A stretch of 64,000 nt of DNA. Source: a plasmid. The position numbers were made by a program, and so were the translations under genes. The notes beneath the pieces were generated by a model. The model was not told the origin of the DNA. It made no database searches and saw only the letters and a list, made by a program, of their open reading frames with translations. The stretch lies in sequence record NZ_CP106961.1; one strand, given 5' to 3'. Shown piece by piece: positions 1 through 64,000 of this stretch; positions within the stretch are counted from its first letter, which is position 1; every line of letters starts with the position of its first letter.

Positions 1-684
1 GTCAGCATGGACATGTGGAACCCCTACCGGGCAGCGGTCAAGGCTGTGCTGCCCCAGGCCCGTATCGTGGTCGATAAGTTCCATGTGGTGCGCATGGCCA
101 ACGATGCCCTAGAGAGAGTGCGCAAGGGCCTCAGAAAGGAGCTGAAACCGTCCCAGAGCCGGACTCTCAAGGGAGACCGGAAAATCCTGCTGAAACGCGC
201 TCACGAAGTCTCAGACCGGGAGCGCCTCATCATGGAGACCTGGACAGGCGCGTTCCCGCAACTGCTGGCCGCCTACGAGCACAAGGAGCGCTTCTACGGC
301 ATCTGGGACGCCACCACACGGCTCCAGGCAGAAGCCGCCCTGGACGAGTGGATAGCCACCATCCCGAAGGGCCAAAAGGAAGTCTGGAGCGATCTGGTCA
401 GGGCAGTGGGAAACTGGCGCGAAGAGACCATGACCTACTTCGAGACGGACATGCCCGTCACCAACGCTTACACGGAGTCCATCAACCGACTGGCCAAGGA
501 CAAGAACCGTGAAGGGCGCGGTTACTCCTTCGAGGTGATGCGGGCACGAATGCTCTACACCACGAAGCACAAGAAGAAGGCACCGACTGCGAAGGTCTCT
601 CCTTTCTACAAGAAAACCATCGGTTACGGACTGCCGGACTTCGCAGAGGAACTCAACTACGGAGTCGATCTATCAACCATCTGA
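1..684 (+). CDS. ISL3-family transposase, C-terminal fragment (ORF runs off the window start)
   Basis: ORF 7..684 is in frame with position 1. The translation (FHVVRMANDALERVRKGL ... YTESINRLAKDKNREGRGY) resembles the C-terminal half of ISL3-family transposases. The segment is GC-rich relative to its flanks. Confidence 0.55.
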   Translation, partial: VSMDMWNPYRAAVKAVLPQARIVVDKFHVVRMANDALERVRKGLRKELKPSQSRTLKGDRKILLKRAHEVSDRERLIMETWTGAFPQLLAAYEHKERFYGIWDATTRLQAEAALDEWIATIPKGQKEVWSDLVRAVGNWREETMTYFETDMPVTNAYTESINRLAKDKNREGRGYSFEVMRARMLYTTKHKKKAPTAKVSPFYKKTIGYGLPDFAEELNYGVDLSTI

Positions 685-705
685 GGGTGGTATCAGATTG
701 ATGGG

Positions 706-3279
706 GTGAAGGTGCCCCATCAACCATTAAATCCGTATACCCACAATAAGAATGTCATTTTCCCCTCAGTTGATGTCATTGAGCGGACCCTGGCTGAAGC
801 AGCAACGCTTGCAGACAGGGCGGTTTTTTCTGCGCTTACCGCGCAGCTTGAACCAGGGCACAAAGCGGCACTGGACCGTCTGCTGAGATCTGAGGGTGAG
901 CAACCCTCACGGCTGGCCTGGCTGCTCCAGCCTCCGGGAAAAATTAATGGCAAAAATGTCCTGCAACATATCGACCGGTTAAATGCGATTGAGGCGCTGG
1001 CACTGCCTGACGGTATTGCGCTTTCCGTTCACCAGAACCGGCTCCTGAAACTGGCACGCGAAGGCAGGAAAATGAGTAGCCGGGACCTGGCAAAATTCAC
1101 GGATGTTCGCCGTTATGCCTCGCTGGTTTGTGTTATATCGGAAGCCAGGGCCACCCTGACTGACGAAGTTATTGATCTGCACGAGCGTATTCTGGGCAGT
1201 CTGTTCAGCAGGGCAAAACGCACGCAAGCCGAACGGCTTCAGCAAACGGGAAAGCTGATTCAGAGTAAGCTGAAGCAATACGTTACCATCGGGCAGGCAT
1301 TGCTTAACGCCAGAGAGTCTGGTGAAGATCCCTGGGCCGCAATAGAAGACGTCCTTCCCTGGCAGGAATTTATCAACAGCGTGGAAGAGACGCGCTTCCT
1401 GTCACGTAAGGACAACTTTGACCCGTTGCATCTGATCACAGAAAAATACAGTACGCTGCGTAAATACGCCCCCCGGATGCTGTCTGCGTTGCAGTTCAGG
1501 GCTGCACCCGCCGCATTGCAGCTCAGTGACGCGCTGGACACCGTCAGAGAGATGTATCGAAAACAACTCCGAAAAGTACCGCCTTCCGCGCCAACCGGGT
1601 TCATCCCGCAAAGCTGGAGAAAGGCTGTGATCACTCCCACCGGCATTGATCGAAAATATTACGAATTTTGCGTGCTGAATGAGCTGAAGGGAGCCTTACG
1701 TTCTGGTGACATCTGGGTAAAGGGATCACGCCGCTACCGGAATTTCGATGATTATCTGATCCCGTCTGACGATTTTGAAAAATCACTCCGTGATAATCAG
1801 CTATCCCTTGCCATTCCGACCGATTGCCATGAGTACATCAAGAACCGTATGACACTTCTGGCATCGCGCCTGGAGGAAGTGAATGCGATGGCGCTGGTCG
1901 GTGATTTACCTGATGTTGATATATCGGATAAAGGCGTGAAAATAACCCCGCTGGATAATAGTGTCCCTTCAGCAGCATCCCCTTTTGCCGATTTGGTTTA
2001 TGGCATGCTGCCTCACCCTAAAATTACTGAAATTCTGGATGAAGTGGACGGCTGGACCGGTTTTACCCGCCATTTCACGCATCTTAAAAATAAACACGTC
2101 AGACCAAAAGACAGAAAGTTGTTACTGACCACCATCCTGGCCGATGGCATCAATCTGGGGCTGACGAAAATGGCCGAATCCTGTCCGGGAGTGACAAAAT
2201 CGTCACTGGAGGGCATTCAGGCCTGGTACATCAGGGATGAAACATATTCAGCCGCGCTGGCTGAGCTGGTTAATACTCAGAAACAGCGGCATCTGGCTGC
2301 ATTTTGGGGCGATGGTACAACGTCTTCGTCTGACGGGCAGAACTTTCGGGTGGGGAGTCACGGGCGTTATGCGGGTCAGGTCAATCTGAAATACGGGCAG
2401 GAACCAGGCGTGCAGATTTACACGCATATCTCGGATCAATACAGCCCATTTTACACCAAAGTGATCAGTCGCGTGCGCGACTCCACCCACGTACTTGACG
2501 GTCTGCTATACCACGAAAGTGATCTGGAAATTACAGAGCATTACACTGATACCGCTGGTTTTACGGAGCATGTTTTCGCGCTGATGCATCTGCTCGGATT
2601 CGCTTTTGCCCCAAGGATCCGGGATCTTCACGACAAGCGGCTTTTTATTAAGGGAAAGGCTGAGCGTTATCCGGGACTTCAATCTGTGATAGCCACAACA
2701 CCACTGAATCTTAAAGACATTGAGACGCACTGGAATGAGGTACTTCGCCTCGCAAGCTCGATAAAACAGGGGACTGTTACCGCATCGCTCATGATGAAAA
2801 AACTGGCCAGTTATCCTAAACAAAATGGCCTTGCAAAGGCATTGAGGGAAATCGGACGCATCGAACGGGCACTGTTTATGCTGGACTGGTTTCGCGATCC
2901 ATCACTGCGCCGACGCGTACAGGCTGGGCTGAATAAAGGTGAGGCCCGCAATGCGCTTGCACGAGCGGTCTTTATGCACCGGTTGGGTGAGATCAGAGAT
3001 CGGGGGCTGGAGAATCAGAGCTACCGGGCCAGTGGTCTGACATTGCTGACTGCGGCGATCTCCCTGTGGAATACGGTATATATAGAAAGAGCCATAGATT
3101 CCCTGAGACGAAAAGGGATCCCAATTAATGAGCAACTGATTTCTCATTTGTCCCCTCTGGGATGGGAGCACATCAATCTGAGTGGGGATTACGTCTGGCG
3201 GACAAACCTTAAGCTGGGGCAGGGTAAATACAGTTCATTACGCTCAGTGGATAGTGGTCTGTACAAAAAACAGGCTTAG
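706..3279 (+). pseudogene. tnpA: Tn3-family transposase TnpA, 5-prime truncated (857 aa remain of about 990), probably by the adjacent ISL3 element
   Basis: Long ORF whose C-terminal region has Tn3-family TnpA character. It ends inside a Tn3-type 38-bp terminal inverted repeat. The canonical N-terminus is missing and the ORF starts 22 bp after the ISL3 transposase stop. Confidence 0.7.
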
Positions 3280-3312
3280 CGTAGGATATTTTCCGTTTTC
3301 CAAGCGGACCCC
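3275..3312. repeat. Tn3-family 38-bp terminal inverted repeat (right end, GGGGTCCGCTTGGAAAACGGAAAATATCCTACGCTAAG on the minus strand)
   Basis: The sequence cttagcgtaggatattttccgttttccaagcggacccc overlaps the tnpA stop. Near-identical sequences occur at 44150-44215 and 59350-59387. Confidence 0.65.
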
Positions 3313-4342
3313 TATCTCTACGTTGCCGGTTTCATGTCTGGCGTGAGAAGCTTGCATAGCAAGCTTCTCTGATCCGCGTCCTCATTTATAGACTGCTGCC
3401 TATAAAACTGCGCTAGTGTTTTTCGTCATAGTAACAAACGAATTAATACAACCAGATTCGCACTTCCTTTACGTTTTTTAGCTCAATGAAGCCCACCGCG
3501 AGCACTTCCAATGGTCAATAAAAATTGGTCACTCCTTGAGGCTTTTTCGTAAAATAGCTCTGATTGCTTCGGCGGCAACCTGTTCGACGTCTGATTCGGA
3601 CGCACAGAATGAAATGCCGAGCCGGATTTTCTTACCCAGCACGAAAAAATTGTCAGCAAAGAAGTACTATGTGGCCTGGGAACATAAGACATGTGCTGTA
3701 CATCAACAACTTATCATTCATCATGTCAGAGCAGTCGGCAGTCGTGATCAGATGCTTGGTGCAAGTGGTGATTTATAACAGCCAAATTGTCGTCTCGGAT
3801 ATTACCTACGCTGAGATGCGCTTTAGGACAGGCCTCAGTATGTCAGGATCAGCTCGCGTGCTTCGATGCCGTCATTTACAAAAATCACCCTTATACTAGC
3901 GAAATGAAGGCAGTGCTGGCCGCAGCCAGGATGTCGATTGGATCGAACGACTCTGCCCTATCGGACGTACCGCATGCAAATTCTGTAGTTTTTGTTGACT
4001 AAGGATTATGAGTTTAACTTGCAAGTTAGACGGACACTTTTCTTTTTGGTTAAAGCCATCCTCAGGGTGAGCAATGTCCTTTTAGTCCTAATGCATTGAT
4101 ATTTATTATTAATTTACCCTTACATCCAAGTCGGATAGACATATTTTTTGTCTGATCTGCAGGCATCTGTAAAAAAACTCTTAACTTGGACGGACAAATT
4201 ACTTATAGAGCAATTCAAAACCGCCGCAGAAAGTGCCCCCTAGCATTTATTACGTAATTGATTCTAAATCTAAATGAGTCTGCGGGTTTATCACCAGAAG
4301 TTTGACCATTACAATAGAATAAATGTCAAACTGAGGTAACTT

Positions 4343-4445
4343 ATGAACAAACATACCACAACAGAACTAGAGCTGAGCGCAAAAGTGACGCTGGCAGATT
4401 TTCAACTAAGTCTTCTGAAAAGGATTAATAACATCGCGGTCTCAC
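4343..4445 (+). pseudogene. 5-prime part (34 codons) of an unknown gene interrupted by IS3-family insertion. It is continuous in frame with 5680..6216 once the IS and one CAC copy are removed.
   Basis: ATG at 4343 with a GAGG ribosome-binding site. The reading frame continues across the IS boundary into ORF 5680..6216 when 4446..5677 is excised. Confidence 0.6.
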
Positions 4446-4508
4446 TGAATCGCCACGGGTTTAACAGACACCTCAGAGTCATTTAAGATGGCTTAAAGAG
4501 AGGTGCCC

Positions 4509-4787
4509 ATGAGCGGTAAGCGTTATCCCGAAGAGTTTAAAACTGAAGCAGTCAAACAGGTTGTTGATCGCGGTTATTCTGTTTCCAGCGTTGCAACACG
4601 TCTCGATATCACCACCCACAGCCTTTATGCCTGGATAAAGAAGTACGGTCCGGATTCTTCCACTAATAAAGAACAGTCAGATGCTCAGGCCGAGATCCGC
4701 CGTCTCCAGAAAGAGCTGAAACGGGTTACCGACGAACGGGACATATTAAAAAAAGCCGCGGCGTACTTCGCAAAGCTGTCCGACTGA
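4509..4787 (+). CDS. IS3-family transposase OrfA (HTH)
   Basis: Translation MSGKRYPEEFKTEAVKQVV...ILKKAAAYFAK is typical of IS3-family OrfA. A ribosome-binding site (AGAGAGG) lies upstream. Confidence 0.85.
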   Translation: MSGKRYPEEFKTEAVKQVVDRGYSVSSVATRLDITTHSLYAWIKKYGPDSSTNKEQSDAQAEIRRLQKELKRVTDERDILKKAAAYFAKLSD

Positions 4788-4843
4788 GGTACGTCTTTAT
4801 CCGTGACAACTCCTGTTGCTGGCCTGTTCGCCTGCTCTGTCGG

Positions 4844-5656
4844 GTGCTGGATGTTCATCCCAGTGGTTTTTACGCCTGGCTTCAGCAGCCGCATTCACAA
4901 CGCCATCAGGCAGACCTGAGACTGACAGGACAGATTAAACAGTTCTGGCTGGAATCGGGATGCGTCTATGGTTATCGCAAAATCCATCTGGATCTGCGTG
5001 ACAGCGGGCAACAGTGCGGAGTAAACAGAGTCTGGAGACTGATGAAACGTGTCGGAATAAAGGCTCAGGTCGGATACCGAAGCCCGCGGGCACGTAAAGG
5101 CGAGGCCAGTATCGTGTCACCCAACAGGCTCCAGCGACAGTTCAATCCGGATGCTCCTGATGAGCGTTGGGTAACGGACATAACCTACATCAGGACCCAC
5201 GAAGGCTGGCTGTATCTTGCCGTTGTTGTTGATCTGTTCTCACGCAAAATTATCGGCTGGTCCATGCAATCCCGAATGACAAAGGACATTGTCCTGAACG
5301 CACTGCTGATGGCTGTATGGCGGCGTAATCCCGAAAAACAGGTGCTGGTTCATTCGGATCAGGGCAGTCAGTACACAAGCCATGAGTGGCAGTCGTTCCT
5401 GAAATCACACGGCCTGGAGGGTAGCATGAGCCGTCGCGGTAACTGCCATGATAATGCGGTTGCAGAAAGTTTTTTCCAGTTGTTGAAACGTGAACGGATA
5501 AAGAAAAAGATCTACGGAACGCGGGAAGAAGCCCGCAGTGATATTTTTGATTACATCGAAATGTTTTATAACAGTAAGCGTCGGCATGGTTCTAGCGAAC
5601 AGATGTCACCGACAGAATATGAAAACCAGTATTATCAACGGCTCGGAAGTGTCTAG
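4844..5656 (+). CDS. IS3-family transposase OrfB (DDE integrase core). It is expressed as an OrfAB fusion by a -1 frameshift.
   Basis: Translation contains rve-domain motifs (HSDQGSQYTS, CHDNAVAESFF). Confidence 0.85.
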   Translation: MLDVHPSGFYAWLQQPHSQRHQADLRLTGQIKQFWLESGCVYGYRKIHLDLRDSGQQCGVNRVWRLMKRVGIKAQVGYRSPRARKGEASIVSPNRLQRQFNPDAPDERWVTDITYIRTHEGWLYLAVVVDLFSRKIIGWSMQSRMTKDIVLNALLMAVWRRNPEKQVLVHSDQGSQYTSHEWQSFLKSHGLEGSMSRRGNCHDNAVAESFFQLLKRERIKKKIYGTREEARSDIFDYIEMFYNSKRRHGSSEQMSPTEYENQYYQRLGSV

Positions 5657-5679
5657 ATTATCCGTGGCGATTCACACTG

Positions 5680-6216
5680 ATGCCTGAGTTTGAAGATAAA
5701 AACCAGGCATTGGACGCAATCACGCTGGATGATGGTTCACTGATGCAACTGCTCTGCTCCATTCAGATGGAACAAAAGACGCGTGCTTCAGAACAAGAGA
5801 TGCGTAAAGTACGCCGTCGCCGCGAAAATCTGGAGGCTTTTTACAAGAGCCTCCAGGAGCTTGGCGGCACCCTTAAGGTTAACGACGTGGCCGATAAGCT
5901 GGGCATCACCCGCCAGGCAGTAAATGTCCGGGTGAAAAAGAATCAGCTCATTGCGTTTAAACAAAACGCCGATTATATCTTCCCGGCCTTCCAGTTCACC
6001 GATAAAGGCCTGGTGCCCGGGTTTAAAGAAGTCATGAGCGCGTTTGATGAAGACACGCATCCAATGCTGCGTCTCGGTGTGCTGAAAGCGCCGATTCAAC
6101 TCAGTGAAGACGTGACAAAAACGCCGATTCAGATCATGCAGGATGGCGCAAAGCCCGACGAACTGGAGCTCGCAATACGTTCTGCGAGATTGTGCGGCAA
6201 GCATACTGCCCACTAA
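5680..6216 (+). pseudogene. 3-prime part of the IS-interrupted unknown gene. It encodes a putative HTH-containing protein.
   Basis: ORF begins 3 nt after the IS end. It carries an HTH-like segment LGITRQAVNVRVKKNQL. The reconstructed full protein is about 213 aa. Confidence 0.55.
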
Positions 6217-6547
6217 CCTGTAATGTGGGGGAATGCTCAAAATATTAGAGCATTCTCAGTGAATGATAGCCAAAATACCTTTGAAGTATACCTTTAACAC
6301 TGCATGTAACCTTGCCGAATATTAGTAACAGCCTGCCCGGAAACAACAGGAATACGATGCGATTTTACAAGCAGCCTTCTATGAGGGAAACAGTAGTAGA
6401 TGAACTGTAATTTATAATTATTGGACTGATACTTAGCATGTGTCTCAAGTTAACAAGGGCGTTCATAATGATTAGCAATGAGGCAGATAATGATATGCAG
6501 AAGGAAGTTCAGATTATGCTCTAGTACCCATTCACTAATGGCTTTCC

Positions 6548-6800
6548 ATCCATCAATTACGGTCCACAGTCCATCTTTGATGGCTTTCTATTCATCAATT
6601 ACGGCCCACAGTCCATCTTTGATGATTTTCTACTCATCAATTACGGCCCACAGTCCATCTTTGATGGCTTTCTACACTTCAATCACAGTCCACAGTCCAT
6701 CTTTGGTGGCTTTCTACTCATCAATTACGGTCCACAGTCCATCTTTGGTGGCTTTCCTAATCATTAACCACGGTTCACAATCCATATTTGATAATGTTAT
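6548..6800. repeat. Six tandem direct repeats of about 42 bp (TCATCAATTACGGYCCACAGTCCATCTTTGATGRYTTTCTAC). Each contains a 7-bp inverted repeat (TCATCAA/TTGATGA). This is a sopC-like centromere or iteron-like array.
   Basis: Read directly from the sequence. The six units are degenerate at their edges. ORF 6478..6867 is an artefact of translating this array. Confidence 0.7.
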
Positions 6801-7706
6801 AAACCGTAAAGGAACTTCACGAATTTACGACAGAAATATTTATGGAGATCCACTTTACATCATTTAACCGATGGAGTTTTTAGACGCTATGTTAAACATC
6901 CAAGTAATTGTGGAAAACCGGCTCGCTAATAAAGTCTTTCTTATATCAAATCAAAGCAGAAGTGACACCTTTACTGCGGAAAAGAGTTCTACTGCTTTGT
7001 CTTAGAGTATCCGTTTCCCTCCTAGCTATAAACTTCTTGGCATTCTCTTTTACCAACGAAAATCGCGAAGACAATCATCTACTCGTCTATGCCTGATAGG
7101 CAAAATGATAACCTGAAAACCTGAACTTTATCTTGTAACAGTCAGGTACGCCACGAAGTTACTTCGCTTAAATTCGGGATGACTCAAGCACTTTAGCCAG
7201 TATCTTTTTTAACTGTTCACGTACTGTTGAGCCTAGCTTCGCCATTCCTTTAGTGCCCTCTCATCGTAATCAAAAAATACGCCATCAGAGTTCATCCAAA
7301 ATTACACGCACAGGCTTAGGATTGCGAACACGCTCTTTCACTATCTCACGAACTCAGCATCTTCATCACTCGAAAGTGTTTTTTTGAACGGCAAGCGTTT
7401 ATTGTCAACGATATGTTCAAGCATGAGAAGAAGCGCTCAATACCATTAGGTCTTAAATTTCACCTCTACCGTTTTCTCACCTATAAGCTCGTCTACCAAA
7501 CGTACCATCTCTCCATTTTTCCTTTCCTTCAGCATTATAACCTGACAGCAAAAGTTATTCAGTGAATGTTATATACATGATTTTTTCTGTCATTTTCTCC
7601 GCTGTTCTGCCATCATCATATATCGCCGAGGCGGCTTCATCACAACCGCGATAAGACTCCACAACGTCTAACATAGCATCTTTTTGTTGGAGCCTTATTA
7701 GTCATA

Positions 7707-8192
7707 TCAGACATCCTCACTCTTAATATTTTTCAACTTCCTGATCTTTCTTGACAGTTCAATATTGTATTTATGGAAATACTCAAGCGATTCTCTATAA
7801 AGGCAGAACTTACTTTCATACTCAAAAATTAAGCGCCATTCCCACTCAGTACATTTTGGAAAACAATTTATCGAATACATTCCCGCTTTCAATGGTTTCA
7901 CACGAATTGCGCGATGCATAGCCGGGACACCTTTTAGACGCGATGCGTAATCATCCCAGTTAATAGTTAATTTCTTTGCACTACCAATATGTCCAAGTCT
8001 TGGCGCATAGCGACCAAGTTTTTCTGAATCTTGTTTTTGTACATTACTAGTTGAAATAATCTCTTTGTTACGTGTTTTCCAGATAGTCCAGTAATTATCG
8101 ATCTCATTTTTAGCTTCAGCAGCAACGCTATCAATGCTTCTGATGTTCTGCGCCCGATGTGCTTCGTACAACTTGATTAGCAAATCTTTCAT
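7707..8192 (-). CDS. Hypothetical protein (162 aa) in an AT-rich region, function unknown
   Basis: ORF with a strong ribosome-binding site (GGAGGAG) 7 nt upstream of the ATG at 8190-8192. It has no recognisable family motifs and lies between two repeat arrays. Confidence 0.5.
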   Translation of the reverse strand: MKDLLIKLYEAHRAQNIRSIDSVAAEAKNEIDNYWTIWKTRNKEIISTSNVQKQDSEKLGRYAPRLGHIGSAKKLTINWDDYASRLKGVPAMHRAIRVKPLKAGMYSINCFPKCTEWEWRLIFEYESKFCLYRESLEYFHKYNIELSRKIRKLKNIKSEDV

Positions 8193-8447
8193 GCACTCCT
8201 CCTGTATCTCAATACTATACATGAAATATGCCGACTTCCACATCGGATAGAAGAGGATTTTGGACTACACCCAGACGAGTTTGTATGAATGTTCAAAATA
8301 GTTATGACGAGTTTTGGCTCAGCGCCGATACCACTTAGGTCGTGATAGGGATTAAGATTGTTAGGTGTACGAATGGTACCATTAATAAAGTTACTTTTTT
8401 AAGTACCCAGCATAACTTCAAAAGTTTGATTAATACTTGTAACACTT

Positions 8448-8640
8448 TTCCTAGAAAAGTTAAACATAGTCATTTCATCCATGTTTAACTTTTCTAGGAA
8501 AAGTTAAACATGAGCAATTCATGTATGTTTAACTTTTTGGGTAAAAGTTAAACATATCGCAACCTTTTATGTGGGCCTTTTACAGAAAAAGTCAAACATG
8601 GTGCGTGTAAATTATGTTTTTCTTTTATCCAAAAAGTTGC
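8448..8640. repeat. Array of 4-5 palindromic sites. Each has 13-bp arms (AAAAGTTAAACAT / ATGTTTAACTTTT) around a 13-14 bp spacer. This is a putative protein-binding array (partition, iteron or operator).
   Basis: A perfect inverted repeat cctagaaaagttaaacat...atgtttaacttttctagg is followed by progressively degenerate copies. Confidence 0.7.
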
Positions 8641-9888
8641 ACATAAGCAGCAAGCTAAATCCAATCTGTTGTTAAATTAAGACAGCCTTATGTAAAAAAG
8701 TGTTATATGCATTAAAGTTAGTATTGACCTACGGATCTAACTAATTCATTAACAGTGTTAGAGGACAGGGACTACAGAAAAGTCGATTGAAATATTAATT
8801 TTTGCAGTTTTCTATTATAGTTTTCATTTAATAAAATTTAAAATTCCTTATATAGGTAAGGTTAGAAAGAGGACGCGTATAAGATGCATTTTCATTCACA
8901 ACAGATTTTATTTAAGATGTTCAGTTGTTTTATGATGAAATGTCAATGAATCAGTATTTTCAACCTTCCAGAAACCATGCCTTTGCGAGATTAAGTTAAT
9001 TAGAATTCCAATGATAAAACTTTCTTTTTAGCCTGATAATATTATAGCCATACAAAAACCCTCTCTCGCTCAAACACACACCAAGCATTTTTCTTGCACA
9101 TTGCATAACAAAAAAATATATTGGTTCAAAGAAATTTTTCAAGTGCTGATTTGTGATCATAAGATATTTTCTCTGATGAAAATATCTTTACCAGATTCAC
9201 GTAATATGGAGGTGATGAAATGTAACTGTTCAATTGTCGGCTTGATGATTGTCAGACACAAAATGGTGTTGTCTCGTTAGTAAACGCTTGGCATCCAAAT
9301 TTATTATTTTTGAGAATAGGTTATTACTTCCCTCCCCCCCCCCCGAATTTATCTGCTTATTTCAAGAAAGTACAACACAATATTATTATGTGCACCCACG
9401 AGTTTGAAATATCTTCTTTGGAGACAATTGAAACTTACGCGTTATTACCTCGCATAGTATATCTATAGTGGATAAAACCCTACGAAACAGGTATGCCTTC
9501 CATAAAATTTCCGCTTGAGGATATGAAATATTAGCTGATCTAACCTTAGATAGCGTGTGGGTAAAAAAATGAACCGCTTTGTTATGTCCTTAAGTTTGCA
9601 AGCCATCGGCAGGATTTTATTACTAGGTTGAGCGTCTTCATTTACGCGACTGAGGAATGAGGATAGAAAATGAAACTTAGTGAGGGTGCGAGTGTATTGT
9701 TACGAGCGCAACTGTCAACCTAGATACAAGTAGCAAGCAGAAAGATGAAAAGGACTCCTAATAGTAAATATATAATTTGTGTAAGTATCCTACTTAATCT
9801 AACCAGTTACAGTTAGATATTTCCTGATGTAGCCCCCTGAAACACCAGACAGTAGCTGTATCTCCAGATAAGAGATAGGCTTGAATAT

Positions 9889-10284
9889 ATGTCTAACGCT
9901 AACGCCAATTTTGAGATGACCGGGATCCTGTTAGGGCAAGAAGTCCGTAAACGTAAAACTCCTCAGGAGAAGATCGCCATTATCCAGCAGACGATGGAGC
10001 CGGGCATGAATGTCTCCCATGTCGCCCGCCTGCATGGCATCCAGCCCAGCCTGCTGTTTAAGTGGAAGAAGCAATATCAGGAAGGCAGCCTCACCGCCGT
10101 TGCGGCCGGGGAAGAAGTTGTTCCAGCTTCTGAGCTTACTGCTGCTCTGAAGCAGGTCCGGGAGCTTCAGCGCCTGCTGGGCAAGAAGACGATGGAAGTT
10201 GAGATCCTGAAAGAAGCCGTGGAGTACGCTCAGTCGCGAAAATGGATAGCGCACGCGCCCTTGTTGCCAAAGGACGGGGAATAG
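9889..10284 (+). CDS. insC: IS2-like transposase OrfA (InsC-like)
   Basis: Translation contains [48 protein letters not shown] and [20 protein letters not shown], both close to IS2 InsC. Confidence 0.85.
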
Positions 10285-11123
10285 CCCTGGTCAGCCGCAC
10301 CATGGGCGTGTCGCGTGCGCAGCTGTCACTGCGAATTAACCGTTCTGCCGACTGGCAGGACAGGCGCTGTAACCGGCGTGATGACGAAGCAGACGCTGAA
10401 ATACTGTCAGAGATCCTCGATATCATCAGCGATATGCCCAGTTACGGCTATCGCTGTGTGTGGGGCATCCTGCGTACGCAACGTCGTACAGAGGGACTGC
10501 CCCCCGTGAACGCCAAACGGCTTTACCGGCTTATGAGCGAGCATAATCTGCTGTTACTGCATGACAAACCAGAGCGGTCGAAGCGTGAACATAAGGGCAA
10601 AATCGCGGTGGCAGAAAGCGATATGCGCTGGTGTTCAGATGGCTTCGAGTTCGGCTGCGACAACGGTGAGAAGCTGCGGGTCACGTTCGCGCTGGACTGC
10701 TGCGACAGAGAAGCCATAGACTGGGCAGCGAGCACAGGAGGCTACGACAGTTCGACGGTGCAGGATGTGATGCTGAGGTCGGTGGAAAAGCGCTTCGGCG
10801 ACGGGCTGCCGACCACACCGGTTCAATGGCTGACGGATAACGGTTCAGCATATACCGCGCATGAAACGCGGAGGTTCGCCAGAGAGCTGAATCTGGAGCC
10901 GTGTACAACAGCGGTGAGCAGCCCGCAGAGCAATGGCATGGCCGAACGGTTCGTGAAGACGATGAAGGAAGACTATATCGCGTTCATGGCAAAACCAGAT
11001 GTGAGAACAGCCCTGCGAAACCTTGCAGCAGCGTTCACACATTACAATGAAAACCACCCGCACAGCGCGCTGGGATATCACTCCCCGAGGGAATATCGGC
11101 GGCAGCGGACATCGTTAACTTAA
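10242..11123 (+). CDS. insD: IS2-like transposase OrfB (InsD-like, DDE). It overlaps OrfA in the -1 frame.
   Basis: rve-domain motifs are present. The overlap with OrfA is typical of IS3-family programmed frameshifting. Confidence 0.8.
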
Positions 11124-12661
11124 GATACAAAAGCTGTCCGGAGATGGCGGGTCAAGATCATCACTTACTGACTGCATACATTCCTCCTCTGTTGGACAAT
11201 CCAAAAAAGAAAAATGTGACTGTTATAAGTATGACTCAAAAAATTTTCTGCGCGATCATTCCATTCACGGAAGCAGGTCTGAAATCGTCACGAGATAACT
11301 GACCGGCTGGCAGGCACATAACAATCGTGGCATGCGAAATGCTGACAGATTTAAGAATCTGTGAAAGTGGTGAAAAAGACAATATTCAGAGGATAAATCT
11401 ACGGAGATGGGCCTGTTCCTGCTCATTCAGTTGAGCATACTCCTTAATTTGTCTGAACAACGATTCCTTGCTGTTAGACGCAACAGAAGAAAGATATTCC
11501 CCGCTCCGCCATTTATAAATATAAACCAGATAAAAAGGAGATGATGGTGAGTACTGATAGCTAATGGAGAGGTGATTGCAGATTCTTTGCTTTTCCATAT
11601 AATTAACATTGTTACCAAAAAAATATATATACATATTTTTGTTGATTTTGAAGCATGAGTACCGGCACGTTTCATAACACATAAACAGCGCCAGACACAG
11701 CAGGATGATGTCTACAGCAGTAAAGTTGCGGTTCCGAATTAACTGCCAGTTTCGGCATTGATAATCAATACTTAAAAAAAGCCCCGGTTGCGGGGCAACT
11801 TTGAGTCAAAACTGTTCTTATGTTTGTGTGCTTCGAGCGTTGATAACGTAAACACCATAACAGTCAGGGGTTAAATGGCAAATAAAATACATCTTATCTT
11901 TAGGCTTTTTGTGCGGTATCAGACCCTGGATATCCAGATTAAGGAAAAAGCGCTGCAATAATATACAGGATATATTTTACTCACTGCCAATATATGGTGT
12001 TTCTGCACCCTGTACAATACTCCGGCAGTGAAACATAATCGATACCGGGGTCAGATGTCTGCCCTATAAATTATGCACCGGCTTTTCCCCAATGGTTATC
12101 ACGCTCTTTTTGTCTGCGGGTGATGAACTAAATGCAGAAGTGATATGTCATGGTTCAGATACAGAGGTTCGCTAATAATGAACCCGTCAGGGTAATGAGC
12201 GTTCGACCTAATAAAGGGCAAATATGCGTTTATATGCTTACAAGGCGATAAGAGGTTTGACTGCCGGAAAATATTTTTCCTTTGCGTTAATGACCGGACT
12301 GGCTTGGCGCTCACAGCTGCAGGCAGGCCTGTGAACAGGGCACAATTCCCCGAAGCCCAATGTATAACAAGCGCAAATTCCCGGGTCCAGGAATAATCCC
12401 GGGCCAGAACCTGAGCGGTTTTTTCCGGGTAACATCCATCAGCGTAAACGACGACAACATCCGGAATCATCGTCAGCCGGAGACGACGGCTGCGTTGGTT
12501 GAAAACGGTTAAGTAGCTTTTAGATTCTCCAGGGGCGTGTCAGGAGAGGTAAGAATAATTCACAGGTGCTTTACATTGATATCTTCATTCCGGTAAAAAG
12601 CAACTGCGAGCCAGCAGGCCCGCAGTATGATTTCTAGCAGTTTAATAAACTGGCTATAAAA

Positions 12662-12847
12662 TCAGGAGTTGTCAGATTTACGGCCTCCGCCGTGACTGTT
12701 TTGTCCCCCTTTCTTGCCAGCTTCCGATGCGCGCTGCGGGTCGTTTTTAAAATTCCCTCCGCTATGCTGCCCGCCTTTACGTCCAGCTTCAGAAGCTTTT
12801 TCAGGGTTTTCAGCGAAATTACCGGAACCACCACGATGCTCTGCCAT
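12662..12847 (-). CDS. yciG: KGG-repeat general stress protein (YciG-like)
   Basis: Translation MAEHRGGSGNFAENPEKASEAGRKGGQHSGGNFKNDPQRASEAGKKGGQ matches the YciG family. Confidence 0.8.
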   Translation of the reverse strand: MAEHRGGSGNFAENPEKASEAGRKGGQHSGGNFKNDPQRASEAGKKGGQNSHGGGRKSDNS

Positions 12848-14141
12848 ATTAAACCTCATCTCTCATATATTGGTTATGTCAGTAAGATACGTAAGTATTT
12901 CGTATCTCTCGTCGTTCGATAAATAAATTTAGTCGATGTGCAGGTCCTGTCAAACCTGTTTTTTATCATGCGTGAGGGTTTCCTGATATTACGGGGGGTG
13001 ATTTTACGTTTCGCTTGATTTATATAATCGACCACACTTACGCCAGTAACCTGCTGTTTTATGGGAGGGCCTGTAACAAAAATCAAAGACTAAAAGTAGT
13101 TAACGAAGCGCAAAGCACAATGTTTTCATGTGTAAGCAATCAGTTTCCAAAGATATAAAACGGATTTTTCTTATTTTGGCCAAAAAAAAGCCGCTGGGGA
13201 GCGGCTGTAAACAAGGGAAATCCAGATGCTTTCATACTATTTCAGGCTAGCTGTTGTTTTCATTTTTCACAAGTTGAATTACATAAGAGGTGACCATGCC
13301 TGTATCACATACTAACGTTCAGAATATAACGATCATAAATATTCTCGACACTTTTAGCGTCAGGTTTGATATTTTTCAATAGATCCATATTGTCGGACAA
13401 AATTGTACATATCTGTCCGCGTGGAAATGCCCGCAGAAAACATCCGGAACCAGCGCCAGCCGGAAGCCATGGCCTATTCAGCAGTAATTACCCGTTGGCG
13501 CATTTACGATCGAACTGGAGAGAAAAAAGCCCGCACGGGAGCGGGCATAATTCCCTTAGTTTTGTTATCAATCCCGCGCTCAGGACGCAGGTATATAACC
13601 TATCGACAGCATAAACAATTACTTTAAGAAGGCAATTTTTCAGGTCGTTGCCTGGCTCAACGGCGCAGGCGCAAATGGGGCCAGGACAGGGGCTACAGCA
13701 GCAGTGACAGATGAAGCGGGATATGTTGTCGCCTCGTTATACGATGAGATTTTCTGCTCTGCTGATCGTACGCTGATATCCAGTGATGCTGCGGAGATCG
13801 AGGGGTAAGTCTGAGGAAGAAGCCGAAGTGGTGGGACGGGTGGCATTTTTCTTCAACTTAACTGACAGTGATGAGTGTCCGGTATAAGAAGCGGCATAAA
13901 TTTGAACGCCATGGCGGGGGGAGATTTAATGTCTCCCCTTGTGGCCTCTAATGTCCACTATGAGCGGGAAGCGGACATTGAGCCATTCAAATAATCTGTG
14001 CCAAAATTTGTCATTAAGGCCAGCACTTTCGGGTAGATCCATTTCCCGCCCGCCCCTTAAACTCACCTTTCTCACTCACCTACGGCTTATCACCGGGAGT
14101 AAAAAACCCGCCGAAGCGGGTTTAGTAATTTGAATTTATTC

Positions 14142-14468
14142 TCAGGCGGCCATCTTTCTGCATTGCTCTGCGCAGTGATGACAAGCTCTGGAGCACTCCT
14201 GGCAATGGTCATGTTCATGCTTTCCACACTCATCGCCGCACTTCTGACAAACGTCAGCGCAAAGACGGCAGAGCGCTTGGGCTGAATCGCTATTTAGTGT
14301 CATGAATTGAGCTGCAAGACGGCAGATATTTGCACATTGCATATCCAGTTTTATGCACTCGCGCATCATCTCAAGATTCTCTTCTTCGAGACACGAAGCC
14401 GCACAGTTATCACATGCAGTTGCGCATAGATAACAGGATTCGATGCATTTTTTATATTCGTCTAACAT
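14142..14468 (-). CDS. Cysteine-rich four-helix-bundle copper-binding protein (DUF326 family)
   Basis: 108 aa with repeated CxxxC/CxxC motifs (CATACDNCAASC, CANICRLAA, CADVCQKCGDEC, CHHCAEQC). Confidence 0.7.
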   Translation of the reverse strand: MLDEYKKCIESCYLCATACDNCAASCLEEENLEMMRECIKLDMQCANICRLAAQFMTLNSDSAQALCRLCADVCQKCGDECGKHEHDHCQECSRACHHCAEQCRKMAA

Positions 14469-14605
14469 AATATCTCCTCAGCTAAGGTTACGTATTAAGC
14501 ATAGAAGAGATAACTGATTATACAATAATGGAATTAGTTAATAACCTTTTCAAGGTTTCACTCATATGATTTTAAATGCAAATTTAGGGTTACTTAAGCA
14601 CCAAT

Positions 14606-14629
14606 GCCCGCTTCTGGCACAAAGCGGAC
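14606..14629. repeat. Conserved hairpin motif, copy A (gcccgcttctggcacaaagcggac), immediately 3-prime of the vapC stop
   Basis: Stem CCGCTT/AAGCGG with loop CTGGCACA. It is one of five copies in the window. Confidence 0.8.
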
Positions 14630-14656
14630 ATCCCCCTTTCTCCGTTCTGTCTGCCG

Positions 14657-15073
14657 TCAGTTAACCCAGTCTTCCAGCACCAGGCCCGGCACGCGTTCAA
14701 ACTCTCTCACATTATTCGTCACGAGGACGGCACCAGCAGCAATCGCATGCCCGGCAATTGCCGTGTCGTTAGGGCCGATTGGCGTCCCGGCGAGGCGCAG
14801 CGCGACCTTAATGTCCGTGGTGGCGTCCACCGCAGCGCTGTCCCAGGGCAGGATGGCATCGAGGCGGGCGCAGAATGCGTCAACCAGCTGGATGTGGCGC
14901 GGGGAGGCTTTCGGGCCGGTGGCGCCGAAGCGCATCTCGGAATAGGTGATGGCCGAGATCACGATACGCTGGTTGCGCAGCACCGCCTGCTCCAGACGCT
15001 TCAGGACGGCTTCCGGCTGCTCGCGCATGATGAATGAGCAGATACAGGTGTCCAGCATATAGGTTTTATTCAC
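14657..15073 (-). CDS. vapC: VapC toxin (PIN-domain RNase) of a VapBC/MvpAT-type toxin-antitoxin pair
   Basis: PIN motifs (MLDTCICSF, VLVTNNVREFERVPGLVLEDW) resemble MvpA/VapC. The ATG overlaps the vapB stop (ATGA). Confidence 0.85.
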   Translation of the reverse strand: MNKTYMLDTCICSFIMREQPEAVLKRLEQAVLRNQRIVISAITYSEMRFGATGPKASPRHIQLVDAFCARLDAILPWDSAAVDATTDIKVALRLAGTPIGPNDTAIAGHAIAAGAVLVTNNVREFERVPGLVLEDWVN

Positions 15074-15300
15074 AGATCAAATCGTCCTTCGTCGGTGACA
15101 ACGTCCTCGCGCTCCGCCATAAAGTCCGGGTCTGCCTTCTCGAGCTGCGCGAACGAGCCCCAGGTCGGCCGGACGGGACGCAAAATAATGCTGTCCCCTT
15201 CCCGGACGATCTCCAGCTCGCTCACCCCCTCAAAATCGAGATCGCGGGGGAGGCGGATGGCGCGGTTGTTGCCATTTTTAAAAATGGATACGGTTCTCAT
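15070..15300 (-). CDS. vapB: VapB antitoxin (SpoVT/AbrB-type)
   Basis: 76 aa. The N-terminal sequence MRTVSIFKNGNNRAIRLPRDL is typical of VapB/MvpT antitoxins. It is translationally coupled to vapC. Confidence 0.85.
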   Translation of the reverse strand: MRTVSIFKNGNNRAIRLPRDLDFEGVSELEIVREGDSIILRPVRPTWGSFAQLEKADPDFMAEREDVVTDEGRFDL

Positions 15301-15369
15301 TTACGTTACACCCCATAATGCATGCGCCCGATACTCTGGGCATGGCCTGTGAAAAGCACAGGCGAATAA

Positions 15370-15470
15370 AAAAACACCACCTACCATTGCATAGGTATAG
15401 TATATGCAGATGTGAGGCATATGTATAGAGTCTAGATATGCAGATGTATGGCATATGGATATGGTCAGCC
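15370..15470. promoter_or_regulatory. Direct repeats (ATATGCAGATGTRWGGCATATG x2-3) upstream of vapB. This is a putative vapBC operator and promoter.
   Basis: The repeats are read from the sequence directly upstream of the vapB start. Toxin-antitoxin operons are typically autoregulated at such repeats. Confidence 0.4.
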
Positions 15471-15799
15471 TATACGGAGTATTCTCTTTTTTGCGCAGAT
15501 CCGAAAAAAGGTAAAGTCGGATCTGGACTGAGTAACCGTATGGAGGGGGATGGAAATACGGTAAGAGGGAGTCAAAGCAAAAGGCAGGTAGGAACGAAAG
15601 GTCCGCCTTGAGCGAGGAGCGGAACTTCACTCATACTCCCTCAGTTGATTGGATTAAAATTATCGTGCTGTCACCCACTCAGCTTCGCTGTAAGGGTGAC
15701 CAGCGAAAATTAAGCACAAATTTCTGAGATACAGGTTTTGCCGTCGTAAGACGAAATATTGGGCAGACAGTATTCGATCTCAGAGTCAAGCTCACTTAC

Positions 15800-16189
15800 T
15801 TATTTATCGACCATCAGCGGTACATCTTCCATTCTTGCGCCGCCGTTCAGCCGGAATGTGATAGTGATAATTTTCGGCAACGAAGTGGGTTCCAGGCCAC
15901 ACCACTTATTCATTGCACGGAGCGTTTCTTTCTCAAACACATCGGCGGGCTGCGCTGATAAGATTATGATGTTTTCCGCACACCCTTTTGTATTCACAGT
16001 GTATGAAGCCCTTACAACCCCCTCAATCCGGCCAGCCTGTGCTTTTGCAGGATAATAGGGCTGGTTCACCGTGGCGGATTTACCTGCCTTTGTGTCTCCA
16101 GGCGCATGTTGCTGGCCCGACAGTGTTTGCTTGTGAACACACCCTGTTGCCAGCATAGCCAGCGTTATAGCCATCATTAAACGTTTCAT
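15800..16189 (-). CDS. TonB C-terminal-domain family lipoprotein
   Basis: Signal peptide with a lipobox (MKRLMMAITLAMLATGC). The C-terminal part is TonB_C-like. An AAGGAAAAG ribosome-binding site lies upstream. Confidence 0.55.
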   Translation of the reverse strand: MKRLMMAITLAMLATGCVHKQTLSGQQHAPGDTKAGKSATVNQPYYPAKAQAGRIEGVVRASYTVNTKGCAENIIILSAQPADVFEKETLRAMNKWCGLEPTSLPKIITITFRLNGGARMEDVPLMVDK

Positions 16190-16353
16190 TCTTTTCCTTG
16201 ATAAAGCAGCCACCTGTAGCATCCCCAGCAAAATGAATACCGGACGTATTATTAGCAACTCGATAATAATACGTATTCATAGAAAGGTGCATGTGTGAGT
16301 ATTCCTGCAAAACTAACCATCAACCTTTAGAGAGTCTCTGGCAACCCCAACTT

Positions 16354-16375
16354 CCGCTTCTGGCACAAAGCGGAC
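16354..16375. repeat. Conserved hairpin motif, copy B (ccgcttctggcacaaagcggac)
   Basis: Same stem and loop as copy A. It lies about 180 bp 3-prime of the GIY-YIG gene. Confidence 0.8.
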
Positions 16376-16558
16376 CAGTGCGCAGAGCTAGGTCCGATAA
16401 GAGCGAGGAGCAGACGTTGACCATTCTGTTCAACGTCTTCAGACTCAGCCCTTAACTCTCAGTTCTTCGCGAATTGGACCTTGAAAGTAGATGCTACCTT
16501 TATGGTAAAGATCAACTGACTCATGGTGATGAGTCAGTTAAAATCTGTAAAAAAAATC

Positions 16559-17299
16559 TTAGACAATCCCAACTTTTACAAATGGACTTCCGTGACTGCG
16601 TGTTTTTTTGATTAATTTACCCACATACAAGTCTCTAACTTCTTTAGCTGCAATTCGGCCAACAAACTCGGAGCGATTGGTATTCATAGTAATGTTTAAA
16701 TCACGCGTAAAGTATTGTTGAGAGCCAGCCTTCACCCAGCACTGTATTTCATAGACCTCCATGACAAGCCCGCCATAAGTTGCGTAAGCAAATTTAAGTC
16801 TCTCGTCTTTAGGGATATTTGCCCAAATGCCGCGAGTGGACTCATATAGCTCCAATGCGCTCATACCAGACTTGTATGTACTGTTTAAAAGAAAGGCGAG
16901 CCCGGCATGTTCACATGCGATTTCGGTTTCTTCTTTGAGTAGCAAGTGCTGGAGTTCATCAAGCGTGATGCGTCCCATAAGAGAGCTACTTCCTCGAACT
17001 TTATTAGTAAGTTCTCCCACACCTAAGAGATCGATACATGTTGCCTCAACAAGTTTGGCCGTTGATTCATCCATTCCATGGCGAAGAATATCGATACCCA
17101 AGTTTTTTCTTTCTAAAAGCTCTTTGATCCGCTCAGATTTCGGAGATTCATCAGGACGTTTGATATGGTCAAGACAGCGATCGGACTTCCCCTTTCCAAT
17201 GTAAAAAGGCTTCTTGAACTCATCTTCCTTGTCATAAAAGGCATATACATAGTACTTAGCCAAATCCAAAGATTTTGTATATTTTGATAAATCCCTCAA
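16559..17299 (-). CDS. GIY-YIG nuclease-family protein (246 aa)
   Basis: The N-terminal sequence YVYAFYDKEDEFKKPFYIGKGKSDRCLDH matches the GIY...YIG motif. The C-terminal 150 aa are uncharacterised. Confidence 0.65.
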   Translation of the reverse strand: MRDLSKYTKSLDLAKYYVYAFYDKEDEFKKPFYIGKGKSDRCLDHIKRPDESPKSERIKELLERKNLGIDILRHGMDESTAKLVEATCIDLLGVGELTNKVRGSSSLMGRITLDELQHLLLKEETEIACEHAGLAFLLNSTYKSGMSALELYESTRGIWANIPKDERLKFAYATYGGLVMEVYEIQCWVKAGSQQYFTRDLNITMNTNRSEFVGRIAAKEVRDLYVGKLIKKTRSHGSPFVKVGIV

Positions 17300-17423
17300 T
17301 GTTTGTTTCCTTAGCTACCGATGTTGAAATTAATTTCATTATCGGCATGACGTAATAGAACTTAAGTCCTGGTTGAGAAAGTGAACTCCTTACAATTTAT
17401 TCTTGTGCCACGATGTTAGTCAC

Positions 17424-17446
17424 GTCCGCTCCTGGCACAAAGCGAC
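17424..17446. repeat. Conserved hairpin motif, copy C (gtccgctcctggcacaaagcgac), upstream of the GIY-YIG gene
   Basis: Variant copy that retains the loop CTGGCACA. Confidence 0.7.
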
Positions 17447-17877
17447 CTTTGTCATGAATCCTGACTCACTGTCTGAGGCAGGAGCAGGCCCGCTGAATGC
17501 GGCTTTAGCGGCAGGAAGCGTTAGATAACGTTGAGCTGAACGGCGCCGTAAGCCCGGCTCCGCCGGTTATATTCTGATATATGGCGCTCCCCATTCCTGT
17601 CAGTGTATCGAATCTCACAGGTGAACCAGCCGCAGACTGCTTCCATAGGCTGCAGGTTAAAACGTTTGCTTACTTTCTGAATCATGAGGGCTTTTCTGGT
17701 GGCCCAATATCCGGTTAACGATAACTTTCAGAAAATGAACCCTGCCTCTCTGGGATGATTAGGATTAACTAATCATCTTATGGAATTGTAAAATCCCGTA
17801 TGAAATTAAAAAATCTGTGCGGGATTGCCGTTTTATTAAGGCTGCACTGCAGTCAATTAAAGAGAGGGAGACTGAAT

Positions 17878-18300
17878 ATGCGTGTTCGCCTGACCACTGA
17901 AAACGATGCTATATCACTGATTACTATCGATATTGTTGCCCAGAGCCAGCCAAAAGGTGCGGCGCAAATCCGCATCTGGTGTGCCTGGTCTGTCTGTTAT
18001 ATTGCCGAACTGCAGGGAATAGCGATGGGATATGGCGTGCTGAACTACCATTTCTTCGGCTACGGCTTTATTGAAATGCTGATGGTAGGGGAACACTACC
18101 GCCGCAGGGGTATCGGTCTGGCGTTGATTGCAGCATTGAAGTCCCGCTGCCAGCACCCGAAGCTGTTCACCTCCACCCATCGTTCTAACCTGCCAATGCA
18201 ACGGCTGCTGTTGAACGCCGGATTTATCCCCAGCGGTCAGGTCGACAATCTCGATGACGGGGACCCGGAAGCGATATTTTTTATTCCAGCCTTAACGTAG
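17878..18300 (+). CDS. GNAT-family N-acetyltransferase
   Basis: Acetyl-CoA-binding motif (RRRGIGLALI). Start chosen at MRVRLTTEND, which has a ribosome-binding site. Confidence 0.7.
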   Translation: MRVRLTTENDAISLITIDIVAQSQPKGAAQIRIWCAWSVCYIAELQGIAMGYGVLNYHFFGYGFIEMLMVGEHYRRRGIGLALIAALKSRCQHPKLFTSTHRSNLPMQRLLLNAGFIPSGQVDNLDDGDPEAIFFIPALT

Positions 18301-18759
18301 CGCAGAGAGAAGGGTACACAGACACCCATATCCAGGGTGCCAGGCTCAGCGAGGCCAGGGTTTTAGCGACCTCTGTATCTAACGGGAAGTGCCTCTCTGA
18401 GAAGGTTCTGGCAGTGAATCAGGCAAAAACTGGCCGGGTGTAAGGTAAATCATCTTTCTGATAAATCGGGTCTTTACCTTCAGGCTGCGTCTGAGATTGC
18501 TGCCGATAATTGCTAACTGTTTTACGCAAATATTCCCGCAACGCTACCGGCTGCTGCCGCTCGGCTTGATGCGGCATCATCCTGACCTTTTCCCGGCTGT
18601 CTTTGACCGTCATCCCCGGCCAGCATTCCTCAACGTATCCGATAAGAAACCTCCCGATTGCCTTGCTGTCGATTGCGTTATCAATCATGGCAGCTAAGCT
18701 TAGTTGACACTTACCCGGTCGGGCAGCCACACCTTTCCGGCCGCAAGCAGGAGAAGATC

Positions 18760-19893
18760 ATGAAAGCAGTTATTTACAACGGTCCCTATGATGTAAAAGT
18801 TAAAGACGTGCCGGATGCAAAAATTGTTCGCCCCACCGATGTGCTTGTCCGCATTACCACCACCAATATTTGTGGATCGGATTTGCACATGTACGAGGGT
18901 CGGACCAGCTTTGAGCAGGGACGTATTTTGGGGCACGAAAACCTGGGTGAGGTGGTTGAAATTGGCTCAGGAGTGGAGCGTGTTAAGGTCGGTGACTATG
19001 TCTGTCTGCCATTTAATGTCGGATGCGGTTTTTGCGAGAATTGTGAAAAAGGTCTGACCGGTTTTTGCCTCACCACCAATCCCGGTACTGTGGGCGCGGC
19101 CTATGGTTTTGCTGAAATGGGCTCCTGGGAGGGTGGTCAGGCGGAACTGCTTCGGGTCCCCTTTGCAGACTTTAACTGCCTGGTGCTTCCGCCTGACGCA
19201 GTAGAAAAAGAAGATGATTATGTGATGCTCTCTGACATTTTCCCTACCGGCTGGCATGCGACAGAACTCGCCGGATTAAAGCCTGGCGAAAGCGTAGCCA
19301 TTTACGGCGCGGGGCCGGTGGGTCTGATGGCCGCACACTCAGCCATGATAAAAGGCGCTTCACAGGTATTTGTAGTGGATACACACCAGGACCGTTTAGC
19401 GCTGGCAGAGAAAATGGGGGCGACGGGCATCAATGCGACCGGCGATGAAGCCGTGCAACGAATTCTCGACTTAACTGACGGACGCGGCACTGACTGTGGC
19501 TGTGAATGCGTGGGCTATCAGTGCTGTAACAAACATGGCCATGAAGATAATTCGGTCACTATGAACAGCCTCGTTGCATCAACCAAAGCAACCGGGGGAA
19601 TTGGTGTGGTTGGCGTGTTTATCCCGCAGGATCCGGGAGCTGCATCAGACCTTTCCAAAGAAGGTAAGATGCCGTTTGATTTCGGCAGTTTTTGGTTTAA
19701 AGGACAGTCAATCCGCACCGGCCAGGCGAACGTCAAAGCCTATAATCGTCAGCTGGCCCGTCTGATCCATCAGGGTAAAGCCAGCCCGGGCGGCATAATC
19801 TCACACCGTCTTTCACTTGCTGAGGCGCCTGAGGGATATAAGCACTTTGACGATCGCGATGAGGGATGGACGAAGGTTATCCTTAAGCCTTAA
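18760..19893 (+). CDS. fdhA: Glutathione-independent formaldehyde dehydrogenase (zinc-dependent ADH family)
   Basis: MKAVIYNGPYDVKVKDVPDAKIVRPTDVLVRITTTNICGSDLHMYEGR with a GHE zinc motif and a GAGPVG Rossmann motif. Confidence 0.8.
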   Translation: MKAVIYNGPYDVKVKDVPDAKIVRPTDVLVRITTTNICGSDLHMYEGRTSFEQGRILGHENLGEVVEIGSGVERVKVGDYVCLPFNVGCGFCENCEKGLTGFCLTTNPGTVGAAYGFAEMGSWEGGQAELLRVPFADFNCLVLPPDAVEKEDDYVMLSDIFPTGWHATELAGLKPGESVAIYGAGPVGLMAAHSAMIKGASQVFVVDTHQDRLALAEKMGATGINATGDEAVQRILDLTDGRGTDCGCECVGYQCCNKHGHEDNSVTMNSLVASTKATGGIGVVGVFIPQDPGAASDLSKEGKMPFDFGSFWFKGQSIRTGQANVKAYNRQLARLIHQGKASPGGIISHRLSLAEAPEGYKHFDDRDEGWTKVILKP

Positions 19894-20197
19894 CTGACGC
19901 TGATCGGTTATAAAAGTTAAATCGGAACAATTAAACCGGAACAATGTAGAAATATCGACGGGATACCATTGCGTATCCTGTCATAATATTTATCTTCTGC
20001 TGCCAGGCTCGCCCCTGTATCTATTGTGATGTTTAATGACGCATTATGAATATTATCAGGACCTGTGAATAGCGCCCGATCTTCTTCAGGCATAAACGAA
20101 ATAAACGCTATTCATGTAATAACGATGAGAGTGGGTGAGAATGAAGTGCGATATTATAAGGATTCTATGTAACATCATGTCGGGATAGATCCAGAGT

Positions 20198-20231
20198 CAA
20201 AGCCACCTGAGTATTACAGGTGGCTTTTAAA
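20198..20231. terminator. Bidirectional rho-independent terminator between fdhA and the hydrolase gene
   Basis: aaagccacctgagtattacaggtggcttttaaa forms a GC stem flanked by A and T runs. Confidence 0.65.
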
Positions 20232-20249
20232 CGATTCTGAGCTGCGTTT

Positions 20250-21386
20250 TTACCTTAAGCTGGTTTTGAAAAACTGTTCAAACCTGGCAAAAGGGATCTT
20301 ACCTGCAGCGTTGTCGTATAAGTCCACGTGGTTTGCGCCGGGGACGATCACAAGCTCTTTTTCAGTGCTGCCAACCGCTTTGTAGGCATCTTCTGCAAAA
20401 TAGCGCGAGTGCGCTTTTTCACCTGTAACAATCAACACAGGAATAGTGATTTCATTTGCGTAGCTAAGCAGCGGCATATTCATAAACGACAAGGGCATCG
20501 TTGCATTCCATGCGCCATTAGAGTTAACAGAACGCCCATGGAAGCCGCGTGGCATTCTGTAATAATCAAAAAACTCTTTCAGTACCGGGTGTGGATTCGC
20601 GGGTAATGTTTCCGGCAGAATTCGCTCAGAAGCGCTTACGCTGCCATTCTTATCCACATTAATATCGTGACTACCGCGGGCGATAGTTCCGCTTTCAGCA
20701 TCTTTCCAGCGCTGCTCGTTCAGGTACTGTAATACGGCACGGCGATCGGCTGTTGAATAACGGTCTTTGCCATCACCAACGCCATGTCCCATCGCCCGGC
20801 TCATGTCGTACATCACGCTGGTCGCAACTGCTTTTACGCGTGTATCCATCGCCGCCGCATTGAGTGCCATGCCTCCCCAGCCGCAAATACCGAGTAATCC
20901 AATACGATGGCGATCCACCTCTTTTTGTAATCCAAGGAAATCAACCGCCGCGCTAAAGTCCTCAGTGTTGATATCCGGAGAGGCGACATTACGCGGATAG
21001 CCACCACTTTCACCCGTGTAAGAAGGATCGAATGCCAGCGCAACAAATCCCTGTTCGGCCAGGGTCTGTGCATACAGGCCGCTTGATTGCTCTTTGACCG
21101 CACCGAAAGGACCACTTAATGCAATCGCAGCCAGTTTACGTTCGCCCCGGTTTTTGGGGATGTAAAGATCCCCTACTAATATGATCCCGTAACGGTTCTG
21201 GAATGCCACCTTGCGATGATCAACCTTATCGCTCTCTGCAAAGGTTTTATCCCATTTTTCTACCATTGAAACAGGCGAGTTCGGATTAGATGTGTCAGCA
21301 TAACTCATTGTCGTAACTCCACTTAATGATACGCATAGCAGCATAGCGGGTAGCGCGGCTGTCAGCTTTCTGGTGAAAACATTCAT
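20250..21386 (-). CDS. Secreted alpha/beta-hydrolase family protein
   Basis: Signal peptide followed by a GxCxWG nucleophile-elbow-like motif (LGICGWGG). 378 aa. Confidence 0.6.
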   Translation of the reverse strand: MNVFTRKLTAALPAMLLCVSLSGVTTMSYADTSNPNSPVSMVEKWDKTFAESDKVDHRKVAFQNRYGIILVGDLYIPKNRGERKLAAIALSGPFGAVKEQSSGLYAQTLAEQGFVALAFDPSYTGESGGYPRNVASPDINTEDFSAAVDFLGLQKEVDRHRIGLLGICGWGGMALNAAAMDTRVKAVATSVMYDMSRAMGHGVGDGKDRYSTADRRAVLQYLNEQRWKDAESGTIARGSHDINVDKNGSVSASERILPETLPANPHPVLKEFFDYYRMPRGFHGRSVNSNGAWNATMPLSFMNMPLLSYANEITIPVLIVTGEKAHSRYFAEDAYKAVGSTEKELVIVPGANHVDLYDNAAGKIPFARFEQFFKTSLR

Positions 21387-21585
21387 TTAAATTCCCCTGA
21401 AAAAGAAAAGTGAGGTACCGGTTTCATACGGAGAGTACTGCTGTGCTTTGATGCAATGCGCTCATTATAGGTAGCAGAAATAGTGCTGATTAGAGGGTAA
21501 AAATTGCTAGGATTAATAGCATATTGTTATAAATGAAGGGCCGCAGCAGACATCATTTGCGGCCAGATATTCTGAGGACGCGCAA

Positions 21586-22470
21586 ATGGCAAAACGGGAA
21601 AACTATAATGAGCTCTACTTGTTTATGCAGGTGGTGCGGGAGGGCAGTTTCACTGCAGCGGCACATCGTCTTGGACTTGCACAATCAGGCGTTAGTCGTT
21701 CTGTCCGTGAACTTGAAGAAAGGCTGGGTATACAGCTTCTGGTTCGCACTACGCGCAGGCTGTCGTTAACACAGGCAGGTGAGCAACTGTATCAGACAAC
21801 AGAATCCGGATTTGATGCTTTAGATACGGGTTTTGCCACGCTGGCGTATTACCGGAATACCCCGTCCGGTACGGTACGCATCAATGCCAGCCAGCATGCT
21901 ATTGATAAAGTTCTTTTACCGAAGCTGGCGCTATTTAAGCACCGTTACCCCGATATCAGGCTTGAACTCATCAGTGAAAGCCGGTTCGTCGATATTATCG
22001 CTGAGCGGTTTGATGCCGGCGTGCGGCTGGGGCCGGAGGTAGGACAGGGCATGGTCGCGGTGCGTATTACACCTGACATGGAGATGGTTGTTGTAGCTAC
22101 GCCCGAGCATTTTCGTCGCTATGGCTTTCCACAAACACCGGCTGATTTAGTGATTCATCCTTGTATAGCCTACCAGTTTGCCGATGGTAGCCTTTATCAG
22201 TGGGAACTCCTTCAGGACGGTAAAAAAATAACGCACCGACCACAAGGACAGTGGGCCTTTTCTGACAGCTACATGGAAGCAAAAGCAGCCAGACTGGGGC
22301 TGGGGCTGGCTTATGTCCCGGAGGAACTGGTCGCTGATGATTTAGAGCAAGGCAATCTTATCAGGGCGTTGCCACGTTACAGCCAGCGCCTGGAAGGTTC
22401 ATTCCTGTATTATCCTCACCGCAATGTGTCGCCGGCACTGAGAGTCGTCATTGATATACTGAAAATCTGA
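21586..22470 (+). CDS. LysR-family transcriptional regulator, divergent from the hydrolase gene
   Basis: N-terminal HTH (FTAAAHRLGLAQSGVSRSVRELEERLG) and a LysR substrate-binding domain. Confidence 0.85.
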   Translation: MAKRENYNELYLFMQVVREGSFTAAAHRLGLAQSGVSRSVRELEERLGIQLLVRTTRRLSLTQAGEQLYQTTESGFDALDTGFATLAYYRNTPSGTVRINASQHAIDKVLLPKLALFKHRYPDIRLELISESRFVDIIAERFDAGVRLGPEVGQGMVAVRITPDMEMVVVATPEHFRRYGFPQTPADLVIHPCIAYQFADGSLYQWELLQDGKKITHRPQGQWAFSDSYMEAKAARLGLGLAYVPEELVADDLEQGNLIRALPRYSQRLEGSFLYYPHRNVSPALRVVIDILKI

Positions 22471-22521
22471 AGTTTAGCTATTTATATTCTTCGTTGTTCC
22501 GCTCTTTGTTATCGGAATAAC

Positions 22522-22545
22522 GTCCGCTTATGGCACTAAGCGGAC
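22522..22545. repeat. Conserved hairpin motif, copy D (gtccgcttatggcactaagcggac). It has a perfect 8-bp stem.
   Basis: It lies between the LysR stop and the vapC remnant. Confidence 0.75.
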
Positions 22546-22573
22546 ATTCTTACCTTCTGCATTCTTAATGTCG

Positions 22574-22870
22574 TCAGTTCACCCAGTCTTCCAGCACCAG
22601 GCCCGGCACCCGCTCAAACTCTCTCACATTATTCGTCACCAGAACCGCACCGGCGGCAATGGCGTGCCCGGCGATAGCCGTGTCGTTCGGGCTGATTGGC
22701 GTCCCGGCGAGGCGCAGCGCGACCTTTATATCCGTGGTCGCATCAACCGCGCCGAGGCCTTAGGACCGGTGGCACCGAAGCGCATTTCGGAGTATGTAAT
22801 TGCCGAGACATCGATGCGCTGGTAGCGCAGCACTGCATGCTCCAGGCGCACGGCGGAAGGCCTTAACGCA
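22574..22870 (-). pseudogene. vapC: vapC 3-prime remnant. It is about 85% identical to the vapC 3-prime end at 14657-14830, with an internal deletion.
   Basis: DNA alignment by eye: tcagttcacccagtcttccagcaccaggcccggcac... matches the end of the intact vapC. Confidence 0.7.
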
Positions 22871-22887
22871 GGACCGGGTGTCCGCTC

Positions 22888-23508
22888 TCATTTCGTCATC
22901 TTCCCACCTTTCGGCTCCGCCCGGGCCAGGATCAGCAACTCGGCCTGCAGGGCGCGGTTTTCTTCCCGGGCGTCCTTCAGCTCCCCCTTCGTTTCCTTCA
23001 GCTGTGCTGCCAGATGTTCGCCGGTTGCCGTCAGGCGGGCCACCTGCTCTCGCAGCGGCAGCGCCTCATCCCGCAGCTCCCGGACGTCCTGCAGCAGGCG
23101 GTCCCGCTCGGCCACCACCTCGCGCAGCACCGCCAGCTCGCTCTCCAGGGCGGTCACTTTCGCCAGGGCCTCATCCCGCTCCCGGTCGGCCTGCGCAATA
23201 TCCGCGTCAGCCTGCTCGCGCGCCGCCAGGGTGACAGCGTCCGCCTGTTTCACAGCCGCCTGCCACAGCAGCCCCAGCTGGCCGGTCAGGAGCTGCGCCA
23301 GCTCCGGCGGCAGCGCCGGGGCCTGCTCGGCGCGCTGCTCCCGTTGCCGGGCGCGGAACGCGCGCATCACCGGGGAGATATGCGACAGGGAGCCGCCGCC
23401 GAGGTGGGCGCGGACCTGATCGTTGGTCGGGTTCGGGGTGCCGACGGCGATGAGGGCGGTGGCGGCGTCCTCGATACGGCGGACGGTTTCGGGTGGCAGT
23501 GTGCTCAT
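22888..23508 (-). CDS. KfrA-like protein (N-terminal DNA-binding domain plus coiled-coil), very GC-rich
   Basis: The N-terminus MSTLPPETVRRIEDAATALIAVGTPNPTNDQVRAHLGGGS resembles KfrA_N. The rest is an Ala/Glu/Arg-rich coiled-coil. Confidence 0.5.
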   Translation of the reverse strand: MSTLPPETVRRIEDAATALIAVGTPNPTNDQVRAHLGGGSLSHISPVMRAFRARQREQRAEQAPALPPELAQLLTGQLGLLWQAAVKQADAVTLAAREQADADIAQADRERDEALAKVTALESELAVLREVVAERDRLLQDVRELRDEALPLREQVARLTATGEHLAAQLKETKGELKDAREENRALQAELLILARAEPKGGKMTK

Positions 23509-23897
23509 GGTGGGCTCCGGGGAAAGTAAAGGGTCAGTGAGAGGATTTTACACGACGGGGAAAAATACACGATACAGGAAATACATATTGTACATAAAAT
23601 ACATTCATTACATACAATAAAATTAATACTTACATTTCTACAGTACGTACATTTCGTACTCGTTTACGCCGTCAGATCCGAAAAAAGGCAGAGCCGGATC
23701 CTTGTCCTCAGCGGGGCAGGTATAATGGATTTATAGTTTGTTACAGGTGGGTTCAAAATTCCGAGGCGGGTTAACAGGTCGCTGTAAGGAGTGGGTTCAA
23801 TGTGGAAAGCTGGCCCTGTAAAAACTGTTCTGCCGGGGCATCCCTGCCGGTCACGAAGGGCGCAGAAAGCGCCCCCCACGGTTTATCATACACGGAC

Positions 23898-25163
23898 TCA
23901 GATACCCACACCTCCCGTGCCAAAGGCCTCGCTGTGAATGCGCTCTTTTGCAATGCCCAGCGCCAGCAGGGAACGGTACTGTTCGTGCATAAACGGCACT
24001 GGCCCGCACAGATAAAAATCGGCGTCTGGCGGCAGATATTCCGCCGGTACCGCGCTGAGATCGAGCCGGCCCTGCACATGATAATCTTCCCCGAGCACCT
24101 CAGTTTCCTTCGCCTGCTCATAGGCGATAAAAATATGCAGATTACTGTTCTGCTTAGAGAGAGCCGCCAGTTCCTGGCGCAGGGCATGAACATCGGAACT
24201 GCGGGCCGCATGAAGGAAAAATATCTGCTTCCTGTCCTGAATCTGTGGCGCGTGGTCCGCTTTCAGGGAGGTATTCGGATCAGCTATTTCTGCCAGCAGA
24301 TGGTGTGTCATGGACATCATGGGTGTCAGGCCGACGCCGGCACTGATAAGCACATTGTCCACTTCGGGATTTAATAAAAAGAAGTTGCCCGCCGGCGCGC
24401 TCAGTTCCACCGTGTCGCCTTCACTGACGGCATTGTGGAGGGTTGATGAGACATAACCCGGATCCTGTCCTTCCGCACGCGGATCTTCGCGTTTCACGGA
24501 GATACGCAAGTAACCGGCCCCGGGCTTGCCGGATAAGCTGTACTGTCGCGGCTGTTTCAGGCCCAGTTCAGTAACAAAGACGCGCAGCGTCACATACTGT
24601 CCCGGCCGGTAATCCGGCAGGGCCTGTCCGTCTGCGGGCGTCAGATAAAAAGAGGAGATCTCCTCGCTTTCTTTTACTTTTTTGCTAACATTAAAATCGC
24701 GCCAGCCAAGCCAGCTGCCGGGTGTGGTTCGGCGCTCATCATAAAGCCTTTTCTCGGCTCCGATAAATATGTCGGCCAGCTCCTGATACGCGGCACCCCA
24801 GGCCCCGATGAGTGGATTATCCATCGGGACGGAAAGCACTTCGCTGATGGAATGCAGTAAATTCTCACCGACAATACTGTAGTCCGGGGCCTTAATATTC
24901 AGGCTCACATGTTTATGGCAGATCAGCTCAATGACCGGCGCCAGAACCCCGGGCTCGTCAATATTCTCTGCATAGGCCAGCACCGCACCTGCCAGCGCTT
25001 TCGCCTGCGCGCCGCTGCGCTGATGACCCATATTAAAGACTTCCTGCAAATCAGGATTATTCCGTAACATCCTTTTATAGAAGTAATCCGTTAACGCAAC
25101 GCCATTTTCCTTCAGTACCGGAACGGTATCTTTAACCAGTTGTTTCTGCTCTTGAGTTAGCAT
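23898..25163 (-). CDS. hmp: Flavohemoglobin / nitric oxide dioxygenase
   Basis: MLTQEQKQLVKDTVPVLKENGVALTDYFYKRMLRNNPDLQEVFNM globin domain plus an FAD/NAD reductase domain. A GGAGG ribosome-binding site lies upstream. Confidence 0.9.
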   Translation of the reverse strand: MLTQEQKQLVKDTVPVLKENGVALTDYFYKRMLRNNPDLQEVFNMGHQRSGAQAKALAGAVLAYAENIDEPGVLAPVIELICHKHVSLNIKAPDYSIVGENLLHSISEVLSVPMDNPLIGAWGAAYQELADIFIGAEKRLYDERRTTPGSWLGWRDFNVSKKVKESEEISSFYLTPADGQALPDYRPGQYVTLRVFVTELGLKQPRQYSLSGKPGAGYLRISVKREDPRAEGQDPGYVSSTLHNAVSEGDTVELSAPAGNFFLLNPEVDNVLISAGVGLTPMMSMTHHLLAEIADPNTSLKADHAPQIQDRKQIFFLHAARSSDVHALRQELAALSKQNSNLHIFIAYEQAKETEVLGEDYHVQGRLDLSAVPAEYLPPDADFYLCGPVPFMHEQYRSLLALGIAKERIHSEAFGTGGVGI

Positions 25164-25379
25164 GCGATCCTCCGTGGGGTTTAATTCAGTAACAGTCATG
25201 GTCCTGATAAGCATAAACCATGCTGGGAAGTGTGACCCGGCGTAAAAATCCGGTACAGCCGCTGTAATCTTTCTGCCAGAAAATGGAACCGGACGCATAT
25301 TTTTATACAGGGCTGATGGTGAAGATATGCGGTCCGACCGCTATGAATAAAATATGGTATAGAGTGATTTCATGTTGTC

Positions 25380-25655
25380 ATGCACAGGGAAATGAAGATG
25401 AGGGCATTACTGGCGGAGCTGGTTGATATTATTGCGGAGCAGCATAAGTCTGAAAAGGAAGTGATTATTCAGACTGAAGCACTGAATCTGGTTGTAGCTG
25501 CCATTCTCATGCGACTGGATGACAGCGTTCGTATGCAACTGAAAAGTGAGATTGATGAGGCTTTCGCTTCACAGCATGGAGGTCACCCCTCATTTATGGA
25601 TGAAACGCACATACTCCAGCGTGCTGTGGAAGAACTGTTTAATTTTCATAGGTGA
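25380..25655 (+). pseudogene. Hypothetical gene divergent from hmp, truncated by the second IS3-family copy. Its stop codon is the first TGA of the IS.
   Basis: The ORF ends exactly at the IS left terminus (ggTGAatcgcc). Confidence 0.45.
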
Positions 25656-26881
25656 ATCGCCACGGGTTTAACAGACACCTCAGAGTCATTTAAGATGGCT
25701 TAAAGAGAGGTGCCCATGAGCGGTAAGCGTTATCCCGAAGAGTTTAAAACTGAAGCAGTCAAACAGGTTGTTGATCGCGGTTATTCTGTTGCCAGCGTTG
25801 CAACACGTCTCGATATCACCACCCACAGCCTTTACGCCTGAATAAAGAAGTACGGTCCGGATCCTTCCATTAATAAAGAACAGTCAGATGCTCAGGCCGA
25901 GATCCGCCGTCTCCAGAAAGAGCTGAAGCGGGTTACCGACGAACGGGACATATTAAAAAAAGCCGCGGCGTACTTCGCAAAGCTGTCCGACTGAGGTACG
26001 CCTTTATCCGTGACAACTCCTGTTGCTGGCCTGTTCGCCTGCTCTGTCGGGTGCTGGATGTTCATCCCAGTGGTTTTTACGCCTGGCTTCAGCAGCCGCA
26101 TTCACAACGCCATCAGGCAGACCTGAGACTGACAGGACAGATTAAACAGTTCTGGCTGGAATCGGGATGCGTCTATGGTTATCGCAAAATCCATCTGGAT
26201 CTGCGTGACAGCGGGCAACAGTGCGGAGTGAACAGAGTCTGGCGACTGATGAAACGTGTCGGGATAAAGGCTCAGGTCGGATACCGGAGCCCGCGGGCAC
26301 GTAAAGGCGAGGCCAGTATCGTGTCGCCCAACAGGCTCCAGCGACAGTTCAATCCGGATGCTCCGGATAAGCGTTGGGTAACGGACATCACCTACATCAG
26401 GACCCGCGAAGGCTGGCTGTATCTTGCCGTGGTTGTTGATCTGTTCTCACGCAAAATTATCGGCTGGTCCATGCAATCCCGGATGACAAAGGACATTGTC
26501 CTGAACGCACTGCTGATGGCTGTATGGCGCCGTAATCCCCAAAAACAGGTGCTGGTTCATTCGGATCAGGGCAGTCAGTACACAAGCCATGAGTGGCAGT
26601 CGTTCCTGAAATCACACGGCCTGGAGGGCAGCATGAGCCGTCGCGGTAACTGCCATGATAATGCGGTTGCAGAAAGCTTTTTCCAGTTGTTGAAACGCGA
26701 ACGGATAAAGAAAAAGAGCTACGGAACGCGGGAAGAAGCCCGCAGTGATATTTTTGATTACATCGAAATGTTTTATAACAGTAAGCGTCGGCATGGTTCC
26801 AGCGATCAGATGTCACCGACAGAATATGAAAACCAGTATTATCAACGGCTCGGAAGTGTCTAGATTATCCGTGGCGATTCA
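25653..26881 (+). mobile_element. IS3-family insertion sequence, copy 2 (1229 bp). It has no target-site duplication (AGG vs GAT). orfA carries a TGG-to-TGA nonsense change at codon 42.
   Basis: Same ends as copy 1 and about 99% identical. The flanking triplets differ. In orfA, tacgccTGAataaag replaces tatgccTGGataaag. Confidence 0.85.
26051..26863 (+). CDS. IS3-family transposase OrfB (copy 2)
   Basis: 270 aa, near-identical to copy 1. Confidence 0.8.
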   Translation: MLDVHPSGFYAWLQQPHSQRHQADLRLTGQIKQFWLESGCVYGYRKIHLDLRDSGQQCGVNRVWRLMKRVGIKAQVGYRSPRARKGEASIVSPNRLQRQFNPDAPDKRWVTDITYIRTREGWLYLAVVVDLFSRKIIGWSMQSRMTKDIVLNALLMAVWRRNPQKQVLVHSDQGSQYTSHEWQSFLKSHGLEGSMSRRGNCHDNAVAESFFQLLKRERIKKKSYGTREEARSDIFDYIEMFYNSKRRHGSSDQMSPTEYENQYYQRLGSV

Positions 26882-26941
26882 GATAGTAGTATGTACAAAA
26901 GGGCGAGAAAAGGCAGGGAGATTAATTCCCTGCCTTTTTTA

Positions 26942-27346
26942 TTATTTAATTAAGAAGTCATCAATATTGCCGCCGTTGGCAGCGTGTTCAGCCAGAACTT
27001 TTGGTGTACGGCCCTGGCCAGTCCATGTTTTAGTTTCACCGTTTTCATCGGTGTACTGGTATTTGGCCGGACGTGCTGCACGCTCTTTTTTAGGTTTTGT
27101 CTGGCCGGTGGAGTATTCAAGCAACTCTGACGGGTCAATACCATCATCCAGCATCAACTGGCGCAACTTATTCAGCTTCTCTGTACGTTCCGAAATCTCG
27201 TTACGTTTTGCTTCTTCTTCATCACGACGTTCCGAAACGATGACATTAAACTTCTCCAGAATGTCTTCCAGAGTTTCGAGAGGCAACTCACGCGCCTGAG
27301 CTCGCAGTGAACGGATGTTATTTAGTGTTTTCAGTTCTTCAGACAT
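26942..27346 (-). CDS. hns: H-NS family nucleoid-associated protein (plasmid-borne H-NS/StpA homologue)
   Basis: [20 protein letters not shown]...[20 protein letters not shown] is closely similar to E. coli H-NS. Confidence 0.9.
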
Positions 27347-27942
27347 TTTAGCTCCAGAGAGTAGTAATCATAATCTCAGTTGATTATGAAACATTAAAAA
27401 ATAAAATCAACAGAAAGCCGACTGAATTAATGAACAATGTCGAACGGCTTCACTTCTTTATGTTACTTAAAATGAATGAACTGCGCTTGAAGAGCTTCTG
27501 AGATATTGAGGCTTGTTATACGAGTAGTAACAGTCGCATGTAATCCATACCTGATAGATGGAAACGATACTTAAAGATGAAAGACAGGCAGGAATTTACC
27601 CGGCATATTTATGATAAGGAAAAGTTGGAAATTCAAAATTAGTTACAAAATCCTTAGGGCAACTCATACAACACGCCTGGTTTAAAAAGCATCAACCCTG
27701 ACTACTTGAGAGTGTTTTGATAAGCGTGGGTCAGGGGTAAGGTTAACCCTTATATGAAGATAAACTGAGTTCAGCTTTAATGTAAGGTATTCGCTGATGG
27801 TGGCTATGGCGAGCATAATGCTGAGACAGGGCAATTTTGATCGTAGATAAATAAACGCACCCGGTTAAAGTTTTACTTACCATTGCAGTAGTAGTGGTTT
27901 ACCGGGTGCGCATATTTTATGCTCTCTGTCGGTTACTTTGTG

Positions 27943-28431
27943 TTAAGCGGATTCATTTTTGCGAATCTTCTCATTTTCACGGCTTTCCTTTAAAAGCTCG
28001 TCAATCACACGTTCCGTTATTTTTTCCACGGCCTCGCTTCTTGAGAGACCTTCCATATCCGCAAGCCTGTCTATCTTCCGCAGTATTTTCATACGCAGCG
28101 ATAAAGAGACCGCTGTTTTTTTATCTTTATCCAGAATGACGCGGCCACCTGACTCTGTGCTTTTCAGTTCGGCATTCTTTGCCAGATCATCACTCATCCG
28201 TCGCAGCGTTTTTTTATCAAGGTTACCCGGCGTGATCATCTGGTAAGAGTGACTGGCCTTGCTGTACTTTATTTCTGCTGAATAGTCTTCCCTGAGTGCT
28301 TTAAGGGCCCGTGTCAGGGTTGGCTCTGAACATTCCAGGCTGGTGATGATATCGGCGGCAGGAACCGGTTTCCCGGTGCCCAGTAAATTAGCCAGAGTGA
28401 AAATGCGGACCTGTCGCGTATTGAGTTGCAT
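27943..28431 (-). CDS. terW: Putative winged-HTH DNA-binding protein. It is TerW-like and the last gene of the ter-associated operon.
   Basis: 162 aa. The N-terminus has an HTH-like region (EPTLTRALKALRED) and the C-terminus is a charged helical region. Its position matches terW in known ter islands. Confidence 0.45.
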   Translation of the reverse strand: MQLNTRQVRIFTLANLLGTGKPVPAADIITSLECSEPTLTRALKALREDYSAEIKYSKASHSYQMITPGNLDKKTLRRMSDDLAKNAELKSTESGGRVILDKDKKTAVSLSLRMKILRKIDRLADMEGLSRSEAVEKITERVIDELLKESRENEKIRKNESA

Positions 28432-28433
28432 CG

Positions 28434-29657
28434 TTAGTTAAAGCCTGCGTCAAAAAAAAGTGGTTCAATTGCCTGAAAGATAAATGTCGTGCTCATCTTT
28501 CTGATAACCGGATAGTCTCCCAGCGCTTCCACCGGATCCACATGCTCTATCCCGGCAAAATTAATCGATGCCATCTGTGCTCTGCTGAATTTGCATGACA
28601 GGATGTATTCGTCTTCAAGATACCCGGTCCGTTTACTGATGCGCTGGGTAAAACCTGAGACCACCACGTAGTCAAAGGGTAGTGTATGCAGGGCAATACC
28701 GGCCAGGCGCAACAGGCACCCATGAACATGGCGTGCGTAATTTTCTCGCTGTACTTTTTGCGTCATGGCCTTTTCGGTGATTTCTGTACCGCGGGCATTC
28801 ACACCGTAAGATTTATCAGGCATGTCTTCTATCTCAGGCAGATCGACATCGAGCCAGACCGTGGACTGTTCAGGTTTGACTTCGAACGTCACCAGAGTTT
28901 CCCGCGGCCACTCAGTTTGCGCCAGAACCTCACCCAGTCGGGACTCAAAGAAGGCGCTGTCCATCGCAAACTGGTCGCGGGCTTCAGCCTGCGATGCGAT
29001 CAGCCTGCTTTCATGCTCCTTAGCCTCGAATTGCCAGTTGGCATACTGTTCAGCCCAGGCGGTGCGCTGCTGCTGATAGCGATGCTGGCGGAGCGTATTT
29101 TCTCGTTCCGTATCAGCCAGCGTCTGCTGCCACTGATTCCTGAGCTCCTCAAGTCGCTCTGCACGTGCCGCATCGGATTCAAACCATTTGCCAAAAAATC
29201 CTGCACCTGTGCTCTCATCCGGTTGCTCCGGTAAGGGCATTAACTCGGGTTTCGCCGGACGTACCGGCGCCGGTACCAGCCAGGGTTTCTGTCGACTGGC
29301 CAGATACTCTGTTTCCAGTTCGGACCAGCTGATGCCCCGGCGGGGATCCGGAGTCAGCTCATGGATATTGGCAATACTGCTCACAACAGACATCAGTGCG
29401 TCCACTTCCTGTTCGAGCTCCAGCCGCAGAGAAGGATCGGGTTGTGCGCTGCGGGCAGTACGTGAGCGGGCTGAGTTATCCAGTCTGGTGCGATAACTCA
29501 GCCCGGTACCCGGCAAACCCAGGTTGGCATAAGTGCCCCGGCTACCAATGGATACGGACGCCCCCCGCGGTCCTACGCTGAGACTCGGTGCGCCGTTACT
29601 TAAGTTCAGCCGTACGCCGGGAATGATGTTGATCGTTTTACGAAATCGAAATCCCAT
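28434..29657 (-). CDS. DUF4236-like protein (407 aa) of the ter-associated operon, function unknown
   Basis: The N-terminal sequence MGFRFRKTINIIPGVRLNLSNGAPSLSVGPRG is a conserved motif of this family. The central region is Gln/Glu-rich. Confidence 0.5.
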   Translation of the reverse strand: MGFRFRKTINIIPGVRLNLSNGAPSLSVGPRGASVSIGSRGTYANLGLPGTGLSYRTRLDNSARSRTARSAQPDPSLRLELEQEVDALMSVVSSIANIHELTPDPRRGISWSELETEYLASRQKPWLVPAPVRPAKPELMPLPEQPDESTGAGFFGKWFESDAARAERLEELRNQWQQTLADTERENTLRQHRYQQQRTAWAEQYANWQFEAKEHESRLIASQAEARDQFAMDSAFFESRLGEVLAQTEWPRETLVTFEVKPEQSTVWLDVDLPEIEDMPDKSYGVNARGTEITEKAMTQKVQRENYARHVHGCLLRLAGIALHTLPFDYVVVSGFTQRISKRTGYLEDEYILSCKFSRAQMASINFAGIEHVDPVEALGDYPVIRKMSTTFIFQAIEPLFFDAGFN

Positions 29658-29667
29658 TACGACATCC

Positions 29668-30624
29668 TCAGTTTTTCTGTGACAGTGGCATAAGTCTGAT
29701 AGCCTCTGCGCTTTGTTCCGGGATCATGCCATATATCCGTGCTCGTTCCAGGATGCTTGCTGCCCAGCGGCGATGCGTTGCCGGTTCGCACATCGCGCCC
29801 TGCGATTTGAATACAGCCTGAGTGGAGTTGAGGATCCGGAGCGCATCCGAATGTTCCCCAGCTGACACCTTCAGTGCGTTTTCGATAACATCAATCTGAG
29901 CGGGGTGGATGGCCGTTTTACCCACCAGCCCATGCGCCATATCAAGCGCCAGCTCACGCGCCATAATGTCATGATCGTCAATGTGCTCACAGACCGGCGC
30001 CGTCAGCGCAAAATCACGCGGACCGAATACTGACACCAGCATTTTAATCACGTAGCCCATAGGTCCGTCGTAAAGGGTCAGATTCCGCGGCCGTCTCAGC
30101 GAGACCACATTCATCAGGTCATTCCCGCCGATACGCAGGGCAATGATCCGCTCAAGGCATGGATGAGAAAGTAGCTTTTCCGCAAGTTCACGCATCCGGA
30201 CGACATCAAACACATCGTCGGTTTCAAGGGTCGGCATAAGACAAAGGTGCGTGTCTGCCATTGCCGCCCACCATTCCGGCAACGAGGCCAGAGTGAATTT
30301 TGGAAGTACAAAACCGTCAACGGCGCTCAGGTCGACATTCTGAACCAGCCATTGCCCCATTTCCGTATGTCGCGGACGAATAAACACCAGCGGCCAGTCC
30401 TGGTTACCGGCGCGTAATTTTTCCTGACTCAGGCGCTGCAGCAGCTGTCTCAGATTTTCCAGCGCCCGCGGGATATCTGTTTCGCTGACCGCGTCCTCCA
30501 GACAAATGACCAGCGAGCGAAGTCCCGGGATCTTGCCGTCCAGGATAGCCCCTTCAATATCGTAACGGGTTGCGGGCATGTACAGCGTGGCGCCAAGATT
30601 CCAGGGCGAGAGGCGATTTTTCAT
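29668..30624 (-). CDS. HpcH/HpaI aldolase / citrate-lyase beta-subunit (CitE)-like TIM-barrel protein
   Basis: CitE-like motifs (VICLEDAVSE, ALRIGGNDL). It belongs to the ter-associated biosynthetic cluster. Confidence 0.6.
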   Translation of the reverse strand: MKNRLSPWNLGATLYMPATRYDIEGAILDGKIPGLRSLVICLEDAVSETDIPRALENLRQLLQRLSQEKLRAGNQDWPLVFIRPRHTEMGQWLVQNVDLSAVDGFVLPKFTLASLPEWWAAMADTHLCLMPTLETDDVFDVVRMRELAEKLLSHPCLERIIALRIGGNDLMNVVSLRRPRNLTLYDGPMGYVIKMLVSVFGPRDFALTAPVCEHIDDHDIMARELALDMAHGLVGKTAIHPAQIDVIENALKVSAGEHSDALRILNSTQAVFKSQGAMCEPATHRRWAASILERARIYGMIPEQSAEAIRLMPLSQKN

Positions 30625-31718
30625 CAGAGCACCTTTTTAATAATGGTCACGGCCCGGTACTGGCCAAGTGCATCACCCATTTCGGTAACGATGATCCCTT
30701 TATCGCGAGCCAGGCCTACCAGTAACTCGACATCCGGATCGCTGACTGAGCGTACAAACACATGATCGGGTACCCGGCGTAATACGGCGCGGGTTGCTTC
30801 AGCGATACCCGGTTTAATCCGGTTGATGCTGTCGACCGCATACCTGTCAGCAAGGAGGGTGATCACATCACGACTCTTCTGCCACAGGCCGGTATTCGCT
30901 GCCATATTCCAGTCGAGACCGGGTAAAGCCGCGGGATCGAGTTTTTCGCGATAAGCTGCAACCGTCCCGACCAGCGAGCGGCTGCATTCGTACTCATTCA
31001 GATGTTCGCACACGACGCAGCCGTGTAACCCTTCAGTAGTCCATACAGAGCGTGAAATAAGGCCTGATACCGGCGCCCCCATAATCCCGAACGGGATCAG
31101 CCAGTCATCATCGCCTGCCGCCAGCCAGGCGCAGCCACACGGGTCAGCGAGCACCACAAGGCGGGGGTGTTCCGGATAACCGCTGCGTCCTTCCAGTGAG
31201 CGAACCAGTTGACCCGTGATCGCGCCTTTACCGGTCCAGCCATCAACGAACACAATGCCCTGTGTGCCATGACGGGATTCAATGATATCCAGGGCAGCGG
31301 TATCGATGCCGCGATCACGAATGATGCTGATCCCGTAGTGGAAGGATGTTTTTCCCATGTCCCGCAGCGCCTGATGCAGCATCACGCCCAGCGGCACACC
31401 GGCCCGGACGAGACTTGCCAGAATAATGGGTTCATCACTAAAGCGGTTGGCCAGTTCGCGGGCAAGTTGTGTTACCTCGCGTGCCAGTCGGGCCGCGCCA
31501 CGATCCAGTGCGCGTGAGAATAAATCCAGATGCCAGGAGGTAGGGGCAGGCTCCTGGCTCAGCATGTCAGAATAATGCTTTTTGCCGGACTGGATCAGCG
31601 CCTCTTTTTGGTCAACCGGCGTCATTTCCATGTCAATGGGTTTGAGCAGGAACTGGACATCACTGGCGTCGTAAGAGCCCGAAAAAGGAATGAGTGGCTG
31701 CATCTTACTGTTCTCCAA
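30624..31718 (-). CDS. PRTase-like protein (StiP-family) of the ter-associated cluster
   Basis: PRPP-binding-like motif GIVFVDGWTGKGAI. Translationally coupled to its neighbours. Confidence 0.55.
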   Translation of the reverse strand: MENSKMQPLIPFSGSYDASDVQFLLKPIDMEMTPVDQKEALIQSGKKHYSDMLSQEPAPTSWHLDLFSRALDRGAARLAREVTQLARELANRFSDEPIILASLVRAGVPLGVMLHQALRDMGKTSFHYGISIIRDRGIDTAALDIIESRHGTQGIVFVDGWTGKGAITGQLVRSLEGRSGYPEHPRLVVLADPCGCAWLAAGDDDWLIPFGIMGAPVSGLISRSVWTTEGLHGCVVCEHLNEYECSRSLVGTVAAYREKLDPAALPGLDWNMAANTGLWQKSRDVITLLADRYAVDSINRIKPGIAEATRAVLRRVPDHVFVRSVSDPDVELLVGLARDKGIIVTEMGDALGQYRAVTIIKKVL

Positions 31719-32496
31719 AAATTTTCATCGAGACGGCTTCAGCGAACTGGCTTTGACGCGGGATCCCGTACCAGCTGCAGAGCTTCATAAAGCGGTGATC
31801 GCTAAGGCTGTCACCGAGCCCAATCACCGGGAATACACCGCGCTCGGCACGTAATTTGTTCAGCAACCAGGTGACGGCCAGACCTTTTTCCACGGGGTGA
31901 GGAAGCCAGGCAACATTGTTGCTGTTACGGTGGATATAGAAGTCCGCGACCGGGAATACCGCTTCAATCTCGTCTGCAATGGCATACAGCTCATCAAGCC
32001 GTGTGCTGTCGCGGTGCTTCATCACCAGATAGACGGGCGTGCCGTCATATTCATAGTTGAGTCGCGCCCAGGCATTAATGCCTCTGGCTTCCATCATCTC
32101 TGTGATGGCACGTTGCATGGAGATAAGCCTCTCTTCGTACTGCGCCAGGCTCTGCAACATGTGCGCTTTCCAGTCCTCGTCAGGCTGACCCTGTGGGTTC
32201 AGAATAACGGCGCCATGGGTTGTAATCGCCCAAGAGCGGAAGGGGATCTGCACGCGGCTGATTTCTTCAGTGCCGCGGGCCGTCACCGGAATAAGTTCAG
32301 CCTGCTCCAGTAACCAGTCCACCAGCATGGACTGCTCTTCAGTCATGAAGCTGCGTGGCGCTAAACTTCTGTCCAGCGCTCCGGTTTTAAAGGGCTCCAG
32401 CGCGAGCTCATCCACCATTTTGCGTCGGGTCTGGAAGAGGGTGTCATCAAGGTCACTCAGGACAACGGGTTTATTCATAGCTAATAATCTCCACAC
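31705..32496 (-). CDS. HAD-family phosphatase
   Basis: HAD motif I, VVLSDLDDTLF, near the N-terminus. Confidence 0.7.
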   Translation of the reverse strand: MWRLLAMNKPVVLSDLDDTLFQTRRKMVDELALEPFKTGALDRSLAPRSFMTEEQSMLVDWLLEQAELIPVTARGTEEISRVQIPFRSWAITTHGAVILNPQGQPDEDWKAHMLQSLAQYEERLISMQRAITEMMEARGINAWARLNYEYDGTPVYLVMKHRDSTRLDELYAIADEIEAVFPVADFYIHRNSNNVAWLPHPVEKGLAVTWLLNKLRAERGVFPVIGLGDSLSDHRFMKLCSWYGIPRQSQFAEAVSMKIFGEQ

Positions 32497-33613
32497 TGGC
32501 GGCTACTCCGGCCAGCGTCTTCATCAGGTGACTGTCCACGCTGGCCGCTGGCGTCTCGGTGCAAAGCAGAACGCGATCAAACCGCTGGTGCGCAACGTTG
32601 TATAAAAAGTTGGGAATGCCAAGACCGTAGTTATCCGTGAAGGCAATGGCCGACTGAATAGCGAAGCCTGTGGCTATCGGTGATCGGGTAGTGGAACTGT
32701 AAAACGCATCCGCACCGGCCGCGGCCAGACGCTCAGCAAGCAGGAACGGTTCCCACACAAATTCACCTGTGCCCAGCACCAGCACACGTTCTCCCGGTGA
32801 GGTGGTGATATTGCGCCCCAGGTCATTAGCGGGCGCCGTCATCCCCAGTCGGCCCCAGGACTGTTTGCCGGTGATGGGGAAGTTACCGCGGGAAGTCACA
32901 TTCACCGCTGGCATCACCGGGACGGGCGCGTCCGGGAGGGGTTCCCACTGCCATGCACCACTGACCAATGACAGCGTGCGCACCGGCAAAGGACAACGCG
33001 TTTCCAGCGCATCACCACTCCAGTCGGTGAGTGTGACAGCCACAACCTGCTCCAGCTGTGGCAACCGGCCAGTATTGCGCAATGCCGCAAGGAGATTGAT
33101 GAAGGTGTTACCGGTTGTGGCTTCATCATCAATCAGAACCAGGGTTCGCGCTTCGGTCACTCTGCGGCGCATTTCCACATCAGCGGGCAGGTAGATCAGA
33201 TGATCTGTCGCATGGCTGTGCTCTTCCTTAAATTCACACAGCAGTTCACCGTCCTGAGGATGGCGCGTTGAGGTCAGGTAAACGGAATCCGCGTACTGGT
33301 GGCGAAGTTCATCAAACACGCCAGCCCCGAGACCTACCGCAGTCTCGGCCATCCCGATAAACAGCACAGGTCCGGGAACAGACGCCGGAAACTGGCGGGC
33401 CAGACGCTGATATGCCTGACGCATTGTCGAAGGGGGAACCGGAATATGCCTGCCCAGCACTTTGCTGACAAAGAGAAAAGCACGTTTCGGGTTACGACGT
33501 TCAGCAATATCAAAAAGATCGTTAAGGGACATCTCGCCCCGGGCGCGTGTAACCTGAATCGTTCCGCACGACAATGCACGTCGATAAACAGTGTCTTCGT
33601 TCAACAGTGACAT
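32471..33613 (-). CDS. Phosphoribosyltransferase-domain protein (PRTase plus C-terminal extension)
   Basis: PRPP-binding motif LVLIDDEATTGNTF. Confidence 0.65.
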   Translation of the reverse strand: MSLLNEDTVYRRALSCGTIQVTRARGEMSLNDLFDIAERRNPKRAFLFVSKVLGRHIPVPPSTMRQAYQRLARQFPASVPGPVLFIGMAETAVGLGAGVFDELRHQYADSVYLTSTRHPQDGELLCEFKEEHSHATDHLIYLPADVEMRRRVTEARTLVLIDDEATTGNTFINLLAALRNTGRLPQLEQVVAVTLTDWSGDALETRCPLPVRTLSLVSGAWQWEPLPDAPVPVMPAVNVTSRGNFPITGKQSWGRLGMTAPANDLGRNITTSPGERVLVLGTGEFVWEPFLLAERLAAAGADAFYSSTTRSPIATGFAIQSAIAFTDNYGLGIPNFLYNVAHQRFDRVLLCTETPAASVDSHLMKTLAGVAASVEIISYE

Positions 33614-33621
33614 AGTGAGCC

Positions 33622-34707
33622 TTAATTAAGACGGTTGGTGAGGTCAGTTGGATAGACGATGACATCGGTAATGGATCGCACCGTTGCAGGCTTGAAGGAA
33701 ACCATCTCGTTATCCATCACTTCATTTTTCGACATCAGGCCCAGCTGGTGGAAGGCAAACAACCCCGGCAGATTTACGCCGCTGCGCAACGTGTATCCAA
33801 TCCCACCTGACGGACGCATGTTCGTTTCAAGCAGCACTGGCCTGCCGTTGTGGTCATTACGCGTCTGCACATTGATGAGGCCGTCCGCGTTCATAGCCCG
33901 GGCACAGTTACAGGCCAGCTCGTATGCTTCGCCGCAGTTGACAAGATACTGAAGCGCACCTTCTTTGCGACGTCCCACCGCAGCAAGGACTTCACCCTTG
34001 TGCGCCAGAATATCGACAGAATATTCGGGTCCAGGCAGATACGGCATCAAAACAAGGGGGGTAAACGACTTAGCGGCGCTCAGCGCTGCAATATACTGGC
34101 CGGGGTTCACGATCCGGTTGTCCGGGTTGTTGAATACCGCCATGGAGGAGGCCTCGTCATCGAAACGCCAGAATCCCATGCCATAAATACCCGTGACGGG
34201 TTTGACACAAAGCGGAGTATCCGCAAAAGGAGGATTAGCGAGATGGTCCTGCAGCGCCGAAATCGAGTTGATACGTACAGAAGGGACGACCGGCAGTCCA
34301 CATTGCTGCATAAAGTCAGCGAAAGTAACTTTATCGTCGGCAAGCTTCAGCCAGTCAGAAGCCGTCGCGCCAGTGGTGAGCGTAGCGCCCGACGCTTCGA
34401 TTGCAGCCCGATGTTGTTCGAACCACTGACAATTTCGTCCCGTATGAACAGCATTAATCCCATGTTTCCCGATAGTGTCGAGAATGAAAGCAAGGCGACT
34501 TTCCGGGTCAGAGGGCTCGATTAGCGCGTGGTCAGCAACGGCAAGTAATTCATTACGTTCATGACGATGAGAGGCATAAACAATAATATTAAAGTTATTA
34601 ATTTTAGCGAAAGACTTCATTCCCTGAATAATATCACGCTGTGATGAAAGTCCTTCCATAAGCCAAATTTTGTTTTTCATTTTTAATTTATTACCTGATA
34701 AATTCAA
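33622..34707 (-). CDS. ATP-grasp-family ligase, first gene of the ter-associated operon, divergent from terZ
   Basis: 361 aa with ATP-grasp-like glycine-rich and C-terminal motifs (PVTGIYGMGFW, LLETNMRPSGG). Confidence 0.65.
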   Translation of the reverse strand: MNLSGNKLKMKNKIWLMEGLSSQRDIIQGMKSFAKINNFNIIVYASHRHERNELLAVADHALIEPSDPESRLAFILDTIGKHGINAVHTGRNCQWFEQHRAAIEASGATLTTGATASDWLKLADDKVTFADFMQQCGLPVVPSVRINSISALQDHLANPPFADTPLCVKPVTGIYGMGFWRFDDEASSMAVFNNPDNRIVNPGQYIAALSAAKSFTPLVLMPYLPGPEYSVDILAHKGEVLAAVGRRKEGALQYLVNCGEAYELACNCARAMNADGLINVQTRNDHNGRPVLLETNMRPSGGIGYTLRSGVNLPGLFAFHQLGLMSKNEVMDNEMVSFKPATVRSITDVIVYPTDLTNRLN

Positions 34708-35005
34708 GCTGTTAAGGCGGTTATGAGAGTCTAAGAATCTCTTTAGATGATGTCAATCATAATATGATTGTTAAATGCGGGTATTTTCAACGCTGTGACT
34801 GTGATCAGGCTGGGGATTTTTACACTTATATTTCAGTTATTTGAAAGGAATAAACACGTAGCAATGTAGCGAAAATACAGCCCTGGTTCAAAAAACCCTA
34901 AAAATTTGCTCTTGCCTCACAACTTCATCATGATATGATTTTTTACGTTAGTGGATAAACGTTATCTCTGGGTTAACTTTCTCATCACCATTTAAGGAAA
35001 TAAAT

Positions 35006-35587
35006 ATGGTTTCATTAAGCAAGAATCAGACGGTTTCACTCACTAAACAATCTTCGGCACTCAGCCAGCTTCAGTTTGGCCTTGGCTGGGATCCAATCAA
35101 GAAAAAGGGGCTGCTGGGCGGGTTGTTTGGCGGCAGTGGCTCTATCGATCTGGATGCCGGATGTGTCCTGATGGACAGCGCCGGAAACAAAATCGACACC
35201 GTCTGGTTCCAGCAGCTGAAATCCAAATGTACGGCTGTTGTTCACAGCGGCGACAACCTGACGGGTGAAGGCGATGGTGATGATGAAGTGATCAATGTCT
35301 ATCTGAGCAAGCTGCCTGCAAATGTCGAGTACCTGGCCTTCACCGTGAACAGCTTCCGTGGTCAGTCGTTCAACGATGTTGATAATGCATTCTGCCGTGT
35401 AGTTGACCAGGCCAACAAAGAACTGGCCCGTTATCAGCTGACAGAGCAGGGCGCGCACACCGGCATCGTTATTGCGTCCCTGCGTCGTAATAATGGCAAC
35501 TGGGATTTCACGGCTCATGGCCACGCATGCCGCGGTCGTACGATTGCCGATATGCATGCCGATATCGTTTCGACGGTGGTCCGCTAA
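35006..35587 (+). CDS. terZ: Tellurite resistance protein TerZ (TerD-family)
   Basis: 193 aa with a TerD-domain signature ([13 protein letters not shown]). Confidence 0.85.
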   Translation: MVSLSKNQTVSLTKQSSALSQLQFGLGWDPIKKKGLLGGLFGGSGSIDLDAGCVLMDSAGNKIDTVWFQQLKSKCTAVVHSGDNLTGEGDGDDEVINVYLSKLPANVEYLAFTVNSFRGQSFNDVDNAFCRVVDQANKELARYQLTEQGAHTGIVIASLRRNNGNWDFTAHGHACRGRTIADMHADIVSTVVR

Positions 35588-36762
35588 TGAACCTGACGCC
35601 GGGGGGCAATGCCCCCGTACCATCACAGGAGCTCCGGGTTCGGATCACCTCAGGTGGACCGGTTGACGCCTCAGCGTTTCGTCTTTATGCAGACGGAAAA
35701 GTGCAGGGTGATGCGGATATGGTCTTCTACGGCCAGCTGCGCAACGATGATGGCACTGTCAGCCTGGTGAGTGAGGGGCAGTATTCAACATTTACTGTCG
35801 CGCTTAACCGGCTGAAGACCGATGTCCAGAAAATTGCCTTTACCGTTACCTGTGACGGTGGGCAGACCGTTGCTGGTCTTCGCAATCTGTCTATTGACGT
35901 AGAGCAGGGTGCAACCCGTCTGGTTAGCGGCGTCGTGGATTTAACGGGCCGTCAGGAAGCTGCGCTCATTCTGGGTGAATTCTATCGTCGTAATAATGAC
36001 TGGAAATTCCGCTTTGTTGCTCAGGGTTTCAATGGCGGACTAAAGCCGCTGGCGGAACACTTTGGTGTTGATATCGCAGACTCACCAGCACCAGCACCAG
36101 CACCGACAACGGCGCCGTCTACCGTTACGCCACCAGCACCTGCGCCAGCTGCAAATAAAGTAAACCTGAGCAAGGTTTCCCTGACAAAAGAGAAACCAGC
36201 AATCAGCCTTGCCAAACGCGATAACTTCGGGGAGATCCGTATCAATCTCAACTGGAATCGCGCAAGCGGTAGCTCAGGACTAAGGGGCATGTTTGGTTCC
36301 AAAGGGATTGATCTGGATCTGGGTGCCTTTGTAGAGCTGGAAGACGGTTACAAATCGGTAATACAGGCGCTGGGTAATGCCTTCGGTGATTATCATGACG
36401 AACCTTACGTTCAGCTGCAGGGCGATGATCGTACTGGCGACAATGCTTCAGGTGAATGGCTGCACATCAACGGCCGCGAATGGAAGCACGTTCGTGAGGT
36501 CCTGATCTATGCCTTCATTTACGAAGGTGCGGCCAGCTGGGATAAAACGGATGGGATCGTCACAATCCATGTTCCGGATCAGCCGCCTATTGAAACCCGG
36601 CTGACAGAGGGTGATAACCGTCGCACCTTGTGTGCGATTGCCCGTCTTGTCAACGAAAATGGCGCCATCAGGGTGGAGCGAATCAACCAGTATTTTAAAG
36701 GTCAGTCTGAAATGGACAAGGCCTTTAACTGGGGCTTTCGCTGGAGCGCCGGTTCCAAATAA
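35587..36762 (+). CDS. terA: Tellurite resistance protein TerA (tandem TerD domains)
   Basis: ATG overlaps the terZ stop (TAATG). It has two TerD-like halves, separated by an (APAP)n linker in the middle. Confidence 0.8.
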   Translation: MNLTPGGNAPVPSQELRVRITSGGPVDASAFRLYADGKVQGDADMVFYGQLRNDDGTVSLVSEGQYSTFTVALNRLKTDVQKIAFTVTCDGGQTVAGLRNLSIDVEQGATRLVSGVVDLTGRQEAALILGEFYRRNNDWKFRFVAQGFNGGLKPLAEHFGVDIADSPAPAPAPTTAPSTVTPPAPAPAANKVNLSKVSLTKEKPAISLAKRDNFGEIRINLNWNRASGSSGLRGMFGSKGIDLDLGAFVELEDGYKSVIQALGNAFGDYHDEPYVQLQGDDRTGDNASGEWLHINGREWKHVREVLIYAFIYEGAASWDKTDGIVTIHVPDQPPIETRLTEGDNRRTLCAIARLVNENGAIRVERINQYFKGQSEMDKAFNWGFRWSAGSK

Positions 36763-36784
36763 CGTCACATCAAAGGATTTAACC

Positions 36785-37240
36785 ATGAGTTTTTTCGACA
36801 AAGTAAAAGGTGCGCTCAATTCAGGGCGCGACGAACTGACCCGTCAGGTCGGCCGTTTCAAAAATAAGAAGTTCATGCAGGGTACAGTCGCTGTCTGCGC
36901 CCGTATTGCTGCCGCCAGTGACGGCGTAAGCTCGGAAGAAAAACAGAAAATGATGGGTTTTCTGCGTGCTTCCGAAGAACTGAAGATTTTCGATACCAAT
37001 GAAGTTATCGAGTTCTTCAACAAACTGGTTTCAAGTTTCGATTTCGATGTCGAGATTGGTAAAGGTGAAACCATGAAGTACATCCTGGCGCTGAAAGATC
37101 AGCCTGAAGCCGCACAACTGGCATTACGCGTGGGTATTGCTGTTGGTAAAAGCGACGGCAACTTTGACCAGGATGAGAAAGCAGCCGCACGTGAAATCGC
37201 AGTCGCGCTCGGCTTTGATCCGGCTGAATTCGGCCTCTGA
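36785..37240 (+). CDS. terB: Tellurite resistance protein TerB
   Basis: 151 aa, MSFFDKVKGALNSGRDELTRQVGRFKNKKFMQGTVAVCARIAAASDGVSSEEKQKM. Confidence 0.85.
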   Translation: MSFFDKVKGALNSGRDELTRQVGRFKNKKFMQGTVAVCARIAAASDGVSSEEKQKMMGFLRASEELKIFDTNEVIEFFNKLVSSFDFDVEIGKGETMKYILALKDQPEAAQLALRVGIAVGKSDGNFDQDEKAAAREIAVALGFDPAEFGL

Positions 37241-37263
37241 GTTACATCCTTTAAAGGTAAATT

Positions 37264-38304
37264 ATGGTTTCGACACATATTGGTTTTCCGGTTGAGACAG
37301 TCACAGTGTTTATTGCGCTGTCACTCGGTGCCATTTTCATTGACCTGTTCATGCACCGTCATGACAAGCCAATTTCACTGAAAAGTGCCGCGCTGTGGTC
37401 CGTTTTCTGGGTCATTGTCGCGATGGCATTTGCCGGGTTCCTGTACATCCATCACGGTGCTGAAGTCGCGAGCCTGTTCGTCACCGGCTATGCACTAGAA
37501 AAGGTGCTTTCTGTCGACAACCTGTTCGTGATGATGGCCATTTTCTCCTGGTTCTCGGTACCGGATCGTTTCCGTCACCGTGTGCTCTACTGGGGCATTA
37601 TTGGCGCCATCGTCTTCAGGGGCATTTTTGTGGCCATCGGTGCTGGCCTGCTGAGCCTGGGGCCGTATGTTGAAGTGGTATTCGCCCTCATTGTCGCCTG
37701 GACGGCTGTCATGATGCTCAGAAGTGGCGGTGATGAAGAGGAAGTCGAAGACTATTCGCAGCATCTTGCATACCGGATGGTTAAACGCTTCTTCCCGATC
37801 TGGCCAAAACTGCAGGGTCACGCTTTCCTTCTGTCTCAGAAAGAAGTGGATGCCGAGCTGGCAAAACCTGAAAACAAAGATGTGACCATCGGTCGCGGTA
37901 AGAAAGCATGGCGCTATGCCACGCCGCTGATGCTCTGTGTGGCAGTAGTGGAGCTCTCCGATGTCATGTTTGCGTTTGACTCGGTACCGGCCATCATTGC
38001 CGTCAGCCGTGAGCCACTGATTGTCTACAGTGCCATGATGTTTGCTATCCTGGGCCTTCGTACCCTGTATTTCGTACTCGAAGCCCTGAAGCAGTATCTG
38101 GTGCATCTGGAAAAAGCGGTGATCGTGTTGCTGTTCTTCATCGCAGCCAAACTGGGGCTGAACGCAACAGACCATATCTGGCACCACGGGTATAATATTG
38201 CGGCCACCACCAGCCTGTACGTCGTGCTGGGTGTCCTGGCCGTCGGGATCATTGCAAGCGTCATGTTCCCGGGCAAACCAGAAACAGAGGGAAAGGAGAG
38301 CTAA
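37264..38304 (+). CDS. terC: Integral membrane protein TerC
   Basis: 346 aa with multiple transmembrane segments. Gene order matches the ter operon. Confidence 0.85.
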   Translation: MVSTHIGFPVETVTVFIALSLGAIFIDLFMHRHDKPISLKSAALWSVFWVIVAMAFAGFLYIHHGAEVASLFVTGYALEKVLSVDNLFVMMAIFSWFSVPDRFRHRVLYWGIIGAIVFRGIFVAIGAGLLSLGPYVEVVFALIVAWTAVMMLRSGGDEEEVEDYSQHLAYRMVKRFFPIWPKLQGHAFLLSQKEVDAELAKPENKDVTIGRGKKAWRYATPLMLCVAVVELSDVMFAFDSVPAIIAVSREPLIVYSAMMFAILGLRTLYFVLEALKQYLVHLEKAVIVLLFFIAAKLGLNATDHIWHHGYNIAATTSLYVVLGVLAVGIIASVMFPGKPETEGKES

Positions 38305-38352
38305 TCTCCTGAGAATTTCACTAATTCCATAACTAATGCATGAGGCTGAACT

Positions 38353-38931
38353 ATGAGTGTTTCTCTTTCGAAAGGCGGTAACGTATCCCTGAGCAAAGCC
38401 GCTCCAACCATGAAAAATGTTCTGGTTGGTCTGGGCTGGGATGCACGTTCTACTGACGGGCAGGACTTCGACCTGGATGCGTCCGCATTCCTGCTGAATG
38501 CGAACGGCAAAGTGCGAAACGATGCAGATTTCATTTTCTATAACAACCTGAAGTCAGCTGACGGCTCTGTTACCCATACCGGTGATAACCGTACCGGTGA
38601 AGGCGATGGCGATGATGAATCCCTGAAAATCAAACTGGATACTATCCCGGCCGACGTGGACAAAATTGTGTTCGTGGTGACCATCCATGATGCACAGGCC
38701 CGTCGTCAGAGCTTTGGCCAGGTGTCCGGCGCGTTTATCCGCCTGGTGAACGACGATAACCAGACTGAAGTCGCTCGTTACGATCTGACTGAAGATGCCT
38801 CCACAGAAACCGCCATGCTGTTTGGCGAACTGTATCGTCACAATACCGAATGGAAGTTCCGTGCGGTCGGCCAGGGTTATGCCGGTGGTCTGTCTTCCGT
38901 GTGTGCCCAGTACGGCATTAACGCGTCCTGA
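38353..38931 (+). CDS. terD: Tellurite resistance protein TerD
   Basis: 192 aa, [15 protein letters not shown]...[13 protein letters not shown]. Confidence 0.9.
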
Positions 38932-39000
38932 TAAAAGTCGCTTTTCTGTCCCCGGGCTGTTCATTCAGCCCAAACCCTAATTAATAGCAGGAGCTTAACA

Positions 39001-39576
39001 ATGGCAGTTTCTCTCGTTAAAGGCGGTAACGTATCCCTTACTAAAGAAGCACCAACCATGAACGTAGCGATGGTTGGTCTGGGATGGGATGCGCGTGTCA
39101 CTGACGGCCAGCCATTCGACCTGGATGCGTCTGTGTTCGCGGTAGGTGATGACGGTAAAGTGCTTTCTGATCAGCACTTCATTTTCTTCAACAACAAAAC
39201 CAGCCCTGACGGCGCCGTGGAACACCAGGGCGACAACCGTACTGGTGAAGGTGATGGCGATGATGAGTCGGTCAAAATTGATCTGACCAAAGTGTCAGCT
39301 GACATCAAAAAACTGGTGTTCGCCGTGACCATCTATGACGCTGAAGTCCGTAAGCAAAACTTCGGCATGGTGAGCAACAGCTTCATGCGTGTCTATAACA
39401 ATGACAACGCCGCGGAGATCGCACGCTTCGATCTGTCTGAAGACGCATCCACCGAAACCGCTATGATCTTTGGCGAACTGTACCGCCATGGCGCCGAATG
39501 GAAATTTAAAGCCGTAGGCCAGGGTTTTGCCGGTGGATTATCGGCACTGGCTTCCCAGCACGGTGTTAATATCTAA
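39001..39576 (+). CDS. terE: Tellurite resistance protein TerE
   Basis: 191 aa paralogue of TerD ([15 protein letters not shown]...). Confidence 0.9.
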
Positions 39577-39593
39577 TAATAATTACATACTCA

Positions 39594-39621
39594 ACCCCGG
39601 TGCTGTCACCGGGTTTTTTTA
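39594..39621 (+). terminator. Rho-independent terminator after terE
   Basis: aaccccggtgctgtcaccgggttttttt. Confidence 0.7.
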
Positions 39622-39634
39622 TAGGTGTCAGCAC

Positions 39635-40294
39635 ATGGCAAAGAAAAAAAATGAAGGCAGTGGTGAAATGTTCATACTGTTTTTCATCGTAGCTGCATGT
39701 TTACTATTTCTTCCATTTCTAATTTTTACAGCTAATCGGTATCGTAAGCTTAAACGAAAGTACAATGCGATGCCTAACCTCCAGCGCGTTTACGATGTAA
39801 AGCTGATATTCACAAACTTTGCTGCGGTTGTTTTGTTGGTTGCTTTAATAGCTCTCTGTCTTTTCTTGTTCACATATTACATAACTGCATATATTTACCC
39901 CGAAGCTCTACCATATGTCATGCTCACATTGTTAATTGCTTTCCCGATTGCAATGTTCTGGCCATTAAAAAAGGCGGCTGAATACATCGCGATTGATTAT
40001 ATGGGCGTCATTTTCAATGATAACGACGGTACAATGATTTTTCCGGCAGACAGTGGTAATCAATCTTTAAGCGACATTGTACGACTGAGATTTTTGCACC
40101 GCATCTCAGAGCAGGATATTATCTCTATCAGCAGGATCACCAGCGTAACCCGTGAAAAAGGTGTGAAGTTCTTCATTCATGGAGATTTTGGTTCACGACT
40201 ATTTTATTTTTCGAGTAAGCAAAAGCGTGACGAATGCCTTTCAGCGCTGCAGGCCAGAACCCGCGTAAAGGGTGGCAGAGACTACGGTTACTAA
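39635..40294 (+). CDS. Small membrane protein (219 aa, about 4 transmembrane segments) inserted between terE and the TerF-like gene
   Basis: [31 protein letters not shown]... hydrophobic segments. No known family motif was recognised. Confidence 0.5.
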
Positions 40295-40310
40295 ACAAGG
40301 AACAGAAGCC

Positions 40311-41576
40311 ATGCAATTACAGTCAGGTCAGAATATCTCTCTAACTTCATCCTCTATCACGCTCAACCTGCGATATCCGGTGCGCCCGGGTTTTCGCGGC
40401 GAACCCGATACCTGCGTTTTTATGCTCAACGCACAGGGTAAGGTGAGCGGTGATAACGATTTCATCTTTTTTAATAATCTGAGTTCACCGGAGGGCGCCG
40501 TTAAACTGACTCCCGGGACACAGCAATCAAGCGTGCATATTGAACTTAACCGCGTTTCATCGGCTGTTCAGAAAATTGCCTTAACTCTGGTCATCGACGG
40601 CAGCGATACCATGACCGGCCTGCAGCAGCTGAGCCTGCAGGCACCCGGCATCGCATCCTTCGAACCGGAAACAGCAGGGCGCAGCGAGAAAGCCATTATC
40701 GTGGCGGAGGTCTATCGCCATAACGGCAACTGGAAGCTCCGGGCCCTTGGCCAGGGATTCAATGGCGGGCTTGAGCCGCTTGCCGTCAGCTACGGTGTAG
40801 ACGTGTCATCTCCAGCCCCGGCACCGGCACCATCACCGGCTCCACAACATACAGCAGCTCCGGTAATCAGTCTGGAGAAAAAGCTGGAGAAACAAGCCCC
40901 ACGTCTGGTCAGCCTTGCGAAAAAAGCGACCGTCAGCCTGACCAAACACAAGCTTAATACGCTCCAGGCGAGCGTAGCGTTCGTGCTCGATGCATCTGGC
41001 TCAATGAGCGGAGAGTTTTCAAGAGGGCATGTGCAGTCTGTACTGGATCGCATCGCTGTTCTTGCCGTTCAGTTTGATGATGATGGTGAAATGGATCTTT
41101 GGGGCTTTGCTGAAAAGCACCGGAAATACCAGAATGTCACGCTGAGTAATCTCGATAATTATGTCGAAACCATTCAGGGTAGTGGCAAACGTTCAAGGTG
41201 GGAATTATTGCCGGGCCTCGGCGGTGTGAATAATGAGCCTCCGGTCCTCGAAGAGATTGTTGATTACTACCGTGACAGCAAATTGCCTGTTTATGTCGTG
41301 TTTATCACTGATGGTGGAATCAGTAAAACAAAAGCGATAAAAGATGCTATTCGTCGATCCGCAAATTACCCAATCTTCTGGAAATTTGTGGGCCTTGGTG
41401 GTTCGAATTATGGCATCCTGAAAAACCTTGATGATTTTACTGATCGCAAAATCGATAATACGCACTTCTTTGCCATGGATAATTTCGCCAGTGTCAGCGA
41501 TGAAGACCTTTATGATAATCTTCTGGAAGAATTTCGAACGTGGATTGATGAAGCTAATTTAAAGAGCATTCTGTAA
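40311..41576 (+). CDS. terF: TerF-like protein: N-terminal TerD domain plus C-terminal vWA-like domain
   Basis: The TerD-like N-terminus ([13 protein letters not shown]..., [14 protein letters not shown]) is joined by an [10 protein letters not shown] linker to a vWA-like region ([13 protein letters not shown]). An AAGGA ribosome-binding site lies upstream. Confidence 0.65.
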
Positions 41577-41873
41577 TTTAATAGAGCTTCCTAATTGGCA
41601 GAATTGCCATGTTCTGCCATGATCAAATTTTTGAGCGTCTTTGATGTTTAGACGTTAGCAGGAATTAAAGGTGATAGCTTATTTCGCATTGTCGAAATCC
41701 ACTTTTCTTATGAGAAATGATGCGTTAAAGGATTTTAATATTATGTACAGGCTTGATGATGTATTTGCCTGTATTAGTAATATAATACAGCACAACAAAT
41801 CAGATTATACAACTTTTGGGTGATGCTGCCAACTTACTGATTTAGTGTATGATGGTGTTTTTGAGGTGCTCCA

Positions 41874-42149
41874 GTGGCTTCTGTTTCTATCAGCTGTCCC
41901 TCCTGTTCAGCTACTGACGGGGTGGTGCGTAACGGCAAAAGCACCGCCGGACATCAGCGCTATCTCTGCTCTCACTGCCGTAAAACATGGCAACTGCAGT
42001 TCACTTACACCGCTTCTCAACCCGGTACGCACCAGAAAATCATTGATATGGCCATGAATGGCGTTGGATGCCGGGCAACCGCCCGCATTATGGGCGTTGG
42101 CCTCAACACGATTTTACGTCACTTAAAAAACTCAGGCCGCAGTCGGTAA
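41874..42149 (+). CDS. insA: IS1 InsA
   Basis: [43 protein letters not shown]. Confidence 0.9.
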
Positions 42150-42571
42150 CCTCGCGCATACAGCCGGGCAGTGACGTCATCGTCTGCGCGGAAATGGACG
42201 AACAGTGGGGCTATGTCGGGGCTAAATCGCGCCAGCGCTGGCTGTTTTACGCGTATGACAGGCTCCGGAAGACGGTTGTTGCGCACGTATTCGGTGAACG
42301 CACTATGGCGACGCTGGGGCGTCTTATGAGCCTGCTGTCACCCTTTGACGTGGTGATATGGATGACGGATGGCTGGCCGCTGTATGAATCCCGCCTGAAG
42401 GGAAAGCTGCACGTAATCAGCAAGCGATATACGCAGCGAATTGAGCGGCATAACCTGAATCTGAGGCAGCACCTGGCACGGCTGGGACGGAAGTCGCTGT
42501 CGTTCTCAAAATCGGTGGAGCTGCATGACAAAGTCTTCGGGCATTATCTGAACATAAAACACTATCAATAA
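42068..42571 (+). CDS. insB: IS1 InsB (expressed as InsAB by frameshift)
   Basis: Typical IS1 InsB sequence. Confidence 0.85.
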
Positions 42572-42794
42572 GTTGGAGTCATTACCCGTTTTTCCGAAAA
42601 GAGTTAACACTGTCAGGCGACGAGTTTCTTCAGGGCTGTTGGCAGCATTTATATCCGTAAGACCACCTGTTTTTTTCTACTTATTAAAATGTACCTTTGA
42701 AAAAGTAGTCTTTCTGCGGTACGCTTCACGGGACCATTTCCCCTGAGTTTTCGCACAGCGCGCCGGACGTTTTCCGGCCGGACCGGAGCCTGAC

Positions 42795-43787
42795 ATGAGC
42801 CTGATGCCTGATGACGAACAGGAACGTAATCTTCTGGCAGCAGCGATCCCGCTGGATGAGACATTTCTGCCGGCGCTGTCCGGCAATAACGTTCCGGTAA
42901 ATCCGGCCCGGGCTTACCTATTGTCCCTTAATTCCCAACGTAGCCGGCAGACCATGGCTTCGTTCCTCGGGATTGTCGCCAAAATGCTTGGTGCCGGTAG
43001 CGCTGACACCTGCAACTGGGGCAGCATTCGCCGGTATCACGTTATGGTAATCACCGAGTTACTGCGCGATACTGGCCGGGGGATGGCAACTATTAACACC
43101 TATCTGTCGGCTCTTAAGGGCGTAGCGAAGGAAGCCTGGATGCTCCGCCTGATGGACGTTGAGAGCTTCCAGCACATCCGGGCGGTACCGAACCTGCGTG
43201 GCAGCCGGCTGCCAAGCGGTCGGGCCCTGCCGCCGGAGGAGATCCGCGCGTTGTTTGCCGTGTGTGAGGCCGATCGCAGCTGCCTCGGGCCGAGGGACGC
43301 GGCGATGCTGGCGGTTATCCTGGGATGTGGCCTGCGGCGGTCCGAGGCCGTGGGCCTAGATTTACGTGACGTTGTCACGCACAATCGGGCGCTACGGGTG
43401 CTGGGGAAGGGGAACAAGGAGCGTCTGGCCTACGTCCCGGCCGGGGCCTGGCAGCGGCTGCAGATCTGGATCGATGAGGTCCGGGGCGAAACCCCGGGGC
43501 CGCTGTTCACGCGGATCCGCCGCTTCGGGGATGTGACACTGAACCGGCTCACCGACCAGGCGGTGTACCATATCCTGCAGGTGCGTCAGGGGCAGGCCGG
43601 GATCGGTAAGTGCTCGCCACATGACCTGCGCAGGACCTTCGCAACTGCCATGCTGGATAACGGTGAGGACTTAATTACGGTTAAAGATGCGATGGGTCAC
43701 GCCAGCGTTACGACCACCCAACAGTACGATCGTCGCGGAGAACAGCGTCTTCGAGATGCCCGCGATAGGCTCAATCTTGTCAAATGA
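42795..43787 (+). CDS. Tyrosine-type site-specific recombinase / integrase
   Basis: C-terminal catalytic motifs (LRRSEAVGL...HDLRRTFAT...GHASVTTTQQYD). GC-rich. Confidence 0.75.
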   Translation: MSLMPDDEQERNLLAAAIPLDETFLPALSGNNVPVNPARAYLLSLNSQRSRQTMASFLGIVAKMLGAGSADTCNWGSIRRYHVMVITELLRDTGRGMATINTYLSALKGVAKEAWMLRLMDVESFQHIRAVPNLRGSRLPSGRALPPEEIRALFAVCEADRSCLGPRDAAMLAVILGCGLRRSEAVGLDLRDVVTHNRALRVLGKGNKERLAYVPAGAWQRLQIWIDEVRGETPGPLFTRIRRFGDVTLNRLTDQAVYHILQVRQGQAGIGKCSPHDLRRTFATAMLDNGEDLITVKDAMGHASVTTTQQYDRRGEQRLRDARDRLNLVK

Positions 43788-44099
43788 TTTAGTCGACAGG
43801 ATCAACCTTGATGCCTTCGCCATCCCTGGCTGTGACGTTTTTTACCTACTGGCAACGATCTAAAGCATCATTAAAGATGAGTGTTTAAGTTCCAGGAAAT
43901 TATTGATATATATAGAAAAATATATAATAACTTTAGGGTTTATGCATGTCTATTTCTCCCCCCTCGGGATTGGTTTTAACAGTTGCCAAGTGGTTATGGG
44001 GAAAGCTAACGCAACGGTTATTAATGTCTACCTATATGCATTCTCATGAGAAATGGGCATTACGGCACCGCTTGGGAGTGAATCACTCGCAGAACGGTT

Positions 44100-44215
44100 C
44101 AGTAAGTGTGTTGCGTCCATCAGTTGAAATCCAGCTCAAAGCTGCCTGTCATGCCTGCTTAAAAAACAGGCTTAATGTAGGATGTTTTCCGTTTTCCAAG
44201 CGGCCCCCTATATAC
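44100..44215 (-). repeat. Tn3-family end micro-remnant: last ~10 codons of a tnpA (...CLSCLLKKQA*) plus 38-bp IR (GGGGGCCGCTTGGAAAACGGAAAACATCCTACATTAAG), interior pointing left
   Basis: About 75 bp near-identical to 59350-59425 in inverted orientation. The IR is similar to the one at 3275-3312. Confidence 0.65.
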
Positions 44216-44245
44216 CCGCCTGGAGGAGATCCCGGCAGAATAAAG

Positions 44246-44274
44246 AAAAACACCGCCGAAAGGCGGTGTTTTTG
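44246..44274. terminator. Rho-independent terminator 3-prime of betT (bidirectional hairpin)
   Basis: aaaaacaccgccgaaaggcggtgtttttg. Confidence 0.7.
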
Positions 44275-44276
44275 TA

Positions 44277-46276
44277 TTAGCGAACCAAATGTAAGAAGTG
44301 AAGATGCTTTTCATACTGGTCGAGAATATCGTTGATAATCTGTTCCTGATTCCAGCCCATCACATCGTAATCCTGACCGCCTTCTTTCAGGTAGATTTCA
44401 GCCCGATAGTATTTATGCTGTTCTGCCTGCTGCTTTCCTCATTATCCAGCCCGGAGATCGCAAAGGTAGGAGCAACATAACCGCGGAGTCTGACTTCGTA
44501 GATGAAGTTAAGCTCATTGCCTAAATCCACTTCGAAGCGAATACGGTCTTCGCCACTGTTGTTGATATGGCTTACGGTGCTCTGTTTGTTCAACTCATCC
44601 TGAACCATTGTCATGGCAGGCTGAATGACATCATCCATAAAACGTTTAACCAACGAACGTTTTGGCAGATGGGCGATATTGCGCAGTCTGCGCTGCCACG
44701 GAATAGGATTACGCGCAGCGGTAGGTGCAATGGTGGTCATATTCTGGCTGTCGCGCTTGGTGATGTCCCGTCGCAATGCTTTCAGCAATCCGTATATCGA
44801 TATCAACAAAATCACCGAGAACGGCAGGGCGCTGGCAATGGTCACCGTCTGCAAGGCGCTAAGGCCGCCCGCAATCAGCAACGCAATGGCGACCAGCCCC
44901 ATCAGTGCAGCCCAGAAAATACGCTGCCAGACGGGCGTATTGCTGGAGCCCCCGGAGGCCAGGGTATCCACCACCATCGCTCCGGAATCTGCCGAGGTGA
45001 CAAAAAATACGATGACCATCGCCATGGCGATGAACGACAAAATGCTTGAGAACGGGAAGTGCTCAAGGAAATTAAACAGCGCCAGGGCCACATCCTGCTG
45101 GACGGTATTGGCGAGGTCCGTCGCCCCTTTCTGCATGATCAGATAAATCGCGCTGTTTCCGAAGACGGTCATCCATAACAGGGTGAAACCCGCCGGGACG
45201 AAGAGCACGCCGGTCACAAATTCGCGGATGGTTCTGCCGCGCGAGACGCGGGCGATAAACATGCCGACAAACGGCGACCAGGAGAGCCACCAGCCCCAGT
45301 ACAGCAGCGTCCAGCCACCTAGCCAGTTGCTCGATTTAGGCTCGTAGGCATACAAATTAAAGGTTTTACTGACCATTTCGGACAGATAACCGCCAGTGTT
45401 CTCAACGAACGATTTCAACAGCAGAACCGTAGGTCCCAGCAACAGCACCAGCACCAGCAGCAGCAGCGCCAGGCTCAGGTTGATCTCGGACAGAATACGA
45501 ATGCCCTTATCCAGTCCCGACACCACCGAAATCGTTGCCAGGCCAGTGATGACCACGATCAGGATCACCTGCACCGTTTCACTAATTGGCACGCCGAAGA
45601 GATGATTAAGCCCGGCGTTAACCTGCAGCACGCCATAACCGAGGGAGGTGGCCACGCCAAACACGGTGCCGATAACCGCAAAGATATCGACCGCATGGCC
45701 AATCGGTCCGTAAATGCGATCCCCGATAATCGGATACAGCGCCGAACGCAGAGTCAGTGGCAAGCCGTGACGATAGCTAAAGAAGGCCAGTATCAACGCC
45801 ACTATCGCGTAAATCGCCCATGCATGGAGTCCCCAGTGGAAGAAGGTCAGGCGCATGGCCTGCTTGGCGGCTTCGACCGTTTCCGGGGTACCAACCGGCG
45901 GAGAGAGGTAATGCATCACCGGTTCTGCCACCCCGAAGAACATTAGGCCGATCCCCATCCCGGCGGAAAACAGCATTGCGAACCAGGAGTGATAGCTGAA
46001 ATCAGGTTGGGCGTGGTCGGGCCCAAGTTTAATATCGCCGTAGCGCGACAGCCCGAGGAACGTCACGCTCAGGAGGATCAGCGCTACGGCCAGAATGTAA
46101 AACCAGCTGGCGTTGGTGAAGATTTGATTCTGCAGAAGTTTGAAGTTTTTATCGGCCAGATCGGGGAAAGCCGCGGCAAAGGCGACAAGAAGAAATATTA
46201 ACAACGCCGAGGTGAAAAACACCGGCTTGTTAATATGGTTTTCAGACTTTTTTATTGGGGTTTCATTCTCACTCAT
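44277..46276 (-). pseudogene. betT: BCCT-family choline/betaine transporter (BetT-like), frameshifted near 44395-44410
   Basis: The long ORF 44387..46276 is BCCT-like. The conserved C-terminus (...QQAEQHKYYRAEIYLKEGGQDYDVMGWNQEQII...HLVR) continues in another frame down to 44277. Confidence 0.7.
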
Positions 46277-46596
46277 AAGCTCATTTATTCCATTGTGTGT
46301 TCATTTCGCCCTGGATGGATGAATTTTGTCACAGCCCGATTCTAACAAAAGAAAAGGAGTGATGCCTAATGACCTTAAGAATAAGCTGAATCGCTTCTAC
46401 GATACCTATAATGATAATCGCTGTTCAGGCTTGTGCCAGGATTTGCTCCGCCGCCGCCAGATCCGCCAGCGTATCAATGTCGTGCACTACCCCGACATCG
46501 CAGAGCGACAGCTCCAGAACCTCCCCCTGACGGCATGCGCGGGGCTTTGTTGAATAAATCGGATTTAGATAAAAGCGCTCCTCGTGGCTGACTTCC

Positions 46597-46896
46597 TCAG
46601 GCAATCTGTACACTTTCTGGCATGCCTGCACACGTCATTTTGTTTAAGGCACGGATCATGGCCATAGCCTCTCCAGCCTGCGCATCATAATCCCGAAACG
46701 TAAGATGCCCGCCAAACAGCTGTTTGACACGGTACATTGCCGTTTCTGCCACCGAATGTCGATTGTAAGCCGTGTGCCATTTCCAGTACGCATCACTTCC
46801 CGTCAGCCATTGCCGGGTAACGGCCTGATTTCTGTCGGCATATTCAGCCGGCCAGTAACCTGCCCGGGTTAACTCCGGGATCAGTATCAGCGCCAT
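46597..46896 (-). pseudogene. IS5/IS903-group transposase C-terminal fragment
   Basis: Fragmentary DDE-transposase-like translation with no intact ORF. Confidence 0.35.
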
Positions 46897-47369
46897 TGCG
46901 TGAATTTAATACCACCCGGCAAACCATACACAGGGTAAAGGCAGGGCAATAATGATCCTGCGTTCACAGCTGGACGGTCTGCTATAAAGTGAGGTGCAGA
47001 CATTGTCACAGACTTCCGCGCCTCGCTCATAGCAGTCAGAAAGCGTTGTTGCTGGCTGCTCTGTGCTGTGAGTTCAACTGTTCGATGCAACGCTCAGACG
47101 CGCTCAGCGCGTTTCTGACATGTCCTCGTTAAAAACAGTAACAAACCACCCGAAAATGCACGCCAGAAACGCTACGTAAGAATCTATCCTATGCTGGATA
47201 TGCACTCAACTGAATAACGCCTGGTTTCAGTCTGTTTTATCGGCATCAGCCTTCTTTCTGGGTAATTTCGGAGAGGTCACTTGCTGATTACTTTGCGTGC
47301 GTCGCGTGAGCCAGGGCAACCCGATATGGCCGTATCCGCCCGCAAAAAAGTGGCCCTCATCGTCGACTT

Positions 47370-47702
47370 TTATGAGCAGGACTCTTTCAGAGCTGCCTTG
47401 CGAAATGCCTTATTCTGAGGGTGTGCCCCGGTCCATGTCGGACCCTGATCAACCTGCTTCGTTAAATCCGGCCAAGTGATGAAACGCCTGTGCGCCCTGG
47501 CTATTTCATCGCGTGGGACCAGCCTGTCGGCAGCCACCATCACGGCGTGACCTTTACAATCTAAAAAAGTGCCGAATATCACTTTTACGGGTATTTCCCG
47601 TGCCACATTGTCAGGGCACAAATAGCTTATACGTGATCTGAATTCGGTTATCTCTAAACGTCGCGGCGCATTGTCCCCGATAAACACAAGTATGGAGAGC
47701 AT
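47370..47702 (-). pseudogene. Transposase fragment (IS debris)
   Basis: Short ORF with integrase-core-like fragments in a region of broken ORFs. Confidence 0.3.
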
Positions 47703-48060
47703 ATTTTTCTCCTGTTTTATCCGGACGTAAGACTAAATATCAGTATGGTTTTTAATAGTTACAGCCCTAAATAATATATATTATATCAAAATTACTTTGA
47801 CAGGATAACGTACAGTCATACAGAAAATGACTCCCTGAGTCACAAATTTTCACCTCAGGCTCCGCTTCCATATAGGATATATAACGCTTTCTCTGTAAAT
47901 GTTCATAAATACAGGAAGATGTCTTTACCCAAAATAAGCGGAAGATAATATTTTGCCTGATATCACCGGGCGCCTCGGGGCTTTTTCAGGCTTACGTAGT
48001 ACGGATTTTCCCGGCTGGATGGCTTATATATTGCTTTTGATAGGCGCAACCGGAGGCCCT

Positions 48061-48492
48061 ATGTCTGTGGATATGCAGTCACTTTATAAGCACGTTGCAT
48101 GGTGTGTCTGGCATGAGGGCTTACGCCTTTATGATAATGGCGTTCCGGGCCAACTGAAGGAAGTCAGTTTTCTGCGGAGCAGTTGCCTGAAACTGCTGGC
48201 GCATCATGGGGCTGCGGGAGCGCTTATCTCTGCTGCATCTGATAACGAACTGACAGCTGTCATGAGCCAGATAGAATCCCGCGTCGATCGTGAACATAAC
48301 CTGTCCGGGCATGTCCGGTGGGTGGCTTACCATGCGGCACGGCACGCGGAACTGCAGAACCTTTTGTCAGAGGGCAAACATAATGAAATCCGGTCAATTT
48401 ATTACCGGCACCTCAATCACAACAGTAACGCCAGGTACCTTTTATCCTGCGTCAGTCACGGTTATCTGACTGTTCTGATAAAGGGGTTATAA
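48061..48492 (+). CDS. Hypothetical protein (about 143 aa)
   Basis: ORF with plausible codon usage (MSVDMQSLYKHVAWCVWHEG...). No family recognised. Confidence 0.35.
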   Translation: MSVDMQSLYKHVAWCVWHEGLRLYDNGVPGQLKEVSFLRSSCLKLLAHHGAAGALISAASDNELTAVMSQIESRVDREHNLSGHVRWVAYHAARHAELQNLLSEGKHNEIRSIYYRHLNHNSNARYLLSCVSHGYLTVLIKGL

Positions 48493-48834
48493 CAGCAGCC
48501 ATGTATTACGGGCTCTCTCCTGCGCTGTCCGGACAGCACTACACCGGTAAGCCCGGGATGATATGGCGTGTTCTTGCAAGGATCCAGTGCGTGCCGGGAA
48601 ACCCCACTGTCCTCCGCTTATGCTCCATACAACCCGGACCGGGTGAACCGCCATGACAACACCGGTTCATGGCCTGACTGGCAGTGGGGCCTGTTGTTGC
48701 CGCTCCACGTACGCCAGTTGCAACTTCCGGCCGGTATCACGCGGTGTGATCCTGCTCCCCGCTTTCATCAGAAAATACCCTATATTATTAAGGATGTGTT
48801 ATGTGGCTATCAGCATTCAGATAAGGCAGGACTT

Positions 48835-49023
48835 ATGCAAGAAGGTTTCTACTGGATACGGCACAACGGCAGGGTTCAGGTAGCTTACTACACCGATGGC
48901 GAAACGGAAGACCTGCAAACGGGGCGGATCGTCAGGGGGATATGGTATCTGACGCGGGGTTTCGATATCTGCGATGACGGTGAGGCTGAGGTATTACAGG
49001 GTCCGCTGTCGCCACCTCTTTGA
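48835..49023 (+). CDS. Hypothetical small protein (about 62 aa)
   Basis: MQEGFYWIRHNGRVQVAYYTDGETEDLQTGRIVRGIWYLTRGFDICDDGEAEVLQGPLSPPL. The upstream part of the ORF has atypical composition. Confidence 0.35.
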   Translation: MQEGFYWIRHNGRVQVAYYTDGETEDLQTGRIVRGIWYLTRGFDICDDGEAEVLQGPLSPPL

Positions 49024-49328
49024 CAGACACGGGAACTGGCGTTTCGCTTTGAGCCTGACTAGATTTAACTGTGGTGGATCCCCCTGTGCGGCGGGACAAT
49101 CCGGTTGATGTATGTAAATATGCTTGCGGCTCGTATAACCGGTAACGAGCCACCGGGAGGCACCCGGCACCTGTTTCAGAACCTGGGAAGTGCGTTTTGA
49201 GCCCATCCGTCCGGACAGGCTTTTTTATACCCGCTTCGAAACCGGTGCTATGCTTAAACTGTAACCAGGCCATAGCACCTACCCCTTATCCTCATCGGTG
49301 TACGGTCCGGGGACATGGTGAACACTTT

Positions 49329-50042
49329 TTAACATCCTTTACCCATGGTGATCGACTTTTTCTTCAGGTCGATCACCCACACTTTCGTGTTGTACCACCA
49401 CACTTCGTAATAACCGTCCTCCTGTGTCTCCCTCAGCCCTACCTGCTCGCCCCTGAACGCCTTGCCTGCGCTCAGACTGACACCCTTCACGCTCAGCTTC
49501 CCGCTGATATCCACCTTCCTGACCATCACACCCCCGTCGTATTCCGATGGCGTTGTGTGGCTGTTGTACTACCGCGCGGATGGCTGGTAGCGCGAGGCCG
49601 GAACCGTCATATCCAGCCCCTCATGGGGCTGTTCGAGGTTATAGGCTGTCCGCCAGTGGTCGAAGGCGCGCTGCAGCTCGCTGCTGTCCGCGAACCACTT
49701 ACCCTGCAGGACTTCTGCCTTCAGGCGGTGGTGAAAACGCTCCAGCTTGCCCTGGGTCTGCGGGTGATAAGGCCTTGAGTGGCTCACCCGGATCCCCAGG
49801 CGCATCAGCCACAGCTCGAGCGCCGTCCAGGTGCCGGTGGTGTCGCCCCAGGGTTCGCCGTTGTCCATGGTCATCCGGTCCGGCAGGCCGTAGCGTTCAA
49901 ACACCCCGACCAGCTGCTGCTGCACGGTCTCACGCCGTTCATCGGGGCAGTGCATCAGGCATAGGGAAAGCCGGGTGGTCTTCCAGCCAGCGTTTGATCT
50001 TGCGGGCCCCCAGCGTTCGTGACGGGAATGGGCCATGCGCAA
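49329..50042 (-). pseudogene. IS481-family transposase, 5-prime truncated and frameshifted (rve core plus C-terminal extension)
   Basis: MTMDNGEPW...HSRPYHPQTQGKLERFHHRLK in 49569..50042. The C-terminal extension (YYEVWWYNTKVWVIDL) is in another frame at 49329..49529. Confidence 0.55.
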
Positions 50043-50124
50043 CAGGTCAGCGATGTCGTCTGATGAACGGTTCGGGGAATGACGGGGTGTGCGGGGACGG
50101 TCATGAAGACCGGATAAACCGTCG

Positions 50125-50535
50125 TCAAAGGTTAATTATCTGGCCAGAACCCTGAGCTTCCATCACTGGAAGCACAGCCCCAATTCCCCACAGCACGCCC
50201 TTGATGTTAACGTCAATCGTACGTTCCCATTCATCCTGTTTGCCGGCCGCAAGCGGTGAAAGTGGCATGATGCCCGCATTGTTAATCAGAACGTCAACAC
50301 GCCCCCAGTTATCAAGCGCTGACTGCACGAAATGAGCCATGGACAGTCTGTTTGTGACATCCAGCTCACGCGCTTCAGCCATACCGCCGGCGCTGCGGAT
50401 TTCTGCTGCAATGGCTTCGATACGATCCAGTCTGCGCGCCCCTAATAGCACTCTCGCACCTGCTTTTCCAAGCTCTCTGGCAATGCCTTCCCCAATGCCA
50501 CTTGACGCGCCGGTAATTAATATAACTTTATCCAT
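50125..50535 (-). pseudogene. SDR-family oxidoreductase, 3-prime truncated at the IS481 fragment junction
   Basis: MDKVILITGASSGIGEGIARELGKAGARV...NNAG cofactor motifs. Only 136 aa remain and the catalytic YxxxK region is missing. Confidence 0.7.
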
Positions 50536-50633
50536 GATGTGCTCCTTCAGTTGAGTTCAGAGAGATGATAGACCTTTATGATTAGTTCCAGTATCCTGCT
50601 TTTACTGGACTCAGTGATTAGCAGAATTAAACA

Positions 50634-51533
50634 ATGAAAATTGATCTCAATCTTTTACCTGTTTTTATCGCGGTTGCTGAAGAGCGTAATTTCACCATAG
50701 CCGCAGCCCGGCTGGGGGTTACGCGCTCGGCGGTTAGTCAGGGAATACGGCGGCTTGAGGATACTTTCGGCACAATGCTGGTAATGCGGACAACACGTTC
50801 AGTAAACCTGACTGAAGCGGGAGAACGACTGCGTACATCCCTGTCATTATCTTTATCCAGCATTGACGCTGCGTTCGAAGATATTGCATCCGACAGCACG
50901 CCACGTGGACTTCTGAGGATCGCGGTGACCTCCATAGCTGAAGAGTTTCTTTCAGGTCCGCTGATCGCCTCGTTTGCGGCTGCTAATCCAGCCGTGACGA
51001 TCGATATTGTCGTGATAGATGAGGAATTTGATATTGTGGCCGCTGGTTATGATGCTGGCGTAAGGCTCGGAGATGTGATCGAGAAGGATATGATTGCCGT
51101 CCCGCTTACAGAAAAGCAACGTGAAATGGTGGTTGCGTCCCCATCCTATCTCACTGCTTGTAGCGCCCCTCTTCATCCGCGTGAGCTTGTACATCATCAG
51201 TGTATCGGCTGGCGTCCTTCCCCGGATGTTGCTCCTTATCGCTGGGAATTTGAGGAGAACGGGAGAGCTTTCGACGTGGCGGTAGAACCGCGAATAACAA
51301 CTAATGACCTGCGTCTCATGCTGAGGCTGGCTCTTGCCGGTGGAGGTATAACATTTGCCCCTGAGGAAACATTCAGGCCGTATATTGAAAATGGTCAACT
51401 TGTTTCAATGCTTGATGATTTTCTTCCCCATTTTCCTGGCTTTTATCTGTACTTTCCTCAACGCCGGAATATAGCGCCAAAACTACGCGCCCTAATCGAA
51501 CATGTCAGGCAATGGCAGCAACCGTATGCTTAA
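50634..51533 (+). CDS. LysR-family transcriptional regulator (second, unrelated to the one at 21586)
   Basis: HTH FTIAAARLGVTRSAVSQGIRRLEDTFG. Divergent from the SDR gene. Confidence 0.85.
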   Translation: MKIDLNLLPVFIAVAEERNFTIAAARLGVTRSAVSQGIRRLEDTFGTMLVMRTTRSVNLTEAGERLRTSLSLSLSSIDAAFEDIASDSTPRGLLRIAVTSIAEEFLSGPLIASFAAANPAVTIDIVVIDEEFDIVAAGYDAGVRLGDVIEKDMIAVPLTEKQREMVVASPSYLTACSAPLHPRELVHHQCIGWRPSPDVAPYRWEFEENGRAFDVAVEPRITTNDLRLMLRLALAGGGITFAPEETFRPYIENGQLVSMLDDFLPHFPGFYLYFPQRRNIAPKLRALIEHVRQWQQPYA

Positions 51534-51602
51534 TGGTAAGCGCTAAATACTTTGTAACGTAAACCAGTTTTCTGAGGACTGACTCATTTAGTTATATGTT
51601 AT

Positions 51603-51626
51603 GTTCGCTTCTGGCACAAAACGGAC
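51603..51626. repeat. Conserved hairpin motif, copy E (gttcgcttctggcacaaaacggac)
   Basis: Same loop CTGGCACA. It lies between the LysR stop and the vapC remnant. Confidence 0.7.
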
Positions 51627-51644
51627 TGTCATTGTCAGGCATTT

Positions 51645-51790
51645 TGTCAGCGGTCAGTTAATCCAGTCTCCCTGCGTGAGGCCAGGCAACTGCTCAAACG
51701 CCCTAATATGGTCGTTACCAGCACGATGCCGGCGCCAATGGTATGCCCGGCGATCGCCGGGCCGTTCAGACCAATCGGCATCCAGCGTCG
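51645..51790 (-). pseudogene. vapC: vapC 3-prime remnant (about 70% identical to the intact vapC 3-prime end)
   Basis: tcagttaatccagtctccctgcgtgaggccaggcaactgctcaaacgccctaatatggtcgttaccagcacgatgccggc... aligns by eye with the end of vapC. Confidence 0.55.
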
Positions 51791-51811
51791 CTATTCAAAA
51801 ATACTCAGTTA

Positions 51812-52816
51812 TTACTGATGCCGAAACTGCAGCGTTGCGGGCAGGTAGCGTTGTAGCGTTTCGGGCGTATCGCCCTCGATCAGCTGGCTTATCAGATCGT
51901 AGCAGTGCCAGGCCAGCTGGCGATTATCCTGCTGGACAGTGTCGATACGCAGCGACAGCGAATCATAAAGATAGTGATCGTCAAAGCTCGTCAGATGAAT
52001 ATCGGAGTCGAGTAAATGGTGCTGGCTCATATAGCGCAGAACCCCTTCGAGCAGCCCGCAGGCGGCGGTGAATAGCGCCTTAGGCGGCCGCCCAAGGCGC
52101 GCGCAGAGTGCGGCAAACATCTCATAGCCGGAGCTGGGATGGTAATTGCCGTTGATCACCCATTCCGGGCGCAGGGCAATACCCGCCTGAGCCAAACCCT
52201 GCGTGAACCCGGTCAGACGATCGCGGGAGGGCGACAGACGCGCCTGACCGCCTAAAAACCAGAACTCATCGCTATGCTGAGGCGCGATGCGGGAAATCAG
52301 TTCCGCCGTTGGGGTAATCGAATCGGTCATTACCAGCGGCAGCGCGCTTTCATTGGGGCACCGGTCAAACAGCACCACTGGCAGCTGTTGGCTGAGTTTG
52401 AGATAGTCGGCATCGTTGTGCATACAGGAAGCGACGATCATCCCGTCGACCTGGCGGGCAATCATATTATTGACCACCACGCTCTCCTGACCGGGGTTTT
52501 CATCAGTACAAGAGATCAACAGCTGGACGCCCGCCTCGCGGCACAGCATCTCCAGCTCATGGGCAAAGACCGCAAAGCCGTGGTTGGTGATCTCCGGCAC
52601 CACCAGCCCGATGGTGTGGCTGCGGTTGTTGCGCAGCGAGCGGGCATGAATGCTTGGCTGATAGTGATGCTTACGGGCAATCGACAGTACGCGCTCACGC
52701 GTTTCCTGCGCCACGCGCAGCTCCTTGCCACGACCATTCAGTACCAAGCTGGCGGTCGCTTTGGAGACGCCAGCCTGTTCGGCTATATCTTTAATGGTTA
52801 CGCGTTTGGTTTTCAT
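51812..52816 (-). CDS. scrR: Sucrose operon repressor ScrR (LacI family)
   Basis: [31 protein letters not shown]. It is the last gene of the scr cluster. Confidence 0.85.
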
Positions 52817-52845
52817 TACGACGCCATGAGCCTGAAGCAAAACGC

Positions 52846-54246
52846 TTATTCTACCATGCAAGTTCGCAGCGGCCAGTAGCAGAATGCGTCCGGCGTGATG
52901 CCGGAGAATGTTAGCTGACCGGAGCAGGCCGGGAAGTAGCGGCTGCTCATCACCCCTTCACCGCCGTTTATGAAAATCTCCACGCTCGACTGGTCGATGA
53001 AAACACGCAGCGAGCGGACGTTTCCGCGCCAGTAACGATAATGCATCTCGTCGCTGGCGAGACTGCGTCGGGCCAGGCGGAGTCCGCTGGCATCGCACTC
53101 AAGGGTTAATACGCCGCCAAAATCGAGGCTCAACATATCGTCCCCGCGGGTTTGCAAATCGATTTCCATCGGTGCCAGCGGCAGGGCGTTCCCCGACCAG
53201 CCGTTCGCTTCACCGCGCAGGGCGCTCAGTTCCCGTAGCGGACGCTGATAGAGCTGACCGTTGATAAACTCCAGCTCACGCAGGCAGGTCATCTGATGGA
53301 TCCAGCCGTTGATGAGGGTCGGCTGAAGCATCTCTTCGCCCTCCGGCACGCCCATCCAGCCGACCAGCAGACGACGGCCATCACTGGTAAGCATGGTTTG
53401 CGGGGCGTAGAACTCAAAGCCGGCGTCCAGTTCGTGCAGTTCGCCATGGCTGAAAGCGCCACTAGCGTAATCAAACTCGCCCGCCATCCATACTGCCGGG
53501 TAGGTGTTCAGGTAACACTTTTCCTCGCGGGCAATCCCCTGCGGACAGCAGATTAGAATATGCTGGTCGCCGAGAGGAAAAAGATCCGGACACTCCCACA
53601 TATAGCCGACGTCGTCGAGGCCATTGATGCCGTGGCCGGCGATTTCACTCATACTCGTCCACTGATGGAGATCCGCAGAGCTGAACAGCAGCACCTTGCC
53701 GCGCTTTTGCCGATCCTGCGCACCCAGCACCATGTACCACAGGTCTTCGTGTCGCCAGACTTTTGGGTCGCGCACGTGGCCGGTGTAGCCCTCCGGCAGC
53801 GGCAGGACCGGGCCGATTTTGCGGAAGGTGCCGTCGGCGCTTTCCCTTGCCAGGCATTGCCAGGCGGTTCGCCCTCCGTCGGCAAACTTCACGTTGCCGG
53901 TATAGCACAGGGTAAGCGTACCGTTGTTATCCACCGCGCTGCCGGAGTAGCAGCCGTTACGGTCATACTCTTCGTCCGGCATCAGCGCAATGGGCTCATG
54001 CTGCCAGTGCAGCAGATCGGGGGAGCTCCAGTGCGCCCAGCACTTAAACGTATGATCGCAGGCGAGCGGGTTCCACTGATAAAACAAGTGATAGCGTCCG
54101 GCAAATTCGACAAAGCCGTTGGGGTCGTTCATCAGCCCGGTGACCGGCGCAAGGTGCCAGCGCGGATAGTGGCTATCGGCCAGCGCACGTGGCTGGCCCT
54201 GTATTACGGCCTGCAAAATCGCAGGCAGTCGTGATGGAAGAGACAT
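52846..54246 (-). CDS. scrB: Sucrose-6-phosphate hydrolase (GH32 invertase) ScrB
   Basis: GH32 motifs ([25 protein letters not shown]). Confidence 0.9.
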
Positions 54247-55616
54247 TATTCAGCGTCCGTTTTGTATTTCAAAACCAGGGAGACCGTAAAGGCGACGCCA
54301 AAGGCGATAACCATCCCGATAATGTAGTTCAACAGCGAACTGGCCTGCACGATGGCCATGCCGGGGATCGCTGTCAGGCCGACCGCGGTCATGTAGACGT
54401 GTACAGATACCACCCATGCGCCGCCCGCCGCACCACCAATCAGCGCCGCAATAAATGGCTTCACAAAGCGCAGGTTAATACCAAAAATCGCCGCCTCGGT
54501 GATGCCCAGCATGGCGGAAAACGCCGAGGGCAGAGTAATGGCTTTAATTTTTGCATCTTTGGTTTTGAACCACACCGCCAGACAGGCTCCGCCCTGAGCG
54601 ACGTTGGCCATCGCCCAAATCGGCAGCAGGAAGTTGACGCCGATGGAGGGATTGCCCAGCAACCCGGCTTCAACCGCATGGAAGCTGTGATGAATACCGG
54701 TAATGACGATAACTGAATAGAGACCGCCAAACAGTAACCCGGCGAGCCAGCCGGCGTGGCTAATCAGGGTGCTGAGGACAAACGAGATACCGTCGCCCAG
54801 TGCGCGACCGGCCGGGCCGATAATCAACAGGGCTATAAAACCGGATATAATCACCGTCAGGAACGGCGTCAGGATCAAATCCAGGGCATCGGGGATTGCG
54901 CGACGCAACTGCTTCTCAACGATGCTCATAAACCATACTGCCAGCAGTACCGGGAACACCGTACCCTGATAGCCGATCATGGCAATTTCGAAGCCGAAAA
55001 AGTTCATGGTGTGGAAACCCGCGGCCACGCCCCAGGCGTTAGTCAGCGCTGGATGAGTCAGAATGCCGCCAAGCGTCGCGCCGAGATAAGGATTACCGCC
55101 GAATTCGCGGGCGGCGGTAAAGCCAATCAGAATCGGCAGAATGATAAATGCCGCCGAGCTGCACATATCCAGCATGATGTAGATGGCGTTGCCCGGGTCA
55201 ACCCAGCCGTATGTTTTGACCATTCCCAGCAGGCCCATCAGCAGACCAGAGGCGACGATGGCAGGGATTATCGGCACGAAGATGTTTGATAGCAGGCGGG
55301 CGATGCGCTGGAACGGATTGAGCTTTTTTGCCGCGATGTCGGCGGCTTCCGATTTGCTGGATTCGCTAATACCCGCCGCCTGAGTAAAGGCAGCGTAGAC
55401 CTTATTTACCACCCCGGTGCCGAAAATAATCTGCATCTGTCCGGCATTACGAAAACAGCCCTTCACCCCTTCAACTTTGCCGATGGCCTGCTGGTCGGCC
55501 AGCGAATCATCGACCAGCACCAGGCGCAGGCGCGTGGCGCAGTGCGCGGCGCTGGCGATATTTTCTTTGCCTCCAAGAAGCGGAAGCAGCGAGCAGGAAA
55601 TCTGTTCAAAATCCAT
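54246..55616 (-). CDS. scrA: PTS sucrose-specific EIIBC component ScrA
   Basis: EIIB motif near the N-terminus (AAHCATRLRLVL) and a multi-transmembrane EIIC domain. Confidence 0.9.
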   Translation of the reverse strand: MDFEQISCSLLPLLGGKENIASAAHCATRLRLVLVDDSLADQQAIGKVEGVKGCFRNAGQMQIIFGTGVVNKVYAAFTQAAGISESSKSEAADIAAKKLNPFQRIARLLSNIFVPIIPAIVASGLLMGLLGMVKTYGWVDPGNAIYIMLDMCSSAAFIILPILIGFTAAREFGGNPYLGATLGGILTHPALTNAWGVAAGFHTMNFFGFEIAMIGYQGTVFPVLLAVWFMSIVEKQLRRAIPDALDLILTPFLTVIISGFIALLIIGPAGRALGDGISFVLSTLISHAGWLAGLLFGGLYSVIVITGIHHSFHAVEAGLLGNPSIGVNFLLPIWAMANVAQGGACLAVWFKTKDAKIKAITLPSAFSAMLGITEAAIFGINLRFVKPFIAALIGGAAGGAWVVSVHVYMTAVGLTAIPGMAIVQASSLLNYIIGMVIAFGVAFTVSLVLKYKTDAE

Positions 55617-55751
55617 AGTACCCTCTTAAGGCTTAAACATTTTTATGTTGTCGTCCCGCGTTCACGGGAGCGCTTTTTCTGCGTCTTAGCTGAGCCCGGG
55701 GTGACAAAGATGCTCTGACCCCCGGCTATTCCTGTCATCAGGCGTAAGCCG

Positions 55752-57327
<1,576 letters not shown>

Positions 57328-57370
57328 GCGCTATGTTAAGCCCGACCTTTGTTTTTCTTAAAACAAATAT

Positions 57371-57384
57371 GCTAAACCGGTTTA
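57371..57384. promoter_or_regulatory. ScrR operator-like palindrome (CTAAACCGGTTTAA) in the scrK-scrY intergenic region
   Basis: As above. Confidence 0.65.
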
Positions 57385-57434
57385 ATAAATGTGATGCATG
57401 CAACAAAGTGAGCCGCGCAAAGCGGCTTTAAGGA

Positions 57435-58358
57435 TTAAAACTGACGGTTGAGATCGCGCTGATAGGGCAAGGCGGTCATCGCACCTTTGGCTGTGGTGGC
57501 CAGGGCGCCGCAGGTCTGTGCAAGCGTGAGTGTCGGTTCCAGTGCGGTCATGTCCGTTGGCATCCCGTTAGCCGCAAGGCTGGCGAGCAGTCCGGCGACA
57601 AATGCGTCTCCCGCGCCGGTGGTGTCCACGCTGGCCACAGGCCGGGCGTTGAAATGGGTAAACTTCTGCTGAAACGCGGCAAGCACCCCCGCTTTGCCCC
57701 GGGTCACCAGTAGCAATTCTGGCTGATAGCGCTCCGTTACGCTGGCGATTCCGTATGCTAAATCATTACTGCTGCTGATGAAGACCAGCTCCTCTTCCGA
57801 TAGCTTTACCACGTTGGCCATGTGCAAAGCGCGATCGAGGCAGGCTAGCAGCAAAGCCTGATCCTGCCAGAGATCGGGACGAATATTAGGGTCAAAGCTG
57901 ACCCGACCGCCGGCAGACCTGATGCTCTCCATCGCCGCGAAGGTAGTGCTACGGCTGGGCTCGGCGCTGAGCGCGATGGAGCAGACGTGCAACCACTGTC
58001 CGGCGGCAAACTGTGGCAGGTCTTCTTCAACCAGGAACAGGTCCGCGCTGGGGCGTACCATAAAGGTAAAGGTGCGTTCCCCCTGGTCGTCAAGGTCGAC
58101 GACCACAGTGGACGTGCGGTGCTGATCGTCGAGATACATATGGCTGACGTCGACCTGCTCCTGTTGCAGGGTATGACGCATGTAGCGGCCAAACGGGTCA
58201 CCGCCGACGCGGCCGATAAATCCGCTGTTGCCGCCAAGGCGGGCAACCCCTACCGCCACGTTAGCCGGCGCGCCTCCAGGGCACTGCAGCAGGCGCCCTT
58301 CGCTCTCCGGCAGCAGGTCCACCACCGCGTCGCCCAGAACCCAAACTTTTGCATTCAT
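57435..58358 (-). CDS. scrK: Fructokinase ScrK (PfkB family)
   Basis: MNAKVWVLGDAVVDL... and the C-terminal PfkB motif DTTGAGDAF. Confidence 0.9.
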   Translation of the reverse strand: MNAKVWVLGDAVVDLLPESEGRLLQCPGGAPANVAVGVARLGGNSGFIGRVGGDPFGRYMRHTLQQEQVDVSHMYLDDQHRTSTVVVDLDDQGERTFTFMVRPSADLFLVEEDLPQFAAGQWLHVCSIALSAEPSRSTTFAAMESIRSAGGRVSFDPNIRPDLWQDQALLLACLDRALHMANVVKLSEEELVFISSSNDLAYGIASVTERYQPELLLVTRGKAGVLAAFQQKFTHFNARPVASVDTTGAGDAFVAGLLASLAANGMPTDMTALEPTLTLAQTCGALATTAKGAMTALPYQRDLNRQF

Positions 58359-58385
58359 GCTAAAACCCTCCAAAGCTAAACTTAA

Positions 58386-58399
58386 TTAAACCGGTTTAG
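58386..58399. promoter_or_regulatory. ScrR operator-like palindrome (TTAAACCGGTTTAG) upstream of scrK
   Basis: As above. Confidence 0.65.
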
Positions 58400-59349
58400 C
58401 ATATTAAATCACAGTGACCGAGTGGGTGGAACGTTCCAGCCGGAAAAGCGCGGCTCATGACATAAAAACGTGAGCCGCCTTATGAAATAGCGTTGATTTG
58501 ACAGCTGTGAAGACTGACGTCCTGGACACAAAACGTTACTGAGCGAAGAAGGCCAGACGTTATCAGGTCGGTCATGTATGACTGCGGGCACTGCTTGCCA
58601 GAGCCGTTCCCGGATGAACTGGCGGATGAATTCAGATTAGTGAATTCGATGAATTCGGTTTTTTTTAGAATTATCGGTAAACCAATGAGTCGCGATATTT
58701 CCCCTGCTAATGAGTTCTTCTGAAGGCGCCATCAAACCTGTCGAGGTTTAGATACCTTGAACCGGCATAGAGGCGCGGCCGCTAGCCTAAACTGGATTTA
58801 TTCCGTTCGGTGGCACCGTAGCCCGGTGAAGCCGGTAAAGGAGCAGAAGGGATCACCTGTCCCCACCCTTGCCCTATAAAGCGTTAATCCACTTAAAGCT
58901 ATTCAGACGCTGAATTACGCGGCCGGAGTGGTCCCGACAAGGCGAAGCCGCTGCCGGGGCGTATCTCCGAGTTAGCGCCGATTGAGGCGCTTACGAGCGT
59001 GTATTCCTATACTTACCGGTGCACTATTTACAGCGGCTCATAACCTAGTTACAACATCCATCATTAAAAGCGACACTACTCCCGGGCTTCGCCCGGGGCG
59101 GCGGCGCTATTCAGGGTTAGTCTGGGCTCAGTTGTTGCCGCTGTGCACGGAATTCGATTATTGGTTGAGATGGGCTCTCTGATTCATATTTGTGAGGGTA
59201 TTTCAGGTTGCAAGGGATGTAACTCTATTCTTATGTATGTTGTAACTATAATTTAAAAAAACTCATGGTCTTCTTAGGATCGTCAACAAAGTTATCGGTC
59301 CTGATTAATCTATGCGTCTTGTTTTTCCCGCCTCGGATTGAGCGTGATG

Positions 59350-59425
59350 CTATCTGGGGGCCGCTTGGAAAACGGAAAATATCCTACGTTAAGCCTGTTT
59401 TTTAAGCAGGAATGACAGGCAGCAA
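59350..59425 (+). repeat. Tn3-family end micro-remnant (38-bp IR GGGGGCCGCTTGGAAAACGGAAAATATCCTACGTTAAG plus tnpA 3-prime codons ...FLLKKQA* on the minus strand), interior pointing right
   Basis: Inverted near-duplicate of 44100-44215. Confidence 0.65.
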
Positions 59426-59482
59426 TGAGCGAACAGCGGACGTTGACGTTCTTTATAAAAATTCGGTTTGTGTTGTTTTGCA

Positions 59483-60277
59483 TTAGTTTAGAGACGAAAA
59501 ATATTGCGTCGGTGATTTACCCAGCGCTTTTCTGAACATCGTAATAAACGCGCTGACCGAATCATATCCCAGCGTTCCGGCTACACGCTGCACGGACTGA
59601 CCTTCAGCCAGATGGCTCAGGGCAATCATCAAATGCAGTTGCTGACGCCAGCGACCAAAGCTCATTCCTGTCGCCTCTTTTATCAGCCTGGCCAGCGATC
59701 GTTCGCTGGTGACCAGATGTGCAGCCCACTGCTTTAACGTTCGCCGATCATCAGGCTCATTAAAAAGTGCCTCCGCCATATTCCGGATTTTAGGATGATC
59801 GGATACGGGAAGATGGAGCGCTTCAACCGGCACATCCGGAATATGCTCCAGCAGCACCGCTGCGAGCCTGGCAGTTTTACTGTCAGGAGAATAAGCCTGT
59901 CCCTGCTCTGCCAGATACAGAACAAGCTCGCGGACCAGAGAAGTCATCGCCAGGGTACAGCAGATTTCCGGCATCGCTGCCGCGCCGGGTTCGATGAACA
60001 AAAAGCAGGTATCTGCATTCTTCGTGACCCGGCAACTGTGGGGAATTTTACCCGGAACCCAGACAGCATGTCCCGGTGGAACAAGCCACAGCGCATCCTC
60101 AACCTCACAGCTCACTGCACCGCGCAAAGAGATAATAAGTTGTCCCTTACGGTGAGAGTGCGGACTCTGACCTGCATACTCGCCTGACGATGATACATGC
60201 AGCGCGATAGCAGCCTGACTGAAAGCATCGGCATTAAACTCATCCGGTGAGGTCACCGGTTTTTTATTAACTGGCAT
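59483..60277 (-). CDS. AraC-family transcriptional regulator (cupin N-domain plus C-terminal HTH)
   Basis: C-terminal AraC HTH (QWAAHLVTSERSLARLIKEATGMSF...YDSVSAFITMFRKALGKSP). Confidence 0.85.
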   Translation of the reverse strand: MPVNKKPVTSPDEFNADAFSQAAIALHVSSSGEYAGQSPHSHRKGQLIISLRGAVSCEVEDALWLVPPGHAVWVPGKIPHSCRVTKNADTCFLFIEPGAAAMPEICCTLAMTSLVRELVLYLAEQGQAYSPDSKTARLAAVLLEHIPDVPVEALHLPVSDHPKIRNMAEALFNEPDDRRTLKQWAAHLVTSERSLARLIKEATGMSFGRWRQQLHLMIALSHLAEGQSVQRVAGTLGYDSVSAFITMFRKALGKSPTQYFSSLN

Positions 60278-60367
60278 GATTTAGTTATATGTTGTCAGAT
60301 TATCTATATTCTGTAACTCATGAGTCCTTTAAAGTCTTTCTTTTTACCAGAAAAAGCAAAATTTATG

Positions 60368-61555
60368 TCCCACACTACGAACAAGTGGTCTTCAATCATA
60401 CTTGTGACCGGCATCCTTTTTATAGCTATCAACCTGCGTGTTCCTTTTACCGCTATCGCACCCGTTTTAGAGTCTATTCGCCATGATTTTGGGCTAAGTA
60501 TTACTGCCGTTGGGTTGCTTAACTCGCTGCCTTTGCTGGCCTTTGCCGCCTTTTCACCGCTGAGCGCATCCATCTCACACAAGTACGGTCTTGAACGCAC
60601 CCTTTTTGGTGCCTTGGCCGTGATTTCAGCGGGCATCCTGCTTCGCTCCGCAGGCAGTGTCTGGGCGCTTTATGGCGGAACCATATTGATAGGTATCGGG
60701 ATTGCCCTCGGCAATGTCCTGCTGCCTGGCCTTATCAAACGTGACTTTTCTGGCAACGTGGCTTCCGTGACGGGGGCATATTCCATCACCATGGGCGCGG
60801 CTGGTGCTATTGGTTCAGCCATTGTCATTCCTCTGACGCAGAGCTGGGGCTGGAACATCGCGTTAGCCATGCTGGTTATTGCACCGCTGCTTGCGTTGCT
60901 TTTATGGTTGCCCCAGTTAAAGATGAAGCATCAGTTGCCAGGAGAGGGTGAGAAAAAAGCGGCGACCGTCGCGGTCTGGCGCTCGCCTCTGGCATGGCAG
61001 GTCACCTTGTTTATGGGCCTGAATGCGATGCCGTTTTATGTTGCTGTCGGCTGGCTACCCGCCATTCTAACGGACAGTGGACTCTCCTCAGCCCAGGCCG
61101 GTGAAGTACACGGCATTCTTCAGCTGACCACAGCTATTCCCGGCCTGATTCTGGCGGCCACGCTGCGTCGCCTCAACGATCAGAAAGCAGCCGCTGCCGG
61201 CGTCAGCCTGTTAACCGCTGCGTCCTTTATCGGCATCCTATACCTGCCAAATCTGGCGATGCTGTGGGCTGCTCTTCTCGGCTTCGGCTCGGGTGCCAGT
61301 ATGATGCTGGGCCTGACCTTCATCGGGCTACGTACCAAAAATGCCGGTGACGCCGCCGCGCTGTCAGGCATGGCGCAGAGCGTCGGTTATCTGATGGCGG
61401 CGATGGGTCCGCTGTTGCTGGGCAAAGTACAGGAGTTGTCCGGAGGCTGGACATTGCCATTACTGATGACCGCAGCAATCGCGGTCGCTGGTGCCTGCAC
61501 AGGAATGGCTGCCGGACGAAATGCACACCTGGAACCGGCACAGCAGCCGGGCTGA
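60368..61555 (+). CDS. MFS transporter (CynX/NimT-like), divergent from the AraC regulator
   Basis: 12 transmembrane segments. Start taken at MSHTTNKW. The ORF also has an upstream in-frame start at 60320. Confidence 0.75.
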   Translation, partial: SHTTNKWSSIILVTGILFIAINLRVPFTAIAPVLESIRHDFGLSITAVGLLNSLPLLAFAAFSPLSASISHKYGLERTLFGALAVISAGILLRSAGSVWALYGGTILIGIGIALGNVLLPGLIKRDFSGNVASVTGAYSITMGAAGAIGSAIVIPLTQSWGWNIALAMLVIAPLLALLLWLPQLKMKHQLPGEGEKKAATVAVWRSPLAWQVTLFMGLNAMPFYVAVGWLPAILTDSGLSSAQAGEVHGILQLTTAIPGLILAATLRRLNDQKAAAAGVSLLTAASFIGILYLPNLAMLWAALLGFGSGASMMLGLTFIGLRTKNAGDAAALSGMAQSVGYLMAAMGPLLLGKVQELSGGWTLPLLMTAAIAVAGACTGMAAGRNAHLEPAQQPG

Positions 61556-61673
61556 ATTTGCTGACACAGCAGGAGAGCGCTCTGTTCTCCTGCTGTGGAT
61601 ACTCTCCATTATCGTTCCGGTGATGCTGCCAACTTACTGATTTAGTGTATGATGGTGTTTTTGAGGTGCTCCA

Positions 61674-61949
61674 GTGGCTTCTGTTTCTATCAGCTGTCCC
61701 TCCTGTTCAGCTACTGACGGGGTGGTGCGTAACGGCAAAAGCACCGCCGGACATCAGCGCTATCTCTGCTCTCACTGCCGTAAAACATGGCAACTGCAGT
61801 TCACTTACACCGCTTCTCAACCCGGTACGCACCAGAAAATCATTGATATGGCCATGAATGGCGTTGGATGCCGGGCAACCGCCCGCATTATGGGCGTTGG
61901 CCTCAACACGATTTTACGTCACTTAAAAAACTCAGGCCGCAGTCGGTAA
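61674..61949 (+). CDS. insA: IS1 InsA (copy 2)
   Basis: Identical to copy 1. Confidence 0.9.
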
Positions 61950-62371
61950 CCTCGCGCATACAGCCGGGCAGTGACGTCATCGTCTGCGCGGAAATGGACG
62001 AACAGTGGGGCTATGTCGGGGCTAAATCGCGCCAGCGCTGGCTGTTTTACGCGTATGACAGGCTCCGGAAGACGGTTGTTGCGCACGTATTCGGTGAACG
62101 CACTATGGCGACGCTGGGGCGTCTTATGAGCCTGCTGTCACCCTTTGACGTGGCGATATGGATGACGGATGGCTGGCCGCTGTATGAATCCCGCCTGAAG
62201 GGAAAGCTGCACGTAATCAGCAAGCGATATACGCAGCGAATTGAGCGGCATAACCTGAATCTGAGGCAGCACCTGGCACGGCTGGGACGGAAGTCGCTGT
62301 CGTTCTCAAAATCGGTGGAGCTGCATGACAAAGTCATCGGGCATTATCTGAACATAAAACACTATCAATAA
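61868..62371 (+). CDS. insB: IS1 InsB (copy 2)
   Basis: Near-identical to copy 1. Confidence 0.85.
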
Positions 62372-62589
62372 GTTGGAGTCATTACCGCCTGTCTGTTAAG
62401 TTAAAACTTTCAGTGGCATTATGCTATTTGGGCACTATCCCTTTTCATCCTCTCGGATCTCAAAAAGTTATCAACATATACACCGGTTAGATCCTATAAC
62501 ACGATCCTATTGAAGATCCTAAATGGATCCTTATAGTCCCAAACAGATCCCCGATCGCTGCAAGCCACGTCAGACAAGGCATTCAGAGG

Positions 62590-62720
62590 ATTTGGGTGTG
62601 TCGTATTATGCAATAAGTGTGTCGCAACATGTAATTGGTGTGTCATGCCATGAGCAAAGTGGGTGACATCATGCTCTTGGTGTGTCATAACATGCAAAAT
62701 GGTGTGTCGCATCATGTCAA
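62590..62720. repeat. Upstream iterons of the Rep_3 replicon (about five repeats related to TGGTGTGTCRYAACATG)
   Basis: Directly repeated about 21-bp units sit immediately upstream of repA. Confidence 0.7.
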
Positions 62721-62784
62721 ATAACGAACTATCCACCTTTTGTGGATAACCTCGAATGGATTCTAACCACAGTGGTGTAACTAT

Positions 62785-63645
62785 ATGACTGATAACAATT
62801 TTATACCCTCCCAAATTACAAATGAAGGAGAGGTACACCAATTAACAGTCACAAACAATTCATCAGTTCAGCCAGCGATTTTACTGCGTCTGGGTGTCTT
62901 TGTTCCTGCCAGTCGTGCAATTCCTAAGGGGCAGAAGTCCGGTATAGATGTTTCTTCGTCGTTCTCCCAGCTTGAGTTCGCCCGTAAGGAAGGTTATGAC
63001 GAAGTCAGGATCTTTGGTGAGCGACTGAACATATCAACGGACTTCAGCGTCTGGATGGGCATTATTGGTGCCTTCAGTAAATACGGCTTGAAATCAAATA
63101 CCATCGAGCTGCCTTTCACTGAGTTCGCCGCGTTGTGCCAGTATGATTCTCGCCAGTTTAACAAACGTCTGCGTGACACCATTTTTGATGCTCTTACCCG
63201 GATTGGTACCAAGACTGTTCAATTCAACAGTAAGAAAACTGGAGATAAATTTTTTACTCAGCTCCTTAAGAGCGGTAAGTATACGAGAGAGTCCGATACA
63301 ATCACGCTCCAGGCCGATGAGCGCCTCCATGAACTGTACCAGATTGACTACAACATCCTACTGCGCAAGCGTCCCTACCATATGCTCAAAGGTAAAGAAG
63401 TTGCTCAGACACTCTATACCTACATAGCAAGTCTGCCCGATAACCCTGCCCCAATTAGATTTGATCGCATCATTGAGCGATTGAATTTGACCTCTCCAGT
63501 AAAGGAGCAGAACCGGCTGATCAAGGCTGCTTTGAAGCAACTACAAGTCATTGGCTACATTGAGTATTCCATTATTAAAGATGGTCGAACTCTAACTGTG
63601 TTGATTCATAAGCGAAATAAAAAACTCAAAGAAATGGGGTCATAG
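62785..63645 (+). CDS. repA: Rep_3-family replication initiator (RepFIB/RepA-like)
   Basis: 286 aa. It has a Rep_3-like architecture and is flanked by iteron arrays on both sides, as in RepFIB and P1-type replicons. Confidence 0.75.
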   Translation: MTDNNFIPSQITNEGEVHQLTVTNNSSVQPAILLRLGVFVPASRAIPKGQKSGIDVSSSFSQLEFARKEGYDEVRIFGERLNISTDFSVWMGIIGAFSKYGLKSNTIELPFTEFAALCQYDSRQFNKRLRDTIFDALTRIGTKTVQFNSKKTGDKFFTQLLKSGKYTRESDTITLQADERLHELYQIDYNILLRKRPYHMLKGKEVAQTLYTYIASLPDNPAPIRFDRIIERLNLTSPVKEQNRLIKAALKQLQVIGYIEYSIIKDGRTLTVLIHKRNKKLKEMGS

Positions 63646-63925
63646 AAGGTGGGTCACATTATGCAGGCGATCCAGTAATGGTGGGTCGTATCATGATTTT
63701 AGGTGTGTCATAACATGTTATCGTGGCACACTAGTATTCATGCCTGTTTTGTTAGGTTGATTTTTGTACCAATCCAAATGGACCCGCATGCTGTGACACA
63801 CCTTTAGCATATCGCTGCCCACTTTTTCATGTTTATACCCAACATTTTTAAGATCCTCCGATGATCGTTTTTCTAAGCATGTTGCGACACACTTTATGCA
63901 TGCTATGACCCACCTTTATCATTCA
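63646..63925. repeat. Downstream iterons of the Rep_3 replicon (direct and inverted copies of GGTGGGTCRYATCATG / CATG..GACACAC)
   Basis: Repeats related to the upstream iterons, in both orientations. Confidence 0.65.
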
Positions 63926-64000
63926 GGCTATTAAGAAGGTTATTCCCAATAAGTGCGGGTGATGCATTTATGAAAATTACATTTTGTAGAGGTCATGAGT

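Follow-up and report, generated by a model that had tools for sequence, protein, structure and literature searches.

A palindromic repeat array beside an orphan mobI gene on relaxase-less Leclercia and Enterobacter plasmids as a candidate IncH-type oriT module

[quoted passage not shown] Our preferred explanation, to which we assign a probability of about 0.7, is that the array is an IncH-type (MOBH11-like) oriT platform bound by MobI and that it forms, together with mobI, an orphan module able to act in trans-mobilisation. We further propose that the host plasmid has lost, or never had, the genes for a relaxase, a coupling protein and a type IV secretion system. The function in question would probably be conjugative transfer, and not partition or replication. 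The features that underlie this reading are, in window coordinates:

7679..9685, no strand assigned: the relic as a whole, for which blastn shows homology to the oriT region in Tra1 of conjugative IncH-like elements
7707..8192, minus strand: mobI, encoding a 161-aa MobI-family protein (IncH/TraH-type; Pfam PF19456), a putative oriT-recognition factor
8386..8398, no strand assigned: compact palindrome TAAAGTTACTTTT (AAAAGTWACTTTT type) in the gap from mobI to the array, its sole match in the window
8434..8449, plus strand: conserved core TACTTGTAACACTTTT (16 nt), bordering the array on its mobI side
8455..8644, no strand assigned: the array, 8-9 copies of AAAAGTTAAACAT in alternating orientation with 18/26 bp spacing, forming four 44-bp units
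8696..8711, minus strand: degenerate inverted core copy TGCATATAACACTTTT on the array-distal side
8751..8762, minus strand: third, weaker core-like copy, TCTAACACTGTT on the minus strand, read from the sequence
9175..9657, plus strand: decayed remnant of a 274-aa gene in the trhR position, found by tblastn with the 274-aa protein of a conjugative relative (locus L012)

Inspection of the array revealed five exact copies of AAAAGTTAAACAT, at 8455(+), 8481(-), 8499(+), 8525(-) and 8543(+), and three inexact ones, at 8587(+) with one mismatch and at 8614(-) and 8632(+) with two mismatches each, while a degenerate copy with four mismatches occupies 8569-8581(-). Since the copies alternate in orientation and their starts follow one another at distances of 26, 18, 26, 18, 44 (spanning the degenerate copy), 27 and 18 bp, the repeating unit is a 44-bp block composed of the 13-mer, N13, the inverted 13-mer and N5. 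TRF likewise returned a period of 44 (score 148), and the inverted arms are perfect over 24 nt. The three mobI-proximal units are near-perfect and the most distal one is degenerate. A sequence-only reading of this DNA had described four to five palindromes with 13-bp arms and 13-14 bp spacers at 8448-8640, and was right about the coordinates, the motif and the spacers (eight copies at 8455-8644). The motif is specific to this site: allowing up to two mismatches, it matched nine times in the 64-kb window, eight of them within the array, compared to a mean of 1.78 matches in the shuffled window, with none of 100 shuffles reaching nine.

The array has a GC content of 30% and sits in an AT-rich stretch of 3.6 kb (about 6.2-9.85 kb). 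AT-richness and multiple inverted and direct repeats are likewise features of MobI-dependent oriTs of MOBH1 systems (IncHI, IncA/C, SXT/R391 and IncT). Folded as single-stranded DNA, the array region reached -51 kcal/mol (z = -7.7). Matches in Rfam were confined to eukaryotic miRNA hairpins far below threshold, which arise from the palindromes of the array. The "second place" that a first megablast search returned in each record was the palindromic self-match on the opposite strand.

The surroundings of the array proved to be a decayed transfer region. Window positions 7679-9685 aligned with positions 8417-10514 of the L012 locus, with 68.7% identity over 2111 columns (blastn), and the homology ends 28 bp past the mobI stop codon. 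The sequence-only reading had taken 8.7-9.85 kb to be simply non-coding. There, the segment 9175-9657, which contains no ORF longer than 52 aa, corresponds to residues 106-267 of the 274-aa L012 protein (33% identity, E 7e-14). In the conjugative relatives the 274-aa gene is transcribed divergently from mobI and holds the position of trhR in R27, where traH (R0122) is followed by trhR (R0123) (PMC7366339). On the other side of mobI lies a decayed relBE module (6937-7437), and the region also carries IS insertions. The Tra1 homology and the remnant in the trhR position identify the AT-rich, gene-poor island as what is left of an IncH-like Tra1 region, with mobI as the sole intact gene.

At 99.9-100% identity, the region recurs in four plasmids from Leclercia adecarboxylata, Leclercia sp. 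and Enterobacter mori; one of these is pE61_002 (178 kb), with which the window is collinear save for IS differences. Three further plasmids match the region at about 90% identity. This places the host in Leclercia/Enterobacter and not in the Klebsiella context assumed earlier. All seven plasmids belong to rep_cluster_2218 and are typed as non-mobilizable; counted over all related plasmids, the typing is the same for 9 of 9. Members of the group range from 93 to 223 kb and carry ter, sil/pco, ars and mer determinants. No gene for a relaxase, a coupling protein (T4CP) or a type IV secretion system (T4SS) is annotated anywhere on pE61_002. Consistently, a tblastn search of the window and the plasmid with all 15 Tra1 proteins of L012 recovered only MobI, the trhR-like remnant and a remnant of the NERD gene that closes the L012 Tra1 operon. 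In this survey, IncH-type relaxases were sought by sequence, and other types via the annotation and MOB-suite typing. The NERD-gene remnant lies outside the window, at a second locus of the same plasmid, which comprises another array and a dead mobI and has no intact neighbouring gene.

The 162-aa ORF at 7707-8192, which had previously been called unknown, matches the Pfam MobI family PF19456 with an E-value of 9.8e-15 (55 bits; cut-off 26.6), and RefSeq names its product in the identical plasmids "conjugative transfer protein MobI(A/C)". On genetic evidence, MobI is an auxiliary factor in oriT recognition in IncA/C plasmids, SXT/R391 ICEs and MGIVchHai6-type islands, and oriT is stated to adjoin the mobI/traH gene directly in IncA/C, SXT, Rts1 and R27 (PMC5587640, PMC7449626, PMC10838148). 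MobI of IncC forms a dimer and binds the C-terminus of the relaxase, its binding to oriT being a proposal from genetic evidence and modelling, and TraH of R27 has been named the MobI-like counterpart in MOBH11 systems (PMC13635750). Counted from the mobI start codon (8192), the array of the window begins 262 bp upstream and thus occupies the directly upstream intergenic position of MobI-dependent oriTs. An AlphaFold2 model of the window MobI, built from a shallow alignment of six sequences and of poor confidence (pLDDT 59), displayed long N- and C-terminal helices that are compatible with the published antiparallel-dimer model. The earlier suggestion that the palindromes load a dimeric DNA-binding protein, with the neighbouring ORF as a candidate, was therefore sound in its general idea, as the ORF belongs to the MobI family and IncC MobI dimerises, but not in the functions it proposed. 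In a sigma-70 promoter scan the predicted sites did not exceed those in shuffled sequence, and none was convincing for mobI.

One of those functions was that of a centromere, which would make the array a parS-, sopC- or parC-like site for a ParB/KorB/ParR-type protein. The sopC site of F consists of tandem 43-bp units, each with a palindromic protein-binding site, and the phased tandem palindromic units of our array (about 43-44 bp in the two cases) do resemble it. The plasmid also encodes two paralogous wHTH proteins annotated as "DNA-binding protein", one of them 1.5 kb beyond mobI. The likeness to F sopC is one of resemblance only, however, as the array has no adjacent partition genes and each of its units is made up of two long half-sites at alternating 18/26 bp distances, and in this window an IS interrupts the wHTH gene. 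Moreover, the plasmid has a complete sopA-sopB-sopC locus of its own (record positions 1526-4124 of pE61_002), about 38 kb from the array, in which sopC follows sopB directly and comprises 15.5 repeats of 26 bp with the SopB-box palindrome TGGGACCGTGGTCCCA. No ParA/ParM or other par gene adjoins any homologous array, and in conjugative relatives the arrays lie inside Tra1, between transfer operons.

Much the same holds for a replication origin or iteron set, another function that had been suggested on account of the AT-rich, repeat-containing DNA. The repB gene and its direct iterons of 21-22 bp lie at the record origin of pE61_002, about 38 kb from the array, with five copies of GGTGTGTCATAACATGCAA upstream of repB and inverted copies downstream, while the repeats of the array are inverted and have no rep gene near them. 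In addition, homologous arrays occur in the Tra1 regions of unrelated replicons (IncHI2A, IncHI1B and IncFIB). Because sopC and the iterons of this plasmid lie so far from the array, both readings fail for this replicon, and we consider a centromere very improbable and an origin extremely so.

To return to the oriT reading, its main support comes from homologous loci in conjugative plasmids. A tblastn search with MobI identified 2,593 plasmids with homologues of 35-41% identity, 1,851 of which are typed as conjugative; the matches listed include MOBH/MPF-F plasmids of the IncHI2, IncHI1B and IncFIB/IncHI1B types. In these plasmids, mobI heads an operon of mobI, an orf, the MobH relaxase gene and TraD, divergent from an operon that ends in TrhF/TrhH/TraG, and 250-400 bp upstream of mobI each such plasmid carries an array of the same design and different sequence. 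The array 13-mer is AAAAGTGACCCTATG in IncHI2 and IncHI1-like plasmids, with a spacing of 18/26(16/27) bp; in a Klebsiella IncFIB/IncHI1B plasmid the repeat is AAAAAGTACTAATGA, with a spacing of 20/25, and two further loci have AAAAAGTCACCAATG and AAAAAGGTACCAATG.

Closer relatives of MobI (73-81% identity) were found only in metagenome and Logan assemblies, not among typed reference plasmids. PLSDB contained no plasmid with a MobI of 60-95% identity, and a MobI-alignment search of contigs from species-representative genomes yielded 12 loci, mostly IncHI2, with no close conjugative relative among them. The 73-81% relatives are embedded in a complete Tra1, in which TraG_N-TraH-TraF, two small ORFs and an intergenic region precede the mobI operon. 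This operon comprises mobI, orf226, a MobH relaxase gene (NF041494, 206 bits), the T4CP gene, orf362, DtrJ, an S49 peptidase gene and the gene for the NERD protein; the TraF/TraH/TraG operon is divergent from it, and the two small divergent ORFs hold the positions of trhR and trhY in R27. Their intergenic region shares with the window identical 13-mers (AAAAGTT[A/G]AACAT), the 18/26 spacing, the flanking cores and a distance of about 263 bp to mobI, and five loci (L012-L015 and L030) combine the same 13-mers, spacing and cores with the MobH relaxase (NF041494), T4CP and DtrJ. In 2002, Lawley and colleagues reportedly placed the oriT of R27 in the Tra1 intergenic region that separates the Mpf from the Dtr operon, a location that is consistent with our reading of the array region. 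We found no description of a 44-bp array of IncH plasmids in the literature searched; one preprint proposed an "oriT_HI1B" family computationally, which failed in an RP4-based test.

Set against the oriT-traH(mobI) region found in IncHI plasmids (R27 for IncHI1, R478-type for IncHI2; MOBH11, MPF-F), the window has a MobI gene of the same PF19456 family (35-42% identity), the same kind of upstream array of inverted 13-15-mers starting with AAAAGT at 18/26 bp and a 44-bp period, an identical TACTTGTAACACTTTT, the AAAAGTWACTTTT palindrome, and the divergent gene in the trhR position, reduced to a remnant. It differs in the variable part of the 13-mer (GTTAAACAT against GTGACCCTATG), in its orphan state, with no orf226, relaxase, T4CP, TraJ or Mpf genes after mobI, and in having, besides the distal core, an inverted one on the mobI side of the array. 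The AAAAGTWACTTTT-type palindrome also occurs upstream of mobI in L012-type and Klebsiella-type plasmids. TACTTGTAACACTTTT itself is identical in the Leclercia-type, IncHI2 (L006, L037) and IncHI1-like (L007) loci despite their differing array 13-mers, and is the only significant match (E about 1e-4) between intergenic regions that otherwise cannot be aligned. Its conservation makes TACTTGTAACACTTTT a candidate relaxase-recognition or nic-region element; the literature searched gives no nic site for MOBH1 relaxases. The degenerate copy at 8696..8711 has the position and strand of the single core of IncHI2 plasmids, and the weaker copy at 8751..8762 has counterparts in three loci (L004, L005 and L012).

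Three MobI clades, with at least 74% identity within and at most 44% between them, match three families of array 13-mers. This correspondence is suggestive of recognition of the 13-mers by MobI, but it amounts to three independent comparisons, and any linked gene would covary equally. We also weighed the alternative that the array is an operator or activator array for the divergent promoters of the H (traH/mobI) and R (trhR-trhY) operons, bound by TrhR/TrhY, HtdA or another regulator and not by MobI, in which case the copy in the window would be a leftover serving, at most, autoregulation of mobI. In the conjugative relatives the array does have divergent operons on either side; in R27, the H operon is activated by TrhR/TrhY (PMC7366339), and the oriT of IncC overlaps the mobI promoters (PMC5587640). 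TrhR/TrhY also activate the F operon, however, and the 13-mer motif was found neither upstream of the F operon nor elsewhere in the 12-50 kb of the Tra1 loci examined, which speaks against an operator. Furthermore, the 13-mers have been kept, with diverged spacers, in the Leclercia plasmids in which the trhR-like gene has decayed, and the second array persists without an intact neighbouring gene to regulate. The multi-operator among the functions suggested earlier is thus disfavoured, and we regard it as unlikely.

We also compared 66 sites from six homologous arrays, one from the window, three from other Leclercia plasmids and two from conjugative relatives. The information content of the 13-mer is 1.6-2.0 bits at positions 1-6 and 10-13, compared to about 0.1 bit for both spacers, and the distances are stable at 18 and 26(27) bp throughout. 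The number of 44-bp units varies among plasmids: the window has the fewest, and pLA-109 exceeds it by one unit and CP107263 by two to three. This pattern indicates that selection acts on the 13-mers and their geometry and not on the spacers.

These data bear on the possibility that array and mobI are a non-functional relic of a decaying Tra1, not yet eroded and idle for this plasmid. The surroundings are indeed a gene graveyard (trhR-like remnant, decayed relBE, IS insertions), the distal array unit is degenerate, and mobI is dead at the second locus of the same plasmid. An idle relic is at odds, however, with spacers that are near random between arrays that have kept their 13-mers and spacing, and with the retention of the mobI-array module in seven plasmids from Australia, the USA and China as well as in one metagenome contig. 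In addition, mobI is full-length, with a dN/dS of about 0.10-0.19 even between orphan copies, a comparison that comprises only 9-13 substitutions. These values indicate that mobI is under purifying selection, although the trhR-like and relBE genes on either side of it are decayed, and we consider an idle relic improbable.

If the array is instead a functional oriT platform, MobI dimers produced from the adjacent gene would bind the inverted 13-mers, 18/26 bp apart in phased 44-bp units, and build an ordered nucleoprotein complex. By analogy to IncC MobI, this complex would recruit a MOBH relaxase that a conjugative IncH-like plasmid in the same cell provides in trans. The relaxase would then nick nearby, possibly at or next to TACTTGTAACACTTTT, and the plasmid would be exported via the MPF-F apparatus of the helper. 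From sequence comparison we infer the binding of the 13-mers by MobI, the position of nic, the identity of the helper and transfer itself. On this model, a plasmid that is typed as "non-mobilizable" can probably be carried along by a co-resident IncH plasmid and, if the module is functional, standard typing underestimates the mobility of these and similar relaxase-less plasmids. Multidrug, colistin (mcr) and heavy-metal resistance all have major carriers among the IncHI plasmids, and both the anatomy of their oriT and the way it is recognised by MobI/TraH have barely been described. The locus and its comparison offer a testable model, consisting of 13-mer half-sites, a fixed 18/26-bp geometry and a conserved core.

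A candidate helper is present in two strains. Strains E61 and E1 contain, alongside the orphan plasmid, a 357.5-kb IncHI2A/MOBH/MPF-F plasmid with a complete Tra1, whose mobI-upstream region carries seven IncHI2-type 13-mers and an identical TACTTGTAACACTTTT, but no 13-mers of the Leclercia type. Its MobI shares only 42% identity with that of the window. Because of this low identity and the differing 13-mers, the compatibility of the orphan module with an IncHI2 helper is uncertain. A broader scheme that would join these observations, and which we put forward tentatively as possible but doubtful, holds that 44-bp-phased inverted AAAAGT-N7 13-mers are an undescribed MobI/TraH platform that confers specificity on the oriT of every IncH-type (MOBH11) system, with TACTTGTAACACTTTT as a separate relaxase element. 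The Leclercia/Enterobacter metal-resistance megaplasmids would then be "adaptor hitchers" that recruit a heterologous IncHI2 relaxase to the shared core via their own MobI and array, and orphan arrays without mobI, as at the second locus, would parasitise the same system.

Finally, we compared the proposed module with other known systems. The oriTs of IncA/C and SXT/R391 elements (MOBH12) are likewise AT-rich and lie upstream of an essential MobI-family gene whose product recruits the relaxase TraI, and the MobI proteins of the window and of IncC both match Pfam MobI. A pairwise BLASTP comparison of the two proteins, however, detected no similarity. The oriT of IncC, of about 150 bp, abuts mobI and is composed of inverted repeats of 4-7 bp together with direct repeats of 14 bp that overlap; a 44-bp palindrome array is absent. 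The experimentally dissected MobI-type oriTs (IncC, MGIVchHai6) are immediately beside mobI and are built from short inverted repeats and 14-bp direct repeats, whereas the window array is about 260 bp away, a difference that counts against our reading. Since neither an array nor pairwise protein similarity is shared, we rejected an assignment to the IncA/C type despite the RefSeq name "MobI(A/C)".

We propose MGIVchHai6-type islands as the closest functional analogue, given that they lack a relaxase, possess their own MobI and an upstream oriT, and use TraI, TraD, TraJ and the T4SS of a helper (PMC7449626). In contrast, these islands are integrative, carry int/xis and AcaCD-responsive promoters, have a minimal oriT of 49 bp and depend on IncC helpers, whereas the carrier of our module is an autonomously replicating plasmid of 100-220 kb with IncH-type sequences. 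The "pOriT" plasmids of Ares-Arroyo et al. also encode no conjugation proteins and have an oriT related to those of conjugative plasmids (PMC10123127; bioRxiv 10.1101/2024.01.30.577996). Unlike these, the window plasmid additionally keeps the specificity factor MobI, and its type of oriT goes unrecognised by MOB-suite typing, which results in the label "non-mobilizable".

Outside the window, a second array of 13-mers was found on pE61_002, a 178-kb relative that is collinear with the window apart from IS differences, and an array of the same type is also present in pLEC-000f. pE61_002 additionally carries its own centromere and origin repeats. The coordinates of these features are as follows.

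pE61_002 (NZ_CP042495.1), 16139-16327: second 13-mer array
pLEC-000f, 6204-6437 of the compared locus L004: second-type array
pE61_002, 3721-4124 (locus L011): sopC, the real centromere, 15.5 x 26-bp repeats carrying TGGGACCGTGGTCCCA
pE61_002, 177972-178099 and 862-1132 (locus L011): RepB iterons, 21-22-bp GGTGTGTCATAACATGCAA

The second array consists of nine to eleven AAAAGTT[A/G]AACAT 13-mers, and its 18/26 spacing and flanking cores match those of the window array. It is adjoined only by two gene remnants, the N-terminus of mobI (residues 1-42) and the NERD-domain gene from the end of the Tra1 operon, and is an orphan array without a cognate protein gene. The sopC and RepB repeats of the same plasmid serve as positive controls for how a centromere and an origin appear on this replicon.

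Strains E61 and E1 both harbor an IncHI2A conjugative plasmid of 357.5 kb with a complete Tra1 region. The E61 locus covers the following interval.

pE61_001 (NZ_CP042494.1), 215000-264999 (locus L037): IncHI2A Tra1 locus of strain E61

Upstream of mobI, this locus carries IncHI2-type 13-mers together with the 16-nt core TACTTGTAACACTTTT, which is identical to the core in the window. pE61_001 could serve the orphan module as a helper. The co-resident IncHI2A plasmid also has an intact relBE, located ~21 kb from its mobI. Many large plasmids have relE/relB toxin-antitoxin loci to which window positions 6937-7437 are ~79% identical at the nucleotide level. This stretch nevertheless contains no intact ORF and is a decayed relBE module, placed between mobI and a set of 42-bp repeats. 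These direct repeats, six in tandem at 6538-6792 (TRF score 354, 87% match), turned up in no plasmids other than the small Leclercia/Enterobacter group to which the window plasmid belongs, and the repetitive 129-aa ORF that they produce (6478-6867) is probably spurious.

In related plasmids, a winged-HTH gene is syntenic with mobI. In the window, this gene, encoding a 213-aa 'DNA-binding protein', is split by an insertion that is not present in pE61_002, which has a paralogue of the gene elsewhere (57004-57624).

Window, 4449-5671: IS3-family element

Within the decayed trhR-like region, we observed a homopolymeric C-rich tract, CCCTCCCCCCCCCCCG (9335-9356), which may be a slippage-prone site or merely part of the decay.

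Finally, the window contains a tellurite-resistance (ter) cluster at ~27940-41580, including terW and associated ATP-grasp/PRTase genes. Clusters of this kind are typical cargo of IncHI2 plasmids, and its presence is consistent with a history shared between the host plasmid and IncH plasmids. Further cargo on the wider plasmid comprises sil/pco, ars and mer clusters as well as H-NS-family genes.

Follow-up and report, generated by a model that had tools for sequence, protein, structure and literature searches.

The 24-nucleotide palindromic motif that recurs in this plasmid region is probably the core of a site at which double-stranded DNA undergoes site-specific recombination. It exists in at least two forms, A and B, which have the same arms and different centres. 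The explanation that we favor, by a modest degree, regards A and B as core sites of a recombinase whose different spacers permit the exchange of cassettes, and takes the enzyme to be most likely a tyrosine recombinase of about 200 amino acids. The window referred to below is the whole analyzed stretch of 64,000 nucleotides of plasmid record NZ_CP106961.1.

Two types of sites and the cassettes between them

A search of the window with the 24-mer, in which up to three mismatches were allowed, gave exactly five matches to the A motif, all on the plus strand: 14606–14629, 16352–16375, 17424–17447, 22522–22545 and 51603–51626 (1, 1, 3, 2 and 2 mismatches, respectively). The best of 100 shuffles gave no matches. 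The five copies listed in an earlier, sequence-only reading are thus all real, except that the second starts at 16352 and not at 16354, which is where its CCGCTT core begins. The A consensus is GTCCGCTT-yTGGCACa-AAGCGGAC, and the motif is a widespread palindromic site of 24–28 bp. Conservation of the stem pairing, also claimed in that reading, holds for three of the five copies. The strict stem CCGCTT/AAGCGG is unbroken in only three copies, and upon single-strand folding the copies at 14606 (GCCCGCTTCTGGCACAAAGCGGAC; −6.4 kcal/mol), 16352 and 22522 (−8.7 kcal/mol) form a hairpin, with energies of −6.4 to −8.7 kcal/mol and z of −2.4 to −5.4. The copies at 17424 and 51603 form none (z of −0.7 and +0.4) owing to mutations in the right or left arm; in the former, the right arm has degenerated to GCGACC. 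Hence, the pairing is lost in these two copies, yet the centre is retained. What is conserved in the arms is the sequence itself, and the stem shows little covariation, as would be expected for a protein-binding site. No Rfam family matches the motif, and it contains no T-run of an intrinsic terminator.

The partner site B, which was absent from the earlier list, carries the arms of A around a TGAGCGAGG centre, so that GAGCGA stands in place of TGGCAC. The window contains at least three clear copies, at 13953–13976 (GTCCACTATGAGCGGGAAGCGGAC), 15601–15624 and 16392–16415, all on the plus strand like the five A sites. The last of these lies 16 nt beyond the second A copy, with which it forms a composite A-linker-B junction. 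Weaker B-like sites are found at 59418–59441 (plus strand, left arm degenerate) and as a convergent pair of palindromes at 46977–47037 (46977–47001 on the plus and 47014–47037 on the minus strand).

The segments between these sites have the appearance of a cassette array. A cassette for a Cu-binding protein (13977–14605, minus strand; four-helix-bundle gene 14142–14468) meets a vapBC cassette (14630–15600, minus; vapC 14657–15073, vapB 15070–15300) at the first A copy. The B site at 15601 separates vapBC from the cassette of a TonB_C-domain protein (15625–16351, minus; gene 15800–16189). The GIY-YIG cassette follows (16392–17447, minus), with B at its left end and A at its right. As noted earlier, its 246-aa minus-strand ORF (16559–17299) is bracketed by two motif copies, the second and the third; its match to LEM-3-like GIY-YIG proteins is weak (33 bits). 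The third A copy is also the left end of a five-gene module (17424–22545) with A sites at both ends, which encodes a GNAT protein, a hypothetical protein, a glutathione-independent formaldehyde dehydrogenase, an alpha/beta hydrolase and a LysR protein. Beyond its right end, the fourth A copy, lies a 3′ stub of vapC (22546–22849, minus) with 81–83% identity to the intact gene (aligned 22524–22849), which is a remnant of a vapBC cassette. The degenerate fifth copy is located between a LysR-family gene (50634–51533) and another vapC 3′ stub (51627–51783, minus; 70.6% identity, aligned 51606–51783).

Recurrence, breakpoints and distribution

The GIY-YIG cassette (16392–17444) and the five-gene module (17424–22545) recur with 99.6–100% identity in plasmids of other genera, where their contexts differ, and in both cases the identity ends within an A or a B site. 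The former is a mobile unit found with 99.9–100% identity in Citrobacter, Enterobacter and Serratia plasmids, the identity to the Citrobacter and Enterobacter plasmids starting at 16392. The latter is 99.6% identical in plasmids of Salmonella, Klebsiella, Enterobacter and Pantoea, and an Acinetobacter plasmid has a shorter segment from its left-hand part, with an identical boundary on the left. A comparison of its three different left and three different right contexts shows that site positions up to 9 follow the DNA on the left and those from 16 on follow the DNA on the right. In another context of the GIY-YIG cassette, B is broken within its left arm and A somewhere from position 9 to position 21. 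The left arm of the third A copy moves with the GIY-YIG cassette and its right arm with the five-gene module, and an E. hormaechei plasmid has the left flank of the first A copy and a diverged version of the site, but another right flank. Breakpoints can be mapped only between polymorphic positions, and a cut in the centre is what we infer from them rather than a proven event.

Besides at least 2,933 plasmids, the sites are present in lambdoid prophage hotspots, the P2 tin/old hotspot, genomic islands and Alphaproteobacteria. In P2-like and lambdoid prophages they bound variable cargo and adjoin retron Ec67, KAP NTPase and RES, and fun(Z). The right-hand backbone of the lambdoid loci is common up to the site and the left side differs; the P2-like Z loci behave likewise at their hairpins. 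All enterobacterial, plasmid and phage contexts inspected had the motif at a junction, which in prophage hotspots is that of backbone and cargo. Neighboring copies are almost always co-oriented: they are on one strand in 37 of 39 multi-copy genomic loci, and adjacent pairs have the same orientation in 58 cases and opposite orientations in two. In Pantoea pPAG04, the A sites on one side of repA have the opposite orientation to those on the other. The sequence-only reading had named a common REP-type repeat lacking positional bias as the outcome that would speak against it. One half of this was found, as in Alphaproteobacteria the motif is abundant, high-copy, intergenic and REP-like, whereas in E. 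coli it is low-copy (median of 1 per genome), and all three chromosomal copies inspected belong to prophages, where they mark cargo junctions. Alpha- and Gammaproteobacteria share identical 24-mers.

A candidate recombinase and a model of cassette exchange

The same reading had called for a search for a co-occurring recombinase, and a candidate was found with the sites elsewhere, not in the window. A conserved gene for a tyrosine recombinase of about 200 aa lies among A and B sites in E. coli, Pantoea, Shigella and alphaproteobacterial loci, including a lambdoid hotspot array and an island array of E. coli Nissle. The protein comprises the PF00589 catalytic domain only, in which the catalytic R, K, HxxR, H and Y are invariant. 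The gene was present in 3 of 120 hairpin-selected 8-kb loci. In all six enterobacterial loci a B-like site lies before it and an A centre with one arm after it, although these loci are mutually homologous and therefore count as approximately one observation. In all four alphaproteobacterial loci a full A site comes after it, but such adjacency is weak evidence in these genomes because the sites are so dense. Alphaproteobacterial sites are dispersed genome-wide in the manner of REPs, which would be dangerous with an active recombinase. The gene occurs in 773–959 of 5,426 E. coli genomes. It is much less common than the sites, being found in about 167 plasmids (the sites in at least 2,933) and in 3 of 50,697 phage records. 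Neither the window nor the checked 164 of the 195 kb of the reference plasmid contains it, and its homologs (58–64% identity) in Sinorhizobium pSymA, Phaeobacter and C. metallidurans pMOL30 have no canonical sites nearby.

The co-occurrence of this recombinase with the sites, together with the recurrence of segments, the breaks within the motif and the prophage junctions, support the earlier suggestion that the motif is a cassette recombination site bounding variable cargo. Each core site would consist of two inverted arms of about 8–10 bp (AYGTCCGCTT) around an asymmetric 8-bp centre (yTGGCACa in A), within which strand exchange would take place. Since the arms are shared and the centres are not, one enzyme could bind both A and B. 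Recombination of A with A and of B with B would be productive and that of A with B would not, so that a cassette could be replaced without being deleted. Engineered heterospecific lox and FRT sites offer a parallel, by analogy only: identical arms with different spacers lead to exchange, not deletion, of the segment between unlike sites. The genes between sites would be swapped among replicons, with genomic islands, plasmids and the defence hotspots of prophages as partners, and integration of circular cassettes would produce the observed co-oriented arrays. The most likely enzyme is the catalytic-domain-only recombinase, whose gene is embedded in such arrays elsewhere and which would bind and cut these sites. 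As the window does not contain this gene, its sites would be either traces left by past events or substrates of an enzyme acting in trans.

Alternative explanations and known systems

The most serious rival, which we nevertheless rate well below cassette exchange, is a REP-like family of extragenic palindromes with a structural or RNA-level role (mRNA 3′-end protection, insulation or binding of nucleoid proteins), whose short near-identical repeats would coincide with module boundaries because they suit rare homologous or illegitimate recombination. The sites are indeed short, high-copy and intergenic in the Alphaproteobacteria, clustering in MAGs of Xanthobacteraceae, Methyloceanibacter and Pseudolabrys, where they also form tandem A-B-C groups with a period of about 45 nt. 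They tend to lie at gene 3′ ends (left neighbor on the plus strand 76:41, right neighbor on the minus strand 63:43), their neighbor genes are extremely diverse, and stable folding is seen in three of the five window copies. In addition, the published REP super-families of Alphaproteobacteria lack an associated transposase (PMC3733652). Among known systems, REP/BIME elements with RAYT and CGTC-tagged REPs (PMC3733652) resemble the sites as short extragenic palindromes, high in copy number and clustered in Alphaproteobacteria, that lie on both sides of a single-copy enzyme gene. The A and B sites differ from them in being co-oriented and not alternating, in having loops of 8–10 nt instead of 4–5 nt and no unpaired GTAG or CGTC tag, and in an associated gene that encodes a tyrosine recombinase and not an HUH transposase. 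The strict local co-orientation, the low copy number and junction positions in E. coli, the sequence identity across bacterial classes, which is unexpected of lineage-specific REPs, the lack of a T-run and of an Rfam match, and the two copies that lost their pairing and kept their centre also count against this explanation. Furthermore, 24 bp is marginal for RecA-dependent exchange.

The remaining alternatives are less probable still. Were the sites the ends of elements moved single-stranded by an HUH enzyme in IS200/IS605 or RAYT style, left and right ends would be same-strand hairpins with similar stems, oriented by the direction of replication; the similar hairpins on one strand of the B–cargo–A units, their co-orientation and the flip around repA in pPAG04 fit this. 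Such an origin is unlikely, as the breaks fall within the palindromes and not at a fixed offset outside them, stem covariation is weak, two window copies do not fold, and BLAST clustering of 902 ORFs from the 120 loci revealed no recurrent HUH or Y1 gene, the tyrosine recombinase recurring instead. Even less probable is that the sites are integron attC in cassette arrays or integrase-less clusters. The resemblance is considerable: co-oriented arrays of diverse, exchangeable cassettes, including toxin-antitoxin ones, with imperfect palindromes in between, a tyrosine recombinase (here a candidate), many sites without a nearby integrase, and an A-linker-B composite of about 65 nt that is inside the attC size range. 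But A and B are sequence-conserved palindromes of 24–28 bp and two types with different centres, not structure-defined attC of 57–141 bp with RYYYAAC/GTTRRRY boxes; IntI, attI and a Pc platform are missing, the candidate has only about 200 aa and neither recombinase reaches the integron-integrase models, and some cassettes are multi-gene with their own regulators and may have their own promoters. The sites are also abundant in Alphaproteobacteria, from which integrons are reportedly absent. Finally, the earlier reading had considered a 3′-UTR or regulatory element of vapBC loci. The proximity on which this was based is real: vapC (minus strand, PIN domain) ends 27 nt from the first copy, stubs follow the fourth and fifth, all three lie 20–30 nt from a copy, and two other loci (L097 and L127) are arranged likewise. 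As a general explanation it is refuted, since about 4,900 plasmid vapBC matches extend no further than the vapC stop codon and do not include the motif, two ordinary vapBC loci inspected (Klebsiella and Kosakonia) lack it, vapC makes up only 2 of 106 right-hand neighbors, and hundreds of unrelated genes adjoin the motif.

Among other known systems, the pdif modules of Acinetobacter plasmids (XerC/XerD) are similar in that 28-bp sites with inverted arms bound discrete modules that recur across plasmids and often carry toxin-antitoxin or resistance genes, as the present ones do. They differ in that A and B have arms unrelated to dif and a centre of 8 bp instead of 6, and that the sites are direct repeats and not alternately inverted; involvement of XerC/XerD is not indicated here.

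The closest relatives are the inverted repeats of the fun(Z)/Z region of P2-like coliphages, reportedly described by Nilsson, Karlsson and Haggard-Ljungquist (2004, Mol Biol Evol 21:1). They are the same sequence element as the A and B sites. In phage P2, an A site at 15335–15358 and a degenerate B site at 17432 flank fun(Z), and in GenBank AJ512685, a P2-like Z-region record with a region annotated as 'inverted repeat', an A site ends the annotated left repeat and a B site begins the right one. According to a review (PMC8987985), it was Nilsson et al. 2004 who proposed that site-specific recombination takes place in this region, so that the system is not wholly unrecognized, contrary to one possibility raised in the earlier reading. 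As far as citing reviews convey it, that description covers P2-like phages and some enterobacterial genomes only, and its overlap with the present sites may be larger. Relative to the P2-like description in this form, our analysis extends the element to at least 2,933 plasmids, to lambdoid and P2 tin/old hotspots, to genomic islands and to Alphaproteobacteria, and adds a candidate recombinase.

Palindromic sites and the array between them

Five matches to the A 24-mer, all on the + strand and with 1-3 mismatches, are present in the window at 14606, 16352, 17424, 22522 and 51603, and no match occurred in any shuffled sequence, which bears out the five copies described in the sequence-only reading. 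Its claim that stem pairing is conserved holds in part. The CCGCTT/AAGCGG stem is perfect in three of the five copies, and only these three fold into a hairpin as single strands (-6.4 to -8.7 kcal/mol), whereas the copies at 17424 and 51603 have mutated arms and do not fold. A second palindrome, the B site, GTCCGCT-(a/g)TGAGCGAGG-AGCGGAC, has the arms of A around a different centre. Clear B sites lie on the + strand at 13953, 15601 and 16392, and weaker copies at 59418 and 46977/47014. The latter form a convergent B-like pair with diverged centres (46977-47037), which is the sole minus-strand site-like element of the window.

Given the positions of the A and B sites, the region from 13.9 to 22.5 kb can be read cassette by cassette: a B site, a Cu-binding protein gene and an A site; vapBC and a B site; a TonB_C-domain gene followed by A and then B; a GIY-YIG gene and an A site; and genes for a GNAT protein, a hypothetical protein, formaldehyde dehydrogenase, a hydrolase and a LysR protein, again followed by A, with a vapC stub after this last A at the right end. 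The neighbours named in the sequence-only reading were confirmed: vapC, which encodes a PIN domain, ends 27 nt from the A copy at 14606, vapC 3' stubs follow the copies at 22522 and 51603, and those at 16352 and 17424 flank an ORF of 246 aa whose GIY-YIG match is weak. Two distinct LysR-family genes (21586-22470 and 50634-51533) each have their end 50-70 nt ahead of an A site with a vapC stub behind it, and a LysR-family gene is a recurrent left neighbour of A in other genomes (a cluster of 10 loci).

The window is 100% identical to the Leclercia sp. LSNIH3 plasmid pLEC-5e18 (NZ_CP026390.1) over the 10 kb tested. Past ~37 kb the two are offset by ~2.3 kb, and the A copy at 51603 is displaced by 2,267 bp from its predicted position, so that the window probably derives from a closely related variant of the plasmid or differs through an indel or an IS element. 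The group II intron reverse transcriptase/maturase gene ltrA (27068-28576, + strand; WP_001189111.1 in the annotation of the matching plasmid) has no adjacent A or B site. Across the window, Rfam yields a single match that exceeds the gathering score, the gammaproteobacterial sRNA STnc100 (49044-49232, + strand, 55.1 bits).

A frequency table of 172 A copies shows near-invariant arms (GTCCGCT and AGCGGAC), variable positions 8-9 and 16-17, and an invariant TGGCAC, the invariance being partly imposed by the selection of the copies. The flanks prolong the symmetry (A-A/T-Y ... A-T) to 28 bp in a 10-8-10 layout. In Enterobacterales, ~30 nt upstream of A are also conserved (..TTGATTAAC..CAT....ATG..AGCAAC), and B often follows 15-19 nt after A to give a composite of ~100 nt. 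Substitutions in one arm are compensated ~5 times more than expected, almost entirely at pair 8/17, and the shuffle tests were marginal (pair 8/17, 76 of 2,000; pair 2/23, 20 of 2,000). The covariation check suggested in the sequence-only reading thus yields a weak excess at pair 8/17, a marginal one at 2/23 and little elsewhere, and is weak as proof of a hairpin. Because the covariation is weak, the constraint on the arms is one of sequence, and a protein-binding site with two-fold symmetry fits them better than a purely structural hairpin.

All copies lie on one strand in 37 of 39 loci that have at least two A sites, and adjacent A pairs share a strand in 58 cases and oppose each other in 2, whatever the orientation of the genes. 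Exactly such a co-oriented pattern would be expected from circle integration by site-specific recombination. In a single case, the Pantoea agglomerans plasmid pPAG04, A sites at 36074 and 39255-39278 have opposite orientations around repA (37429-38367), which hints that site orientation is tied to the direction of replication. Because of this flip, a replication-linked orientation bias is kept in play.

Junctions in plasmids and prophages

The segment 17422-22553, which contains the five-gene formaldehyde module, is 99.6% identical in plasmids of Salmonella, Klebsiella, Enterobacter and Pantoea, and its ends fall at the A copies at 17424 and 22522. One Acinetobacter plasmid contains a shorter piece from its left side, with the left boundary unchanged. 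Three contexts were compared per end to locate the breakpoints. The left arm and the first centre base of A go with the DNA on the left, and the last centre bases and the right arm go with the DNA on the right. The odd right arm GCGACC is a constant companion of the module, and at its right-end site GTCCGCTTA-TGGCAC is kept, while the following TAAGCGGAC, ACAGCGGAC or AAAGCGGAC varies with the neighbour. The identity breaks map between site positions 9 and 16-21. The GIY-YIG segment (16392-17444, from B to A) behaves similarly: it is found at 99.9-100% identity in plasmids of Citrobacter, Enterobacter and Serratia, where it has a Tn5403 resolvase region on one side and relBE on the other, and identity breaks within A and in B's left arm. 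An IncHI2 plasmid of E. hormaechei gives a fourth kind of junction: behind the Cu-binding gene and a diverged A site, a formaldehyde dehydrogenase gene takes the place of vapBC. The idea that the motif marks cassette boundaries is therefore supported, as identity breaks within the sites and the cargo between them is variable.

Other elements also meet at these sites. The Salmonella IncHI2 plasmid pSA18578_MCR9_1 (locus L003, 9101-9844) and a second compared locus, L089, have a common right-hand context behind A sites with different left halves, and in the former this context runs into a Tn3-family resolvase gene. As the same right context follows different left halves, an A site appears to border a Tn3-family transposon end as well. 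In a Serratia marcescens plasmid (~1288-2500), the IS30-like ISCfr4 sits inside the left-end B of the GIY-YIG cassette, with loss of the left arm, so the A and B sites may also be insertion targets for IS elements.

The sites are widespread. Among the matches listed, the A motif, often as the identical 24-mer, occurs in the Enterobacterales Pantoea, Mixta, Leclercia, Citrobacter, Phytobacter, Enterobacter and others, in many alphaproteobacterial MAGs (Xanthobacteraceae, Pseudolabrys, Methyloceanibacter) and in a Nitrosomonadaceae genome. Of 72,556 plasmids, at least 2,933 contain it, always within unannotated DNA, and Pantoea megaplasmids have 10-11 copies. A good copy is present in 2,648 of 5,426 complete E. 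coli genomes (median 1, maximum 5, mostly chromosomal). In alphaproteobacteria the density reaches 8 A sites per 8 kb, and tandem groups of 2-3 palindromes have different centres and a conserved linker. In four of the MAG contigs (L031, L060, L100 and L101) such groups have common arms, a period of ~45-50 nt, the centres TTGGCAC.., TTGACCCA and TCGGGGGTA, and the linker TGCACTGCAC conserved between palindromes 1 and 2. Many of these palindromes start with ATG and are readable as tiny ORFs (e.g. MSAFGTKRT), by which gene callers may be misled.

All three E. coli chromosomal contexts inspected are prophages, each with the site at the junction of backbone and cargo. In lambdoid prophages it lies downstream of a DUF977 gene, beside a reverse transcriptase of retron Ec67 or beside other cargo; in a P2-like prophage it lies between a DinI-like gene and a KAP NTPase and RES pair, i.e. 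in the tin/old hotspot. In phage P2 itself, fun(Z) is flanked by A at 15335-15358 and by a degenerate B at 17432, and the cargo that these sites enclose is a different one in L-413C, P24E6b and phage 899. The mutual homology of P2-like phages ends at the sites, and no unoccupied site was found among them, cargo being present between the flanks in every phage. Just outside A, the conserved P2 backbone (15275-15334 in phage P2; 3-91 in locus L134) contains AGCTTACATA in an imperfect palindrome, which in our view resembles the centre of ERIC elements. Likewise, AGCTTACAT and the B centre TGAGCGAGG are reminiscent of the ERIC consensus, and we suspect a relation.

In the P2-EC67 Z region (AJ512685), the motif lies at 92-118 within the annotated 'left inverted repeat' (3-115), and a B site opens the annotated 'right inverted repeat' (1255-1345). 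By sequence, our motif is thus the same element as part of the Z-region inverted repeats of P2-like phages. Both enclose variable, non-essential cargo, as seen for P2 fun(Z), L-413C, P24E6b and phage 899 and for the cassettes of the window. A passage in a review (PMC8987985) credits a proposal of site-specific recombination to Nilsson et al. 2004. Rousset et al. 2022 treat the pathway of exchange at P2/P4 hotspots as an open question and do not mention the repeats. Literature searches by sequence string, protein accession and topic turned up no account of the system. What had been described before in P2-like phages appears to be limited, and the breadth, the logic of two sites and the candidate recombinase, as deduced from sequence comparison, appear to be new.

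A candidate recombinase

The sequence-only reading had proposed looking for a co-occurring recombinase. When the 902 ORFs of 120 motif loci were clustered by BLAST, one recurrent recombinase emerged, a tyrosine recombinase of ~200-225 aa present at 3 of the 120 loci. Examples are WP_001752951.1 and, in E. coli Nissle, WP_001305361.1. It consists of the PF00589 catalytic domain only, and the PDB contains no relative by sequence. It scores below every NCBIfam cut-off, and hence is neither XerC/D nor an integron integrase; integron-integrase models give no match. It has more than 8,000 homologues, those of Entero- and Alphaproteobacteria being 54-57% identical, and R51, K79, H148-x-x-R151, H174 and Y183 are invariant.

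In six of six enterobacterial loci, which are mutually homologous, a B-like site lies ~40 nt 5' of the start codon of the recombinase gene, and behind the stop codon comes a stem-loop that is joined to the A centre and one arm (..CAGCCCTGTGCCAGAAGCGGAC). In four of four alphaproteobacterial loci a full, diverged A site lies behind the gene, an adjacency that carries less weight because of the density of sites in these genomes. No canonical sites were found beside the homologous genes of Sinorhizobium, Phaeobacter and C. metallidurans. The gene lies amid co-oriented A and B sites in the lambdoid DUF977 hotspot of one E. coli genome and in an island array of such sites in E. coli Nissle 1917. 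It is present in 773-959 of 5,426 E. coli genomes and, at 60% identity or higher, in ~167 plasmids, and in almost no isolated phage genomes. It was found neither in the window nor in 164 of the 195 kb of the reference plasmid. The adjacency of its gene to the sites makes this protein the putative enzyme that binds and cleaves them.

Two proteins of the window were considered as recombinases and rejected. With 24% identity in a partial alignment, the 330-aa Xer-like enzyme (42795-43787) is no relative of the candidate, and it scores 63 bits against the integron-integrase model, the cut-off of which is 265. The 206-aa 'DNA-binding protein' beside the A copy at 22522 (22888-23508, - strand) is a KfrA-like coiled-coil protein with a KfrA_N match of 77 bits.

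Competing explanations and significance

The most likely explanation, judging from the sequence comparisons, is that the A/B motif is the core of a recombination site. Core sites of tyrosine recombinases have inverted arms, an asymmetric centre of 6-8 bp and a central breakpoint, and the 10-8-10 layout with breaks between positions 9 and 16-21 has all of these. The chief alternative is a REP-like repeat, whose short stretches of identity would draw rare recombination. REP/BIME elements are high-copy extragenic palindromes; the motif is dense in alphaproteobacterial MAGs, but its median is a single copy per E. coli genome. REP/BIME clusters alternate in orientation, whereas the sites described here are co-oriented; the loops of REPs are 4-5 nt long, compared with 8-10 nt; of the unpaired GTAG/CGTC tag of REPs, the GTC of 'CGTC' lies here within the stem; and the enzyme that recurred in the BLAST clustering of the 902 ORFs is a tyrosine recombinase, not a Y1 HUH transposase of the RAYT type. 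Integrons likewise have co-oriented cassette arrays, but attC is 57-141 bp long with R''/L''/L'/R' boxes and GTTRRRY, the flanking AAC/GTT of our 24-28 bp palindrome is only a partial likeness to it, and neither the candidate nor the 330-aa enzyme of the window qualifies as an integron integrase. Integron and HUH-transposon readings are less likely. The pdif/XerCD modules, with dif-like 11-6-11 sites in inverted pairs, differ from the direct repeats with an 8 bp centre found here, and the arms bear no likeness to the dif consensus.

An element at the 3' side of vapBC, the other suggestion of the sequence-only reading, is refuted. The vapBC region has matches in ~4,900 plasmids, and nearly all of these matches start at the vapC stop codon, excluding the motif; vapBC loci of Klebsiella and Kosakonia contain no copy of it; and vapC accounts for only 2 of 106 right-hand motif neighbours in unrelated genomes, the other neighbour families being extremely diverse. 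The pattern of a site, 27 nt and a vapC end, seen at 22522 and 51603 and in a further compared locus (L127), is best read as the leftover of one common vapBC cassette. An intrinsic terminator is ruled out, as there is no T-run and no A site was called; the one prediction (~15603-15615, - strand) corresponds to a sub-hairpin inside a B site. A sigma-54 promoter is rejected: TGGCAC is similar to its -24 box, but by direct reading the spacing to the -12 GC is wrong. A known RNA family is rejected as well, since Rfam matched none of the sites, either in the window or in six loci rich in them.

Returning to recombination, we think that A and B are heterospecific versions of a site for one enzyme, such that the segments between sites could be inserted as circles or replaced via double exchange. 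In chromosomal integrons, according to PMC13108822, toxin-antitoxin cassettes stabilise arrays, and by analogy such cassettes may stabilise the array here. Tentatively, and with somewhat less than even confidence, we propose an uncharacterised cassette-exchange system in which a ~200-aa, catalytic-domain-only recombinase would act on 28-bp sites with shared arms and differing spacers (A, B and further types). It would be parallel to but distinct from integrons and would shuffle cargo among plasmids, defence hotspots of P2-like and lambdoid prophages, genomic islands and alphaproteobacterial chromosomes. In summary, the original observation is sound and its cassette-boundary reading is supported.

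A short searchable site and a candidate recombinase would make it directly testable how accessory and anti-phage genes are precisely swapped at fixed prophage hotspots and between plasmids across genera. Annotators would gain a marker of cassette boundaries, and engineering might gain a compact new recombinase/site pair. Even if merely REP-like, the sites would still be useful markers of recombination-prone junctions. If the proposal is true, the system would account for the recurrence of metal, formaldehyde and toxin-antitoxin modules in plasmids that have nothing else in common, and would provide a missing mechanism for gene turnover in phage defence hotspots.

Follow-up and report, generated by a model that had tools for sequence, protein, structure and literature searches.

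The window analysed here, a stretch of 64,000 nucleotides of the plasmid sequence NZ_CP106961.1, carries a gene for a GIY-YIG nuclease set between short conserved sites (Table 1). The gene has a TTG start codon with AAGGAA just 5' of it, and its 246-residue product (N-terminus MRDLSKYTKSLDLAKYYVYAFYDKEDEFKKPFYIGKGK) corresponds to WP_022652289.1, the same CDS in the RefSeq annotation. Residues 32–105 match the Pfam family LEM-3_GIY-YIG (E 6e-8), while a search of NCBIfam returned no family for the protein. As the original prediction held, the gene is flanked by repeat copies, at 16347–16375 and 17419–17447; a third copy lies at 14601–14629. The protein forms part of a tightly conserved subfamily of 246-residue proteins (399 database matches), with 52–92% identity among 29 aligned homologues and with Y17, Y19, Y33, G35, R41, H45, E85 and N99 invariant across 30 homologues. 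Upstream of the start codon, a block reading CTTAAGTTC...TGCCGATART is unchanged in four diverged copies and includes promoter-like elements which, from their sequence, probably serve the gene as its promoter; the block scores under the threshold of a consensus promoter scanner. The perfect hairpin beyond the stop codon is possibly the terminator of the gene; no clear U-tract follows it, and a terminator scan makes no call there.

Table 1. Features of the GIY-YIG locus and of the neighbouring site-bounded segments (window coordinates)
Feature	Position	Strand	Description
GIY-YIG nuclease gene	16559..17299	-	246-aa ORF; PD-T4-3/CMoRE family by profile, PDB sequence and fold matches
Promoter-like block	17338..17365	-	TTAAGT, 16 nt, GATAAT; conserved with homologues
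Perfect hairpin	16514..16539		11-bp stem and 4-nt loop, read from the sequence; 20 nt past the GIY-YIG stop codon
A-type site	17424..17447	-	24 bp; upstream module boundary; minus-strand read GGTCGCTTTGTGCCAGGAGCGGAC; hairpin copy C of the original prediction
B-type site	16392..16415	+	24 bp, GTCCGATAAGAGCGAGGAGCAGAC; downstream module boundary
A-type site	16352..16375	-	part of the next module (TonB_C gene); hairpin copy B of the original prediction
A-type site	22522..22545	-	closes the 5.1-kb GNAT-to-LysR segment that begins at the 17424 site
GIY-YIG module	16392..17447		1,056 bp: B site, nuclease gene together with the region upstream of it, A site
Neighbouring modules on the same sites	13953..16375		B 13953 [DUF326] A 14606-14629 [vapBC] B 15601-15624 [TonB_C] A 16352-16375

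A PADLOC scan gave PD-T4-3 (PDLC04031) as the sole match of the protein, with residues 13–235 aligned to profile positions 13–243 of 256 (E 3.6e-23, 80.5 bits). In a phmmer search of the PDB only the PD-T4-3 structures 9u75 and 9u7u were returned (E 4e-16; residues 14–231 against 19–244), and when an AF2 model of the protein (pLDDT 84) was submitted to Foldseek the best four matches were PD-T4-3 entries including these two (E 4e-12 to 1e-10 over ~255 columns; best E for 9u75/9u7u 3.6e-12, probability 1.00), the UvrC GIY-YIG domains ranking next with E of at least 0.02. For the C-terminal half, Foldseek found no confident PDB match besides the PD-T4-3 entries. [quoted passage not shown] It is neither a routine UvrC- or Slx1-like fragment nor a homing-endonuclease pseudogene. 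The Foldseek alignments show no more than 25–28% identity with the characterised CMoRE proteins, and the global TM-score is only 0.40, as might be seen if a flexible linker lets the two domains sit at another angle to each other. The known PD-T4-3/CMoRE systems are those of E. coli ECOR68, APEC O1 and O157:H7 (PDB 9U7U and 9U75), reported from the 2022 screen of Vassallo et al. and by Liu et al.

CMoRE (PD-T4-3), a type IV restriction enzyme encoded by a single gene, was shown by experiment to cut 5hmC/5ghmC DNA and to restrict T-even phages (PMC12923530), and has also been the subject of a native-host deletion study; its GIYxY-YIG motif, with a third tyrosine, is defined in the same work (PMC12923530; Liu et al., Nat Commun 2026). 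The proposal that the plasmid gene encodes a stand-alone nuclease acting in defence or in a restriction-like way gains support from its full-length homology to a validated anti-phage type IV enzyme. Like CMoRE, it is a single-gene protein of ~250 residues, aligning end to end in sequence and fold; Y17-V-Y19 and Y33-I-G35 align with Y17, Y19 and Y31 of the CMoRE triple tyrosine, and R41 and E85 with its conserved R and E. One credible gene lies in 16392–17447, and homologues stand alone in varied contexts. The two proteins part in the α2-α3 loop, which in CMoRE reads AADDDDLLS, with four consecutive D/E, whereas the plasmid protein has RPDESPKS, in which only D50-E51 is acidic, its loop being 5 residues shorter than the 15-residue acidic autoinhibitory loop found in 'most' CMoRE family members. 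The subfamily consensus (30 homologues) likewise has no acidic run in this loop. By alignment, the protein is a member of a divergent, ~30%-identical subfamily of PD-T4-3/CMoRE in which the catalytic motifs are kept and the four-acid loop is missing. With the loop shorter and the acidic run missing, its regulation, and even its substrate, may differ from those of CMoRE, and since CMoRE contacts 5hmC via a main-chain atom, specificity is not readable from the alignment. Anti-phage activity and a substrate are predictions for the plasmid-borne protein.

The repeats at the locus are 24-bp sites with the layout GTCCGCTTT-GTGCCA-GAAGCGGAC and two heterospecific centres, TGTGCCAG and TGAGCGAG, type B being an inverted variant of type A. 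The 13-mer CTGGCACAAAGCG has three exact occurrences and, with up to two mismatches, 11 against 2.1 expected, a number reached in none of 100 shuffles; sites matching at least 18 of 24 positions number 10 in the window, against ~0.1 in shuffles. The B site at 16392 is separated from the A site of the TonB_C module by a 16-nt spacer (16376–16391), an instance of the typical B / ~18 nt / A junction, and B-to-A gaps of 14–22 nt were seen 34 times in other loci, where the order A, cargo, B, ~18 nt, A is strict. The cassette earlier drawn between hairpin copies B and C (16354–17446) does hold as a discrete unit, with its left edge moved to the 16392 B site, so that it spans 16392–17447; nor does it adjoin vapBC, as had been claimed, the TonB_C module (15601–16375) lying between the two. 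Neighbouring modules, among them that of the Cu-binding DUF326 gene, join exactly within sites.

The sites are conserved and near-palindromic, and 'hairpin', the term first applied to them, is a weak description. As a single strand, only the copy at 16352–16375 folds better than its shuffles (-6.7 kcal/mol, z -2.3); those at 17424 and 16392 fold no better (z +0.3 and +1.0). The central 8 nt are conserved as well as the arms. The B-to-A junction as a whole is an imperfect palindrome of ~66 nt, its halves about 20/24 complementary with fixed mismatches, and covariation is mixed when arm pairing within a site is compared with pairing between the junction halves. Rfam at E up to 1 gave nothing at the sites, and searches of the literature with the site sequence, its translated artefacts and descriptive terms gave nothing relevant. 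Several known elements were considered and rejected: a sigma-54 promoter (TGGCAC-N5-TTGC), the -12 element being missing; an intrinsic terminator, with no T-run following and none called by the scan; and a primosome-assembly site, whose motif is AAGCGG, a reading based on a 6-mer that leaves the arrays unexplained. A reading as a hix-like site or as site I of a serine resolvase (12-2-12, central GC, TGTCY ends) was left unsupported; the res region of Tn5403 has no site resembling A/B, and the sites show no consistent association with a serine recombinase.

In comparison with other replicons the segment between sites behaves as a discrete unit, with homology breaking inside the sites. IncF plasmids from Enterobacter, Citrobacter and Serratia carry the block 16392–17444 at 99.9–100% identity, on a different backbone where it adjoins Tn5403 and relBE, and homology to these plasmids starts at the first base of the 16392 B site. 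On the other side, the GNAT segment is found from window position 17422–17424 onwards in plasmids of Salmonella, Klebsiella, Pantoea and Acinetobacter, and three different left neighbours meet it at the same 17424 site. That A site is a hybrid, with its gene-side arm as in the IncF GIY modules and its other flank as in GNAT-bearing plasmids, the crossover falling within the 13-mer. The DUF326 module (13953–14631) recurs with 87.8% identity in IncHI2-type Enterobacter plasmids, with both sites at its bounds. In the Salmonella chromosome an 82%-identical copy occupies the interval from yfgI to guaA, where K-12 has no insert; an A-like site is retained ~130 nt upstream of it, and downstream, at 63 nt, a B site. 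A 92%-identical copy is part of a chromosomal array that runs A, gene, B, 18 nt, A and continues likewise. Megablast of the module against 5,426 E. coli genomes gave no match.

Homing had been named alongside defence and restriction as a possible function. That the gene moves as a compact unit with conserved flanks, and that GIY-YIG domains occur in homing endonucleases, would suit a selfish nuclease cutting at or near the flanking repeats and mobilising its own cassette, with no defence role. We find this exceedingly improbable: the same sites flank nuclease-free cargo (DUF326, TonB_C, vapBC, GNAT and LysE genes), the whole protein including its C-terminal domain aligns with CMoRE and not with I-TevI-type DNA-binding modules, there is no intron or intein context, and more distant homologues, in an E. 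coli phage-plasmid and in Shewanella, have no A/B sites.

If the sites are recombination junctions, a candidate enzyme is a short tyrosine recombinase of ~200 residues, comprising the catalytic domain only and exemplified by WP_001752951.1, whose gene is itself flanked by them: a B-like site lies ~40 nt before its ATG in seven contexts, and an A-like site 19–45 nt past its stop codon where both flanks were read. Its hosts (Pantoea, Escherichia, Klebsiella, alpha- and betaproteobacteria) parallel those of the sites, and it has weak NCBIfam matches to 'tyrosine-type DNA invertase' (E 5e-6) and XerA/XerC. In size and domain content it resembles FimB/FimE and the Rci shufflon recombinase, whose sites also flank segments in inverted orientation, but its matches fall far under the family cut-offs, the sites are unlike fimS and sfx, and the A/B segments are independent genes whereas those of FimB/FimE and Rci are promoter or gene-tail switches. 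The short recombinase could also be a further cargo gene. None was found in the window, in all but 10 kb of the 195-kb pLEC-5e18 or in those stretches of the IncF plasmids that were read, and about 115 of 120 site-bearing 8-kb loci lack it. The 330-residue tyrosine recombinase encoded at 42795–43787 was rejected as a candidate; it has the catalytic motif alone in common with the short one, and no A/B site adjoins its gene.

Clustering of ORFs over the 120 site-bearing loci likewise gave no conserved neighbouring recombinase within 8 kb, only LysR regulators and transporters, which favours a reading of the sites as dispersed REP/BIME-like palindromes with no dedicated recombinase and a structural or regulatory role. 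Their junctions would then arise because RecA-dependent recombination, illegitimate recombination and IS insertion all concentrate at short repeats, leaving the CMoRE assignment unaffected. The occurrence of the sites in the chromosomes of many phyla, with direct arrays in Alphaproteobacteria, would fit, as would the alternating A/B orientation, which recalls that of Y and Z units in the BIMEs of E. coli, and the IS110-family transposases, of a family known to target palindromic repeats, near two arrays. Moreover, 24 bp of identity is near the lower limit for RecA-dependent exchange, so that homologous recombination at dispersed repeats could yield the same junctions. We nevertheless think this reading unlikely. 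Unlike REPs, the sites are few (1–6 places per E. coli genome, median 1), and the same sequence, down to an identical 24-mer, recurs in several phyla and from Pantoea to Alphaproteobacteria, whereas REPs are lineage-specific. With the 'loop' conserved like the 'stem', and with poor folding of most copies, a hairpin acting as RNA or as DNA does not account for the sites, and neither their strict order with cargo and spacer nor their repeated flanking of one recombinase family is expected of passive repeats.

Two known module systems offer parallels. Like integron cassettes, the A/B modules are mostly single-gene units with ~66-nt imperfect palindromes between them and toxin-antitoxin and defence cargo, and CAAC and GTTG stand at the outer edges of the junction in the window; the B/spacer/A junction would on this reading be an attC, and the locus a cluster without integrase (CALIN). 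This is very improbable. Neither the window nor the surroundings of the arrays studied yielded an IntI-type integrase, the flanking CAAC/GTTG, set against the RYYYAAC and GTTRRRY ends of attC, only extend the palindrome, and attC is conserved in structure whereas the A/B sites are conserved in sequence, across phyla. Whole genes (vapBC, the recombinase gene) can split the junction halves, the GIY-YIG cassette has a promoter region of its own, and the A/B arrays are common in Alphaproteobacteria, which are not known to have integrons. The pdif modules of Acinetobacter share with the A/B modules their size of one to few genes, toxin-antitoxin cargo, alternating inverted sites of ~24–28 bp bounding modules that unrelated plasmids have in common, and loss of homology within the sites; recombination by host XerC/XerD would explain the wide host range, XerCD being universal. 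To this too we attach very little probability, as the A/B sites show no similarity to XerC and XerD arms (11-6-11, dif/cer-like), and a real cer-like site, GGTGCGCGTAA-TGAGGCG-TTATGGTAAAT, which in the IncF plasmids stands 13 nt away from the B site, looks entirely different. The A/B system also differs from pdif in its two centre types, its chromosomal arrays, its range well beyond one genus and its enzyme, for which the short recombinase would be the likely candidate in place of XerC/XerD.

We consider it likely that the locus is a CMoRE-family restriction gene carried on a 1,056-bp module with the A/B sites as its recombination junctions. In such a module the GIY-YIG domain (Y17-V-Y19 ... 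Y33-I-G) would be the cutting part and the C-terminal sensor homologue would detect base modification in DNA entering the cell, most likely in phage DNA of the hydroxymethyl- or glucosyl-cytosine type, so that the host would be shielded against T-even-like phages. Modules would be joined, swapped and inserted at the sites, most probably by site-specific recombination of A with A and B with B, which within an array would release or insert one 'A-cargo-B' unit and between replicons would exchange units, with the short tyrosine recombinase, supplied in trans, as the candidate enzyme. We advance more tentatively, as possible rather than probable, that the A/B sites and the recombinase they flank constitute an undescribed, widespread site-specific 'module shuffling' system that moves self-expressed one-gene cargo between replicons. 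This system would extend over Enterobacterales plasmids, chromosomal islands and alpha- and betaproteobacterial replicons, would carry CMoRE-like restriction enzymes, toxin-antitoxin pairs and metal or stress genes, and would be a functional parallel to integrons and the Acinetobacter pdif modules.

The defence family is already known and the GIY-YIG protein is a new member of it, while the A/B module system, pdif- and integron-like, is apparently undescribed. To PD-T4-3/CMoRE the protein adds a plasmid-borne divergent branch without the acidic safety-catch loop. As this loop keeps CMoRE from cutting ordinary DNA, its absence raises the question of how self-damage is avoided, and whether a different base modification is sensed, a question relevant to phage therapy against Enterobacterales and to enzymes that read modified bases. 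The self-contained 1-kb unit travels among IncF plasmids, large metal-resistance plasmids and chromosomes, and so offers a concrete route for the spread of phage defence in clinical Enterobacter, Citrobacter, Serratia and Leclercia. If a dedicated recombinase does act on the A/B sites, integrons and pdif modules would be joined by a third gene-cassette system of natural origin.

The 246-residue open reading frame with a GIY-YIG motif foreseen in the original prediction is present, its product beginning MRDLSKYTKSLDLAKYYVYAFYDKEDEFKKPFYIGKGK; in Pfam, residues 32–105 match a LEM-3-like GIY-YIG domain (E 6e-8), and RefSeq lists the product as a hypothetical protein (WP_022652289.1). The PADLOC-type scan and the structure search that had been proposed as checks both return PD-T4-3. 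The defence-system profile library gives it as one strong match (E 3.6e-23, protein residues 13–235 against profile positions 13–243 of 256), and the top Foldseek matches of an AlphaFold model with 30 homologues as input (pLDDT 84) are four PD-T4-3 entries (E 4e-12 to 1e-10, ∼255 aligned columns), followed by UvrC GIY-YIG domains at E of at least 0.02 over the N-terminal 90 residues only. A search of all PDB sequences matches 9u75 and 9u7u alone (residues 14 to 231, E 4e-16), the PD-T4-3 proteins of E. coli O157:H7 and APEC O1. The third tyrosine of the GIYxY-YIG signature, the hallmark of the CMoRE family, is also present (Y17-V-Y19 ... Y33-I-G), and an alignment of homologues shows Y17, Y19, Y33, R41, H45, E85 and N99 to be invariant throughout the subfamily.

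A functional selection in E. coli yielded PD-T4-3, which restricts Tevenvirinae in its native host. Renamed CMoRE, it is a type IV, modification-dependent endonuclease whose GIY-YIG domain cleaves DNA that carries 5-hydroxymethyl- or glucosyl-hydroxymethyl-cytosine (5hmC, ghmC), the modified base being bound by a novel C-terminal domain (PMC12923530). Since the structure of this homologous domain is solved and its role assigned, the C-terminal 150 residues of our protein are no longer uncharacterised, as they had been described. The CMoRE authors reported no structural relatives of the domain; the C-terminal half of our model has weak Foldseek matches to YTH m6A-reader domains (probability 0.1–0.2, below PD-T4-3), which hint at a PUA-like modified-base-reader fold. 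In CMoRE a 15-residue acidic loop with four consecutive D/E keeps the enzyme off ordinary DNA, and mutating the four makes it toxic, whereas the loop of our protein is five residues shorter and reads RPDESPK. Our protein is also only 25–28% identical to the crystallised proteins in the Foldseek alignments and falls in a separate, tightly conserved ∼246-residue subfamily (399 database relatives; 52–92% identity among 29 aligned homologues) with hosts including Enterobacterales, Providencia and Shewanella. The single described 5hmC contact in CMoRE is a main-chain oxygen, so the substrate is not readable from sequence. Given this contact, the divergence and the shorter loop, we assign the protein by homology and architecture, which make it very likely a PD-T4-3/CMoRE family member, and hold the substrate as likely: it would most likely cut 5hmC/ghmC phage DNA. 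The earlier idea of a stand-alone nuclease with a defence or restriction-like role is supported and sharpened by the PD-T4-3 homology, and we lean towards a stand-alone modification-dependent restriction enzyme acting against phages with hypermodified cytosines.

The repeats around the gene are of two types, A (GTCCGCTTTGTGCCAGAAGCGGAC) and B (GTCCGCTATGAGCGAGGAGCGGAC), defined by repeat analysis as related 24-bp near-palindromes with an 8-nt centre between 8-nt arms. Ten A/B sites lie in the window against ∼0.1 expected, and in the gene cluster the two types have opposite orientations, A on the minus strand and B on the plus. The 13-mer core of the copies named in the original prediction, CTGGCACAAAGCG, is present three times without mismatch and, allowing up to two mismatches, 11 times against 2.1 expected, a count reached by no shuffle. 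The two copies predicted to be hairpins are real (16347–16375 and 17419–17447, with a third at 14601–14629), but their hairpin nature did not hold up, single-strand folding being better than shuffles for only one of the three site copies adjoining the GIY-YIG gene. Among the matches listed at other loci (287 A and 76 B sites) conservation is as high in the central “loop” as in the “stem”, and for the B centre TGAGCGA it reaches 94–97% in sites that had not belonged to any search pattern. Because the centre is as conserved as the arms, the conservation fits a sequence read by a protein rather than a generic hairpin.

Features of the site-bearing gene cluster (window coordinates)
Feature	Position	Strand	Remark
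B site	13953	+	then DUF326 copper-binding gene
A site	14606	-	then vapBC
vapBC	14657-15300	-	rare reverse slot, between A 14606 and B 15601
B site	15601	+	then TonB_C gene
A site	16352	-	16-nt spacer to B 16392
B site	16392	+	then GIY-YIG gene
GIY-YIG ORF	16559-17299	-	246 aa; TTG start after AAGGAA ribosome-binding site
A site	17424	-	then GNAT ... LysR segment
5.1-kb GNAT segment	17424-22545		A-type sites at both ends
A site	22522	-	closes GNAT ... LysR segment

The vapBC pair seems to have entered a B/spacer/A junction; a short tyrosine recombinase gene occupies a slot of this kind at other loci. Two tandem 31-nt copies (ATATGCAGATGT.AGGCATATG.ATA...; 15402–15466, 34 nt apart) lie ∼100–165 nt upstream of vapB and may be an operator or promoter repeat. 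Three more A- or B-type sites (47014–47037, 51603–51626 and 59418–59441; 19–22 of 24 positions matching) are found far from the main cluster, near betT and sucrose-utilisation regions; past ∼45 kb, site positions are offset by ∼2.3 kb between the window and plasmid pLEC-5e18 (NZ_CP026390.1).

Window 13300–18400 is 100% identical in three Leclercia plasmids, pLEC-5e18 and two of L. adecarboxylata. The block 16392–17444, whose ends are the first base of the B site and the A site core, recurs at 99.9–100% identity in IncF plasmids of Enterobacter, Citrobacter and Serratia, there in a different backbone between Tn5403 (or an IS) and relBE. This sharing with other backbones, with ends at the sites, bears out the proposed repeat-delimited cassette, and the module 16392–17447 is a real unit. 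The adjoining segment (GNAT, a small ORF, glutathione-independent formaldehyde dehydrogenase, alpha/beta hydrolase, LysR) is common from 17422–17424 onwards to Salmonella, Klebsiella, Pantoea and Acinetobacter plasmids, its start coinciding with the A site at 17424, and its left neighbours vary (arsH in one plasmid, an acetyltransferase module in another). Joint alignment shows that this A site is a hybrid, with a gene-side arm, GTCCGCTCC, of the IncF lineage and an outer flank of the GNAT lineage, which places the crossover inside the 13-mer core. The DUF326 module (13953–14631) is 87.8% identical in IncHI2-type plasmids, with both sites at its bounds. In one Enterobacter IncFIB plasmid (L002) a cer-like Xer site, GGTGCGCGTAA-TGAGGCG-TTATGGTAAAT (4961–4989), lies 13 nt outside the module's B site, directly preceded by a Tn3-family-like inverted repeat (GGGG...CGCTAAG).

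The nuclease gene also keeps its sites in diverged copies. An 82%-identical Salmonella copy occupies the chromosomal yfgI–guaA gap, which is empty in K-12, flanked upstream by an A-like site at ∼130 nt and downstream by a B site at 63 nt; a 92%-identical copy belongs to a chromosomal array (A, gene, B, 18 nt, A, ...); and downstream of a Providencia copy a B/A junction survives in degenerate form. The A site stands 125–129 nt from the start codon in three site-flanked copies, and the interval holds an invariant promoter-like block, so the cassette would carry its own expression signals. A/B sites are absent at more distant homologues on an E. coli phage-plasmid, in Shewanella and on one other chromosome. 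IS110-family (DEDD) transposase genes lie near site arrays and near a distant nuclease homologue at two loci (L144, 2503–3393 and 17291–18529; L142, 723–1766); members of this family are known to target palindromic repeats.

An exact-pattern scan of one genome per species found sites at at least 120 loci. Those among the matches listed are on chromosomes and plasmids of Pantoea, Erwinia, Mixta, Rouxiella, Citrobacter, Klebsiella and Leclercia, in many Alphaproteobacteria (Pseudolabrys, Methyloceanibacter, Xanthobacteraceae) and in a few Acidobacteria, Gallionella, Planctomycetes and others; 3,723 of 5,426 complete E. coli genomes carry 1–6 site places. Site order is strict among the matches listed: A, cargo of 0.25–6 kb and inverted B occur 48 times, B, 14–22 nt and A 34 times, and there are just 9 cases of the reverse slot B, cargo, A; LysR regulators, transporters and toxin-antitoxin pairs are among the diverse cargo. 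We regard A and B as very probably module junctions; in the main rival reading they are dispersed repeats that play a passive part in homologous or illegitimate recombination. A tested defining feature is lacking for each of three other readings of the module: integron (attC), Xer (pdif) and self-mobilising nuclease. The sites have no match in Rfam, and no account of them was found in the searchable literature. Alphaproteobacterial arrays (L027, L038, L018 and others) hold up to seven direct A-type sites with gaps of 21 or 67 nt; many sites there follow ABC substrate-binding-protein genes, and spurious ORFs (e.g. MSAKCQKRTF...) often arise from translation of the palindrome. On an E. coli chromosome, an A-type site in a CP4-like island (L130, 5002–5025) has a yeeP-like GTPase gene on one side and, on the other, a variable region that includes a type I restriction system and ParA-family genes.

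In the chromosomal array with the 92%-identical nuclease copy, a short tyrosine-recombinase gene lies 40 nt beyond the last B site; it is truncated at this locus. Intact 200-residue versions have the full R...HxxR...H...Y catalytic set (Pfam Phage_integrase) without an N-terminal DNA-binding domain, and match NCBIfam only weakly (XerA/XerC, “tyrosine-type DNA invertase”). They occur at three site-bearing loci among the matches listed and in ∼90 Enterobacterales plasmids, with 50–60%-identical relatives in Phaeobacter, Sinorhizobium, Agrobacterium, Cupriavidus, Marinobacter and Vibrio. A B-like site lies ∼40 nt ahead of the recombinase ATG in all seven Enterobacterales contexts examined, and an A-like site 19–45 nt past the stop wherever both flanks were read; in the four contexts read base by base the gene-facing arms are non-canonical and the outward arms canonical. 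Degenerate palindromes accompany the Roseovarius, Marinobacter, Acetobacter and Cupriavidus homologues. Such flanking is suggestive of a link to the sites, and the short recombinase is a possible, still tentative candidate for the enzyme acting on them; its gene could instead be cargo itself. Neither the window nor pLEC-5e18 (all but 10 kb read) contains it, and most site-bearing loci among the matches listed lack it too. A 54%-identical homologue on Vibrio parahaemolyticus pVPS43 (L163, 5998–6594), with no recognisable A or B site at its locus, lies inside a defence island, between a type I restriction-modification operon and a SIR2 plus DUF87 (HerA-like) pair. The window's own 330-residue tyrosine recombinase (42795–43787), which adjoins an IS1 copy, is unrelated to the short one beyond the catalytic motif and has no A/B site beside it.

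In the model we propose, the GIY-YIG gene would be the cargo of a module whose ends, A and B, act as recombination sites. Within an array, A × A or B × B recombination would take out or add a single unit; between replicons, recombination of like sites would lead first to fusion and next to unit exchange. The two centre types would keep one module end from being taken for the other, in the manner of heterospecific lox sites in cassette exchange, and the nuclease would shield the plasmid's host against phages carrying hypermodified cytosines. Taken by itself, the GIY-YIG gene adds a new and somewhat atypical member to a known defence family; its packaging, and the site system behind that packaging, are the less expected part and worth follow-up.

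Follow-up and report, generated by a model that had tools for sequence, protein, structure and literature searches.

The pdif modules of Acinetobacter plasmids are exchanged in a XerC/XerD-dependent manner at 28-bp sites, which alternate in orientation, carry hybrid arms and in most cases come without a dedicated enzyme. IS110-family and IS30 elements are known to insert into REPs and other palindromes. The swapping of accessory and anti-phage genes at fixed hotspots, such as the Z/fun region of P2, plasmid regions and genomic islands, is usually ascribed to unspecified recombination. Repeats at the hotspot borders are not mentioned in two hotspot papers (Rousset 2022 and iLund4u). For the P2 Z-region, the idea of a site-specific exchange at the same sites as those described here goes back to Nilsson 2004.

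Two site types, H1 and H2, mark where accessory-gene blocks swap between enterobacterial plasmids, prophages and islands. They were analysed in a 64,000-nt stretch of plasmid DNA, referred to as the window, where the hairpin motif occurs five times compared to 0.03 occurrences expected by chance. This hairpin represents site type H1 (GTCCGCTTCTGGCACAAAGCGGAC), which is paired with an inverted partner, H2 (GTCCGCTATGAGCGAGGAGCGGAC). The second site type was missing from an earlier sequence-only reading of the window, which had placed the genes, hairpins D and E and both vapC fragments correctly, fragment E starting at 51655. The window contains H1 six times and H2 at least four times, and the clustered copies tile as H2-cargo-H1 cassettes (Table 1) in the order H2, Cu gene, H1, vapCB, H2, TonB_C, H1.H2, GIY-YIG, H1.(H2'), five genes, H1 and vapC'.

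Table 1. Sites, cargo genes and vapC copies located in the window.
Feature	Position	Strand	Remarks
H2-type site (GTCCACTATGAGCGGGAAGCGGAC)	13953..13976	+	left end of Cu-gene cassette; 3 mismatches to H2 consensus (fuzzy scan)
Cargo: four-helix-bundle Cys-rich protein (DUF326) gene	14142..14468	-	
H1-type site, hairpin A	14606..14629	+	27 nt 3' of intact vapC
Intact vapC (PIN) and vapB (MazE/AbrB)	14657..15300	-	between H1 and H2, inter-cassette slot
H2-type site	15601..15624	+	left end of TonB_C cassette
Cargo: TonB C-terminal domain protein gene	15800..16258	-	
H1.H2 doublet: hairpin B and H2 at 16392-16415	16352..16415	+	16-nt spacer; joins two cassettes
Cargo: GIY-YIG (LEM-3-like) domain protein gene	16559..17299	-	
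H1 (hairpin C, 17424-17447), then degenerate H2 (~17468-17491)	17424..17491	+	left boundary of five-gene cassette
Five-gene cargo block: GNAT/hypothetical/glutathione-independent formaldehyde dehydrogenase/alpha/beta hydrolase/LysR	17448..22533	.	
Alpha/beta hydrolase gene	20250-21386	-	
LysR gene of hydrolase block	21586-22470	+	
H1 site, hairpin D	22522..22545	+	left arm moves with LysR; right arm changes with neighbour
vapC relic D	22574..22870	-	frameshift, internal deletion, without 5' end; joined near 22836-22870 to cut gene
kfrA	22888-23508	-	cut gene joined to vapC relic D lies downstream of kfrA
Solitary H2-type site, reverse orientation	47014..47037	-	adjoins IS fragment
Cargo remnant, SDR and LysR	50125..51533	.	
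Truncated SDR, 136 aa	50125-50535	-	3' end cut by IS3-family fragment
LysR gene of SDR module	50634-51533	+	
H1 site, hairpin E	51603..51626	+	degenerate stem
vapC relic E, ~45 codons, frameshifted	51655..51790	-	joined to scrR 3' end
scrR	51812-52861	-	

Consensus sequences derived from 229 distinct H1 copies (GTCCGCTyC-TGGCAC-AAAGCGGAC) and 138 distinct H2 copies (GTCCGCTnT-GAGCGA-GGAGCGGAC) describe conserved, palindromic sites of 24 bp (each recombination site spanning about 24-28 bp); H2 is approximately an inverted copy of H1 with a different central 6 bp. Stem and loop bases are both conserved, which points to a protein that recognises the site rather than to a hairpin with a purely structural role. 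Hairpin D has a perfect 9-bp stem (DNA fold -10.7 kcal/mol, z = -5.1), hairpin E has two stem mismatches and its folding is not significant (z = -1.35), and the doublet with hairpin B can also be folded as one long imperfect hairpin. An Rfam search at a permissive threshold returned only two weak, below-threshold matches to a single microRNA family at 16505-16548, off the hairpins. A sigma-54 promoter (TGGCAC-N5-TTGC) was rejected because its downstream element is missing, and similarity to Rci/sfx is confined to GTGCCA.

The window's cargo was found again in other replicons. The sequence-only reading had described two modules, one composed of hydrolase and LysR genes and the other of a truncated SDR and a LysR gene. 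The genes are present, but the first pair is only the right-hand part of a conserved five-gene block (~17448-22533), and the complete form of the second is DUF1471-SDR-LysR, located between H2 and H1 (locus L371). The DNA identity of about 70-85% given for both the vapC remnants and the LysR genes is in agreement with the remnants, which share 84.4% over 257 nt (D) and 71.8% over 177 nt (E) with the intact vapC of the window, but not with the LysR genes, whose proteins are only 33% identical in amino acid sequence. The hydrolase-LysR block occurs with 99.6-100% identity in Leclercia, in IncHI2 plasmids of Salmonella, Enterobacter and Klebsiella, and in Mixta, Pantoea and Buttiauxella. Its homology ends in or just after the hairpin, where five different right-hand neighbours follow; the LysR-linked left arm with a rare TTA is constant over five contexts, and the right arm reads TAAG, ACAG or AAAG. 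At the left boundary of the five-gene block, three plasmids with unlike left flanks turn homologous exactly at the H1 site of hairpin C.

Plasmids lose their homology to one another within the central 6 bp of the site. H1 pairs sharing only the right flank (n = 262, pairs not phylogenetically independent) were identical at the variable positions of the right arm (1.00, 0.94) and at background level in the left arm (0.37-0.42); pairs sharing only the left flank showed the converse pattern, and H2 behaved likewise. The earlier suggestion of a family of small cargo modules with junctions at the hairpin is thereby borne out, both by the varied neighbours and by this exchange point.

Beyond the window, the sites occur in 2,474 PLSDB plasmid records, which carry the doublet, in genomic islands and in the Z/fun hotspot of P2-like prophages, where one backbone holds many cargoes. 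Long intervals in 237 prophage loci run from H2 to H1 in 71 cases and from H1 to H2 in 9, and the same loci contain 33 short H1-to-H2 doublets; apart from the 9 long H1-to-H2 intervals, exceptions comprise 15 H1-to-H1 intervals and 22 inverted H1 pairs. Hybrid sites are rare (5 and 14 loci), whereas the matches listed for H1 and for H2 comprise over 120 loci in each case, a lower bound. The cargo is highly diverse, as 186 proteins fell into 150 clusters. An enrichment of toxin-antitoxin genes in long H1-to-H2 modules was set aside, this set being small, heterogeneous and partly an artefact of IS insertion.

The likely candidate enzyme, judging from its sequence and the position of its gene, is a small uncharacterised tyrosine recombinase of 200 aa, with WP_001305361.1 and WP_001752951.1 as examples. 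This protein matches PF00589 (E = 5e-19) and shows a legible R...HxxR...H...Y motif (LRGCD, HSLRR, LGH, RY); it consists of the catalytic domain only, without an N-terminal core-binding domain. Its best family matches, XerA and XerC with 58 and 50 bits, respectively, lie far below the cut-offs of 220 and 335, and NCBIfam models of integron integrases were not among the matches. The gene is flanked by sites in nine of ten distinct gammaproteobacterial contexts, where it occupies the same slot as vapBC. Its stop codon is followed, also in nine of ten contexts, by a short hairpin and then by TGTGCCARRAGCGGAC, which comprises the H1 centre and one arm, and in Enterobacterales and Proteus an H2-type site is located 40-60 nt upstream of the start codon. 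In Pantoea, one junction of an array with at least 6 cassettes carries the recombinase gene, and in Proteus an identical recombinase was found in no fewer than 3 different settings in which defence genes are abundant. Homologues from beta- and alphaproteobacteria (about 60% identity) do not have the same downstream half-site. Full-text literature searches with site sequences, recombinase accessions and descriptions of the system returned no relevant paper and no description of the enzyme. As the recombinase gene is absent from the 64,000-nt window, the enzyme would act in trans, or the events in the window would be old; similarly, its presence in only 444 plasmid records versus 2,474 with sites suggests that most arrays depend on a trans-acting copy or are relics.

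Other enzymes were considered and rejected. In favour of a serine recombinase, H1 directly adjoins a resolvase gene in Mixta, a tnpR of the Tn3 family is located close by in Salmonella, and the site arms resemble TGTCYG; as the general enzyme it was rejected because only nine serine recombinase ORFs were found in 2.5 Mb of site-bearing loci, most of them tail-fibre invertases located kilobases from any site. Host XerCD was rejected because H1 and H2 do not resemble dif; their 11-6-11 geometry would fit, but comparison by eye shows the H1/H2 consensus to be unrelated to dif, cer and psi. The XerC/D-like recombinase encoded in the window (42792-43784) belongs to a different family and adjoins no site.

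We consider it rather probable that H1 and H2 are recombination sites for the exchange of gene blocks, that the small tyrosine recombinase probably acts on them and that the vapBC relics arose by deletion. The accessory-gene blocks would lie between a left H2 and a right H1, neighbouring blocks being joined by doublets of H1, 16 nt and H2. Two sites of the same type on different replicons, H1 with H1 or H2 with H2, would exchange DNA within their central 6 bp, so that a whole block could be replaced or moved, in whichever direction transfer might proceed. Such a process would resemble recombinase-mediated cassette exchange at heterospecific sites, or the exchange proposed for pdif modules, and the reaction would probably be catalysed by the 200-aa, catalytic-domain-only recombinase from its own gene in an H1-H2 junction.

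Alternatively, H1 and H2 may be REP/BIME-like repeats, comparable to the Y and Z REPs of E. coli, which spread alone by means of a RAYT-type HUH transposase or another route and serve passively as hotspots for recombination, either illegitimate or on short homologies, and for IS insertion, without the genes between them being mobile units. The H1.H2 doublets, two inverted palindromes separated by a short spacer, are indeed built like BIMEs and REPINs, and high copy numbers are reached in Xanthobacteraceae MAGs (Alphaproteobacteria), where the H1 motif is REP-like, and in Pantoea megaplasmids, which contain up to 21 copies. Some H1 breakpoints are caused by IS30 inserted in the site or by IS110-family insertion in its centre, and an IS110-family element also occupies the centre of the H1 site of SDR-LysR (hairpin E) in other plasmids. 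However, a phmmer search with RayT and IS200 TnpA queries, covering 2.5 Mb of site-bearing loci, revealed no RAYT or IS200-type gene, and such an HUH enzyme was therefore rejected. The sites also lack a GTAG-type head motif, and in E. coli the median is one copy per genome, located in accessory DNA in every case. The consistent orientation of solitary sites at array borders (H2 left, H1 right), exchange at the site centre and a tyrosine recombinase gene embedded in a site pair likewise speak against such repeats, and we regard this explanation as unlikely.

Even less probable is a role as conserved bidirectional terminators or insulators passively carried with accessory genes, the mosaic being generated by homologous recombination, including phage Red/RecT-type recombination on short homologies. 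The sites are intergenic, many are located at 3' ends, and a GC-rich hairpin of the terminator type directly precedes the half-site behind the recombinase gene. On the other hand, sites also lie between divergent genes and are not followed by a T-run, and their loop bases, which fall into two discrete classes, are conserved like the stem bases. This explanation also leaves the orientation rule (71 versus 9) unaccounted for, and 24 bp is a very short homology for RecA-dependent exchange.

The third alternative, proposed in the sequence-only reading, is that small modules integrate site-specifically into the 3' ends of vapC-family genes and leave behind cargo, hairpin and a partial copy of vapC. 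Three H1 sites of the window and those of four further loci (L098, L369, L370 and L373) indeed follow the stop codon of a vapC gene at a distance of 26-28 nt, with variable cargo across the hairpin, but the spacer between H1 and vapC is homologous and has diverged in step with vapC, so that the junction was inherited rather than formed afresh each time, and no intact vapC lies beside either fragment; this model is largely refuted by the present data and very improbable.

Accordingly, modules bounded by recombination sites are supported, whereas vapC targeting is not. The locus at 14657-15300 encodes a type II toxin-antitoxin system with a PIN toxin and an upstream, overlapping AbrB/MazE antitoxin, while only pseudogene fragments are left at 22574-22870 and 51655-51790. 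Homology of other plasmids to the vapBC locus begins at H1 or at the vapC stop codon, and at least five different left-hand cargoes adjoin H1-vapBC; different enzyme-plus-regulator cargoes adjoin the hairpin-vapBC unit in other plasmids. The hairpin is absent from most vapBC loci of Klebsiella and E. coli plasmids and occurs thousands of times without vapC nearby. Thus, vapC is a neighbour of the site and not its target. The vapC fragments are deletion relics of formerly intact, H1-linked vapBC loci and not target duplications. They end at different points, each next to unrelated DNA, namely a truncated gene of the kfrA operon (downstream of kfrA) for D and the 3' end of scrR for E; such variable end points had been named beforehand as an observation that would refute targeting. 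A relative with 91% identity has kept a longer vapC after SDR-LysR. With exchange at H1 and H2, the intact vapBC of the window would occupy an H1-H2 slot and two further H1-linked copies would since have been lost to unrelated deletions; the later destruction of these copies would explain why two unrelated enzyme-plus-LysR cargoes end in a hairpin and a vapC fragment.

More tentatively, and with chances somewhat below even, H1, H2 and the 200-aa recombinase may together form a previously uncharacterised cassette-exchange system that parallels integrons with non-homologous sites. Its range in Gammaproteobacteria would comprise plasmids, P2-like prophage hotspots, ICEs and islands, and it would have relatives in Alpha- and Betaproteobacteria. 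Genes for defence, metabolism and toxin-antitoxin systems would be reshuffled through double exchange at two heterospecific sites, the junction slot holding either vapBC or the recombinase; a toxin-antitoxin locus in this slot could stabilise the array. If the enzyme is active, it would provide a compact natural system with heterospecific sites. A defined site pair with an exchange point and a candidate enzyme makes hotspot exchange accessible to simple recombination assays, and annotators of enterobacterial plasmids would gain a means of marking out the cargo cassettes in thousands of them. Block exchange would also account for unrelated enzyme-plus-regulator blocks beside the same toxin-antitoxin locus.

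Among known systems, pdif modules share several features with the arrays described here: accessory modules including toxin-antitoxin loci are bounded by 28-bp sites of alternating orientation, the same module is found in different plasmid contexts, as observed for H1/H2 modules, hybrid sites have arms that each track their flank, and most arrays lack a dedicated enzyme. In contrast to pdif, the H1 and H2 sequences are unrelated to dif (GGTGCGCATAA-N6-TTATGTTAAAT) and have two central-region classes, neighbouring modules are parted by a doublet and not by one shared site, and the sites are linked to a small recombinase of their own. Integrons are similar in their arrays of promoter-poor, highly diverse cassettes and in the tyrosine recombinase gene tied to a special site at a cassette edge, and the foldable H1.H2 doublet, an imperfect hairpin with fixed mismatches, is reminiscent of folded attC. 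They differ in that IntI has about 320-340 aa and an IntI-specific insertion, compared to 200 aa for the recombinase described here, which scores far below the IntI cut-offs; the H1/H2 consensus (229 and 138 copies) lacks the R''/R' GTTRRRY cores, the cassettes are bounded by two heterologous sites, and the enzyme gene is located inside the array, at a junction. REP/BIME elements likewise form extragenic, paired inverted palindromes of two subtypes which are targets of IS110-family insertion, but for H1 and H2 no RAYT was found in the 2.5 Mb of loci searched; they show a low copy number in E. coli, are restricted to accessory DNA, exchange at the site centre and are associated with a tyrosine recombinase (integrase fold) instead of an HUH enzyme. 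The closest precedent is found in the P2 records of 2004, which annotate inverted repeats around a variable ORF; the 'left' and 'right inverted repeat' contain one site each of the H1 and H2 types. In AJ512685 and AJ512676 the annotated repeats include H1(-)- and H2(-)-type sites, in P2 such sites adjoin fun(Z), and the same repeats bracket the variable ORF between the tail-fibre assembly and sheath genes; the sites are those that also occur in the window. These records name no recombinase. Beyond what the P2 records describe, the present analysis adds the arrays on plasmids, their link to vapBC, the distinction between two site types, the exchange point in the site centre and a candidate enzyme.

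The genes, palindromes and vapC fragments that a sequence-only reading had placed at two enzyme-LysR loci of the window were all found at both. The palindrome motif occurs in five copies in the window versus 0.03 expected. The same reading put the identity of both the vapC fragments and the LysR genes at about 70-85%; this held for the fragments, as relic D (beside the palindrome at 22522) and relic E (beside that at 51603) are 84.4% and 71.8% identical to the intact window vapC (14657-15073), but not for LysR, since the two proteins share 33% identity only. Relic D is frameshifted, internally deleted and missing its 5' end.

Features of the window, with sites H1 and H2 in plus-strand order
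Feature	Position	Strand	Remark
H2	13953
Cys-rich DUF326 gene
H1	14606
vapC-vapB, intact	14657-15300		palindrome 27 nt past vapC stop
H2	15601
TonB_C gene
H1.H2 doublet	16352, 16392
GIY-YIG gene
H1, then degenerate H2	17424
GNAT, hypothetical and formaldehyde dehydrogenase genes
alpha/beta hydrolase	20250-21386	minus
LysR regulator, first locus	21586-22470	plus
H1	22522-22545		perfect 9-6-9
vapC pseudogene 3' end (relic D)	22574-~22870	minus	starts 28 nt beyond palindrome
H2-type site	47014-47037	minus	solitary, reversed, beside IS fragment
SDR gene	50125-50535		cut to 136 codons
LysR gene, second locus	50634-51533
H1	51603-51626		degenerate
vapC relic E	51655-~51790		about 45 codons; adjoins scrR 3' end
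H2-like match	59418-59441	plus	weak, 5 mismatches

Leclercia plasmids match the window, for example pLEC-5e18 (NZ_CP026390.1). Near 20 kb the window position equals 130861 minus the position in that record, and by 50 kb the offset is ~2.27 kb (region ~23900-51600); therefore an indel between ~20 and 50 kb separates the two, and the window may derive from a sister plasmid of pLEC-5e18. A group II intron reverse transcriptase/maturase gene (ltrA) is annotated between the plasmid's iraP and H-NS genes (L001 19069-20577, about window 27-29 kb).

The palindromes are of two types, H1 (GTCCGCTTCTGGCACAAAGCGGAC) and H2 (GTCCGCTATGAGCGAGGAGCGGAC); the reverse complement of H1 matches H2 at 18 of 22 positions, and two central positions always differ. 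From their order in the window, cargo lies between a left-hand H2 and a right-hand H1, and H1.H2 doublets join neighbouring units. The same layout was observed in the Z/fun hotspot of an E. coli ST131 P2-like prophage (sheath, H2, DUF6650, H1.H2, ORF, H1, tail-fibre assembly). Consecutive sites in 237 IMG/VR loci comprised 71 long H2-to-H1 intervals (median 1.76 kb), 9 long H1-to-H2 intervals and 33 short H1-to-H2 doublets. The cargo is extremely diverse, 186 proteins forming 150 clusters. No recognisable cassette surrounds the window sites at 47014-47037 and 59418-59441. On a Providencia island (loci L387-L392), a 6.5-kb unit (100-6644) between two H1(-) sites directly adjoins a P4-type integrase; with genes for LysR, two aldo-keto reductases, a hydrolase, flavodoxin, glutathione peroxidase and the small recombinase described below, the unit resembles an integrated circle with a recombinase of its own and an enzyme-plus-LysR cargo.

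Scanning one genome per species for the pattern gave at least 120 loci, in many Enterobacterales and many Alphaproteobacteria; it was among these loci that the second element was recognised, about 16 nt past the first and with its 7-bp stem but a different loop. The H1.H2 doublet is carried by 2,474 PLSDB plasmids and reaches 21 copies in Pantoea megaplasmids. Of 5,426 complete E. coli genomes, 1,459 have it, invariably within accessory DNA and at a median of one copy. A reading of the sites as REP/BIME-like repeats is, in our view, unlikely. In Xanthobacteraceae, Pseudolabrys and Bradyrhizobium contigs (L007-L126, e.g. L012, L013, L073, L078) intergenic DNA holds the H1 motif (ATGTCCGCTTTTGGCACAAAGCGGACAT) at high copy number. 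The motif is often found 3' of genes ending ...ADEVIE, and about 20 nt beyond it there is usually another palindrome, identical in the stem and with a TTGGGGGTA or TTGACCCAA loop. In L067 and L103, alphaproteobacterial sites of this kind have a FimB-like tyrosine recombinase of 200 aa at a distance of 45-170 nt.

Comparison of cassettes between replicons located the breakpoints in the site centre. Several other plasmids and a MAG carry the hydrolase-LysR block with 99.6-100% identity, and in each the similarity stops inside or just past H1. To the right follow a Tn3-family element (Salmonella, Enterobacter and Klebsiella IncHI2 plasmids), a resolvase gene (Mixta), an IS30-family element in the loop (Pantoea piersonii plasmid, L004 6523-6545) or H2 and a further cassette (Buttiauxella MAG). 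The earlier proposal of hairpin-bounded integrative modules is supported and can be extended beyond the window. Beside this block the left arm of H1 is constantly the rare variant GTCCGCTTA, and the right arm varies (TAAG, ACAG or AAAG). In three plasmids whose left flanks all differ, the left edge of the whole five-gene block, GNAT to LysR, is at H1 17424. In 262 H1 pairs with the right flank alone in common, right-arm variable positions were identical (1.00, 0.94) and left-arm positions at background (0.37-0.42); the pairs being phylogenetically non-independent, the comparison is supportive rather than a formal test. Pairs with only the left flank in common showed the converse, and H2 pairs behaved as H1. 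As arm identity tracks the flank, the comparison places the exchange point in the central six bases (positions 10-15), which read TGGCAC in H1 and GAGCGA in H2. Some breaks at H1 are IS insertions rather than crossovers: an IS110-family element sits exactly between GTCCGCTTC and CTGGCAC of H1 in Klebsiella pLH13-d-A (L371 4470-5996) and in E. coli pECO-cbb3 (L372 3330-3530). Many plasmids share, at 100% identity, a stretch in which the right end of that element leads into the right half of H1, the vapC relic and then scrR. It therefore appears that IS110-family elements target H1 specifically. That the mosaic arose from passive terminators together with homologous recombination is decidedly improbable.

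The hairpin is not a vapC feature. No vapC accompanies the copies at 16352 and 17424, and on Klebsiella and E. coli plasmids most vapBC loci lack it, their similarity to the window starting at the vapC stop codon; integration of the modules into vapC 3' ends, as first proposed, is accordingly very improbable. Between H1 and the vapC stop, all copies share a homologous spacer of 26-28 nt whose divergence parallels that of vapC; the junction was therefore inherited rather than made afresh at each event. Intact H1-vapBC faces MarR-aldehyde dehydrogenase-TetR across H1 in Leclercia pYUSHP29-2 and hydrolase-MIF-DsbA-nitronate monooxygenase-LysE in Klebsiella pTK421_1, where LysE, the innermost gene, is flanked by H2 and H1, and vapB is followed by a further H2. 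In E. coli, an IncY plasmid 91% identical over SDR-LysR has a longer vapC past a partly deleted H1. The relics end at variable points against unrelated DNA, relic D at a truncated gene that normally follows kfrA and relic E at scrR. Both are therefore remains of once-intact H1-linked vapBC, lost by unrelated deletions with different end points, and a reading of them as integration footprints is not supported. Variable ends of this sort are what the sequence-only reading had itself named as counting against its model.

Within 2.5 Mb of site-bearing loci there was no RAYT/IS200-type gene, and serine recombinases were few and mostly far from any site. A 200-aa tyrosine recombinase recurred (L115, L128, L141, L320), consisting of the PF00589 domain alone with a legible R...HxxR...H...Y motif; it is a distant relative of XerD and XerA, under every NCBIfam cut-off. 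Homologues number thousands across Gammaproteobacteria (76-96% identity) and occur on alpha- and betaproteobacterial plasmids (50-64%). In 9 of 10 distinct gammaproteobacterial contexts a short GC hairpin comes after the stop codon and precedes TGTGCCARRAGCGGAC, which corresponds to the H1 centre and cargo-facing arm. An H2-type site is present 40-60 nt before the start codon in Enterobacterales and Proteus; the gene thus has the slot and polarity of vapBC in the window. On a Pantoea agglomerans contig it occupies one H1-H2 junction in an array of at least six cassettes, and one Proteus protein recurs, identical, in three or more distinct surroundings with many defence genes. No homologue is encoded in the window, where any recent exchange would need the enzyme in trans. 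Upstream of the start codon of the small recombinase (L115, L128, L141, L320, L387, L395, L396, L398-L400) a conserved inverted repeat, AAATCTCC-N7-10-GGAGATTT, overlaps the ribosome-binding region and may serve in autoregulation or in control of translation.

The comparisons show how the sites are arranged, where the breaks fall and that the recombinase gene is linked to the sites; the pathway, and its catalysis by the candidate recombinase, we infer. The most economical reading is a like-with-like double exchange. H1 and H2 would be asymmetric sites of 11-6-11 geometry with two classes of central region, like recombining with like, and a block bounded by H2 and H1 could be replaced through double exchange with another replicon. 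Such pairing would explain the scarcity of hybrid H1/H2 sites (5 and 14 loci versus more than 120 each for H1 and H2). The process would be a natural analogue of recombinase-mediated cassette exchange, and analogous also to pdif-module shuffling.

Sites of both types lie within 'left/right inverted repeat' features of the Z-regions in GenBank AJ512685 (P2-EC67) and AJ512676 (P2-EC30), which belong to Nilsson et al. 2004, a paper whose title proposes site-specific recombination. The searchable literature, subscription papers being outside its scope, yielded nothing that describes the enzyme, the plasmid arrays or the two classes of site. The broader H1/H2 system merits experimental follow-up. 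By their defining tests it is neither an integron nor a Xer/pdif system, yet it would appear to work in a manner similar to both.
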